Positions 1 through 64,000 of a stretch of 64,000 bases of DNA are shown one piece after another. Below the pieces are notes generated by a model. It did not search any database and had not been told where the DNA came from. It saw only the letters and a program-made list of their open reading frames with translations. The position numbers and the translations under genes were made by a program. How positions within the stretch are numbered: the first letter of the stretch is position 1; every line of letters begins with the position of its first letter. Source of the DNA: Azolla caroliniana (taxonomy: Eukaryota; Plantae; Polypodiophyta); contig JBHGNT010000010.1 in NCBI GenBank assembly GCA_043228905.1, positions 8,618,001 to 8,682,000 of the forward strand, read 5' to 3'.

Positions 1-350
1 TAAACACATAATTAGTACTGATGCACATTTGATAGCAATATTAAGTTGTTATTCCGAATATTAAGCATAGGTGAATAAACAATTAGTGATGATGCATATA
101 GAACAACAATATTGTAATATAAAAATACTAAATATAGGTAAATATACAATTAGTATTGATGCACATGGGAGGACAATACTACATTGTTATTTAAAAGTAC
201 TAAATATCGGTAAATACATAATTAGCATTGATGCATATTGGAGGACAATACTAAGTTATTAATTAAAAAATACTAAACATGGATAAAAACATTGTTACTA
301 CTGATGCACATTGGAAGAAAAGTAGAAAGTTTTTATTGAACAACACTAAA
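1..350. repeat. Degenerate AT-rich tandem repeat (~70 bp, core AATTAGTA(C/T)TGATGCA(C/T)AT)
   Basis: The core recurs near 11, 81, 149, 221 and 293. Confidence 0.6.
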
Positions 351-1379
351 TGTAGGAGATTAAACTAATATTGGTAATGTAGACAAGTTTGAATACAATT
401 GGTTCTAAGTTTTCATTAAAGATTAGAAAGCATAGGAAACCAATGTAATAGTTGAAGGCCTTTGAAGTATTAGACGACTAGACTTAGAACTATATGTACT
501 TAACGTAAAGTAATCAATTTACCTTGCAGTAAAAAAGAAGTATAATGCTGCCTTAGATTGTGAGGCTACACCATTGAACCAGACTTAATGTTGATTAAAG
601 GTAAGACCAAAAAATAATGAATCTGCATGGTCAAGCTCAAACCAATGTTAAACAATAAGTGGTTAATGCTTTTTATCATCTGAAATATAGATTATTAATT
701 TGTTATGTAACATTCCTTGAATTGTGGATTTTGCCCATAACTCCTAAATTTATGTGGAATGAACTCCTAGAGTTACTTTTGAAACTCTAAGACAAGCATA
801 GTAACATATGTCTCCTTATATGCCCACTTAATATTTTTCCTAACTAGTCTATTCCCTATATTTTGTACTATATACCCTAAATTTGTTTCTATTTCACAAT
901 ATGATAGTTACCACATCAAGCTCATTGTACCGAATATGGGTTGTGGGCAAAACCTACATCTTTCTAAAAGAAATGAAAGAGTAATTAATAGATCATTTTT
1001 TGAGCATTACACATACTATATACTATCTATTGGTAAACAAGAATAGATCTTTTTTTGAGCATTAATAGATCATTTTTTAAGAAATGAAAGACTGATTAAT
1101 AGATAATTTTTTAAGAAATGAAAGACTAATTAATAGATCATTTTTTGAGCATTACACATACTATATACTATCTATTGGTAAACAAGACATGTCAATCTAA
1201 TTGATGATTACCATTTTCAATTATCTGTATTACTTAAAAAAGAATAACAAGGAAAGTAATTAAAGCAATCAAGGTTGCAATTAGTTGTATACTAATATCA
1301 CCAAATGGGACCCGCAAGCATAATAAATCAACAAGAGTTGTGTTAGTAATTTCATAACCAATGATAACATGTTTTCAAA

Positions 1380-2510
1380 TATGAAAATCACGAAATAGAG
1401 GAAGAAAGATCAACACGCAACATAAAAAATTTGAATATGAGAAGGAGTCACATAAAAAATTTATATACAAGAAAACCACGGTTTTATATATTAAAATAAT
1501 GAAATACATGAAGAAGGGTGAACATGCAAAAAATCTACATGACAAAGATGAACATGACAATATGAGAAAAATGATGAGCATGAAAATAATATACATGACA
1601 AAGATGAACAGAAAAATACGAGAAGAAAGATTAGCAAGAAAAGAATCCACAAGAGAAAGATGAACACGATAATATGAAAAATAAGATGGAAATTCGAAAG
1701 AAGCTCCTCTATGTATAAACCGCTTATGATTTATCGACGAAGCTTAAAATCGAAGATTGGAATACTTATATTGGACATGAGAATAAGAGAAAAAAGATGA
1801 ATATGAAAAAACCTACAAGAGAAAGATGAACATAAAAACACCTACAAGAGAACGATGAACATGATAATAAGAAAAGAAAGATGAGCATGAAAAATATCTA
1901 CATGAGAATAGAGAAGAAAGATGAACATGAAAAAGATTTACATGAGAAAGATGAACATAAAAAAAATCTACATGAAAAAAATATGAACATGAGAATATGA
2001 GAAGAAAGAAGAACATGAAAGAAATCTACATGAAAATATGAGACGAAATATGAACATGAAAGAAATCTACATGAGAATATGAGAAGAAATATGAACATGA
2101 AAGAAATCTACATGAGAATATGAGAAGAAATATGAACATGAGGAAGAAGTTTCCCAATCAATGAATCGCATATGATTCATCAAAAAATATTCAAATAAGA
2201 GATAGGAGGACTCATGTTAGCCAAAGCTTCAAATCTGAGTGCAGAAGATTCGTGTTGAAAGAAGCTTCAAATCTGAGTGCAAAAGATTCATGTTGGAAGA
2301 ACCTTCAAATCTAAGTGCAGAAGATTCATGTTGGAAAAAGTATCAAATCTGAGTTAGAATAATGATTAATGGAAGACACTTCAACCATGCTGTTATTAGA
2401 ACTATTGAAACATGAAGCATGAAATCTAAGGTAAGACAACGATTCATGCAAAAGGTTCAAATCTGAGATAGGAGAATGATTCAGAAATAGGGTTCAGATC
2501 TGAGTAAGGA
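1380..2510. repeat. Purine-rich degenerate minisatellites (ATGAACATGA/AATCTACATGAG units to ~2150; ~40-bp TTCAAATCTGAG units 2225-2500)
   Basis: Visible periodic motifs; the ORFs called here are low-complexity by-products. Confidence 0.65.
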
Positions 2511-2559
2511 GAAGGCTTGGTTGGAAGAACGATAAGCAGAAAAAGCATAAAACATGCAA

Positions 2560-2830
2560 AGGGTGAAATTTTGAAAAATGTAAAAAATGAAAAAGTCGGA
2601 AACATTAATGTGAAGGGGGAAATATTCCCTCCCCCCCCAAAAAAAAGGTTAAATCCTCACATATCACTTTGCCCCCATTTTTCGTCATCTATGCACTTTA
2701 TAATAATCCCACGTCACATTTTGAATTTTATTTTTGTTGAAATTATTATTTTTTATTAACTTTTAGTACTAACAGTATAAAACGAAGACATGTTTTTTTT
2801 GGCCAAAAACAGTACTTTTTTGGTACACGG
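2560..2830. mobile_element. Possible terminus (TIR) of a Mutator-like DNA transposon abutting the tRNA array
   Basis: CCACGTCA motif and a TTTTTTGGCCAAAA...TTTTTTGGTACAC ending resemble plant MULE TIRs; no partner TIR or TSD is visible. Confidence 0.3.
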
Positions 2831-3301
2831 TAGCGTGCTTTAAGCCTAAAATGAACATATAAACCTCATGTTAATGTCGACATGTGGTGTTCTTTTCATT
2901 GACAATATAGTCATGTTTCACGCTAATTCAATCTTGAGCGCAATGTTTAAGGGGGAATCGATGCGACTAGATATTAAACGTTAATTCAATTAATCAACTA
3001 CACAACCACAACTAAATGTAATCCTAATCTCTACTTGATAGTGAACCATTCATGCACGGTCATTCAAGAATTTTGTTTATTAACTCAAAATAGGTGGAAA
3101 TATATACACTCCCAAGTTGCAGGGATATATAAGTTGGGAGAACGTGAGATTGAATATATGAACATCATTGTTCAAAACATGTTCAGATTGATCTCTACTT
3201 GATCGCTCAACTATAATCCACAGTTATTCGAGAATATTGTTTTAGAACCATATAGACAAGATTTAATGGCAAGTTATTCGAGAATAATGTTTTAGAACCA
3301 T

Positions 3302-3374
3302 ATTGGGATAGCTCAATCGGGAGAGCGTCAGTCTGAAGATCTGACGGTCACGTTTTCAATCCACGTTCACCGCA
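3302..3374 (+). pseudogene. tRNA-Phe(GAA) pseudogene
   Basis: 5' end replaced; T-loop mutated. Confidence 0.85.
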
Positions 3375-3865
3375 AAAGGTAACAAATATTTTCGAGAGAC
3401 ATATTTATATACATTATTTGACAAGAAATCTACGAATGAAAGGAAGATATAAACCTCATGTTAATGTCGACATGTGTTGTTCTTTTCGTTGACAATATGG
3501 TCATGTTTCATGCTAATTCCATCTTGACCGCAATGTTTAAGGGGGAATCCATGGGACTAGATATTAAACGTTAATTCAATTAATGAACTACACAACCACA
3601 ACTAAACGTAATCCTAATCTCTACTTGATAGCAAAACATTAATGCATAGTCATTAGATATTTCTGTTTATTAACTCAAAATAGGTGGAAATATATACGCT
3701 CGGAAGTTGCAAGGATATATAAGTTGGGAGAACGTGAGATTGAATGTTTGAATATCATTGTTCAATACACGTTCATGTTGACCTTTAGTTGATCGCTCAA
3801 CTTTAATACATAGTTATTCGAGAATATGTTTTCTGAACCATAGAGTCATTATTTGATGGGAAGCT

Positions 3866-3938
3866 ACGGTGATAGCTCAGTTCGGAGAGCGTTAGACTGA
3901 AGATCTGAAGGTCACATGTTCGATCCACGTTCACCGCA
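3866..3938 (+). tRNA. tRNA-Phe(GAA)-like copy, several substitutions
   Basis: Anticodon loop CTGAAGA and GTTCGATCC retained. Confidence 0.75.
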
Positions 3939-4820
3939 AAAAATAACAAACATTTTCGAGAGACATATTTGAATACATTTTTTGACATGAATTCTACGAA
4001 TGAAAGTAAGATATAAACCTCATGTTAATGTCTACATTTGTTGTTCTTTTCGTTGACAATATGGTCATGTTTCATGCTAATTCCATCTTGAGCGCAATGT
4101 TGAAGGGGGAATCAATGCGACTAGATATTAAACGTTAATTCAATTAATCAACTACACAACCACAACCACAACTAAACTTAATCCTAAGCTCTACTTGATA
4201 GTGAAACATTAATGCATAGTCATTCAAGAATTTTGTTTTTTAACTGAAAATAGGTGGAAATATATAGACTCCCAAGTTGCAGGGATATATAAGTTGGGAG
4301 AACGTGAGATTGAATATCTCAACATCATTGTTCAATACACGTTCATATTGATCTCTACTTGATCGCTCAACTTTAATCCACAGTTATTCGAGAATATTGT
4401 TATAGAACCATATAGACAATGTCGACATGTGTTGATATTTTCGTTGACAATATGGTCATGTTTCATGCTAATTCCATCTTGAGCGCAATGTTTAAGGGGG
4501 AATCGATGCGACTAGATATAAAACTTTAATTCAATTAATCAACTACACAACCACAACTAAACGTAATCGTAATCTCAACTTGATAGTGAAACATTAATGC
4601 ACAGTCATTAGAGATTTTTGTTTATTAACTCAAAATAAGTGGAAATATATACACTCGGAAGTTGCAAGGATATATAAGATGGGAGAACGTGAGATTGAAT
4701 AGTTGAATATCACTGTTCAATACACGTTCATGTTGACCTCTAATTGATCGCTCAACATTAATGCACAGTTATTCGAGAATATTGTTATAGAACCATATAG
4801 AGAATATCTAATGGGAAGTT

Positions 4821-4893
4821 GTGGGGATAGCTCAGTTGGGAGAGCGTTAGACTGAAGATCTGAAGGTCACGTGCTTGATCCACGTTCACCGAA
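4821..4893 (+). pseudogene. tRNA-Phe(GAA) pseudogene
   Basis: B box mutated (GCTTGATCC). Confidence 0.8.
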
Positions 4894-5383
4894 AAAAAAA
4901 AAAACATTTTCGAGAGACATATTTGAATACATTATTTGACAAGAATTTTACGAATGAAACAAACATATAAACCTCATGTTAATGTTGACATGTGTTGATT
5001 TTTTCGTTGACAACATGGTCATGTTTCATGCTAATTCCAACTTGAGTGCAATGTTTAAGGGGGAATCGATGTGACTAGATATTAAACGTTAGTTCAATTC
5101 TTTAACTACACAACCACAACGAAACCTAATCCTAAGCTCTCCTTGATAGGGAAACATTAATGCACGGTCATTCAAGATTTATTTTTATTAACTCAAAATA
5201 GGTGGAAATATATATAATCCCAAGTTGCAGGGATATATAAGTTGGGAGAACGTGAGATTGAATGTCTGAACATCATTGTTCAATACACGTTCATGTTCAC
5301 GTCTAGTTGATCGCTCAACGTTAATCCACAGTTATTCGAGAATATTGTTATAGAACCATATAGACAATATCTAATGGGAAGTT

Positions 5384-5456
5384 GCGGGGATAGCTCAATT
5401 GGGAGATCGTCAGACTGAAGATCTGAAGGTCACGTGTTTGATCCACGTTCACCGCA
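5384..5456 (+). tRNA. tRNA-Phe(GAA)-like copy (B box GTTTGA, probably pseudogene)
   Basis: 73 nt, 3 differences from the array consensus. Confidence 0.75.
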
Positions 5457-5947
5457 AAAGGTAACAAACCTTTTCGAGAGACATATTTGAATAGATTATT
5501 TGACAAGAAATTTATGAATGAAATGAACATATTAACCTCATGTTAATGTCAACATATGTTGTTCTTTTCGTTGACAATATGGTCATGTTTCATGCTAATT
5601 CCATCTTGAGCGTAATGTTTAAGGGGGAATTGATGGGACTAGATATTAAACGTTAATTCAATTAATCAACTACACAACCACAAGTAAACCTAATCCTAAT
5701 CTCTACTTGATAGCGAACCCTTAATGCAAAGTTATTCAAGAATTTTATTTATTAACTCAAAATAGGTGGAAATATATACAGTCCCAAGTTGCAGGGATAT
5801 ATAAGTTGGGAGAACGTGAGATTGAATATCTGAGCATTATTGTTCAATACACGTTCATATTGATCTCTACTTGATGGCTCAACTTTAATCCATAGTTATT
5901 CGAGAATATTGTTTTAGAACCATGTAGACAGTATTTAATGGGAAGTT

Positions 5948-5999
5948 GCAGGTATAGCTTAGTTGGGAGAGTGTTAGTCTGAAGATCTGAAGGTCACGT
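5948..5999 (+). pseudogene. tRNA-Phe 5' part split by a Gypsy insertion (3' part at 12198-12222)
   Basis: ...GAAGGTC-ACGT|LTR...LTR|ACGT-GTTCGATCCACATTCACCGCA. Confidence 0.9.
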
Positions 6000-6734
6000 T
6001 GTCGTAGTGTGAATAACACACTACGTGAAAGTTGTAAAATACTATATCCGATTTAAAGTACGTATAATAAATAAAATAAAATATTAAAAATATTTATTAC
6101 GTGCTTAGGGTAGGATTCGGCCCTTGTTCCTCCACGTAAACAAACCCCAACCTTACCATTGCACTAACTTATCCTAAGTGTTCTAAATATAGATTTAATG
6201 TGTATAAGACCTTCATTTACGCCTACCTTTATTAAAAGGAAAGTTATGCATTTTGTAGAATGCGTGAATACTTTATTTATAAGAAAAATGTACACCAATA
6301 AAAAATGACTTGTGCACATCTAGCGAGCATGAGCACTTTATTTAGGAAATAAAGGCATAGTGTAAAAAGGTAACTCATGCACATTTAGTGTGCATGAACA
6401 CTTTAGAAAAAAAAGCATGAAGCTATGCTTAGCCTCTTCCATCCTTATATAAGGAGGAGAGAATGATGTATGGGGGTTGTTGATTATTTTACAAGGTTTG
6501 ATTAATATAATATAATCGTGGCATTCACGAATTTGTTAACTATTTTTCTCTCTTAATCTGAGTACTCACTAATACACTATACTCGTGCGATTCACGAGTT
6601 TTTCATATCTTTCTTTCTTACAACATATTTCATATTCTTCATTGCTTTAGAATATTCTCATCTCCTAGTCCAAAACCTTAGTGGTTCACACCCTACTCAC
6701 GCAAACAATCCGGCGCCGAAAGGCACGACACAAG

Positions 6735-6752
6735 TGGTGAACCCGACGTGAA
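6735..6752 (+). promoter_or_regulatory. Primer binding site, tRNA-Trp(CCA)
   Basis: TGGTGAACCCGACGTGAA is the reverse complement of the plant tRNA-Trp 3' end ...TTCACGTCGGGTTCA-CCA. Confidence 0.85.
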
Positions 6753-6768
6753 AACGGGTGGCAAGGAG

Positions 6769-8804
6769 ATGGAAAATCAACCGGAGGCTAACAACATGAT
6801 GATGATGTTCGAGCGGATGGTTCTGGAACAACGTGCGATGTCGGAGATAGCGGCGGTAGTAGAGCGGTTCGTGCAACGGATCAGGCAATTCAACAAAAAG
6901 GACGTATCACGCTATCTTCGGGACTACAAGGCGGAAATGCTACGGTGCGGGATTTCGGAAGGACTACAAGTGGCATCCTTCAACCGGGTGGTTACCGACG
7001 GGCTTCAAGCAAGTATCCACGGGCTACGACAACAAATTTCGGCGTGGGAAGCGTTTGAAGAGGCACTAAAGACCATGTCTGCTATCGAGGACTCCTCCAA
7101 GGCAACACGAAGAGGATTCGAGGATTGGGTGGAAACGCCAGACAAGGGTATGAAGGTCCTCGATGTGTTTTCGGCATTCGAAAGTCAGTTCGGGAGGTTG
7201 TTTGCGAGAGATCCAGTTGTCCTCGCACCAGACAAAGTTATCATGTTCTTACGAGCCGTAGACCTCCGGAACCGGAAGGATCTTGGAGTGCTTCTAGGGG
7301 ACACGAATACCGAGAGTGGCCTCACCGAAACATGGGAAAGCATGCGGGATATTGTCGCGCGATACACAAAGAAGGGGAAATGGTTTGCCAACGAAGAAAA
7401 GAGGGTTTCAGAACCGATTGCGAAACCAAGATCCGGATCGGAAGACCATCAACCGCGGCCTCGGGAAGCTTCGACCGAGAAGGGAATCGACGCAACTACA
7501 GTGGAGCAGTTGCTGAAGGAGATGGAGAATCTAAAAATCGTGATGGTGAAGAAGTCGGATGACCATCCCACAAGTTCCAAGTATATGGACCATCGGTGCA
7601 TATGGTGCGATAGCACCGAACATGATCGAAGGGATTGCGACGAGCACAAGGAAGCGCTACGGCGAGATCTTATCTACTACGAGGGAAATTAGATTCATTC
7701 AATCGACTCTCGGAAGCCGCTCCGGCCGAACTTCCGAAAAGGCGGCATGAAGAAAGTCCTAGAGGAGGAAATAGCGGCGAAGAGCAATTACGCGACAACC
7801 GCAGGAATACGTGTCAGGGTGTCATCGGGAGCAAAGGTGTCTTTTTGGCCGGAAGTGCTAGAAAACATCGAGAAAACCGACTCCAACGAGATCCGAAGCA
7901 CCGTGGAAGGCATCGGAAGCTACGGGATGGGAGTGCCCTGTCGATAAGAATAGCGTATACACCCTATGTCAATTGCATGAAGTGTATGTGGATGAAAAAC
8001 GATGGCGCACGGATGATGCGGCCGGACCATCAAAGACACCGGAAAGCTGGAACTCCGGAGGGAAGGGAAAAAAAAAGGTGATTCCGGCATTCAAGCCCGC
8101 CTCGGACATCGAACAACAAACGGACTTGAAAAAGGTGTTCGAAGAGAGAATCCTTGACAGCCGGGTAAATTTTTCGCTTTGGGAACTACTCGGAATAGCA
8201 AAAAAAGAGTTCCGTGATCTTCTTGTGGATCTCATTAAAAGAAAAAGACAAACTACGGAGGAAAATGCGCCGATGGTGAATGCAAATACCGTTCTGATGA
8301 ACGACACCGAAGTGGAAGACGAGATTCTGAATTCCCACTATACAAAGCCACACTGGGTGCGTGCAACTACGGAGACTCCAGTCCGAATCGGCAGCATCAA
8401 AGAGCCCGTGCTAGCATTGATTGATCACGGAGATCAATTTGATGTCCAAAGAGTTCTACCGGAAGGGGAACTGGCCTATATACACTAACCATGGATGGAA
8501 GATCCGGCCAGCCACTAAAGCAACGGAAGATCTATTTGCGGCTTGTCCGGATGTGATGGTGAAGATCGGGGATGTCGAGATCGACCAAAATTTCCTCGTA
8601 CAAGAAGAGGTCTCACATTCCGTGATCCTCGGGCAACCCTTTATCATGGCTTCACAGATGGAGACAAAGGTGCTCGATAGCGGTGCGGCTTTTGCACAAA
8701 TTCGGAGCCAAAACGGAGGGAAATCCGTCCAATTCCTAATGGTGCTGGCAAATCATGAAAGGAACAAGAGAGAGCTCTTGTCCCAAACAAGAATGGATTT
8801 TTAG
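6769..8804 (+). pseudogene. gag: Gypsy gag-protease (disrupted)
   Basis: CIWCDSTEHDRRDC zinc knuckle; ALIDHG..EINLMS aspartic protease; premature stop at 7690-7692 and frameshifts. Confidence 0.85.
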
Positions 8805-11411
8805 AGCGGATTGTTGCGGACTGGGGAAGTGATAGTCCGAGAAGCCCTGATACCCCACACAGGAAGAAACCTCTTGGAGCAAAACAAGTACAAATCGGTC
8901 CGGATGGGGCATCTACGTACACGGTCGTAACTGGAGGAAAGAAGAAAGAATACCGAAAAGTGGAGGATAAGTTATGGTCGGCATCAATAATAAAAGAAGA
9001 CGAAGAAATCGTGGGAATAGTCAAAGAAGTGTTCTATGGGAGCATGTTACAACGGCTTGAAGAGCTCGCGGAAGATACAAGCCATGGAAACCGGGTAGTC
9101 CGAAAGTTCGTAGTCGACCATATTCATGATTGCGAGAAAGTGCTTCGAAAATTAGAAGATGTGCACCTAACACTTTCCGGTGAGAAATCGGCATTCGGGC
9201 AAGAAGAAATATTGGTAGTCGGACATCTATGTGGGCCCTATGGCCGAAGACCGTCACCAACCAAGATCGATGCGATTCAAGCTATGAAAGAAGTATGCGA
9301 GTCACAATCCGAAGTCCGAAGGTTTCTTGGAGCATGTGCGTTCTATCACATATGGATTCCGCACTATGCACATATTGCGGACCCACTCTATCACTTGTTG
9401 CGGAAGGGTAAGAAGTTCGAATGGAAACCGGAGCATACCAAAGCCGTGAAGAAGCTCAAGAAATCACTACGGAGGGCAAAAGCACTAAAGAAGCCGAACT
9501 ATGACCGATCGATCATAGTAACGGTTGACACAAGCCCAACCGGAATCGGATGGGTCATCAATCAAGCTGACTCGGATGGTTCGCGATATCCGATCCGATT
9601 CGGATCAAAGGTTCTAAACAAGAGGCAACGTGGATATGCACAAGTCAAAAGAGAATTATGGGGAGTCGTGTCGGCAATCAAATCGGATCGAGATTATTTG
9701 ATCGGAGCCCAAGTAGTGATCGAAACGGATTGTCTTCCAATACTCGGGATGATGCGGTGTTGCACGATACCGGATGTGGCTATGCTAAGATGGATTGCAT
9801 ATGTTAAGTCACTTAATCCAGAGGTACGACACATCTCCGGAAAAGACAACTGGTAGCGGATATGCTATCAAGGGCGTGGTTCGGAGATGACATAACCGAA
9901 TCCGATAATGAAGAAGTTTCCGAAGACTACTTTGCTTCGGAGCACATATGCTGGGTGAACGTAATCCGAGAATTCCGGGAAGAAGAATACGAGGGAGAAA
10001 GCTTGCTGATCGGGAAAGTGCTACAAGAAATCGAGGAATCATCGGACAATAAAGAGAAGAGAGCCGAGATCTGAAGTAAGAAGCGGAAAGTTCAAAAGTT
10101 CTTCTTGAGAAATGGATTAATATGGAGGGAGCTGAAAAGACCGGATGGCATACCACTTCGGGTAGTCAGGACGAAAGATCAACGAAACCGGATAATATCC
10201 GAATTTCACGGATCCGATTGGGCTGGACATCAAGGAACGTGGGCAACTTTTCTGAAAATCAAACAAAAATATTGGTGGAAGAACATGTACAAAGATATAA
10301 CGGAGTTCACGGAAAGCTACGAGAAGTGTCAAATCTACTCCGGAGTTCGACACCGAGATGAGTTACATCCGACATTATCACTAACAATCAACTTCAAATG
10401 GATGGTCGATATTGTAGCCATGCCAACCGGAATCGGACAAAAGAAGTACTTGGTGTTCGCTCGGGAAGATCTCACAAACCAAGTAGAAGGACGGGTGTTA
10501 CAAAGGAAAATGTGTTCTGCAGTATGCCTATTTCTTTTGGAGGAGGTGTGTTGCAGGTACGGGTGCGTAGGACAAGTGATTGCGGATCGGGGAGAACTCA
10601 ACTCTGATAAAGCTAAGGAATTCTTCACCAAACATGGAGTTCGGTTAACACTGACAACGGCATACAATCCGGAAGCCAACGGGAAGATTGAACCAGGACA
10701 TAGTCCGATCGTCAAAGCACTTGCGAAGGCATGCGATGGAAGGGTGAAGGATTGGTCGCAGATGCTTCCGTATGCACTATGGGCGGATCGGACGACGCAT
10801 AGCTCCGTAACCGGTTACATGCCGGTAGAACTCATGACCGGACAAGCACTAGTGATGCCAACGAAAACCGCGATCGCGACATGGACAGTGCTACCGTGGA
10901 AGGAAGAGATGAGCCGGGAAGAACTACTAGCGGTCCGGATACGACAACTAGAGGGAAGACTAGAAGACATAGCGGAAGCAATACGCCGACAACAAGAAGC
11001 GCGATTCCGGAATAAAAGCTGGTTCGACACAAAGCACCGACTACGACCGCGGAAATTGAAGAAGGGGATTGGGTGATTGTCTACGACAGTAATTTGGATC
11101 ATCAACATACAACGATGCGGAAATTCGCGAAAAGCTTGTCCGGGCCATATGAGGTTCGCAAAGTTTTCGACAACGGAACATACCGACTATGCAAGTTGGA
11201 TGAAATGATGCTACGAGTGCCTGAAGCCGGGAAACGGGTGAAGATTTTCAAGAAGCGGACTGATGAAGAACCCTATGTGATCCTAGACAAGACCGACAAA
11301 AAGGAGCAATCGGACGAAGATCGTGGTGATGCGGAAAACAAAGAAAGTGGATTACAACTCATAGTCGACTTAAGGGGAGAATCAGAGGAAGCTTCGGATG
11401 AAGGTGAATAG
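8798..11411 (+). pseudogene. pol: Gypsy pol remnant: RT C-terminus, RNase H, integrase
   Basis: VRRFLG, VDTSPTGIG..QVKRELWG..ETDC (RNase H); GHQG..W, VIADRGE..TAYNPEANGKIE (integrase); GPY motif. Confidence 0.9.
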
Positions 11412-12713
11412 CAAGCATCGGGGACTTCGGCACATACCAGAAGATGTGCGGGTTCGGAGGGGGCGAGTGTTGTAGTGTGAATCACACACTACGTGAAATA
11501 TGTAAAATACTATATCCGATTTAAAGTACGTATAACAAATAAAATAAAATATTAAAAATATTTATTACGTGCATAAAACAAGATTTAACCCCTGTACGTC
11601 CACGTAAACAAACCCCAACCTTACCATTGCACTAACTTATCCTAAGTCTTTTAGATATAGATTTAATACTTATAAGACCTTATTTACGCCTACCTTTATT
11701 AAAAGAAAAGTTATGAATTTTTTAGAATGCGTGAATACTTTATTTATAAGAAAAATGTACACCAATAAAAAATGACTTGTGCACATCTACCGAGCATGAC
11801 AACTATATTTAGGAAATAAAAGCATACTGTAAAAAGGCAACTCATGCACATTTAGTGTGCATAAACACTTTAGAAAGAAAAGCATGAAGCTATGCTTAGC
11901 CTCTTCCATCCTTATATAAGGAGGAGAGAATGATGTATGCGGGTGGTTGATTATTTTACAAGGGTTGATTAATATAATATAATCGTGGGATTCACGAATT
12001 TGTTAACTATTTTTCTCTCTTAATCTGAGTACTCACTAATACACTATACTCGTGGGATTCACGAGTTTTTCATATCTTTCTTTCTTAAAACCTATTTCAT
12101 ATTCTTCATTGCCTTAGAATATTCTCTTCTCCTAGTCCAAAACCTCAGTAGTTCCCACCCAACTCACGCAAACAATCCGGTGCCGAAAGGCACTACAACG
12201 TGTTCGATCCACATTCACCGCAAAAGGTAACAAATATTTTCGAGAGACATATTTGAATACATTATTTGACAAGAAATCTACTAATGAAATGAACATATAA
12301 ATGTCATGTTAATGTCCACATGTATTGTTCTTTTCGTTGACAATATGGTCATGTTTCATGCTAATTCCATCTTGAGCGCAATGTTTAAGGGGGAATAGAT
12401 GCGATTAGATATTAAACGTTAATTCAATTAATCAACTACACAACCACAACTAAACGTAAACCTAATCTATACTTGATAGTGAAACATTAATGCACGGTCA
12501 TTCAAGAATTTTGTTTATTAACTCAAAATAGGTGGAAATATATACACTCCCAAGTTGCAGGGATATATAAGTTGGGAGAACGTGAGATGGAATATATGAA
12601 CATCATTGTTCAAAACATGTTCATATTGATCTCTACTTGATCGCTCAACTATAATCCACAGTTATTCGAGAATATTGTTTTAGAACCATATAGACAGTAT
12701 TTAATGGGAAGTT

Positions 12714-12786
12714 GCGGGGATAGCTCAGTCGAGAGAGCGTCAGACTGAACATCTGAAAGTCATGTGTTCGATCCACGCTCACCTGA
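12714..12786 (+). pseudogene. tRNA-Phe(GAA) pseudogene
   Basis: Multiple substitutions; acceptor 3' strand damaged. Confidence 0.8.
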
Positions 12787-13279
12787 AAAGGTAAAAAATA
12801 TTTTCGAGAGACATATTTAATTACATTATTTGACAAGAAATCTACGAATGAAAGTAAGATATAAACCTCATGTTAATGTCGACATGTGATGTTCTTTTCG
12901 TTGACAATATGGTCATGTTTCATGCTAATTCCATCTTGACCGCACTGTTTAAGGGGGAATCCATGGGACTAGATATTAAACATTAATTCAATTAATGAAC
13001 TACACACCCACAACTAAACGTAATCCTAATCTCTACTTGATAGCAAAACATTAATGCACAGTCATTCGATATTTCAGTTTATTAACTCAAAATAGGTGGA
13101 AATATATACACTCGGAGGTTGCAAGGATATATAAGTTGGGAGAACGTGAGATTGAATATTTGAATATCATTGTTCAATACACATTCATGTTGACCTCTAG
13201 TTGATCGCTCAACTTTGATCCACAATTATTCGAAAATATGGTTTCTGAACCATTGAGTCGTTACCCTTGATGGGAAGTT

Positions 13280-13352
13280 GCGGGGATAGCTTAGTTGGCA
13301 GATTGTCAGACTGAACATCTGAAGCTCATGTGTTCGATCCACGTTCATCGCA
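13280..13352 (+). pseudogene. tRNA-Phe(GAA) pseudogene
   Basis: D-arm substitutions. Confidence 0.8.
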
Positions 13353-13843
13353 AAATATAACAGACATTTTCAAGAGAAATATTTGAATACATTATTTCAC
13401 AAGAATTATACGAAGCAAAGTAAGATATAAACCTCATGTTAATGTGGACATGTGTTGTTCTTTTCATTGACAATATGGTTATGTTTCATGCTAATTGCAT
13501 CTTGAGCCCAATGTTGAAGGGGGAATCAATGCGACTAGATATTAAACGTTAATTCAATTAATCAACTACACAACCACAACTAAACGTAATCGTAATCTAT
13601 ACTTGATAGTGAAACATTAATGCACGGTCATTCAAGAATTTTGTTTATTAACTCAAAATAGGTGGAAATATATACACTCCCAAGTTGTAGGGATATATAA
13701 GTTGGGAGAACGTGAGATGGAATATCTGAAAATCATTGTTCAAAACATGTTCATATTGATCTCTACTTGATTGCTCAATTATAATCCGCAGTTATTCGAG
13801 AATATTGTTTTAGAACCATATAGACAATATTTAATGGGAAGTT

Positions 13844-13853
13844 GCGGGGATAA

Positions 13854-13891
<38 letters not shown>

Positions 13892-13916
13892 ACGTGTTCG
13901 ATCCATGTTCACCGCA
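13844..13916 (+). tRNA. tRNA-Phe(GAA), near-intact
   Basis: 2 differences from the array consensus (G10A; C>T in the T stem). Confidence 0.8.
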
Positions 13917-14408
13917 AAAAGGTAACAAATATTTTCGAGAGACATATTTGAATACATTATTTGACAAGAAATCTACGAATGAAATGAACATGTAAAGCTC
14001 ATGTGAATGTCCACATGTGTTGTTCTTTTTGTTGGCAATATGGTCATGTTTCATGCTAATTCCATCTTGAGCGCAATGTTTAAGGGGGAATAAATGTGAT
14101 TAGATATTAAACATTAATTCAATTAATGAACTACACACCCACAATTAAACGTAATCCTAATCTCTACTTGATAGCGAAACATTAATGCACAATCATTTGA
14201 TATTTCAGTTTATTAACTCAAAATAGGTGGAAATATATACACTCGGAAGTTGCAAGGATATATAAGTTGGGAGAACATGAGATTGAATATTTGAATATCA
14301 TTGTTCAATACACGTTCATGTTGACCTCTAATTGATCGCTCAACATTAATCCACAGTTATTCGAGAATATGGTTTCTGAACCATAGAATCATTACTTCAT
14401 GGGAAGCT

Positions 14409-14481
14409 GTGGGGATAGCTCAGGTTGGAGAACGTTAGACTGAAGATCTAAAGGTTACGTCTTCGATCCACGTTCACCGCC
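14409..14481 (+). pseudogene. tRNA-Phe(GAA) pseudogene
   Basis: Many substitutions; anticodon retained. Confidence 0.8.
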
Positions 14482-14972
14482 AAAAATAACAAACATTTTC
14501 GAGCGACATATTTGAATACATTATTTGACATGAATTCTACGAATCAAAGTAAGATATAAACCTCATGTTAATGTGGACATGTGTTGTTCTTGTTATTGAC
14601 AATATGGTTATGTTTCATGCTAATTCCATCTTGAGCCCAATGTTGAAGGGGGAATCAATGCGACTAGATATTAAACGTTAATTCGATTAATCAACTACAC
14701 AACCACAACTAAACCTAATCCTAATCTCTACTTGATAGTAAAACATTAATGCATAGTCATTCAAGAATTTTGTTTATTAACTCAAAATAGGTGGAAATAT
14801 ATACACTTGGAAGTTGCAAGGATATATAAATTGGGAGAACGTGAGATCGAATATTTGAATATCATTGTTCAATACACGTTCATGTTGACGTCTAGTTGAT
14901 CGCTCAACTTTAATCCACAGTTATTCGAGAATGTGGTTTCTGAACCATAGAGTCATTATTGGATGGGAAGTT

Positions 14973-15045
14973 GCGGGGATAGCTTAGTTGGGAGAGCGTT
15001 AGACTGAAGATCTGAAGGTCACGTGTTCGATCCATGTTCACCGCA
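14973..15045 (+). tRNA. tRNA-Phe(GAA), near-intact
   Basis: Three C>T changes; A and B boxes retained. Confidence 0.8.
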
Positions 15046-15121
15046 AAAAATAACAAACATTTTCGAGAGACATATTTGAATACTTTATTTGACAAGAAGT
15101 CTACGAATGAAATGAACATAT

Positions 15122-15270
15122 TGTGGTGTGCATGTGTTCCTTTGTGCCACCCTTTTAGCACACCCTTTTTAGCCAAGCCAACCCAAATGGGTTCCGTTGT
15201 ATCAGCTATAAATTGATTAAGAAGTAAGAAGCTAAGTAGACTGGTTTTGATCTGTTATGTGCATTTCACA
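15122..15270 (+). mobile_element. Short solo LTR in the array spacer (same family as LTR 43706-43906)
   Basis: TGTGGTG...CATTTCACA with 4-bp TSD ATAT; internally deleted relative to the 43706 copy. Confidence 0.85.
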
Positions 15271-15682
15271 ATATGAACCTCATGTTAATGTCGACATGTG
15301 TTGTTCTTTTCGTTGACAGTATGGTCATGTTTTATGCTAATTCCAGCTTGAGTGCAATGTTTAAGGGGGAATCGATGTGACTAGATATTAAACGTTAATT
15401 CAATTAATCAACTACACAACCACAACTAAACCTAATCCTAAGCTCTACTTGATAGTGAAACATTAATGCACAGTGAATTTTGTTTATTAACTCAAAATAG
15501 GTGGAAATATATACACTCAAAAGTTGCAAGGATATATAAGTTGGGATAAAGTGAGATTGAATATTTCAACATCATTGTTCAATACACGTTCATGTTCACG
15601 TCTAGTTGATCGCTCAACTTTAATCCAGAGTTATTTGAGAATATTGTTTTAGAACCATATAGATAGTATGTCATGGGAAGTT

Positions 15683-15755
15683 GCGGGGATAGATAAATTG
15701 GGAGAGCGTCAGATTGAACATCTAAACGTCACGTGTTCGATCCACGTTCACCGCA
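15683..15755 (+). pseudogene. tRNA-Phe(GAA) pseudogene
   Basis: D-arm and anticodon-arm substitutions. Confidence 0.8.
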
Positions 15756-16246
15756 AAAGGCAAGAAACACTTTCGAGAGACACATTTGCATGCATTATTT
15801 GACAAGAATTCTACGAATGAAATGAAGATATAAAGCTCATGTTAATGTTGACATGTGTTGTTATTTTCGTTGACAATATGGTCATACTTCCTGCTAATTC
15901 CATGCTGAGCGCAATGTTGAAGGGGGAATCGATGCGACTAGATATTAAACGTTAATTCAATTAATCAACTACACAACCACAACTAAACCTAATCCTAATC
16001 TCTACTGGATAGTGAAACATTAATGCACGGTCATTCAAGAATTTTGTTTATTAACTCAAAATAGGTGGAAATATATACACTCCCAAGTTGCAGGGATATA
16101 TACGTTGGGAGAACGTGAGATTCAATATCTGAACATGATTGTTCAATACACGTTCATATTGATCTCTACTTGATCATTCAACTTTAATCCACAGTTATAA
16201 GAGAATATTGTTTTAGACCCATATAGACAGTATTTAATGGGAAGTT

Positions 16247-16298
16247 GTGGGGATAGCTCAGTTGGGAGAGCGTTAGACTGAAGATCTGAAGGTCATGT
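16247..16298 (+). pseudogene. tRNA-Phe 5' part truncated by an LTR
   Basis: ...GAAGGTCATGT|TGTCGTAG, the same nucleotide position as the 6000 insertion. Confidence 0.85.
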
Positions 16299-16778
16299 TG
16301 TCGTAGCGTGAATCACACACTACGTGAAATATGTAAATTACTTTCTCCGATTTAAAGTATGTATAATAAATAAAATAAAATATTAAAAATATTTATTACG
16401 TACTTAGGGCAAGATTCGAACGTTGTTCCTCCACCTAAACAAACCCCAACTTTACCATTGCACTAACTTGTCCTAAGTGTTTTAAATATAGATTTAATAC
16501 GTATAAGACCTTCATTTATGCCTACCTTTATTAAAAGGAAAGTCATGCATTTTGTAGAATGTGTGAATACTTTATTTATAAGAAAAATGTACACCAATAA
16601 AAAATGACTTGTGCACATCTAGCGAGCATGATAACTATATTTAGGAAATGAAAGCATACTGTAAAAGGCAACTCATGCACATTTAGTGTGCATGAACACT
16701 TTAGAAAAAAAGCATGAAGCTATGCTTAGCCTCTTCCATCCTTATATAAGGAGGAGAGAATGATGTATGGGGGTTTTT
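16299..16778 (+). mobile_element. Truncated LTR, same family as 6000-6730
   Basis: Colinear with ~6000-6480, then joins an array spacer at a TTGTT microhomology. Confidence 0.9.
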
Positions 16779-16884
16779 GTTCAATACACGTTGATGTTGA
16801 CGTCTAGTTGATCGTTGAACATTAATCCATGGTTATTGGAGAATTTTGTTTCTGAACCATATAGACAGTATTTGATGGGAAGCT

Positions 16885-16957
16885 GCAGGGATAGCTCCGT
16901 TGGGAGACCGTTAGACTGAAGATCTGAAGGTCACGTGTTTGATCCACGTGCATTGCA
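16885..16957 (+). pseudogene. tRNA-Phe(GAA) pseudogene
   Basis: Shares diagnostic variants with the 21581 copy. Confidence 0.8.
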
Positions 16958-17443
16958 AAAGGTAACAAACACTTTCAAGAGACATATTTGAATACATTAT
17001 TTGACAAGAATTCTTCCAATGAATTGAACATATTAACCTCATGTTAATGTCGACAAGGCTTGTTGTTTTTGTTGACAATATGGTCATGTTTAATACTAAT
17101 TCTATCTTAAGCGCAATGTTTAAGGGGGGAGTCGATGAGACTAAATATTCAACGTTAATCGAATTAATCAACTACACAACCACAACGAAATATAATCCTA
17201 ATCTCTACTTGATCGCAAAAATTTAATGCACACTCACTGGAGATTATTGTTTATTAACCCAAAATAGGTGGAAATATACACACTCACAAGTTGGAGGGAT
17301 ATATAAGTTGGGAGAGCGTGAGATTGAATATCTCAATATCATTGTTCAATACACGTTCATGTTTAAGGCGTAGTGGATGAGACTAGATATCTAAACGTAA
17401 TTTTTATCTCTGGTTGATAGTTCAAATTTAATCCACAATTATT

Positions 17444-17563
17444 GAGTAGTTGGTGGCCTTATGGCCTAAGCAAGTATTGTGAGCGAATAATCTTCGACGA
17501 TTCAATAATTAGGTTAACTAGTATGGTATCTAAAGAATAATTCAAAAGAGAATAGTGGAGTAC

Positions 17564-17602
<39 letters not shown>

Positions 17603-17997
17603 CAGAATTGAAATTCAATTTATGTAAGAAATAGGTGTTATGGTAAACATGTTTCGCTCGATATGAGCTCATCCGTGCTAAAGACCATACAAAAATGTGA
17701 GAGGCTTATATAGGGGAAGAGGAAAGAAGAGAGAATGGGGAGTGGTGGGGATGGAAGACAGACAGAGAGAGAGAGCGGGGGTTTTGAATGTGTATAAAGG
17801 AGGATGTGGGAGTTAGGGAGGTAGTTAAAGTAGAGTAGAGAGGGATAGCTTAATGATTTTGATGGGAAGGGATGATTTTGGAGATTTGTTATATTTAGTT
17901 ATAGTAGATAGATGCCAATGATAAGTGTGACATTTTAATGGGGATTTGGGGATCCAAGATATTTAGTTTTGACTAGCTAAGAATAGAGTGATTTTGA
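17444..17997 (-). mobile_element. Solo pseudo-LTR (3' end) of the Penelope-like element
   Basis: Homologous to 22140-22966 with one sub-repeat fewer; carries a hammerhead motif at 17634-17686. Confidence 0.8.
17634..17686 (-). ncRNA. Minimal type I hammerhead-ribozyme-like motif
   Basis: GGTCTTTAGCA-CGGATGA-GCTCatatcGAGC-GAAA-CATG-TT-TACCATAACACC; core has G in place of U4. Confidence 0.7.
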
Positions 17998-18316
17998 GTA
18001 CACAACTACAACTAAACGTAATCCTAATATCTTCTCCATCTCGAAACTTTCATGCACACTAATTTGAGATTTTTGTTTACTAACATAGAATAGGTGGAAA
18101 TATACACACTCGCAAGTTGCAGCAATAGATTAGTTGGGAGAGTGTCAGATTGAATATCTGAATATCATTGTTCGATATACTTTCATGTTTAAGGGGGCGT
18201 GAATGACAGTAGATATCTCAACGTAATCTTGATCTCTAGTTGATTACTCAACTTTAATCCATAGTTATTCGAGAATTTTGTTTTTGAACCATATAAACAA
18301 TATTTCATGGGAAGCT

Positions 18317-18389
18317 GGGGGGATAGGTCAGTTGCGAGAGCGTTAGACTGAAGATCTGAAGGTCACGTGTTCCATCCTCGTTCACCGGA
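18317..18389 (+). pseudogene. tRNA-Phe(GAA) pseudogene
   Basis: Multiple substitutions. Confidence 0.8.
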
Positions 18390-18921
18390 AAAGGTAACAA
18401 ACACTATCGAGAGACATTTAAATACATTATTTGACAAGAATTCTACGAATGAAATGAACATATAAACCTGATGTTCATGTCGATAATCCTTGTTCTTTTC
18501 GTTGACAATATCGTCATGTTTCATGCTAATTCCATCTTTGAGCGGAATGTTTAAGGGGGGAGTCGATCATGCTACATATTCAACGTTAATTGAATTAATC
18601 AACTACACAACCACAACTAAAGGTAATCTTAATCTCTACTAGATCGCGAAATTTTCATGCAGACTCATTCGAGATTTTTGTTTATTAACACAAAATAGAT
18701 GGAAATATACACACTCGCAAGTTGCAGGGATGGATCAGTTAGGAGAGCATCAGATTGAATATCTGAATATCATTGTTCGATACACCTTCGTGTTTAAGGG
18801 GGAGTGGATGAGACTAGATATCTAAACGTAATGTTGATCTCTAGTTGATCGTTGAACATTAATCCACAATTATTTGGGAATTTTGTTTGTGAACCATATA
18901 GATAGTATTTAATGGGAAGTT

Positions 18922-18995
18922 TCGGTGATAGCTTAGTTGGGAGAGCGTCAGATTGAAGATCTGAAGGTCATGTGTTCGATGCACGTTTTAATCAC
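18922..18995 (+). pseudogene. tRNA-Phe(GAA) pseudogene
   Basis: Acceptor 3' strand degenerate. Confidence 0.75.
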
Positions 18996-19530
18996 AAAAG
19001 GCAACAAATACTTGTGTCAAGAGACACATTTGAATACATTATTTTCAAGAAATCTACGAATAAAATGAACATATAAACATCTTATTAATGTCGACAAGTC
19101 TTGTCCACATGGGTAACAATATGGTCATGTTTCATGCTAATTCCATTTTGAGCGCAATGTTTAAAGGGGATTCGATGCGACTACATATTAAACATTAATT
19201 AAATTAATCAACTACACAACCACAACTAAACGTAATTGTAATCTCTACTTGATCGCGAAACATTAATGCACACTCATTTAAGATTTTTGTTTATTAACTA
19301 AGAATAGGTGGAAATATACACACTCGCAAGTTGCAGGGATAGATCAATTGGGAGAGCATATGATCGAATATTTGAATATCATTGTTCGATACACCTTCAT
19401 GTTTAAGGGGGAGTGGATAAGACTAGATGTCTAAACGTAATATTGATCTCTAGTTGATCGCTCAACTTTAATTCACTGTTATTCGAGAATTTTGTTTCTG
19501 AACCATATGGAGAGTATTTGATGGGAAGTT

Positions 19531-19603
19531 GCGTTCATCGCTCAGTTGGGAGCGCGTCAGACTGAAGATCTGAAGGTCACGTGTTCGATTCACGTTCACT
19601 GCA
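19531..19603 (+). pseudogene. tRNA-Phe(GAA) pseudogene
   Basis: Acceptor 5' strand mutated (GCGTTCA). Confidence 0.8.
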
Positions 19604-20130
19604 AAAGATAACAAACACTTTCAATAGAAATATTTGAATGCATTATTAGACAAGAATTCTACCAATGAAATGAACATATAAACCTCATGTTAATGTCCAC
19701 AAGGCTTGTTCGTTTCGTGGACAATATGGTCATGTTTCATGCTAATTCTATCTTCAGTGCAATGTTTAGGGGGGACTCGATGAGACTAAATATTCAATGT
19801 TAATTGAATTAATCAACTACACAACCACAAGTAAACGTAATCCTAATGTCTACTTGATCGCGAAACTTTCATGCACACTCATTCGAGATTTTCGTTTATT
19901 AACACAAAATAGGTGGAAATATACACACTCACAAGTTGCAGGGCTAGATCAATTGGGAAAGCATCGGTGGGAATATCAGAATATCATTGTTCAATACATG
20001 TTTATGTTCAATGCATTGTTGAATACATGTATAAACGTAATGTTGATGTCTAGTTGATCGTTGCAATTTAATCTAAAATTATTCCGGAATTTTGTTTATG
20101 AACCATATAGATAGTATTTGATAGGAAGAT

Positions 20131-20205
20131 TCGGGGATACCTCAGTTCGGAGAGCGTGAGACTCAACATCTGAAGGTCACGTGTTAGATCCTCGTTTTCA
20201 ACGCA
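20131..20205 (+). pseudogene. tRNA-Phe-derived pseudogene (anticodon mutated to CAA)
   Basis: Heavily degenerate copy. Confidence 0.7.
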
Positions 20206-20411
20206 AAAGGCAACAAACACTTGTGTCAAGAGACACATTAGAATGCATTATTTGACAAGAAATCTACGAATAAAATGAGCATATAAACATCCTGTTAATG
20301 TCGACAAGTCTTGTCCATTTGGGTAACAATATGGTCATGCTTCATACTAAATCCATTTTGAGCACAATGTTTAAATGGAATCGATGCAACTAGATATTTG
20401 ATGGGAAATTT

Positions 20412-20484
20412 GCGGGGATAGCTGAGCTGGGAGAGCGTCAGATTGAAGATCTGAAGGTCACGTGTTCGATCCACGTTCACCGCA
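20412..20484 (+). tRNA. tRNA-Phe(GAA), near-intact; upstream spacer deleted
   Basis: 3 substitutions; only 281 bp from the previous copy. Confidence 0.75.
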
Positions 20485-20974
20485 AAAGGTAACAAACATT
20501 TTCGAGAGACATATTTGAATACATTATTTGACAAGAATTCCACAAATGAAATGAACATGTAAACCTCATGTTAATATCGACATATGTTCTTCTTTTCGTA
20601 GACAATATGGTCATGTTTCATGCTAATTCCATGTTGAGCACAATGTTTAAGGGGGAATCGATGCGACTGGATATTAAACAGTAACTCAATTAATCAACTA
20701 CACAACCATAACTAAACGTAATCCTAATCTCTATTTGATAGCGAAACATTAATGCACAGTCATTCAAGATTTTTGTTTATTAACTCAAATTGGTGGAAAT
20801 ATATACACTCACAAGCTGCAAGGATATATAAGTTGGGAGAACGTGAGATTGAATATCTCAACATCATTGTTCAATACACGATCATATTGATCTCTAGTTG
20901 ATCGCTCAACTTTAATCCCCAGTTATTCGAGAATATTGTTTCTAAACCATATAGACAGTATTTGATGGGAAGTT

Positions 20975-21047
20975 GTGGGGATATCCTAGTTGGGAGAGTG
21001 TCAGACTGAAGCTGTGAAGGTCTCGTGTTCGATCCACATTCACCGCA
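20975..21047 (+). pseudogene. tRNA-Phe(GAA) pseudogene
   Basis: D and anticodon stems damaged. Confidence 0.8.
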
Positions 21048-21580
21048 AAAGGTAACAAACATTTTCAAGAGACATATTTGAGCACATTATTTGACAAGAA
21101 TTCTACCAATGAAATGAACATATAAACCTCATGTTCATGTCGACAATCCTTGTTCTTTTCGTTGACAATATGGTCATGTTTCATGCTAATTCCATCTTCA
21201 GCGGAATGTTTAAGGAGGGAGTCGATCATGCTACATATTCACCGTTAATTGAATTAATCAACTACACAACCACAACTAAAGGTAATCCTAATCTCTACTC
21301 GATCGCAAAACTTTCATGCACACTCATTCGAGATTTTTGTTTATTAACACAAAATAGATGGAAATATACACAGTCGCAAGTTGCAAGAATGGATCAGTTG
21401 CGAGAGCGTCAGATTGAATATTTGAATATCATTTTTCGATACACCTTCATGTTTAAGGGGGAGTGGATGAGACTAGATATCTAAACGTAATGTTGATCTC
21501 TAGTTGATCGCTGAACATTAATCCATAGTTATTCGAGAATTTTGTTTCTCAACCATATAGACAGTATTTGATGGGAAGCT

Positions 21581-21653
21581 GCGGGGATAGCTCCGTTGGG
21601 AGACCGTCAGACTGAAGATCTGAAGGTCACGTGTTTGATCCACGTGCACTGCA
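21581..21653 (+). pseudogene. tRNA-Phe(GAA) pseudogene
   Basis: B box GTTTGA; D-arm variants. Confidence 0.8.
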
Positions 21654-22347
21654 AAAGGTAACAAACACTTTCAAGAGACATATTTGAATACATTATTTGA
21701 CAAGAATTCTACCAATGAATTGAACATATTAACCTCATGTTAATGTCGACAAGGCTTGTTGTTTTTGTTGACAATATGGTCATGTTTAATGCTAATTCTA
21801 TCTTAAGCGCAATGTTTAAGGGGGGAGTCAATGAGACTAAATATTCAACGTTAATCGAATTAATCAACTACACAACCACAACGAAATATAATCCTAATCT
21901 CTACTTGATCGCGAAAATTTAATGCACACTCACAGGAGATTATTGTTTATTAACCCAAAAAAGGTGGAAATATACACACTCACAAGTTGGAGGGATATAT
22001 AAGTTGGGAGAGCGTGAGATTGAATATCTGAACATCATTATTCGATACACGTTCATGTTTAAGGCGTAGTGGATGAGACTAGATATCTAAACGTAAACTT
22101 GATCTCTGGTTGATCGTTCAAATTTAATCCACAATTATTGAGTAGTTGGTGGCATTATGGCCTAAGCAAGTAGTGTGAGCGAATAATCTTCGACGATTCA
22201 ATAATTAGGTAAAATAGTATGGTATCTAAAGAATAATTCAAAAGAGAATAGTGGAGTACGAGAAGAGAGAGAGAGAGAGAGAGGGAGGGAGAGAGAGGGA
22301 GAGAGAGAGAGAGAGAGAGAATTCAAATTCAATTTATGTAAGAAATA

Positions 22348-22400
22348 GGTCTTATGGCCAACATGTTTCGCTCTATATGATCTCATTCGTGCTAAAGACC
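22348..22400 (-). ncRNA. Degenerate hammerhead-like motif in the 3' pLTR
   Basis: Same fold as the other copies but core CGAATGA and a stem II mismatch. Confidence 0.55.
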
Positions 22401-22944
22401 AGAAAAAAAATGTTAGAGGCTTATATAGGGGAAGAGGAAAGAAGAGAGAATGGGGAGTGGTGGGGATGGAAGAGAGTGAGAGAGAGGGGGGGGGGGGGGG
22501 AGGGGTTGAATGTGTATAAAGAAGGATGTGGGAGTTAGGGGGATACTGAATGTAGAGAGGGATGGCTTAATGATTTTGATGGGAAGGGATGATTTTGGGT
22601 ATTTGTTATATTTAGTTATACTAGATAGATGCCAATGACAAGTGTGATGTTTTAATGGGGATTTTGGGAATCTAATATTTTTAGTTTTGACTACATAAGA
22701 ATAGAGTGATTTGGGGAGTTGTGGGGATGGAAAACAGAGAAAAGAGGAGAGAGGGGTTTTGATGTGTATAAAGGAGGATGTGGGAGTAAGGGAGGTAGTT
22801 AAAGTAGAGAGGGATAGCTTAAAGATTTTGATGGGAAGGGATGATTTTGGAGATTTGTTATATTTAGTTATAGTAGATAGATGCCAATGATAAGTGTGAC
22901 GTTTTAATGGGGATTTGGGGATCCAAGATATTTAGTTTTGACTA

Positions 22945-25925
22945 ACTAAGAATAGAGTGATTTTGACTTAGTCCAACATATAAAAGGTTTAGGGATGTCT
23001 TTTAGTTGGGGATCTAGCCTAAGGTCAACATGTAGGTCTTGTAAAAATGACTGGATGCCTAGTTTAGGGGAGTTTTACGAGTGCCTAAGCTTGAATATGG
23101 TAGGTGTAAGGGAAGATTTGTTTTTATGCTTATGGATGAGAGTATTCCTAAGGGAGAAAGGATGTTTTTTAAAAGACTTAAGGATAAAATGGGCCGGGTA
23201 ACCTCGGCTAATGAGCCTAAGGAAGAAACGCTTTTTCATTTCTAAGTATCCTATAGGTGTGCTTTCTCTAACTAGGTAGCGTTTTAATTCATTTGAAATA
23301 AGATTTTGTTTAACGTGTATGGGATGGTCTGAAGAGAAGGGAAGATATTGATAGGAATTTAATGGTTTTTGGAAACAATTGAAACAGAACTTAGAGTTCT
23401 CTAGATTAATCCAAATATCCAAGAAAGGGAGCCTAGTGGGGGACAATATGGATCGTAAGTTTAATGGAGTTATTGGTCATACGGCTATAGAAAGCAAGGT
23501 ATTCTAAGAGTTGGGGTTTCATACCAGTCCAAACCCTGAAGGCATCATCTATGTACCTAGTAAAATAGAAGAGATGGGGTGTGGTTTGGGAGTTTTCTAA
23601 GTGTGATTAGAAAAGGCGTCCATAGACAACTGAGAAGTTGTTGCCCATGGCTATTCCTTTGATTTGGTTGTATACTTGATTATTGAAGTTCAAGTAGTGA
23701 TACTCTAGGGTTAGAGTGCTAAGGGTATAGATAAGATTAGTCTTGGCTAAGGGAAAATGGGGGGAGATGATATGGCGAAGTGCTTCAAGTCCTAACTTAG
23801 GGGGGATGCTAGGATAAAGGGATTCTACATCAAAAGAGAAAATGAAACTATTAGGGGGGGGGGGGGGGGGTTAGTTGCTCTAGTTTTTGGATGAGGGAGT
23901 GTGAGTCTTTTAGGTATTCTTTTTGGAGTACTAGAATGGGTAAAAGTTGAAAATGTAGCCATTTCGAGGTTTGCTCGAATATCGAGTTATTAGAAGAACA
24001 GACGGGTCTAAATCCAATGGGTGTTTTATGGAGTTTAGGAAGGAAGTAAATATTAGATACTTGATATCCCTTTGGGGGTTTATAGAGTATGTAATTAGTT
24101 TCTATAAACGAAAATGTTCCCAGATTCTTTTGTACTATACTATTAAGGCGGTATAAGAGCTGTTCTAACGGAAAATGGGTTACTTTTCTATAGGTGGTGG
24201 TATCCGAGAGGTGGTTTATAGCTTTTTCATAGTGGGTATCTTTGTCTAGAACACATACTCCCATGTTCTTATCCGCCAGAAGAATGATGATCTGGTTGTT
24301 ATTCCTAAGGCTCTTAAGGGTTGTGCGAAGGTGGAGTGGTGTTGAGGCCGCGATCAGTTTCGGTATGTTGTTGAGTATTATGGGGTGGCTAACGTTTCGA
24401 TGATTTCCAACCATCATAGGGAGTACCATGCGTATGGTAGAGGAGTGGCGGCGGCGACTGCGGGAAGTTCTGTTGGCAGCTTTAATCTGTTTTCGAGTGT
24501 CAAAATTGTTGCCTTGATATGTGTGGCTGATGATAGTACAGTGGATGAGGCTAGGGGGTTGTGTTGGGAGCCAGAGGACTTGTATGAGCGGGGAGAAGAC
24601 CGGGGCTTGTCGTTGTTGCGAATGCTAGTGGTGGGCGGTGGTGGTGTGACTCATTGTTGGCAAAATGTGGGTTGTAGAAGAGAACTTGAGGCCCACCAAG
24701 GTTGGGATAAGGTTTAAATGCTTGTTTGACCTCATTAGTTGCAGTGTTACAAGTGAAAAGGATGTTAGATGCTCAGTAACGAGGACGTTGTGCTTGTTTG
24801 GAGTTACTATTGGAGCGGTGGTTTGGGTTAGGGTGAGAGTTAGGAAAAGGATTAGTGGTATTTTTGGATTTAATGTAAGTATTTAGGTTAGAATTAGGTT
24901 TTGGGTTAGGGTTTAGGGTAAAGTTTAGATTCATTTTGAGGTTGGGTGTGGGATTAGAATTTTTGTTTAGGTTAATAGTATGGGGGACAGACTTTTTAGT
25001 GTTATTTATTTCGGCTTCCACGGTGATGGACTGTCATAAAACATTTCATTATCATTTTCTTCTTCCCCTTCATACATTGTAATGTCTATATCTCTACTAT
25101 TAGGATTATCATATTTATTTTGTGCTCTTCTGTTATCTCTAAGTTCCGTGGCTGTTGCTTTAAGTGTATCATCAATGTTCTGATTTACAGCGAAATCATC
25201 ACACATTTTTAGGATTTCAGAGCCGAAATCTTGTAGTAATGTATTAATAGTTTCCTTAAAATTAGTAGGCTCAATATATGATGACACATCCCCAAAATGT
25301 TGGGGTTCTTGAAGAATGCTCGCAAAGTTATGTAGATCTGATCTAACGGTATTAGGGAAATTATCTAGGGTTTTAGTATATGAGTGCACTAGTAAGTCAA
25401 GATGTTTAATATAAGTACTTGTAAGATCTTTATTATATTGATTAGTGAGAGTTAGAAAGTCCTTATGCATGCTATTGTTAATTTCTTCATGATCTATCTT
25501 TAGCTTGGGGGATGAATTCTAAGACTTTGAGGGGTTAATTCATGAGAATATAAGTTCAACATCCTAATATGGGTATTCTTGGCTTGTTTTTTTCTTTTGA
25601 AGAGTTGTTTAAATTCTGCAAATATTCTAGTTTTATATTCTTCTAAGTATTTCGAGCAAAACGATATATTAGAAGATGATACCTTAGTATTGGAAACTTT
25701 AGTATCAGGAGTGGAGTTGATGAGTGAGGGAGAGAGAATATAATCTCGAGCGCACTTCTGTGGTCTTTTCTTTGAACTATTACGCTTGATAGGGGTCGGT
25801 GTAGCCGATGCCATCGCTGCAGACGTCAATATCGTGGGCTGAGGGAACTCTTCACTAGATGGTTGCCCGAACAATGACGATCCATATCCATTGTGGGTTC
25901 CTATCTCCGGTGAATGAACCTCCAT
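22945..25925 (-). pseudogene. PLE ORF (long N-terminal region plus RT), disrupted by stops and frameshifts
   Basis: ORF pieces 25500-25925, 25006-25470, 24773-25021, 23851-24429 and 23075-23446, plus manual translation of the RT core at ~23460-23850. Confidence 0.85.
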
Positions 25926-26122
25926 ATAATATGTCGAATCTTGAGTAGTTGTTGGCCTTGTGGCCTAAGCAAGCAGTGCGAGCGAATAACCTTCGGCGGT
26001 TGAATAATTAGATTAAATAGTATGATATCTAAAGAATAATTCAAAAGAGAATAGTGGAGTAGGAGAAGAGAGAGAGGGAGAGAGAGAGAGAGAGAATTCA
26101 AATTCAATTTATGTAAGAAATA

Positions 26123-36635: not shown

Positions 36636-39600
36636 TGTTAATCGTAGGGCCGAACAACAGCCTAACACAGGGTGTCCACTTAAGACACTTCACCAAAGGG
36701 TGTTACGGTAGGATGACTTACGACACAACGTTTAATTAGACCTTAATCAATTACTTAGCAACACATCATTAACACGTGTAAGATATAACAATGAGTACAG
36801 AACGGTAATCAATACTGAAAGATTAAGGCAATAAGCTCTATTAATTATCCGCTCTCGATTACATTGTAACCAAACCTTTATATAGGTCTCCGGTGCGAAA
36901 TACAAAATGGTACCAACCAACACCTATTCAGAATCGGTCTGGATCCGGATCGGCATACTGATTTCGGTCCGTCTGTCCACATCTTCTCATATATTAATAT
37001 ATATTAAGACTACTAATTACAACAGTTCCCGAATAAACTATTCCTTTCACACTCTGGTTTGGATCTCCTTAAGCCTTCTTGCCAACCGGGTAACACATGG
37101 CACGCCCGTGGGACAGTACCTTGTACGTCGAACCCATTATCTGACCCTGTTACACTTCGTCCAAAATGTCCAGAATGCTTTGCTCCAGAATTTCCAATGG
37201 CTCGTCGGGAATCTGTTGTTGTTCCTGTGGCTGTTGTTCCATTTGTGGCTGCTGCGGTGGTTGCTTTGTTTGTGCCTTCTCCGTTTCGGGCTGCTGCTCC
37301 GTTTGTTGCTCTGGCACCGGCGTTTCCTTCGCTGTCTCTTCCGTCGGAGTGGTCGTTGGCTGACTGATCCTGGCCTGGTCCCTGTCTGGTCCTTGTACCG
37401 GCGACGGTTCCTCATCACTAAGGTTGACCGTTGCCGCCTTCCTTGCTTTTTCTTCCCAGAGCCAGGACCGCTCATAGCTCTCAAACTGGATTTGAGCCTC
37501 CAACCGATCGTCGTCCAGTTGAGCTACGAGCTGCCGGACCTACACTAATTGTTCATCCGCCAAGGCTGTGAAATCTTCGGCTAGCTCATCCCTTATGGCG
37601 GTGAAGTCCTCCGATGTCAACGTATAACAGTCGTCACCCTCCTTTCGCCGGTTTTCCTCGTCTGCCCTGAGCAATTGGAGTTCAGCCGTGTACTTCGCCC
37701 ATTTCGTCCACCATCGCACAGAGCTCTCGTCAATCAAGCTTTTGGTCTTGGTGAGCCATGACCGGAGGATGCACTGGATCCGTTCGGTTCCCACCCGTGA
37801 TTTGTTCTCTGCGGCTTGTCGCTCCTCTTTCAATTGCTTGATGATTCAGACCGTGCCCGCCTCCTGCTCCCTATAATGCGACAATTGACTTTGATAGGTT
37901 GTTTGCAACCTCTGTAACACCATTGTCACCCTTTCCTTTTCTTCATGGTTCTGCTTGTGGAGCTCCATCCGGTCCATCGCCGCTTCCTCCAATAGCTTGG
38001 AACTCTCAGCTCGTTCGTCGGCGAGTGCCGTTGTGGCCCTATCAACTTCTTGCCGGAGCTCGGTCATCCGTTCCTGCTGTTGCTTATATTCCATCTCCAG
38101 CTGCTTGTAGTCTTGGTGCAGATGATCAAAATCATCGGTCTTCTGCTTCAGCCTTTGGTTGATTTGCCGGCGTGCACAGTCCTCCCGGTCCTTCTGTTGA
38201 CGGAGTTCTACCTTCAGCCTTTCGATTTCCGTCGCCGCCATCTGTCGCAGCTTGTCTTTCTCCTGCAAAAATTTCTCTTTTTCCTCCTTTAGCCGGTCGT
38301 ACGCGTGATTTCCTTTACGCAGGTTTTCCTCTGCCCAGCGGAGGTTCTCAGCAGTCTTCTTTAATTCTTCTTCGGCTGCCTTCTTGAAGTCGCGTTCGCG
38401 GCTACGTAATGCTTCTTGTGCAGCCAGTTCGTCTCGTAATTCCGCAAGGTCTTGGGCTTGCGCCGCATCTTTCTCCGAGACAATTTTTGTCCCCGGGGTC
38501 TTATTCATACGTACATCAACCAGAGTCACCGGTACTTGGATCTACCTTGCTGTTAAGGCCATTTTGGCCATGTCTCCTGTGATCCGATCCAAGTCTTGTT
38601 CGAGGCACCCGATCCTTGACCGGGCCGTCTCCAATTCATCGGTTGTGACGAGCAACTGTTCCGTTTGCACTCTTTCTTCCGCCTCTATGCATCCGACTAC
38701 TCCGGCAATTTGTTCTCCTATCCACCGGAGCCATTGGCTGCCGATGCACTGTTGTTGCGTCTGCACGGCGGGTTGGCTGATGGGTTCACTTGTTGGTAGC
38801 TAGTCCCGCCTTACTGCGTCGAGCTGCACTTCTGGTACTGCCTGTTGACCACTTTGCCATTCCGGCTCTAGCTGTGTTTCGGCTAGCCGCCCCTTGTCTG
38901 CTTGTTCTTGGCCGGCTGAGGAGGTTAGCCTTTGTATAACTTGCTCTTGAATTACGGGGCTTGCCGGTGCTACCTGTTGTGAAGGGACTTCTATGACCGG
39001 TTCCATCCGAACAGGTTCTGGTGCCTCCCTTGGCGTGGGATGCTCATTGTGAGTTGCGGGCATTCCATCCTTCTGTGGGTCCGAACACTTCCCGGCTGAT
39101 TCAGCGGTGCTCTTCACCGGCCGCCGTTGGAGGTGCTCCGTGGGTTCTTCCTCCATTTCCTCCGCCTGAGTCCCGGCATTCATTCTTGCCGCCAAGGTGT
39201 CCGTTTCTTGCTGCACCGGTCGGTGGAGTGGGCTCTTTAGGGGTCGTGCCGGTGTCTCCTCGTGTGTGTCCGTCGGCCGCTTCCGGTTGGCGCGCTCCTT
39301 TGCAGCCTTCTCTGCATCGACCGTCTTCTCCTTAGTGGCTTTGGAGGCCAACAACTATTGCCGTTTCGAAACAGGTTTCGGGGTGCCGTCCGTTGCTCTC
39401 CCCCGCTTCTTGGTCTGGACGGGCTCGACAGGTGGTGCCAATAGGGTGAGCCATTGCGTCACCGCATGCCATATTTTCTGGCCTTCCTTGCCGTCCTTTC
39501 CTCTTACGATATCAATAGCCGTACACAGCCCGTCGGCGATCAACACTGGCCAATCCACGTTGACCCCTTCATACGTCGCGATGATCAAGCCCGCTCGGTT

Positions 39601-40550
39601 CTGAGGCATAACGGGGGGTCAAGGGTATACGTGGCCAAACTCATGGAGTACACGGGCAATTTCGCGGAATAACATGTCTTCGTCGCCCTGTGTCCTGTAG
39701 CCTTTGCTAGCGAGAGAATACTCACCGAAATATTTGATGAGCTACTCGGAGGTAGGATTGTCGATCGTGTAGATGCCCCCCTCCAGAAGGCCTGTTAACG
39801 CACGGATCGCCTCCTCCGTGATCACCTCTATGTCGATTTCTTTGATAATCTTTTCGGCCTCCTTGTGTGGCGCCGCCTCCATGATCGTCAAGAAACCCTC
39901 CAGTCTGTGTTGCCGTAGCCATTTCTTGGCGGCTTCAGACAATGTTTGGCAATCCATCTCTGCGTCGAGGTCGGAGAGTGTTGGCGAGGTTTGATGGTGG
40001 GGAGAGTGTGAGAGAGCAAGTTTTGAGTGAGGGGGTTCTCTGTGCGCCAATCTCTACGATTGATCTTCACGCGTCTGTCTGCGTCTGTTCTCCTTGGTTC
40101 ACGAAAGGAGAAGGTCTCGATGCGTGGGGGTTTTTCTCTCTGCATCTTGGCGTCTTTTCGAGACTATGCATGTGCAGGTCGTGTACTATAATAGTATTAC
40201 GTGCCATGTGGCGGTGGTTTAATGTCCTATTCATAGCCTCCTCGTACATTTCCGAAGTGCCTCTTTACTCCTCGTCTGCATGGTCGTTCCCACCACTCCT
40301 TTCCATGATTTCTTTGATTCCATTCGATTTTTTTATTTTTTTTATTTTTATTTATTTTTATTTATTTTATTATTATTATTTATTTTAATTAACTCTGTGG
40401 TTAATTTTTCTCCGGTCCTAACGGACCCTTACCCGAAATGTGCACCTTGCCGGTCTCTTGACGGTTCGCCGTTGTTTTGCTTTCCCCGGTTGCTGGCTCG
40501 TGCTCCTCCTTACCGGCTTGGTGGTAGCCGTTTTCCTCACGGGTTGCCGT
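36636..40550 (-). mobile_element. 3' part of an LTR element (LTR 36636-37095 plus long extra ORF), related to the outer element
   Basis: TGTTA...TAACA LTR with CCTATATAAAGG on the minus strand; its end (CCTACGATTAACA) resembles the 62110 end; ORF homologous to 57157. Confidence 0.75.
37150..40050 (-). pseudogene. Retrotransposon extra ORF: conserved N-terminal domain plus long coiled coil
   Basis: ORF pieces 39742-40050, 39355-39609, 38800-39354, 38542-38766, 37846-38529, 37540-37833 and 37150-37503. Confidence 0.75.
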
Positions 40551-40559
40551 CGTGGTTGG

Positions 40560-43500
40560 CTTGCCGCCTATTCTAGTTCATAGGTATGCACCGCTCTCGC
40601 CACCATTAATCACTCCACACACACCATCCTATTCGACTCTGGTAGTAGTATCTCTTCAATTAGCACCGCCTTAGTTCACCAATTAGGCCTCCCCACAACC
40701 ATCGCTCCTTCCATCCAAGTCATTTTTGGCGATCTCCAACATCTTTACCACTCTCGCACGCAAGCCCATTGCACCGTTACCTTAGGCACTCTCACATTCT
40801 CACCCCACTTTTATGTCTTGCCCCACCAACTCTTCCCCCTCACCTTAGGTTGCGATTGGCTCCTCAAGCATCGCGCTATGATTGATTTCGATGCTCACAA
40901 ATTGATTGTCCCACAAGCTCCCCCTATCCCCCTCCTCCACGATAGCCCCCATGTCCCCCACCTCAGCCAAGTCCAAGTGGCGCTCAGTCCCAAGGAGCGG
41001 TTAATCTCTGTCCGCCAATTGTTAGCTCGTTTTCCATCACTAGCCCCCCAACCCACGCATGCCGCTACTGTCTCTTTCCCGGTACAACATGTCATTCGTA
41101 CCGGGGATGGCGCTCCCATCCGCATGGCTACACACCGACGTTCCTCCCTCGACCATGATCGCATCGATGCTGCCGTTACCGATATGCTCACCAAAGGTAT
41201 TATCATTCCTTCCACTAGTGATTGGGTTTCGGAACCCCACCTCGTCAAGAAGGATGATGGCACCTTCCGCTTTTGCATCAACTTTAGGCCTCTCAACAAA
41301 GTGATGATCCATGACCGCTACCCGCTCCCTCCTGTGGACGACCTCTTGGAGCAGCTCGGGGGCTCCCGTTATTTCCCCTCCCTCGACTTAACCTCGGGAT
41401 ATTGGCAGATTCCCTTAAAGCCGTCTGACGCCCACAAGACCGCATTTCGCACACGATGCGGCCTGTTCCAGTTCACCCGCATGCCGTTTGGCCTGTCTGA
41501 CGTCGGCAGCACATTCCAACACATGGCAAACTCCATCTTTGCTGACCTTATCAATAAAGGCGTCCTCCTTGTTTATCTCGACGACATCCTTATCCACACG
41601 ACCACTTGGGAGGATCATCTACAAACTCTCGTTGAAGTCCTCACTTGCATAACTAAGCATAACTTGCAACTCCAATGGAAGAAGTGTAGATGGGGAAGCA
41701 CCAACCTCCGTTTTCTCGGCTTCATCATCTCTAGCGATGGAATCCGTATGGACCCTCCAAAGGCAGCTGCCATCACCGACTACCCCCGCCCCACCTCAAT
41801 AAAAAAATTGCAACGTTTTTTGGGCATGATGACCTTTTCCCTTCGCTTCATCCCGAACCTCTCCTTGGTCACTTTCCCCCTCCGTTATCTCCTAAAGAAA
41901 GGTGTGTCATTCGTTTGGGATCCTGCTTGCGAAGACAACTTTCGTCGCCTCAAAACAATGGTCCAGGAATCAGGGTTGCTCGCCCATCCTAACTTTGACC
42001 AACCGTTTACATTGCAGATAGATGCCTCTAACCATGGGTTAGGAGCCGTCCTCCTACAAACTAATTGCCACGGAACTACAAGAGAAGGCGGTCGCCTTCA
42101 TTAGCCGAACTCTCATGCCGGCGGAACGGAACTACTCAAGCACTGAGAAGGAACTACTTGCGATTGTCTGGTCTTTCCAGCGTCTTCACCCATACCTTCA
42201 TGGCAGGCTGGTTACGGTTGAGACTGACCACCAGCCCTTACTTTCTCTGATTCATCGACCTCACCCCCCGGGCTGTTTGTTGCAATGGACATTGGCACTT
42301 CAAGATTATTAGTTTACCCTCTCCTATCAAAAAGGTGTAACCAATTTGGTCGTCGATAGTCGAGTCTCTCGCGCCGATTTCCAAGTTGTCCAATTTCTAC
42401 TCGCGACATCTGACCTTCCAGTACCACTACCACAACTCGCTACACTTCAGCAACACGACCCCGCCATCTGAGAGATAACCCATCAGTTGCGCTCCCTCCA
42501 ACCATTTCCCTCACAACGACGGTTCATGCTCCGCGATAACTTGGTGTTCTTCATTCAGGCGCATCACGAGCCGCGTCTCTACATCCCTCATGCCCTACAA
42601 TAGACGTATCTCCAATTTTATCACGACCACCCATTGTCGGGTCATCTGGGTTTCCACAAGGTTCTTGAAAAATTACGTCTCAAGTATTATTGGCCCAACA
42701 TTCGACACTCTGACTCTACCTACATCAACCAATGTGCTTTGTGTCAACACATCAAACCCGCAAGCAGGCCCGCCGGAACGCTCCAACCCATCACCGTCAG
42801 ATCGCCTTTCGAGCTCGTCGGATGGGATTTCATGGGACCTTTTCCCGAAACCCCCAGTGGCAACAACTATATCCTGGTCATAACAGAATACCTCACCAGA
42901 TGGGCTGAAATTGTTGCCATCCCTGACGTCACTGCGCCAACAGTCGCATCCCAACTTTTGCACAAGGTAATTTTTCAACATGGTTGCCCTGTCCAACTCT
43001 TATCTGATCTGGGCCGCCAGTTCCATGGGGATGTCCTCAATGCGGTTGCAACTCAACTAGGTGTCCAACAGGTGTTTACATCCCCGTACCATCCACAAAC
43101 AAACGGCCTCACCGAACGCCTCAACAAGACCCTCAAGTAGGAGATTTCCGCTTACATCGATCCAGGCCAGAAAACCTGGGATCAAATCTTGCCTTTCGTC
43201 ACCCACGCCTACAATACATCCATTCAAGCGTCAACACGAATCAACCCTTTTCGAGCACTCTATGGGCGTGACCCTCGGCTCCCACCAGAACCGTCCATTG
43301 ACATCCATTCCAAACCTACCAACATGGATGGTGCCACTTGGGGACTCTATCTCCAACAACTGCTACCTCTCCTTCGACAAGCAAGCTCTCGAAACCTACA
43401 AGTCGCACAACAATGCCAAAAGCGACACTACGACGTGGGTCGAATTACCCCAACTTACATGGGTCCTTGTTTACTTCCCGGTCCAGCGGCACGGTCTCAG

Positions 43501-43906
43501 CGAATCACTCATGCACCGATGGATCAGCCCATTCACCGTGGTTCGTGCAATTAAATCCACGACTTACTTGCTCTGACGCGATTCCAATGGTCGCTTCACC
43601 TCCGCCCATGTTGCCCGCATCAAGCCCTATGCTACCCCAAGCCCATCTTCTAGCGCTCGTCCTTTCCCCATGTCGTAAAAATCCTTGTTTCTCTCAGGGG
43701 GGAAATGTGGTGTCCCTTGGATGCAAGTGCATGCCTTCATGTTGGGTGTGCATGTGTTCCTTTGTGCCCCTTTTAGCATACCCTTGTTAGGACGCATGTA
43801 GCTAAGTAGAGCCAACCCAAATGGGTACCTTTGTACGACTATAAATTGAATAGGAAGTAAGAAGCTAAGCAAGCTGCTTTTGGATTCCATTTATGTGCAT
43901 TTCACA
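40560..43906 (+). mobile_element. 5'-truncated Gypsy element (PR-RT-RH-INT, PPT, 201-bp 3' LTR)
   Basis: ILFDSGSS protease; YLDDILI RT; DASNHGLG RNase H; YHPQTNGLTER integrase; PPT AGGGGGGAAA ~43696-43705; LTR 43706-43906. Confidence 0.9.
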
Positions 43907-44039
43907 GTATGTTATTAACATTATAAAGGTTTATTTTATTTTCATTACGTATTTATCGTATTGTAGACTTTTAATGTGAAGCTTTCGTACTTCACAACAT
44001 CCACCCCCTCAAGACCTGCGCATCCTCCGGCATGTGGCA

Positions 44040-47000
44040 CTATCTTTCATCTTCATGTTGATGTATTGGAGGAGGTTCAAGCTCAAACCTTTTCTTAAAT
44101 ACTTTTATCCTCTTTCCAGCTACCACGTTTAGGATTAGTGTCCCATCCAATTCACTAAGCTTATAAGTAAAGTTAGCATATACTTTTCTTACTACGTAAG
44201 GCCCAAAGCATCTTTCAGCAAACTTGCGGACCGTGCTATGTTGATTATCTAAACTGCTATCATACACAAGTACCCAATCCCCTTCTTCTATCTTCTTATG
44301 TTGAATTTTGTGAGTTTTATCAAAACGAATTTTATTCTTCAATCGAGCCTCCAAAATCGTTGGGCTACTAATTCTACATCTTCAGGCCGACGCTCTAATT
44401 GTTGAATTCGCAAAGCCAACAATTCTTCTCTGCTCAACTCTTCTCTCCATGGAATAGATGTCCATGACATAATTGACCCTTCTATTGGCATGATGGGCTT
44501 TTGGCCAAGTATCAATTCAGCTGACATATATCCTATTACCGAACTATGTGTTGTTCGATATGCCCATAGTGCATACGGTAGCATGCGTGGCCAATCTCTT
44601 ATTTTACCTTTACAACTTTTCACGATTGCCTTAACTATTGGGCTATGTCCTCTTTCAATCTTCCCATTGGCTTCTGGATTATATGCAGTTGTAAGTGATA
44701 ATTTGACCCCTATCTGGCTAAAGAATTCTCTAGCTTCATGAAAGTCAAGTTCTCCTCTATCTGCAATTATTTTACCAACACACCCATAACGACATATTAC
44801 ATCTTCTAAAAATAATTTACATACAACTCTAGTTGTTTTTTGTCGTAGTGGTCTTCCTTCTATTTGGTTTGTAAGGTCTTCTCTTGCTAGTACTAAATAT
44901 CGCATTTGACCTTCCTCAAGTGGCATTGTCACTAGATCAACCATCCATTTATAATGCATTGATGATGAATATGTTGGTTTTAACTCATCTCGATATCGAA
45001 TAGTTGAATACCTTTGACACATTTCACAAGTTTCCACAAATTTCATTACATCTTTATACATATGTGGCCACCAATACTTCTCTTTTAACTTCATAAATGT
45101 CGCCCATATGCCTCTATGTCCTGCCCACAAACTATCATGAAATTCAGTCATTAATTTGCTTTTAATATCATCCTTACAAATGACTCGAAGAGGATTTTCA
45201 GTTGGCCTTTTTGGGCGCCGCCATAGATGCCCTTCATATAAAAAAATTTGAATTCTCTTCTTCGAAATTCATTTAGTTGTTTCTTTGACCATGATGGGTT
45301 GGCTTCTTGATTCTTTAAAAAGTTTCCTATTTCTAACCATTTTCCTTCATATTCTGTGTCTTTGAACATTGTGCTTACATTAAACTCATCATGAGGCTTA
45401 CTAGATATTTGATGAGCAACTCGATGGCTTGTAGTTGCCCAATTCTTATCTTCAGTTTGCATCACATTTTCATTTATGAACCTTGCCCTTGACAGCATAT
45501 CTGCAACTGGGTTGTCTTTTCCCTTTACATGCCGCAATTCTGGGTTCATGGTTCTGATGTATGCAATCCACCGAAACATTGCAATATCTAGTGTCGTGCA
45601 ACTTGCTACCATTCCGATGAGTGGCAAACAATCAGTTTCAACCACTACATTTGCTCCGATCAAGTAATCTCTATCTGTTTTTTAATGCAGTAAGCAAACC
45701 CCACAATTCTCATTTAACTTGTACATAATTTCTTTGTCTATCCTTTAATATCTTTGCTCCAAACCTGATAGCATATTGATGTTGGTCTTCATCTTCTTGG
45801 TTGATAACCCAACCGATCCCAATTGGGATAGTATCAATTGTCACTATAATTGGTTTTTCACCTTTGTAGTCTAGTTGACGAAGAACTGGAGCTTTCAATA
45901 ATGCTTCTTTCAGCTGTTGAACAACTTGTGTATGTTCATCAGTCCAAATAAACTTCTTCCCTTTTCTTAAAAGTTGGTAGAGAGGATCTGAGACACGTGC
46001 AAAGTGTGGTAACCAAATATGATAAAACACACATGCACCCAAAAATCTTCTCACCTCTGTTACTGAGTCGCAAACTTCCTTCATATTTTGTATTGCGTTA
46101 ATTTTGATCGGTGAGGGCTTCCTCCCATACCACCCACACATATGACCAACTATTAGAACTTCGTTTTGCCCAAAGTTAGACTTTGTTCTTGATAGTGTCA
46201 AATGTACCTGCTCAAGCTTATTTAAAATACTTTCACAATCATTAATGTGATCAATCACAAACTTTCTGCAACCATTTCCAACCATAGTCTCATCTTTCTC
46301 TCTTTCTAAGCATCCCTTAATAGGAATATCATCTAAAAATGGCATAGTTACCTTTGGGATGTACTCATGTAGAACCTTGTTCATTGCATTCATCATATGA
46401 GCAACTGAATTTGTCGCATCTTGAGGTAGAGTGCACATTCGAACCAACCCAATTGGTGTTTTCATTGTTGTGATATTGTGACTATCAATTGTTAGTTGAA
46501 ATTGGTCATATCCTGAATATAGGTCTCCCATAGAGCAAATTGCTCTCCCAGCATAAGCTTCCGCAAATTCATCACCGATCGGGCCGATTCCTGCATTTCG
46601 GATTGTGACTTTGTTGACTGGTTGTAGATCTTGAATGAATCTTAGAGAACCATCTTTCTTTGGAACTGTGAACCATCGGTTGGAGTATGGTGCATTTGAA
46701 GGCTCTAAAATCTTCATCTTGACTTTATCCTTCAACAACTCCAACAATTGAGGTAATCGAGCTCTTGGTACTGCAATAGGTTTAAAATTCCAAGGAATAT
46801 GAGGGATAGTAAATATCACCATTGGTGTTACCACCTTTGGATCTACACAACCAATCTCCTCGGCTTTGAATGCGAACGCTTTCCCATGCCTAAAGATCAT
46901 GTCTTTGAAAGTCATGATCTCCGATTGTAGAAGAAATGCACCCCCTCCGACTCTTAAGTTATTTATTGTATCCGAAGTGCAGTGATGTTCAATCTTCTCT

Positions 47001-47569
47001 ATTGGTTGAAGCATAGGCTCAATTGATGTTGCCTTTATCTTCTCTTCGCTACCAATAGGTAATGGTACTACAACAGGTTTAATCTTTTTATCTATTGTTT
47101 TATATTTTGTGTTACATAAACCTTCTACTTCTTCATATTTACAAGTATACTTATCAATTTCATAATACATATCAATTGAGTTTACATGTATCTTTCTAAC
47201 ATTCTCATCATCTTCTTTCAAATACACTTCTAACTCTTCTAAAGTATTTGCAAAAGAAATATCTTCCATAACACTTTCAATCTGCTCTTCCATTTCAAGT
47301 ACTCCATTATCCTTCAATGTCTGCTGAAACAGATTAACATTCTTTTTCAAGTTCCTCTTGCATTCATACATCCTAGTCACACATATAGCACCACTTTCAG
47401 AAACATGAAATGACTTATACATATGTTGTAATGCCCTATATGAGGGTCTTTTAATAATGGGACTATTGCAACCCTCACTCACAATAGTCCTAGTCAAAAA
47501 CCTGATTATCAAAATCATCACAATCCTTTGGTATTGAATGATCACGAAGCTCTTGCTTGTTCCTCTCAT
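44040..47569 (-). pseudogene. pol: Gypsy RT-RNase H-integrase
   Basis: RFIQDLQPVN, DLYSGYDQF, PFLDDIPI, ETDCLPL, TAYNPEANGKIERGH, GPY. Confidence 0.9.
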
Positions 47570-49664
47570 GATTTGGGCGAACTGTCATAAATTGTACAGT
47601 TCGTCGTCCATCTTGGCTACGGATTTTCGCATAGGCAGAACCATTGTCGAGGACTTTGGTCTCCATCTGTACCGTTGTAATGTATGGTTGCCCCAAGATT
47701 ATTGGATAGGTAGATCCTTCCTGTACAAAGAAATGTTGATCTACCTCTATATCACCAATAGTAACCTTTACATTTGGGCATGCACCAAATAAATCTTCCG
47801 TGACTGATGTGGCAGCTTTTACTTGCCAACCATGTTGAGTATCAATTGGCCATCTACCTTTCTTGTAAAAATCAGCACTCATTATATTTATTTTAGAACC
47901 ATGATGAATAAGTGCCATCACGGGGTCTGGAACATTTCCAATCTTCACACGATGCTCAATAGTGGCTCTTGCCCAACATTTGCGAGAGTAATGGCTTCTT
48001 ACATCTATTGAATTTATCATTGAGGTCGATGCATGTTGAGAGTCAACAATGATATTGTTTGACTCGTTGCTCACCACTTCATATGCCACCTTCGGATTTC
48101 TCTCTTTCACCTGCTCATTTACTTGCTTCTTTCTTCGCACAATACCAATTATTTCATCATGAAATTCCTTTTTTGCAATACCTAACACTTCTCTTAGTGT
48201 CAATTCTACTTGACTGTCGAGTATTCTTGTTTCTAAACCTTTCTTTAAATCTATATCCTTTTCAATATGAGACATTAATTTGAATGAAGGACCAGATTTA
48301 CCTTTTTCGACTTTTGCGTCCATCTCTTTTCTTTTGCTTTCTCTTGTCTCATGCTTTTTTGTTGAGCCAATCTCATCGTCCGACCTTTTCCTTTTTTCTT
48401 CCACTATCACCTCATGCTCTTGGTGTTCTGCCATCTGAGCATAGACCGTCATAGCATCTACTGGAACATCCCATCCAGTGCTTTTCCTTATAGAATCTCC
48501 AACAACACAAAGGTCTTCCATCTTCATCTTTTGCTTTTGTGCAGTACTTACAACCTTCTCCCAGAATGATGATCGGGATGGCATGTCATCGAGGCGCATT
48601 CCTACCATTGCCGAGTAGTACATTGCGGAAGCCTTCTTTGCTTCAGCTTCTTCAAATTTAACCTTAACACCACCATCACCAAAGCTCTTTGTAAGTGGAC
48701 TTCTAGTTTCAGTTAAATAAATGTTACCATTTTTCCAATACACCAAGTCTCGATTTTCCATGTCTTTATATTCTTCACAATCACGTAGACGATGTTCGAG
48801 ACTATCGCACCACATGCATCGGGGTCGAAATGGTTCCCTTGACCTCAAAGTTTGACCATTCTCAAGCTTTGCCACTTAAATTGTTAGATCTTTCATACTT
48901 TGAACTAAATAATCAAGAAAAGATTCACTCTTAGTTTCAATCATTTCTCGTGGTTGATGGACCATTTCGTGTGACGGTTCTCGAACAAGTCTTTGAACTT
49001 CGATGTTTTGCTCAAGCCGATTTGTGATTCCTATAGGTGAAATTTGCAACATTGCACCATTCCTTTGCATTCTTTTCATAAATTTATTACAAGCATTTGT
49101 TACCTCATTCCAATCTGCAGTTATACCATCCTCGGTATTTGGTACTTCAAGCATAAATTCCAATTCTTTTCTATATCTCTTGTCAACTGCCTGCAAAAAT
49201 AAAGCAACCTTTTGCCAAGACAAAGAATTTCTTTCTTCTGGATTTAAGTGTCCATACAATCTATCAAACTCTTTTTTCGTGTCAGCCACAGATAATCCTT
49301 TATTTTCTTTTAGGACCCATTCATGGAATGAACGCATAGTAACGTAAGAGAAATCCTCACGAGCATATTCAGACACAAGGGCTTCTTTGAATGCCTTCCA
49401 ATCCAAACTATGCAATGTTTGTATTTCATGAATTCTATCTCTTAATTCCATGTCCACTAATTTATAAAAGTTTGCTATCATATTGACTTCATTCATACCA
49501 GACATTTCCATTTCATCATAATATATATTCACATACTTCGAAATATTTGTGCCATCAAACATACCAATCTTCTCTCGAACTTCTCGTAAGGCATGAATTA
49601 ATCGATCTTGATTCAACTTTTCAATAAACAACATTACCGGATCCATTGTACTCATACTTGCCAT
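47490..49664 (-). pseudogene. gag: Gypsy gag-protease
   Basis: CMWCDSLEHRLRDC knuckle; protease with mutated active site; one in-frame stop at 48876-48878. Confidence 0.85.
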
Positions 49665-50933
49665 GTTGATGTTGATCTTTACTTTAGATGTCTCTTCTAC
49701 TTCCCCATTTCACGTCGGGTTCACCAGATTGTGTCGTGGCGTGGCTCGCCTAGAAGCGTACCATTGCATAGACAAACGATATCGTCAAAGTGAGGAAGGA
49801 ATCATTGGAATCATTTAAAACGAAAACAAGACATATACTTATATACATTATAAGTATAGGCTAAATAGTAAGGTGTGAACGCCATAAGGTGGAGGTTGTT
49901 GGTTCAAATCCTCTTTTGCCCATGTAATTTGTGCATGTATTATATTACATGGTTTAGATTATAAAATACTACTTCAAATCATATATTATTTTGTAAATGA
50001 TTAGTATAGGTTAAATGGTAACCTTTGAGTGTCATAAGGTAGGGTTTATTAGTTCAAGTCCTCTCTTGTCCATGTAATATAATAGATATATTTTATTTTT
50101 GTCTCTACCTATATTGTATAATATTATCATAGTATGTTATTAACATTATAAAGGTTTATTTTATTTTCATTACGTATTTATCTTATTGTAGACTTTTAAT
50201 GTGAAGATTTCATACTTCACAACATCGGCGGCTGCCCGAACCGGGAATAAGTATATCTTGGTGGCTATAGATTACTGCACCAACTGGGTAGGAGCGAAAG
50301 CACTACGCGAAAATACTGCAGCAATCACGGAGAAATTCCTTTACGAACATATCTGGTGTGGTTTTGGCTACCCTATTGAGCTCATCAGTGACCAAGGGAG
50401 TCACTTTCGGAATACGGTCATCAGCGAACTGACCCAACACTACATCGTGGTCCACAAAAAGAGTACGTCATAGTACCCATAGGCAAATGGCTTGGCCGAA
50501 TCCACGAACAAAACATTACAGACTATCCTCAAACAGATAGTCAATGAGAATAAAATAGATTGGGGTACCAAATTGCACAGTGTAGTATGGGCATATCGAA
50601 CCAGCTATAAGACCAACATACAATCCACACCTTTCCGGCCAGCATTTGGGCTGGAGCCCTTAATGCCAGTCGAATTCTAGGTACCCAGGCTGGGGATTCA
50701 AGTACGAGACCGGCTGCTAGAGGAAAAATCCGAACGAATACTGTTAAAACAACGGTTAGATCTAAACGAAACACGGTTACGCAATATGGCCTTATTGGAA
50801 TAGGAACAACGGTAGCGCAAAGCATTCGTGGGCCGACATCAGCATGCGCGTGAAAAGGATTTTACGATCGGGAAAGCGGTATTAGTTTTTCAAACACACA
50901 TGGGGCAAATGCAAGGAAAATTAAGATTCCGCT

Positions 50934-51604
50934 GGAAAGGCCCATACTAGATAGTTGGAGCGGAAAACGACACGTTTCAACTTGGCACCTTGGCCGGAGA
51001 AGTGCTACGAGAAAAGGCAGAAATCAATCTTCTAACCCTCATCGCTCTCATCGTTCTCCTCACTCACCTTCTTGTCCATCATACCATATAGGTCATATTC
51101 GCCATAGCCAGCATACCTCACCCTCTACCCACGAGTCTCACCCACCTACTATGCCGATTCCTATTTCTGCCGCCTTGCGTAGATGGCTTGTCGAAAAGCG
51201 CCTGGATGGATACATCAAAGTCCTCGAGGCACCCGCTCACCATAAAGCCCTGGACATTGCTAGGAAAATCAATATAGGCACGGTCACCAACACATCCATT
51301 CGGAAGAAGCTTGACCTGTCATCGCTTAGAGAAAGACATTTCGACATGCCGCCTGCGGAAACCTTACAGAGATATTTCGGGGCATATTCGGCGTATGCCA
51401 AGGCATACAGGACAAAGGAAATCCCCGACCCCTTCTTTCGTGAAATAGCCAAGTTCTTGTTGGAGGTCGGATGCGTGCATGTAAATGCCTATGGGATGCC
51501 AAAGCCGAAGGCAGGAATCATCATTGATACCTTCGAAGGGCGCGCGGTCGATTGGGGGGTCATTACGGGACCAACGTTACGGGAAGGCTTGCACGCGTAT
51601 CAAG
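50934..51604 (+). repeat. 671-bp direct duplication (second copy 56939-57609)
   Basis: Near-identical; 3 differences seen by eye. Confidence 0.9.
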
Positions 51605-54600
51605 TGTATGAGAACCTGTTTGCGTACTCGGAAAACAACACAGAAAGGGAGGAAGGTGGAGACTTGATACAACGTGGATCATTACCCTTTACAATGTTAG
51701 GTTATTGCTTATATACTAAGCCCTAACTATGTGGACGAGTTCACACTCGGACAAATACAAATTGGAAGGAGTCGGCCTTTTATGCCAACAAACTCCCCCG
51801 TAAAAGGACTACTCTTTCTTGCGTATACAAATGTTTGGGGTTATCTCCCCTTTAAATCTAGATTACAAGATTATCCTAAATTTACATTACAAGTTAGTCG
51901 GCATGCGACCGAGTCGGCAGAGGTATAGTAAGTGTAGATATAGTTGTTCTGATTAGTTCTTACCTATTGTCCCTCATTTGGCTTTCTTCTGCTCGGTCGC
52001 TTGTCGTAGTCCCATCTTTGTCCTTAGTGCTCCGAAACGTAGATTTGGGAGTGGCTTCATCAGGCAATCAATGATGTTCACCTTGATGTAGATTTTCCGA
52101 ACTTCGAGCTTCTTCTCGGTTATGAGCTCCCAAATGTGATGATACCACACCTCAATATGCTTCGTCTTTGTGTGGTAGACGGGATTGTTGATGAGGTGTA
52201 TTGCGCTCTGTGAGTCGCAATGGATGGTTGGCGGTAGTCGGTCGTTTCTGCTTGTATCCGAGAAGTCAACAGACAATCGGTGCAACCAGATCGCTTCCTT
52301 TGCTGCTTCCGATGCCGCTATGTACTCGGCTTCTGTGTAGACAGAGCCGTGCAGTCTTGAAGTTTCGATCTCCATGATATTGCACCACCTCCATAGGTGA
52401 AGATGAAGCCTAATGTCGATTTCCAATTATCTGTATTTCTAGCATAGTCGGAATCGGTGTAGCCTTAAACTTCAATTGAGGTTGTCAAACTGAAAGTCAC
52501 TTGTGTATCTTCAGTCCCTCTCAGATACCTAAAGATGTGCTTGACGGCCTCCCAATGCTTCCATCCTAGGTTTGGCAAGTACCGGCTGACCACCCCTATG
52601 GCATAGGCTAGGTCAGGTCAGGTCGCCACCATTGCGTACATGATACTTCCAATGGTCGATGCGTAGGGCATCTTTCCATTAAGCTCTCTCTCCTTGTTCG
52701 TTGAAGGAGAGTCTTTGTCCGATAGTCGGATTGACGTCGGAAGCGGTGTTGGTGTTGGATTTACATTCTCCATATTGAAGCACTTCAACACCTTCCGAAT
52801 ATAGTCGGACTGGGAGAGTCAGAGAGTCTTGGTCATCCGATTTCGCTCGATCCTCATGCCCAATATGTGACGGGCTTGTCCGAGTTCCTTCATTGCAAAC
52901 TTGTCGTGAAGGCTTCGCTTCAGCTTTCCGATCTCTGCTTGATTGCTTCTTGCAATCAACATGTCGTTGATGTATAGGATAAGATAAATCCTTGACTCGT
53001 CAGCCAGTTGCCGAATATACATGCATGGGTCGGAGTCAGATCGGCGGTATCCAAGCTGCTTGATGTAGGAGTGAAACTTCTGCTACCACATCCTCGACGC
53101 TTGTTTCAAGCCATATAGACTTTTCTTTAACCAACATAATAGGTGATTGTCCTCCCCCGTTGTCGTGAAGCTTGTCGGTTGAGACATGTAGATGTCTTCT
53201 TTCAGATCTCCATGTAGGAATGTCGTCTTTACATCCAACTGCTCTAGCTCTAGGTCTTCTGTCGCCACAACTCCTAGTAAGAGTTGGAGGGTGGTCCTCT
53301 TGACTACTGGTGAGAATATCTCGTCGTAGTCAACCCCGTATTCTTGTTTGAATCCCTTTACGACGAGCCGAGCTTTGTACTTGGGTTATTCGAAGTCGGA
53401 TACGTACTTGTATCGAAAAACCAATTTGTAGGGTAGCAGCTTCCTTCCAGCTAGTAGTTCAACTAGCTCCCATGTCCGATTCTTGTGAATCGAGTCCATT
53501 TCAGATTTCATGGCTTGTATAGCCATGTGTTGGTGTCCGTTGCGGCCATAGCTTCTTCATAAGTGCTTGGTTCGCCGACATCGGTGTAGTTGACATAGTC
53601 GAGGCCCGGTTGAAAAAACTCTGTTGGCCTTCGAGCTTGTCTAGATCTCTTGGGTGCCGAGATAAGTGGTTCGGATTCTTCAATCGACTCCGTTGGGAGA
53701 TCAGTATTTGTTGAACCATTTGTGTCAAGAGTCTTGTTAGGTGACCCGCCCCCAAGTCGGGATTTCGGTGGTGTCACATTGTCCTCCCTTATGGACTTTG
53801 TCAACTCGGTTCTGTTTCCTACTCGCATCTTGTTGACTTTGCCTACTTCGACTCTTGTCGAATCGGCTTTGTCGTTGATGGCTTTGTCTTCGAGTTCAAC
53901 TAGTGGACTTCCTACCAATTCGGAGTCGGCTTGTTCGAGTTTGACTGTTTGTCGAATCTCTAAGTTGGCCCGGTGGGTCAGTCCTTCTACGACATCACTG
54001 TCATCTTGGAAGGATACCTTTTTACCAACTATTTTCTGTTGGTTCCGCTGAGAGAAGATAGAATCTTCATTGAAGACTACGTCACTGCTCCTGATCAGTT
54101 TCTGGTTCTCAGGGTCCCATAGCTGGTAGCCAAAGTCCCCATTGGTTCCATAATCGAGAAATATGCATTTTGTTGCATGGGGTGCCAATTTTGTCCTTTT
54201 ATCCCTAGGGATGAACGCGTAGGCTTCACATCCGAATATACAAAGCCTATCGTAGGTCGGTTGTTTGCCTAACCATAGTGCCTGTGACACTTCGAGCCTA
54301 ATTGTTCTTGACGGCGCCAGATTTATCAGGTATACTACCATCTGCAATGCTTTTGCCCAGAAGTCCAGCTTCAGTCTGGCTTGCTGAAGCATTGTCATCA
54401 CCCTTTCCTGGATCATTCTGTTGATCCATTCTGCCACTCCATTTTGCATGGGTGTGTAGGGAACGGTCTTTTGATGTCGGATCCCTTTGTTGGACAAGTA
54501 CTATTTGAAGGCTCTAGAGATGTACTCACCTCCATTGTCGGATCTAAGTGTCTTCACTTTGTGTTCCGACCGGTTCTCCACTTCAGATATCCATCGCGTG

Positions 54601-55758
54601 AAGACCTCGAGCGCTTCGTCTTTGGACCTGATCGAGTAGGCCCAAACCTTCCATGTATAGTCATCTACAAAGGTGATGAAGTACCGGGAGCCTCCTAGTG
54701 ATCGCTTTGACATGGGCCCACATATATCTGTGTGCTCGAGCTCTAGGGGCAATTGTACCGTATCGTAGTGGAGGGTGTGTGGACTTCGAGTCTGTTTCCC
54801 GTATCGACAATGCTCGTAGAAATCCGTCTTCGATTGGAGTTTCGGGATGTAGCCTACCGCCATCAACCGATCAAGTTTGGCTTGAGACATGTGACCGAGT
54901 CGGCCATGCCATAAGTTTGGGCCGGTCTTTTCGGCTAAGTTCACGGCTCCTTCTGGATTGATCACCATTAATGGGTATAGGTTGTTGTACTTGTGCCCGC
55001 TTCCTATCTTCAAGTTTCATTGGTTGATCATCCATACCAACTCACTTAGAGTCGTTTTGTACCCATCTTCGGCTAGCAAGCCGATGGAGATCAGACTCCT
55101 TTTCAGATCAGGTACATGCCGAACTCAATGCAAGGTTATTGTGTTGCCATTTGGCAATCGGATGGGAACCTCTCTGGTCCTTGCAATTCTGCACTCCTGC
55201 TCGTTGCCTAGATAGACTGTGCCGTTGGTGTCGACTGAATAGTCCGAAAACCATTCAATGTTGGGGGTCACATGGAATGTGGCACCGGAATCCAGTAGCC
55301 ACGTGTGTGCATCTTGTGCAATGTAGAGGACTTCTCCGATCACTGAATACTCTAAGGAGAGAACTTCTCTTGATCGAGAGTCGACAACATTGATTTGGTT
55401 GCCGACTGGAGAGTGGTCTGAGTTGGGTCTATCTAGATTTCGCTCGGATCGGCGACCATTCTCTTTCCTCTTGATTGACCAGAAGTCGAAAACATTGTGG
55501 CCAACTTTTTTGCAGTGTGTGTAGAATTCGCCTGATCAGCCCGTTCTTGACTTTGACCGCTGTCGGTCTCCCCTCGTTTTTGATCGGTTGTTATTCCGAC
55601 AAGTTTTGTCGGCTTGTTCTCTCATACAACTCTATCGATCGAGTGATGGGCTTCTGCTGATTCATCGATAGTAATTCCCATCAATTTTCGCTGAATGTCC
55701 TCGGTGAGGGCTTGGCCGATTGTCTCATCCAGATTTAGGATCAGTCGACTATTGGCAT
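51605..55758 (-). mobile_element. Ty1/Copia element, 5'-truncated and degenerate
   Basis: Zinc knuckle ~55490-55520; WLLDSGATFH; LWHGRLGH; LRSDNGGEY; PYTPMQNGVAE; QLDVKTTFLHG; TKHIEV; PPT GGGGGAG 51791-51799; LTR 51605-51790. Confidence 0.9.
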
Positions 55759-56938
55759 TGTCGTGAAAATCCGTCACTATGTATGGATTGTGAGGTGGAA
55801 CCGCCGGGGTTATGGACGGGAAGGAAATAGGGCGCACATGCACAACACAAGGCACAAGTATTCGAACATGTTTGTGAAACGAAGAGTGCATGGGCAAGCC
55901 CGAATCAACCCCTAGTCACAAGGCGAACGAATGCACGTGAGGAAGGTTTACACATGGACACACAAAGAAAAGGTTTACTTACACACACGAGAGACAAAGT
56001 TTCGAATGCATTTGTGAAAAGAGAGGTGCATGGGCAAGCCCGAACGCTCCCTTGTTACAAGACACGCGAACACACAAGGAAAAGGCTTACTTACACACAC
56101 GAGAGACAGAGTTTCGAATGGCTTTGTGAAAAGAGAGGTGCATGGGCAAGCCCAAACGCTCCCTTGTTACAAGACACGCGAACACACAAGCAAGGTTTAC
56201 ACATGGGAGACACAATTTCGAACGCCTTTGTGAAAGGAGAGGTGCATGAGCAAGCCCGAACACTCTCTTGCCACAAGTCGCACGAACACACGAACAAGAT
56301 TTACACTAACACACAAGACACGATTTCAAACGCCTTTGTGAAAGGAGAGGTGCATGGACAAGCCCGAACGCTCCCTTGCCACAAGTCGCACGAACACACA
56401 AGCAAGATTTACACTAACACGCAAGACACGAAAGTTTGGATGCCTTTGTGAAAGGAGAGGTGCATGGGCAAGCCCGAAACACTCCCCTTTCACAAGACAC
56501 AAACAAATAAGCACAAATGACAATAACATATAAGACACGTAGGTTTGAATGCCTTTGTGAAAGGAGAGGTGCATGGGCAAGCCCGAACTGCTCCCTTTTC
56601 ACAAGACACACAACAGATAAGCACAAATGACGATAACAAATAAGCACAATCAAGATTTACACATAAGACAAGTAGATGAAAGAAAACATTAATTTATATC
56701 AATATAATAGATTCTTTTATAATATAAGAATCATGTTACAATGGGTTGGATGTGAATATGAAGGATTGTTTATAAATGAATGGGGGAAGAGAGGTGGAGG
56801 AAAGAAGAGAGTGGAGTATGCACAATCAAGATTTACACATAAGACAAGTAGATGAAAGAAAACATTAGTTTATATCAATATAATAGATTCTTTTATAATA
56901 TAAGAATCATGTTACAATGGGTTGGATGTGAATATGAA
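55759..56938 (-). mobile_element. Truncated LTR (end shared with the 35300 LTR) with an 80-95 bp tandem array
   Basis: TGTCGTGAAAATCCGTCACTA..GGAACCGCCGGGG; repeats of TTTGTGAAAGGAGAGGTGCATGGGCAAGCCCGAAC at 55870-56600; 120-bp duplication at 56645/56820. Confidence 0.75.
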
Positions 56939-57156
56939 GGAAAGGCCCATACTAGATAGTTGGAGCGGAAAACGACACGTTTCAACTTGGCACCTTGGCC
57001 GGAGAAGTGCTACGAGAAAAGGCAGAAATCAATCTTCTAACCCTCATCGCTCTCATCGTTCTCCTCACTCACCTTCTTGTCCATCATACCATATAGGTCA
57101 TATTCGCCATAGCCAGCATACCTCACCCTCTACCCACGAGTCTCACCCACCTACTA

Positions 57157-59411
57157 TGTCGATTCCTATTTCTGCCGCCTTGCGTAGATGGCTTGTCGAA
57201 AAGCGCCTGGATGGATACATCAAAGTCCTCGAGGCACCCGCTCACCATAAAGCCCTGGACATTGCTAGGAAAATCAATATAGGCACGGTCACCAACACAT
57301 CCATTCGGAAGAAGCTTGACCTGTCATCGCTTAGAGAAAGACATTTCGACATCCCGCCTGCGGAAACCTTACAGAGATATTTCGGGGCATATTCGGCGTA
57401 TGCCAAGGCATACAGGACAAAGGAAATCCCCGACCCCTTCTTTCGTGAAATAGCCAAGTTCTTGTTGGAGGTCGGATGCGTGCATGTAAATGCCTATGGG
57501 ATGCCAAAGCCGAAGGCAGGAATCATCATTGATACCTTCGAAGGGCGCGCGGTCGATTGGGGGGTCATTACGGGACCAACATTACGGGAAGGCTTGCACG
57601 CGTATCAAGGCGGAAAAAAGCTAAGGCCAATCATACAATAGTATTTGACGATACTATTCCCACCCCGAGGTCTGCCCACACCACAGCCCAGTAAACCCAC
57701 GCCACTGCCACGATCCGCGAAACGGAGGTTAGCGGAGTTGGCCACCACGGAATGGGAGGATGAACCCGAATCGGCCCAACCCAGCACGCGGACAACACAG
57801 GAAGAACGGCCAAAGCGCAGGGAGGAAGCTCCGCAGAAGCAGGAAGCCAAGTGAAGCCAAGGAAACTCGAGGCCAAAATGGCGAAGGCTGGACAGGAAAG
57901 ATGGGTGCGAATTGGTTAAAGACACACTCACGGCCACAGAGACGACCGCCATGGTCGATAGTTCCGTAGCTATGGATCCCAACAGCACTTTCGAAATAAT
58001 CTGGGAACCACGGCCGATCATTACGGCCCACTCACAACGGGGCAAAGGCGTATTTACGGAAGAAAGCGATGTCCTGAAGTATCCGGACATTCTGGACACA
58101 ACCCATGAGTTCGGCGCACTATTACAGTTCGGAACTACTTACGAACTCATGGAATTTTTGGCGATGCAACAAATAAAAGTCTCACAATGAATGGCCGAGG
58201 ATCACGCGGAACAACAAATGATTGAGCACGCGCTAACACAAACGGCGGAAAGCGATGATGAGGGGCCGCTAGCCAGAGTAGGCAGACAGCGGAATGTCAG
58301 TATACGCCAAATGGGAATTGAACTACCCCCATTAAACGCAGCCCTCATCGAGTTTCATAGGGAACTGGCTCAAGTCAGTATTGGCCCCAAAGATATGACG
58401 ATTAAAAACAAAAATGTTTGGAAAACGGTTAAACAGACCCAAGCTAAGCTACAAAAGGCCAACGAACGCATCACAGAGTTGGAACGGAACGCAACTACGG
58501 CACAACAAGAATCTCGACCAACAGACAAAACTGTCGAGGCCCAGACCCTAAGAGATGAGGTTGAAGCCCAGACTGCCATCACCTCAAAAGTAAAGAGGGC
58601 CATGCAGTTGGTGGAATCCAAGATTGACCTCCTCCACTCCGAACTCCGCCATTCCTCCGACAGAGAAAAGGACATCCAGGCCAAAGGCCGAAAGGCAGTG
58701 AAGGACCTCGAAGAGAAACTCAAAGCGGAGGCAGCCGCGCACACCCGCACGAAAGAAGAAAACACCAAACTATGGGAGGAACCGTAAAAATCAGAAACGG
58801 CGATCATAGGACTCCGGGCATTATTGGAAAAGAAGAAATCCTGGTACGACGAGCTGCTCGTATGGGAACAGGAGGTGAGGCATTAGGTCAAAATCCACCT
58901 GAACAATGAAATGGGAAAGCTGGAGGAATTACACTTGAAGGAATCTCAGTTATGGGTAGGAATGAAGAGCAATTATGAGGAAGTGGCGGCGGTCAATAAG
59001 CAAGAAATCGAAAACCTCAAGAAAACCCTGGAAGAAGTGCGTAACCGCTGCCAAGTAATAGCCGACAACATGCGCATACTTCTTCAAACAAATCGGGAGA
59101 GGTTTACAGCGCAATTACAAGCGGCACCAAACAAAGGCTGGAGGGTGTGGGCTGCACAAGCGGTGGAGTTGCATACAGAAATAACTATGGTAGGCAGCAC
59201 GGGACAACGAGCGGAGCCCATCGCGATACCGGAAAGTGAGACCGCGGAACAGGAGGAACCTCAGCCCCATTCACCGGAGCATACGACTACGACCGGCAAC
59301 ATGGAGGAAGTTACGGATAAGACCGAGCCTCAACCTATCGAGAGCCCACAGACAGATGAGCCAGCCACAGTAGAACGGGATGAGCCAGCAAAGCTCGGAC
59401 CGCCCACATAG
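57157..59411 (+). pseudogene. Retrotransposon extra ORF (conserved N-terminal domain plus coiled coil)
   Basis: MSIPISAALRRWLVEKRLDGY..YFGAYS..FREIA..AGIII.TFEG..VDW is homologous to the ORF at 39355-40050; interrupted by stops. Confidence 0.75.
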
Positions 59412-59589
59412 GGAGACGTTGACACCATGGGAAGCCCCACCGAGCAAGTACAAGACATGGAACCGCGCAACGACGCGCCTGGGAGCACTACGTCGTCCCC
59501 GAACCAGGACATCGGGGCGGAACCAAACATACAGGTCATTTTGGAGAAAGAATAAAGGCGTGGTTCCGACGTGCCATGGCACTATACCA

Positions 59590-61730
59590 TTTACACTTCC
59601 TCACCGCCACCTTCTGTCTCTTGGGCCTCACGTTTGCTTTCTGACGCATCTGCCCAAGTCTCTAGAACAAGTGTGGAGAAAATCTTGACACGGCCATCTG
59701 CCATTGACTGGTCTTTAGCCACTTCTAACTCAATATCGTTTCTTGTGGCTACCTCCTCAATCATGTTGACCTCACACTTTTTATCTCCCTATCTTCTCAA
59801 ACTTTATTTTCACATAACTTGATATGTATTTCTCCATTTTGTATACAGTAAAATACGTTTTGAAGCTCTTGAGTATATCCATCTTTCGAAAGCACTGTGT
59901 GCACACTTTGCTCATGTTAGCAGCTTCATCACTTGATGTTTCAGACACGATGCGTGTTCCGAAACATTTTCCCTTACTTGAAGTGGCATTCGCCACCCTC
60001 GATTCATTTGTTTCATTCTTCGCCATTGTTTCTTTGCAAGACGAGAAGGCGTCTTGTTCCACATCTTTCGAAAGCGTTGTGTGCAAGCTTTGCTCATGTT
60101 AGCAGCTTCATCACTTGATGTTTCAGACACGATGCGTGTTCCGAAACATTTTCCCTTACTTGAAGTGGCATTCGCCACCCTCGATTCATTTGTTTCATTC
60201 TTCACCATTGTTTCTTTGCAAGACGAGAAGGCGTCTTGTTCCACATCTTCTCCCGTGCTTACATCGTGGTACCGAACCTGGGCCTTTGTATCAACCGTAA
60301 CATTAATCCGCATTTTTTGTGAGGCGTTTATATTTTTAACAATTAACGGAAAGAAGAAATTTAATAATTTTCATTAACAAAGGAAAAAGAAATTATAATA
60401 TGTCCCAAGATTGGGATTTAGAAGTTTTAGGTTTATTAAGATTAATAGAAAAGAAAAATTAGGGGTTTTGAGAGATATGGCTTCTGTAGGGAAGATTAGG
60501 ATTAGGTTATATGAGTATTATGGCTTCCGTAGGGAATTTTAGGGTTTATGGGAGTTATGGCTTCCCTAAGATAAGGAAGTTGAGAAGGAAAAGAAAAATA
60601 ATATATGGAGAGAGCCTCCAAGTATAGGAAAAAAATGGAATATATATGGTGTTCCCCGTTGATCATATGCATGTCTACTTTTTGTTGCATGGCCTCTACT
60701 TTTAGTTGCATAGCTTCTTCTTTTAGTTGCATGGCTTTTTCTTTTAGTTGCATGCGACTGTCCACATCACCTTTACTTTTTGCATGCACTCCAACTTTAG
60801 TTGCTTGCGTCCACATGACCTTTACTTTAGTTCTCTTCACTTTACTTTAGTTTGTTGCATGATCCAATCTTCCGTCTGTCCGCGTCCAACCTCGTCTGGT
60901 AGCCGGTTCCACCCGATCGCCGAATCCCTCGCCGGTCGGTTCCATTTTGCTTGTCGGCCGGTTCCGGTTCCGATTTTGCTTGCCGACCGGTTCCGGTTTG
61001 CTTGCCGGTTCCGGTTCCGGTTTTGCTTGCCGCCCGGTTCCGGTTTTGCTTGTCAGCCGGTTCCGATTCCGGTTTTGCTTATTGGCCGATTTCCGGTTTG
61101 CATACCAATTCCGATTCCGGTTTTGCTTACTGGCCGGTTTCTGGTTTGCATACCGGTTCCAATTCCAATTTTGCTTATCGGCTAGTTCCGGTTTTGCTTG
61201 CCGGCCGGTTCCGGTTTTGCTAACCGGCCGGTTTCCGGTTTGCATATCGGCCAATTTCCAATACCGGTTTGCTTGCCGGTTCTGATTCCGGTTTTGTTTA
61301 CTGGTCTATTTCCGGTTTGCATACCGGCCAGTTTCTAGATTTGCTTACCGGACCGGTTTCCGGATTTGCTTACCGGCCGGTTTCCGGATTTGTTTACTGG
61401 CCGCCGGTTTCCGGTTTTAGGGAATTTGGCCACCATCATCCATCAAGACAAAGTGGCCAAAGTGCTTTTAGCACAAATGAAAAATCAGGGAGCTCAAGGT
61501 GCTTATATAGCCAGGGCCTTAACTTTCCTATCTATGTGGGATAGTTCTAATTTCCCTATCTTCTCAAACTTTATTTTCACATAACTTGATATGTATTTCT
61601 CCATTTTGTATACAGTAAAATACGTTTTGAAGCTCTTGAGTATATCCATCTTTCTATAGTAAGCTACTAATCTAATCTATAATAATTATTTCATTATATT
61701 TTTACATAGTGTGTGAAGATTCACACGACA
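59590..61730 (-). mobile_element. Fragment of the gag-only family (internal region plus LTR with CCGGTTTTGC array)
   Basis: 59590-60290 is homologous to 30420-30820 with a ~180-bp tandem duplication; LTR ~60330-61730 ends CACACGACA like 29023. Confidence 0.8.
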
Positions 61731-62343
61731 GCTTGTAATTTGGGTGCACACAGCGCTTTCGTAATAAAATATTATCTTCTCTAAGTTCTATGCATATCTC
61801 TGGTTTGTTCTCTACTACGCTCTTGAGTATATCCATCTTTCGAAAGCGCTCTTGAGTATATCCATCTAAGTTCTCTACTGTGTTCTTTGTTCTCTATTGC
61901 GTATTGTTAATCGTAAGGGTGTAGGCGTGAGTGCGGATACTAGTGCACTTCCCAAGGCATTCAGTTGTAGCCATCTCCCTTATACGCTGCTAGGATACGA
62001 GGGAGTATCCCATTACGTATTACAGTGCGACGGTACCATTCCTTGCAACATAGTCACCTTGAAGTCTACGTCGAAGGACTGACCGTAGACGGTGTTCCTA
62101 ATCGATAACACTCAATATAGGTGGACATATACAGACTCGCAAGTTGCAAGGATAGATCAGTTCCAAGAGCGTCAGATTGAATATCTGAATATCATTGTTC
62201 GATACACCTTCATGTTTAAGGGGTAGTGGATGAGACTAGATATCTAAACGTAATGTTGATCTCTAGTTGATCGGTCAACTTTAATAGACAGTTATTCGAG
62301 AATTTTGTTTATGAACCATAAAGACAGTATTTGATGGGAAGTT

Positions 62344-62416
62344 GCGGGGAAAAATCAGTTGGAAGAGCGTCAGACTGAAGATCTGAAGGTCACGTGTTTG
62401 ATCCACGTTCACCGCA
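62344..62416 (+). pseudogene. tRNA-Phe(GAA) pseudogene
   Basis: A box and B box mutated. Confidence 0.8.
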
Positions 62417-62947
62417 AAAGGTAACAAACACTTTTGAGAGACATATTTGAATGCATTATTTGGCAAGAATTCTTCGAATGAAATGAACATATAAACATCA
62501 TGTTAATGTCGACAAGTCTTGTTCTTTTCGGTGACAATATGGTCATATTTCATGCTAATTCCATCTTGAGAGAAATGTTTAAGGGGGAGTCAATGAGACG
62601 AGATGTTCAACGTTAATTGAATTAATCAACTGCAAAACCACAACTAAACGTAATCCTAATCTCTACATGATCGCGAAACTTTAATGCACACTCATTCGAG
62701 ATTTTTGTTTATTAACACCAAATAGGTGGAAATATACACACTCGCAAGTTCCAAGGATAGATCATTTGCGAGAGCCTCAGATTGAATATATGAATATCAT
62801 AGTTCAATACATGTTCATGTTTAAGGGGGAGTGGATGAGATAAGATATCTAAACATAATGTTGATCTCTAGTTCATCACTCAACTTTAATCCACAATTAT
62901 TCGGGGAATTTTGTTTATGAACAATATAGACAGTATTATGGGAAGTT

Positions 62948-62960
62948 GCGGAGATAGCGT

Positions 62961-62995
<35 letters not shown>

Positions 62996-63020
62996 ACGTG
63001 TTTGATCCACGTTCACCGCA
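62948..63020 (+). pseudogene. tRNA-Phe(GAA) pseudogene
   Basis: D-stem and B-box substitutions. Confidence 0.8.
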
Positions 63021-63551
63021 AAAGGCAACAGACCCTTTTGAGAGAAACATTTGCATGCATTATTTGACAAGATGCGTACGCATGAAATAAACATATAAAC
63101 ATCCTGTTAATGTCGACAAGTATGGTCCTTTTAGGTGACAATATCGTCATTTTTCATGCTAATTCCATCTTGAGCGCAATGTTTAAGGGGGAGTCGGTGA
63201 GACTAAATATTCAACGTTAATCGAATTAATCAACTACACAACTAGAACGAAATATAATCCTAATCTCGACTTGATCGCGAAACTATAATGCACACTCACT
63301 CAAGATTTTTGTTTATTAACCCAAAATAGGTGGAAATATACACACTCACAAGTTGCAGGTATACATAAGTTGGGAGAGCGTGAGATTGAATATCTGAACA
63401 TCATTGTTCGATACACGTTCATGTTTAAGGGGGAGTGGATGAGACTAGATATCTAAACGTAAAGTTGATCTCTAATTAATCGCTCAACTTTAATCCACAG
63501 TTATTCAGCAATTTTGTTTGTGGACCATAGAGACAGTATTTGATGGAAGTG

Positions 63552-63559
63552 GCGGGGAT

Positions 63560-63601
<42 letters not shown>

Positions 63602-63623
63602 ATGTGTTCGATCCACCTTCACC
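63552..63623 (+). pseudogene. tRNA-Phe(GAA) pseudogene cut at the inversion junction
   Basis: TA insertion; 3' end joins the inverted spacer at CCC. Confidence 0.8.
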
Positions 63624-64000
63624 CTTAAACATGAATATGTATGGAACAATGATATTCATATATTCAATCTCACGCCCTCCCAACGGATCTATCCCTGCAA
63701 CTTGCGAGTGTCTATATTTCCACCTATTTTGTGTTAATAAACAAAAATCTCGAATGAGTGTGCATTAAAGTTTCACGAACAGGTAGAGATTAGTATTACG
63801 TTAAGTTGTGCTTGTGCAGTTGATTAATTCAATTAACATTGAATATCTAGTCTCATCGACTTGCCCTTAAACATTGCGCTCAAGATGCAATTAGCATGAA
63901 ACATGCCCATATTGTCACCCAAAGGACAAGACTTTTCAACATTAACAGGATGTTTATATGTTCATTTCAGTCATAGATTTCATGTCAAATAATTCATTCA

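What the first reader, a model, noticed from the sequence alone, without database searches (positions are those of the whole stretch)
6103..50061. Antisense tRNA-like Pol III cassettes in the U3 of four different LTR families
Seen: A-box/B-box pairs at tRNA-like spacing, always upstream of the LTR TATA and opposite to LTR transcription. (1) 6103-6180, ~11570-11650 and 16402-16479, minus strand: TAGTGCAATGG...GTTCGAATC, enclosed by an 11/12-bp inverted repeat ACTTAGGGCAAG/CTTGTCCTAAGT in the 16.4 kb copy. (2) 29351-29405, minus: TATTACAATGG...GGTTCAATTCC. (3) 35699-35751, plus: TGGCTTAATGG...GGTTCGAATC. (4) Two tandem copies, 49857-49911 and 50007-50061, plus: TAGG(C/T)TAAAT(A/G)G...(G/A)GTTCAA(A/G)TCC. 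Three families share TGGAGG before the B box; the anticodon arm is not conserved. Established: Cassandra TRIMs carry 5S Pol III promoters in LTRs, and tDNA/TFIIIC sites act as chromatin barriers. Inference: a lineage-wide LTR module serving as an insulator against heterochromatin spreading or a source of antisense Pol III RNA.
Basis: partly seen in the sequence, partly recalled or inferred. Interest (0 to 1): 0.78.

Follow-up and report, generated by a model that had tools for sequence, protein, structure and literature searches.

The report
Backward tRNA promoters in gypsy LTRs
In this probably moss genome, thousands of end-repeats of two distant groups of protein-coding gypsy jumping genes carry a tRNA-gene promoter that faces away from the element's own promoter and has lost the tRNA fold but kept its promoter boxes and spacing, so it likely helps the element keep its promoter open, although binding and transcription are untested.

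Summary
The cassettes are real and go far beyond the window. LTRs picked by primer site carry it in 10/12 self-priming, 10/25 Trp, 0/59 Met, 0/10 Arg cases. The A-to-B distance is 44-45 nt in all 21 clusters while cloverleaf stems are lost, which points to selection on a DNA promoter in replicating elements. After insertion the boxes decay like the rest of the LTR (faster in one family), so there is no sign of host-level insulation. Corrections: two of three family-1 copies have broken B boxes; TGGAGG is private in family 4; at least three Trp families add a sense cassette downstream of the TATA. Closest known: Helenus TRIMs (non-autonomous). This scan noted similar cassettes in fungal LTRs. 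Best reading: an element-selected TFIIIC/Pol III module aiding the LTR promoter (0.5). New variant of a known kind.

The parts
6000..6730 (+). 5' LTR of family-1 gypsy element (6000-12197, TSD ACGT, inserted inside a tRNA-Phe gene); TATA about 6446; tRNA-Trp PBS about 6735-6751
6103..6180 (-). family-1 cassette: A box from 6166, degenerate B box about 6113-6123, T5 run about 30 nt past the B box
11468..12197 (+). 3' LTR of family-1 element (93% to 5' LTR), PPT just before it
11570..11650 (-). family-1 cassette in the 3' LTR, A box from 11634, degenerate B box
16299..16776 (+). truncated family-1 LTR in a duplicated block of the tRNA array
16402..16479 (-). family-1 cassette with GTTCGAATC B box and 11/12 inverted repeat
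29319..29797 (+). solo LTR of family 2 (self-priming chromovirus type; TSD TCAAA); TTCTAGAA-rich array about 29465-29590, TATA about 29604, self-primer sequence 29638-29649
29351..29405 (-). family-2 cassette, B box about 33 nt from the LTR 5' end
35300..36549 (-). solo LTR of family 3 (Trp-primed; TSD ACGT); TATA 35512-35518
35699..35751 (+). family-3 cassette, intact A and B boxes, T5 run 35781-35785
49732..50226 (-). 5' LTR of family-4 element (43902-50226), about 500 bp deleted at 49814/49815; tRNA-Trp PBS 49710-49726
49857..49911 (+). family-4 cassette, proximal tandem unit
50007..50061 (+). family-4 cassette, distal tandem unit

Best explanation
Two distant lineages of protein-coding Ty3/gypsy retrotransposons carry a tRNA-derived A/B-box promoter antisense in the U3 part of the LTR, upstream of the Pol II TATA box, and it is likely kept by selection on replicating elements because TFIIIC/TFIIIB bound there would hold the LTR promoter open against silencing. 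Shown: position, orientation, tRNA ancestry, fixed 44-45 nt A-to-B distance, loss of the cloverleaf, higher identity in the boxes than around them between subfamilies, restriction to two gypsy lineages, and neutral-or-faster decay after insertion. Inferred: TFIIIC binds; TFIIIB is placed on the TATA side of the cassette, divergent from Pol II so that the two polymerases would not collide; U3 is copied from the 3' LTR into both LTRs of every daughter, so a working cassette would favour daughters whose 5' promoter escapes silencing; any short antisense RNA (about 90-110 nt where a T-run follows) would be a by-product.
For: 67 PWM hits >=20 bits in 1,284,000 bp; null 0,0,0,1,0 in five shuffles of the first 684 kb against 31 observed. 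66 of 67 in gypsy U3, all antisense, 21 clusters (clusters 10, 12, 14, 15 placed by likeness or by eye, the rest by PBS/PPT). LTRs picked by primer site alone: 10/12 self-priming, 10/25 Trp, 0/59 Met, 0/10 Arg. Integrase tree of 63 rows puts the carriers in two well supported, distant clades with non-carrier clades beside them; chromodomain PF00385 E 2e-12 next to one carrier LTR. A PWM from the genome's own tRNA genes scores the printed cassettes 14.9-32.4 bits; 99th percentile of shuffled 700-nt windows 13.8. Between subfamilies, A and B regions are 0.75/0.77 identical against 0.52 between and 0.43/0.49 outside (7 chromovirus subfamilies), 0.86/0.89 against 0.59 and 0.48/0.65 (family-1 group). 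The family-1 B-box CpG is the fastest-decaying site after insertion, yet 5 of 12 LTR pairs are discordant there, so many parents had CG. tDNA barriers depend on A/B boxes and TFIIIC/TFIIIB in yeast (PMC7990762, passages).
Against: No binding, transcript or chromatin data. One Trp-primed subclade (7 rows, support 90/81; 6 with an LTR seen, all scoring <=7 bits) lacks the cassette yet spread, and Met- and Arg-primed elements lack it: it is dispensable. Inserted copies show no protection: boxes are not less polymorphic than the rest in 4 of 4 families (p 0.09-0.88); cassette CpGs in family 1 are lost faster than other LTR CpGs (18/46 vs 52/348 alleles, p 3e-4, 13 of 17 pairs usable), the opposite of a methylation-free barrier; in four other families the rate is the same (8/68 vs 53/548, p 0.52). 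Genome-wide only 77 of 202 family-1 B boxes keep C56. The box-versus-flank contrast is partly circular (subfamilies were found by their boxes), weak for the B box in the family-3 group (0.67 vs 0.57-0.60) and absent in family-4 tandem units. Most chromovirus LTRs have no T4 terminator inside the LTR.
Confidence: 0.5

Rival explanations
1. Passive relic: tRNA or SINE heads inserted into ancestral LTRs and have been copied along since; the apparent box conservation comes from the way the cassettes were found.
For: Neutral decay in inserted copies; loss in one Trp subclade and degeneration in the L132-type family; 125 of 202 family-1 B boxes carry C56T; Kojima proposes SINE insertion into LTRs as the origin of Helenus (PMC10886601, text parts 1-4).
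Against: Same strand and same LTR region in 66 of 66 cases over two distant lineages; no indel in the A-B spacer in 21 clusters while LTR flanks are only 43-57% alike; 10 of 12 self-priming LTRs picked without the boxes have it; no free-standing SINE with this head among the 67 hits.
Confidence: 0.2
2. The product is what matters: Pol III makes an antisense RNA over U3 (running out of the 5' LTR, or into PPT/integrase from the 3' LTR) that pairs with the element's RNA or feeds small-RNA-directed methylation, so the element damps itself.
For: Both boxes and exact spacing are kept; T4-T5 runs lie 10-52 nt past the B box in most Trp-primed clusters; family-1 cassette CpGs are a deamination hot spot with a strand bias (TG 125 vs CA 35, p 5e-13), the direction reported for transcription-associated mutation on the non-template strand (10.1101/229906, passages).
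Against: No conserved RNA fold; terminators absent from most chromovirus LTRs; the hot spot is not repeated in four other families and the bias is reversed in the family-3 group (13 TG vs 25 CA in the first 100 of 913 matches, counted by eye, partly inherited TCA subfamilies).
Confidence: 0.18
3. The cassette acts in integration: TFIIIC on the cDNA end steers it to Pol III loci, or inserted LTRs become landing pads for tRNA-seeking elements.
For: In chromoviruses the B box sits within about 5-45 nt of the LTR end; the family-1 element in the window sits inside a tRNA-Phe gene; an earlier AI note of this scan reports such landing pads in a fungus (e1-10420559, not tested here).
Against: Only 3 of 120 family loci (about 3.2 kb each) hold a tRNA gene, two of them the window's own array; the Trp families show an ACG-rich 4-bp target that explains the tRNA hit; I saw no pile-up of insertions upstream of a cassette in the loci read, but did not count this formally.
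Confidence: 0.07

Closest known systems
Helenus TRIMs (TRIMp3; Kojima 2024, PMC10886601; text parts 1-4 of 6 and searched passages read, supplements not seen)
   Same: tRNA-derived sequence inside the LTR, conserved around boxes A and B, no working tRNA; the only plant example is from Selaginella.
   Different: Helenus is non-coding and 311-1263 bp, and its Pol III promoter is proposed to transcribe the element. Here the elements are 5-7 kb with gag-pol, keep a Pol II TATA, and the U3 cassette points away from the element. The paper says 'not a few LTRs' in Repbase hit tRNA but analysed only TRIMs, so such autonomous LTRs may sit undescribed in Repbase; it gives no orientation in the text searched.
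Cassandra and Ajax TRIMs (as described in PMC10886601)
   Same: Pol III internal promoter carried in both LTRs and copied by reverse transcription.
   Different: 5S-derived (A, IE, C boxes), non-autonomous; Cassandra transcription starts in the 5S part and makes the element's RNA.
tDNA/TFIIIC chromatin barriers of yeasts (PMC7990762, passages) and B2 SINE boundaries (PMC8136502, abstract and passages)
   Same: A/B-box DNA as a possible boundary next to a Pol II promoter; mobile in the B2 case.
   Different: Here the boxes are built into the retrotransposon's own promoter; no barrier activity has been shown, and B2 boundaries limited active, not silent, chromatin.
Plant Tcn1 chromoviruses and Phygy non-chromoviruses (Neumann 2019, PMC6317226, passages; Novikova 2010, PMC2864245, passages)
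   Same: Host elements match the descriptions: self-priming with a chromodomain; short non-chromovirus whose polyprotein fills the interior.
   Different: No A/B-box cassette is mentioned in the passages found; clade membership was not tested against reference sequences.

Membership tests
Helenus (TRIMp3) | tRNA-derived sequence with conserved boxes A and B inside the LTRs | tested here: met
Helenus (TRIMp3) | Non-autonomous TRIM, about 0.3-1.3 kb, no coding region | tested here: not met
   5-7 kb elements with RT, RNase H and integrase domains
Helenus (TRIMp3) | Pol III promoter placed to transcribe the element itself | tested here: not met
   U3 cassettes are antisense in 66 of 66 cases; a sense cassette exists in only some Trp families, downstream of a TATA
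Cassandra/Ajax | 5S rRNA-derived promoter | tested here: not met
   Rfam scan of the window gave no 5S match; the cassettes match tRNA boxes
functional tRNA gene | Cloverleaf with four paired stems | tested here: not met
   not called by ARAGORN or Rfam; acceptor and anticodon stems near chance
type 2 Pol III promoter | A box and B box at tRNA spacing | tested here: met
   T8-G53 = 44-45 nt in 21 of 21 clusters; degenerate in the 6.1 and 11.6 kb copies
type 2 Pol III promoter | Oligo-T terminator downstream | tested here: inconclusive
   T4 found in 14 of 22 cluster representatives within the stretch examined, absent in 8, mostly chromovirus
type 2 Pol III promoter / tDNA barrier | TFIIIC/TFIIIB binding, Pol III transcript, block to silencing | not testable with these tools
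   only three low-share contig runs were listed, none on record as RNA
tRNA-derived SINE | Free-standing copies with own tail and target duplication | tested here: not met
   66 of 67 hits in 1.28 Mb lie in LTRs, 1 in a pol ORF; TE-rich regions only
Tcn1 chromovirus (family 2 lineage) | Chromodomain after integrase; self-priming PBS | tested here: met
   PF00385 in L193; PBS complementary to the LTR sequence about 30 nt past the TATA
Tcn1 / Phygy clades | Phylogenetic placement with reference elements | not tested
   no reference sequences were available; the tree holds this genome's elements only

The most novel reading that the evidence does not exclude
Two distant gypsy lineages of a moss have built outward-facing Pol III promoters into their LTRs (in some families one on each side of the TATA box) as a self-carried anti-silencing device, seeding the genome with thousands of TFIIIC sites that would also shape host chromatin; similar cassettes in fungal LTRs would make this a recurrent retrotransposon strategy.
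Probability: 0.3. Interest if true: 0.8.

Novelty: new variant of a known kind. Interest (0 to 1): 0.6.

Why it matters
Autonomous LTR retrotransposons are taken to rely on Pol II signals alone, with Pol III promoters confined to small non-autonomous TRIMs. Here three exact patterns alone match 2,228, 913 and 202 B-box sites, about 2,900 of them with an intact core if the listed samples are typical. If TFIIIC binds them, they are a mobile, testable case of tDNA-type insulation or antisense control inside a retrotransposon promoter, with natural controls in the same genome (a sister subclade without the cassette, copies with broken B boxes), and they would also confound tRNA/SINE annotation and Pol III ChIP in such plants.

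Tried and rejected
Expression: no RNA holder listed; contigs of three low-share runs laid on the family-3 LTR cover the cassette in two runs at about 95% identity but cannot show strand, start or level, so they are not used. Working tRNA or conserved RNA fold: rejected. One parent tRNA: not assignable; best ungapped matches of the spacer were 15-20 of 33 nt to several isotypes in an incomplete tRNA set. Free SINE source: none seen. Protection from methylation-type decay: not found (the L096/L104 pair lies on opposite strands and is not one element, and one family-3 pair gave no alignment). The family-1 mutation hot spot as a general sign of Pol III transcription: not replicated (10 TG vs 3 CA in the first 100 of 2,228 chromovirus matches, counted by eye). 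tRNA-gene targeting: 3 of 120 loci. Single versus repeated origin of the cassette: undecided; no clade test was run and the tree carries a long-branch warning. Literature: nine full-text searches found no description of antisense A/B-box cassettes in LTRs of autonomous plant gypsy elements; passages of PMC7466625 and PMC2864245 do not mention one. Subscription papers, Repbase entries and supplements were not seen.
Full report
Setting. The window is a repeat-rich stretch of a 523-Mb plant genome built on a tandem tRNA-Phe array with 564-606 bp units into which retrotransposons have inserted. The host is probably a moss or club moss: one lineage here is a self-priming chromovirus, a type that Neumann et al. 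report only from those plants (PMC6317226, passages). This is inference; no reference sequences were compared.

The observation. The boxes are at the stated places. A strict A+B regex gives 3 pairs against 0.07 expected from 60 shuffles. Full-length relatives fix the LTR ends and direction: family 1 (LTRs 6000-6730 and 11468-12197, +), family 3 (solo LTR 35300-36549, -) and family 4 (43902-50226, -) have a tRNA-Trp-type PBS (isotype named from recall) and pol regions 65-71% alike; family 2 (solo LTR 29319-29797, +) has no tRNA PBS but a site complementary to the LTR sequence about 30 nt past its TATA, the self-priming layout. In each the cassette lies in U3, about 150-280 nt upstream of the TATA, on the opposite strand. 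Corrections: the B boxes at 6.1 and 11.6 kb are broken; the 16.3 kb LTR lies in a duplicated array block; TGGAGG in family 4 is private to the window copy; the window's family-4 LTR has lost about 500 bp, including the TATA and a sense A/B pair that 28 of the 30 family-4 loci fetched show.

How far it extends. I fetched 1,284,000 bp of the genome (window plus 122 stretches of 10 kb from TE-rich regions chosen near known copies, so not a random sample). A matrix trained on nine cassettes finds 67 hits at >=20 bits; on the first 684 kb it found 31 against 0, 0, 0, 1, 0 in five shuffles. The hits form 22 clusters; 21 (66 hits) lie antisense in U3 of gypsy LTRs and one lies antisense inside a chromovirus pol frame. 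Six clusters are tandem units of family-4-like LTRs, leaving about 16 subfamilies: 7 self-priming chromovirus and about 9 Trp-primed. To avoid circularity I also picked LTRs by primer site alone: the cassette is present in 10 of 12 self-priming, 10 of 25 Trp, 0 of 59 Met and 0 of 10 Arg cases (some negatives are truncated or interrupted LTRs). An integrase tree of 63 rows places carriers in a Trp clade (23 rows, 100/100) and a self-priming clade (23 rows, 98/96) that are far apart, with non-carrier clades beside them; a 7-row Trp subclade (90/81) lacks the cassette (midpoint root, long-branch warning, no clade test). A chromodomain (PF00385, E 2e-12) precedes one carrier LTR. Exact patterns count 2,228, 913 and 202 sites for three subfamilies. 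Relatives at 70-95% identity occur in metagenome contigs of unknown host.

What is conserved. A matrix built only from the genome's tRNA genes scores the printed cassettes at 14.9-32.4 bits against a 99th-percentile null of 13.8, and many keep an AGGTC-like variable loop, so they are tRNA-derived. The T8-G53 distance is 44 or 45 nt in 21 of 21 clusters although nine spacings were allowed, while the acceptor, D, anticodon and T stems pair at 2.0/7, 2.5/4, 2.2/5 and 3.4/5 against 6.4, 3.7, 4.5 and 4.9 in 147 tRNA calls. Between subfamilies the A and B regions are more alike than the spacer and flanks in the chromovirus group (0.75, 0.77 vs 0.52 and 0.43, 0.49) and the family-1 group (0.86, 0.89 vs 0.59 and 0.48, 0.65), less clearly in the family-3 group (0.78, 0.67 vs 0.57-0.60) and not in the family-4 tandem units. 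This is the pattern of a DNA promoter, not of a structured RNA. T4 runs follow the B box in 14 of 22 representatives, mostly Trp-primed; most chromovirus cassettes run off the LTR end without one. A second, sense-oriented A/B pair lies downstream of the TATA in at least three Trp families (family 4, L169 type, L170 type; 18.9-28.5 bits), so there the Pol II core promoter is flanked by two outward-facing cassettes.

What happens after insertion. Among copies, box positions are no less polymorphic than the rest of the LTR in 4 of 4 families (p 0.09-0.88). In family 1 the three cassette CpGs are the three fastest-decaying of 21 in 5'/3' LTR pairs (18/46 vs 52/348 alleles lost, p 3e-4; 13 of 17 pairs usable), and genome-wide the B box reads TTCG 42, TTTG 125, TTCA 35 (strand bias p 5e-13). 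Five of 12 pairs differ between their two LTRs at this site, so much of the loss is post-insertion. In four other families the cassette CpGs decay at the LTR rate (8/68 vs 53/548, p 0.52). So inserted copies are not held by host selection and are not shielded from methylation-type decay; whatever keeps the boxes acts on the elements that replicate.

Mechanism. From established knowledge, TFIIIC binds A and B boxes and places TFIIIB upstream, tDNAs are nucleosome-free, and barrier activity in yeast needs the boxes (PMC7990762, passages). With the cassette antisense in U3, TFIIIB would sit on the TATA side and Pol III would move away from Pol II. U3 of the 3' LTR is copied into both LTRs of each daughter, so a module that helps a new 5' LTR stay open would be favoured at the level of the element even if most copies are later silenced. 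I give this 0.5. A passive relic (0.2) is favoured by neutral decay and by lineages that do without it, but does not explain one orientation in 66 of 66 cases and no indels across diverged LTRs. An antisense RNA that damps the element (0.18) fits the family-1 hot spot and strand bias (direction as in 10.1101/229906, passages) but these are not repeated elsewhere. A role in targeting (0.07) has little support: 3 of 120 family loci hold a tRNA gene. No RNA or binding data were available.

Comparison with what is known. Helenus TRIMs carry tRNA-derived boxes in their LTRs (PMC10886601, parts 1-4 of 6 and passages) but are short, non-coding and thought to be transcribed from that promoter; the paper argues autonomous partners must use Pol II, and notes other tRNA-like LTR hits in Repbase that it did not analyse. 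Cassandra and Ajax are 5S-derived. The elements here fail the Helenus membership test on size, coding capacity and orientation, while sharing its LTR-borne tRNA promoter. Nine literature searches found no description of this arrangement in autonomous plant gypsy elements; subscription papers, Repbase and supplements were not seen. Earlier AI notes of this scan report backward tRNA-like cassettes in fungal LTRs (not tested here), and none for this genome or sequence in the look-ups made.

Verdict. Real, lineage-wide, tRNA-derived and probably selected in replicating elements; function untested. New variant of a known kind, interest 0.6.

Noticed in passing
window 2700-6000, 12150-22400, 26700-27160, 61900-64000; L133-L142, L131: Large tandem tRNA-Phe(GAA) array (units about 550-606 bp) running over 100 kb upstream; ARAGORN calls anticodon variants Leu(CAA), Leu(TAA) and Phe(AAA) on the Phe body. 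Other isotypes (Lys, Ile) also form arrays elsewhere in the genome.
   Followed up: partly
L128 LTR positions about 648-702; L169/L170 (-) 391; L170 (-) 4033: Sense-oriented A/B-box pair downstream of the TATA in at least three Trp-primed families; in the L169 type it shares spacer letters with the antisense cassette, by eye, as if an inverted duplicate.
   Followed up: partly
L206 (-) 7069 and L204 (+) 9022: A/B-like pair antisense inside the protease-RT linker of a chromovirus pol frame, followed by a T-run; 26 bits on the tRNA-only matrix.
   Followed up: no
window 29465-29590: Arrays of TTCTAGAA (heat-shock-element-like, motif recalled) between the cassette and the TATA in self-priming chromovirus LTRs.
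   Followed up: no
window 29642-29652: The self-primer sequence of family 2 itself contains a B-box-like GGTTCAACGCC on the sense strand; it varies in sister subfamilies, so possibly chance.
   Followed up: no
L181 (-) near 5469 element, 3' LTR: A chromovirus LTR that begins with a T-arm-like hairpin, the B box ending at the LTR terminus.
   Followed up: no
window 15117-15275 and 43738-43911: A short LTR-like piece in the tRNA array is 77% alike to the 3' LTR of the element at about 40-43.9 kb, which abuts the truncated family-4 3' LTR.
   Followed up: no
window 37095; L227-L228, L205: Arg-primed gypsy elements with no polypurine tract before the 3' LTR, the feature that several earlier notes on this genome describe.
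   Followed up: no

Follow-up and report, generated by a model that had tools for sequence, protein, structure and literature searches.

An LTR retrotransposon lineage in the genome of Azolla caroliniana carries a site resembling the 3′ end of tRNA-Arg(UCU) in the place of the polypurine tract (PPT), and from sequence comparison it is likely that a second host tRNA anneals there to minus-strand DNA and primes the plus strand. Probably an old LTR lineage of non-seed plants has dropped the PPT altogether, with host tRNA-Arg priming both strands, the second on a DNA template. The motif is real, lineage-wide and functional-looking. What is new here is a set of primer fossils, in which mature tRNA is fused to the outer U3 end of the LTR.

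The tRNA-like site and its surroundings

The window, that is, the whole stretch of DNA analysed (64,000 nucleotides of contig JBHGNT010000010.1), holds the 3′ part of a family-A element on its minus strand; the family letters A, B and C are labels of this analysis. The 3′ LTR in coding sense (36636–37095) is 460 bp long and runs TGTTA...TAACA, with boundaries set from 30 loci and from the 5-bp target duplications of full-length copies. No partner of this LTR was found within the 64-kb window. A putative TATA-like box recognized by sequence match, CCTATATAAAGG, lies in coding sense at 36875–36886, on the minus strand as the original prediction had it. Next to the LTR comes a 2-nt spacer (37096–37097, minus strand; CA, or TG in coding sense) that separates it from the CCA and recurs in the family's tRNA–LTR fusions; under the best reading these would be the first bases of the plus strand. 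The proposed second primer site, TGGCACGCCCGTGGGAC, occupies 37098–37114 (minus strand), where a one-base-deleted match to tRNA-Arg(UCU) had been predicted 2 nt inside the LTR, and is a sense copy of tRNA-Arg(UCU) nt 59–76 minus one C. It is the sole match in the window at up to three mismatches, compared with a mean of 0.02 in shuffled sequence, and a chance match is excluded.

Further into the element on the same strand lie a 13-nt insert with the short hairpin GTAC-AAG-GTAC (37115–37127), whose stem letters differ among families yet pair, and a 9-nt T-arm match, TGGGTTCGA, corresponding to tRNA-Arg(UCU) nt 50–58 (37128–37136). An extra ORF 3′ of pol, in gag-pol sense, spans 37150–39957 (minus strand). 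It is coiled-coil-like and interrupted by stops and frameshifts in the window copy; no Pfam family matched it, and its protein atlas hits, all scoring below 0.8, are leads only. A non-coding stretch between pol and the extra ORF follows (39958–40566, minus strand). Family homology stops at about 40566, and the gag-pol and 5′ LTR of this copy are therefore absent from the window. An unrelated gypsy element with PR-RT-RH-INT (40584–43911, plus strand) abuts the cut end and has an ordinary purine tract near 43697.

The window also contains the truncated 3′ end of a related outer element (59560–59589, plus strand), which, aligned to the family-B copy C7b, comprises the T-arm match and the hairpin and is cut before the tRNA-like site. 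The motif predicted for this element, CGTGCCATG, is indeed present at 59570, but it is not the same site: in copies of the outer element's family its counterpart is the hairpin, which lies some 20 nt before the site, and the outer element itself ends at about 59589, short of the site. A further CGTGCCATG at 40200 was likewise rejected as a second site. Two copies of the outer element's integrase end, a 671-bp duplication with 99.6% identity at 50934–51604 and 56939–57609, flank a copia fragment. Elsewhere in the window are arrays of a 564–605-bp repeat with more than 20 copies (2700–27100 and 62000–64000, with an inverted copy at 63619–63926) and two gypsy elements with a DUF4100-like match, at 6682–11411 (plus strand) and at 44339–49709 (minus strand), the latter with LTR-like repeats at 43902–44001 and 50127–50226.

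Conservation of the site and the host tRNA

Host tRNA-Arg(UCU) genes end in ...GTCCCACCGGGCGTG, which with CCA added equals the site plus one C; the predicted correspondence to the host tRNA thus holds, the site being the tRNA 3′ end minus one C. Read as TGGCACGCCCGTGGGAC, it is complementary to the 3′ 18 nt of the tRNA with one base missing. A genome search gave 41 matches from the 40 candidates scored among 3,803, and 30 loci were fetched, the window's own included. The motif is present in all 30, with the LTR starting at an identical or near-identical base. It is unchanged in 14 loci, has one change in 12 and two or three in four, and all 22 changes are C>T or G>A. The deleted form of the site pattern has 2,304 exact matches in the genome (control, 0); the undeleted form has nine, all of which were inspected and none of which lies behind the hairpin.

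In an alignment of 19 rows from several families, the hairpin insert of about 13 nt precedes the site, and upstream of it stands the match to tRNA nt 50–58. The stem varies (GTAC/GTAC, GTGC/GCAC, GCGC/GCGC, GGAC/GTCC) such that letters differ and pairing is kept, with a few rows pairing poorly. When the 45 nt that precede the CCA were folded as RNA, this small hairpin was the only fold in common. Between site and LTR most families have a spacer of 2 nt and some one of 4 nt, and the site stands at a fixed distance in every family with its 3′ end seen, across a span of about 63% RT identity. Many variant tRNA-Arg(UCU) genes or pseudogenes are clustered on contigs C4, C11 and C22 (L088, L090, L092, L094–L096), and the primer tRNA family looks expanded.

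Architecture and orientation of full-length copies

Ten family-A copies were extended by 20 kb to establish orientation. In nine, gag or pol lies on the strand opposite to the motif; none has them in the same sense, and one has neither. The extra ORF shares the gag-pol strand. A second LTR was present in six of the ten, followed in five by a T-run and a 13-nt match to tRNA-Arg(UCG) with zero or one change, in coding sense; the sixth joint is lost. Since gag-pol is opposite to the motif and the other LTR is the one with a primer binding site (PBS), the LTR beside the motif is the 3′ LTR, and in the element RNA the motif reads as the tRNA's own 3′ end. The prediction that 36636–37095 is a 3′ LTR is borne out, and the option of a normal 5′ LTR and PBS followed by an antisense ORF is refuted, the extra ORF being in gag-pol sense and the real PBS being at the other LTR. 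No copy had gag-pol in the motif's orientation with a normal PPT at the other LTR.

Kin of the outer element, ten RT-anchored copies, yielded five LTR pairs, seven PBSs and five intact 3′ sites, with a PBS matching a host Arg(UCU) isoform over 14 nt. Ten further RT-anchored copies had both LTRs in range in seven cases, and all seven of these possess a PBS, a 3′ site and a 5-bp target site duplication (TSD). LTR identity in these seven young pairs is 95–99.6%. The LTRs of the lineage are paired TG...CA repeats, the domain order is gag-PR-RT-RH-INT, and the RNase H active-site motifs are intact in young open frames. As side observations, L216 (G000:C2:12742725), of about 3 kb, has no pol and keeps both tRNA sites, and L297/L298 (G000:C16:244901-259900) is a young element inside a 178-bp tandem repeat array.

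As predicted, there is no PPT before the 3′ LTR: the final 40 nt of each of seven elements inspected for this hold no purine run longer than 4–5 nt, and the tRNA-like site stands there instead. A purine tract is also absent on the antisense strand. Unrelated elements at the same loci, and L257, do end in purine tracts. A genome search for a PPT-bearing sister family gave only the same lineage. A scan for TATA-like words found them on both strands in some LTRs and in neither strand of two.

Copies of tRNA-Arg(UCU) fused to the outer U3 end

Eight of the nine undeleted-form matches represent five events in which sense tRNA-Arg(UCU) is joined to an LTR where U3 begins. Four of these (the C2 tandem, L216, C16 and C20) show their own 3′ site for comparison. 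In all four the fused copy differs from the element's own site: it is mature tRNA with CCA, it includes the C missing from the site, and it is without the hairpin. The spacers are the family's own, namely TG (C2), TATG (L216), AG (C16) and TG (C20). The C2 tandem, with three copies of one event, reads 57 nt of tRNA, TG and LTR, and the L216 fusion contains at least 50 nt of tRNA, with A58 read as T. The C20 fusion consists of exactly 18 nt of another isoform, followed by TG, LTR and PBS. In C16 the following unit occurs twice in tandem: the end of an LTR, the PBS spacer of 11 nt, a single T, tRNA sequence of exactly 18 nt, AG and the start of an LTR. This element has LTRs 99.8% identical and a 5-bp duplication, and its own site agrees with the tRNA in no more than the final 8 nt. 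Three more look-alike candidates are L212, L221 and L230.

The PBS is of Arg(UCG) type in C2, L216 and C20, so the fused copies there do not come from the minus-strand primer. A wrong-strand jump of the PBS tRNA copy is ruled out for these three events, the PBS there being for another tRNA. The 18-nt fusions fit copying that stopped at m1A58 or priming by an 18-nt tRNA fragment, and the long ones need nearly the whole tRNA as primer. As read from the genome, the fusions show that tRNA priming occurs at the site, and are not proof of the main route; that it is the regular route we infer because the PPT is missing and the site is conserved.

A different origin for the primer is unlikely: RNase H may excise the element's own tRNA-like RNA as a PPT-like primer, host tRNA priming being accidental. 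Such a primer would suit the element RNA, which ends in CCA at the correct distance from the LTR, and the structural maintenance of the upstream hairpin across families, and once removed it would leave no trace. Every clear fusion, however, has tRNA letters where the element's own site differs. With the patterns used, which would miss long, hairpin-containing primers, the deleted form was not clearly seen at any outer end or junction, and the 15 + 3 matches to it, except L228 and L229, are internal sites, insertions/deletions, undeleted junctions or chance.

The same fusions would be expected, and the difficulty with RNase H avoided, if tRNA-Arg(UCU) primed on an antisense 3′-end transcript and the product then switched to minus-strand DNA. 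TATA-like words on both strands of some LTRs are in keeping with this use of two RNA templates, but it requires co-packaged antisense RNA and an extra jump, and plus strands that read into the PBS tRNA need a minus-strand DNA template anyway; we regard it as very improbable.

Copies of the minus-strand primer and the direction of the template

The PBS matches host tRNA-Arg(UCG) or tRNA-Arg(UCU) over 13–14 nt. Patterns for tRNA copies that end in CCA and exceed the sites in length had 25 matches: one tRNA gene with genomic CCA, four outer fusions, and 20 next to the PBS spacer, inward of an LTR. In 12 of the 20 the element resumes mid-body in coding sense, and in none does a true 3′ site stand beyond the LTR. 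Under the established model of reverse transcription, as set out in PMC13191261 and PMC5371799, these copies would be the expected trace of plus-strand strong-stop DNA whose synthesis ran too far into the minus-strand primer and which then mis-jumped. Of 18 independent read-through events, 6 show a misread position 58, while the other positions together show 9 misreadings in 741, as would be expected for mature tRNA with m1A58. The read-through copies rewrite the PBS, and the 3′ site is never corrected. With PBS tRNA copies on the inner side and the 3′ site uncorrected, coding-sense RNA is the likely template.

Three further loci display unusual joints. At L213/L311 (G000:C16:17527317) an LTR–LTR joint retains the whole 11-nt PBS spacer and one T, so the cDNA U5 end would bear 11–12 extra bases for integrase trimming; among families these spacers range from 2 to 11 nt. 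L211 (G000:C597:96-116) is a fold-back of LTR-PBS, a tRNA-Arg(UCG) copy and inverted PBS-LTR. L197 (G000:C10:14180227) joins an LTR, the complement of 56 nt of the PBS tRNA and the start of another LTR, a head-to-tail joint containing the minus-strand primer.

The inner-side tRNA copies weigh against replication from an RNA antisense to gag-pol, which the original prediction had offered and in which the 3′ site would serve as the minus-strand PBS. The arrangement of LTR, 2 nt and TGG does resemble a textbook U5/PBS joint, and the spacer at the other PBS is odd (4–11 nt); but it is that PBS which matches host isoforms over 13–14 nt and is rewritten, and neither strand has a purine tract. We consider antisense genomic RNA highly improbable. 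That the site is left over from an old tRNA capture and has no function, with the plus strand starting at an unseen internal site, is scarcely credible despite the imperfect match to the tRNA and a purine-tract search that covered the last 40 nt before the 3′ LTR, given the fixed distance in all families with a visible 3′ end, the young intact copies and the matching fusions, which largely refute it.

Lineage placement and comparison with known elements

The element is a Ty3/gypsy non-chromovirus with some features of Athila only, and it does not fit Tat, Phygy or Selgy. Among named proteins the nearest come from Riccia, Marchantia and Adiantum (47–50%). Within the sensitivity limits of Pfam, two full polyproteins, 85% and 78% like the query, showed only one RNase H region, and a Pfam domain search found no chromodomain. 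In a quick tree with unlabelled rows the lineage falls among non-seed-plant RTs, apart from the seed-plant rows, with P0008 beside a 29-row clade (support 100).

Among metagenome loci, 8 of 80 extend to a 3′ site. L238, from another organism, is a full element of the same design with 63% RT-RH identity (93% like P0008); its LTR is preceded by an 8-bp hairpin, an end like that of tRNA-Arg(UCU), and AG, with no PPT. It has no clean TSD, and its PBS we take to be of Arg(ACG) type. The contig looks eukaryotic but is assigned to a bacterial genome bin, and the presence of this plant-type retrotransposon there is probably contamination; several other bins contain gypsy RTs too. Viral contigs gave no match.

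As described in PMC6317226, the Athila side of OTA shares with this lineage the gag-PR-RT-RH-INT order, the lack of an extra RNase H, a 5-bp TSD and an extra ORF after pol; its PBS is mainly for tRNA-Asp/Asn (supplementary file 3), whereas here it is for tRNA-Arg and there is no PPT. Tat, Ogre and Retand, in the accounts of PMC6317226 and PMC11963269, have in common with it a tRNA-Arg PBS and a long region from pol to the 3′ LTR with an extra ORF. The Tat-type label originally given to the motif does not hold, however: Tat has an additional archaeal-type RNase H, of which none was found here, and the Retand extra ORF is antisense between pol and the 3′ LTR, here sense (PMC6317226, PMC11963269). 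The 4-bp TSD, the PBS for tRNA-Trp or tRNA-Ala and the missing extra ORF that PMC6317226 gives for Phygy and Selgy are all at odds with this lineage. Tf1/sushi self-priming elements lack a tRNA PBS and have a chromodomain, in contrast to the PBS tRNA read-through copies and absent chromodomain of this lineage.

In the canonical scheme, as presented for Ty3 (PMC5371799) and HIV-1 (PMC13191261), the PBS tRNA primes the minus strand, tRNA copying halts at m1A58 after 18 nt, and an element-derived PPT directly before the 3′ LTR primes the plus strand; here a tRNA site is found and no tract. The bipartite PBS of Ty3 likewise places a second tRNA-related sequence near the RNA 3′ end (PMC5371799). 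Its 3′ part, according to the same source, is the complement of the tRNA and has a role in priming the minus strand, whereas here the element RNA carries the tRNA's own sequence, so that only the minus strand can pair with the tRNA. Among the aberrant LTR ends at LTR–LTR junctions reported in PMC13332604, an unremoved plus-strand primer extends the U3 end in the same way; the extension there is PPT, here mature tRNA. A literature search that included bioRxiv 2022.12.06.519325, with subscription journals and preprint supplements outside its scope, found no tRNA-primed plus strand.

A model for plus-strand priming

The plus-strand priming by a second tRNA that had been predicted is thus supported by the full-length copies and by the tRNA fused to the outer U3 end. 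In such a cycle, coding-sense RNA would be the template and tRNA-Arg at the ordinary PBS would prime the minus strand, as the PBS-side read-through copies suggest. RNase H, with its active-site motifs intact, would then clear the RNA, and tRNA-Arg(UCU), at times only as a fragment made up of its 3′ 18 nt, may pair with the exposed site, one base being bulged and the hairpin looped out. Plus-strand synthesis would run from the spacer through the LTR, a step for which the fossils speak. The primer would normally be removed, and the fusions could be the rare cases in which it was copied as far as position 58 or beyond and the copy became fixed in the genome. Against this model, the clear events are only four, and an efficiently removed self-derived primer would leave no fossils; the fixed one-base deletion and the substitutions in family C weaken pairing; and tRNA on DNA should be a substrate of RNase H. 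The site itself could have originated from a tRNA copy fused to an LTR that became the 3′ LTR, followed by the hairpin insert after position 58 and the one-base deletion.

Implications

A tRNA for the first strand and a PPT for the second are treated as general for LTR elements and retroviruses in PMC5371799 and PMC13191261. Annotation software that takes the orientation of an element from its PBS and PPT can flip such copies or miss them. If the proposed mechanism is true, the second primer would be exchangeable, as a thriving lineage with tRNA for both strands would show; the question would arise of how RT extends tRNA on DNA without its destruction by RNase H; and both strands would depend on the supply of tRNA-Arg.
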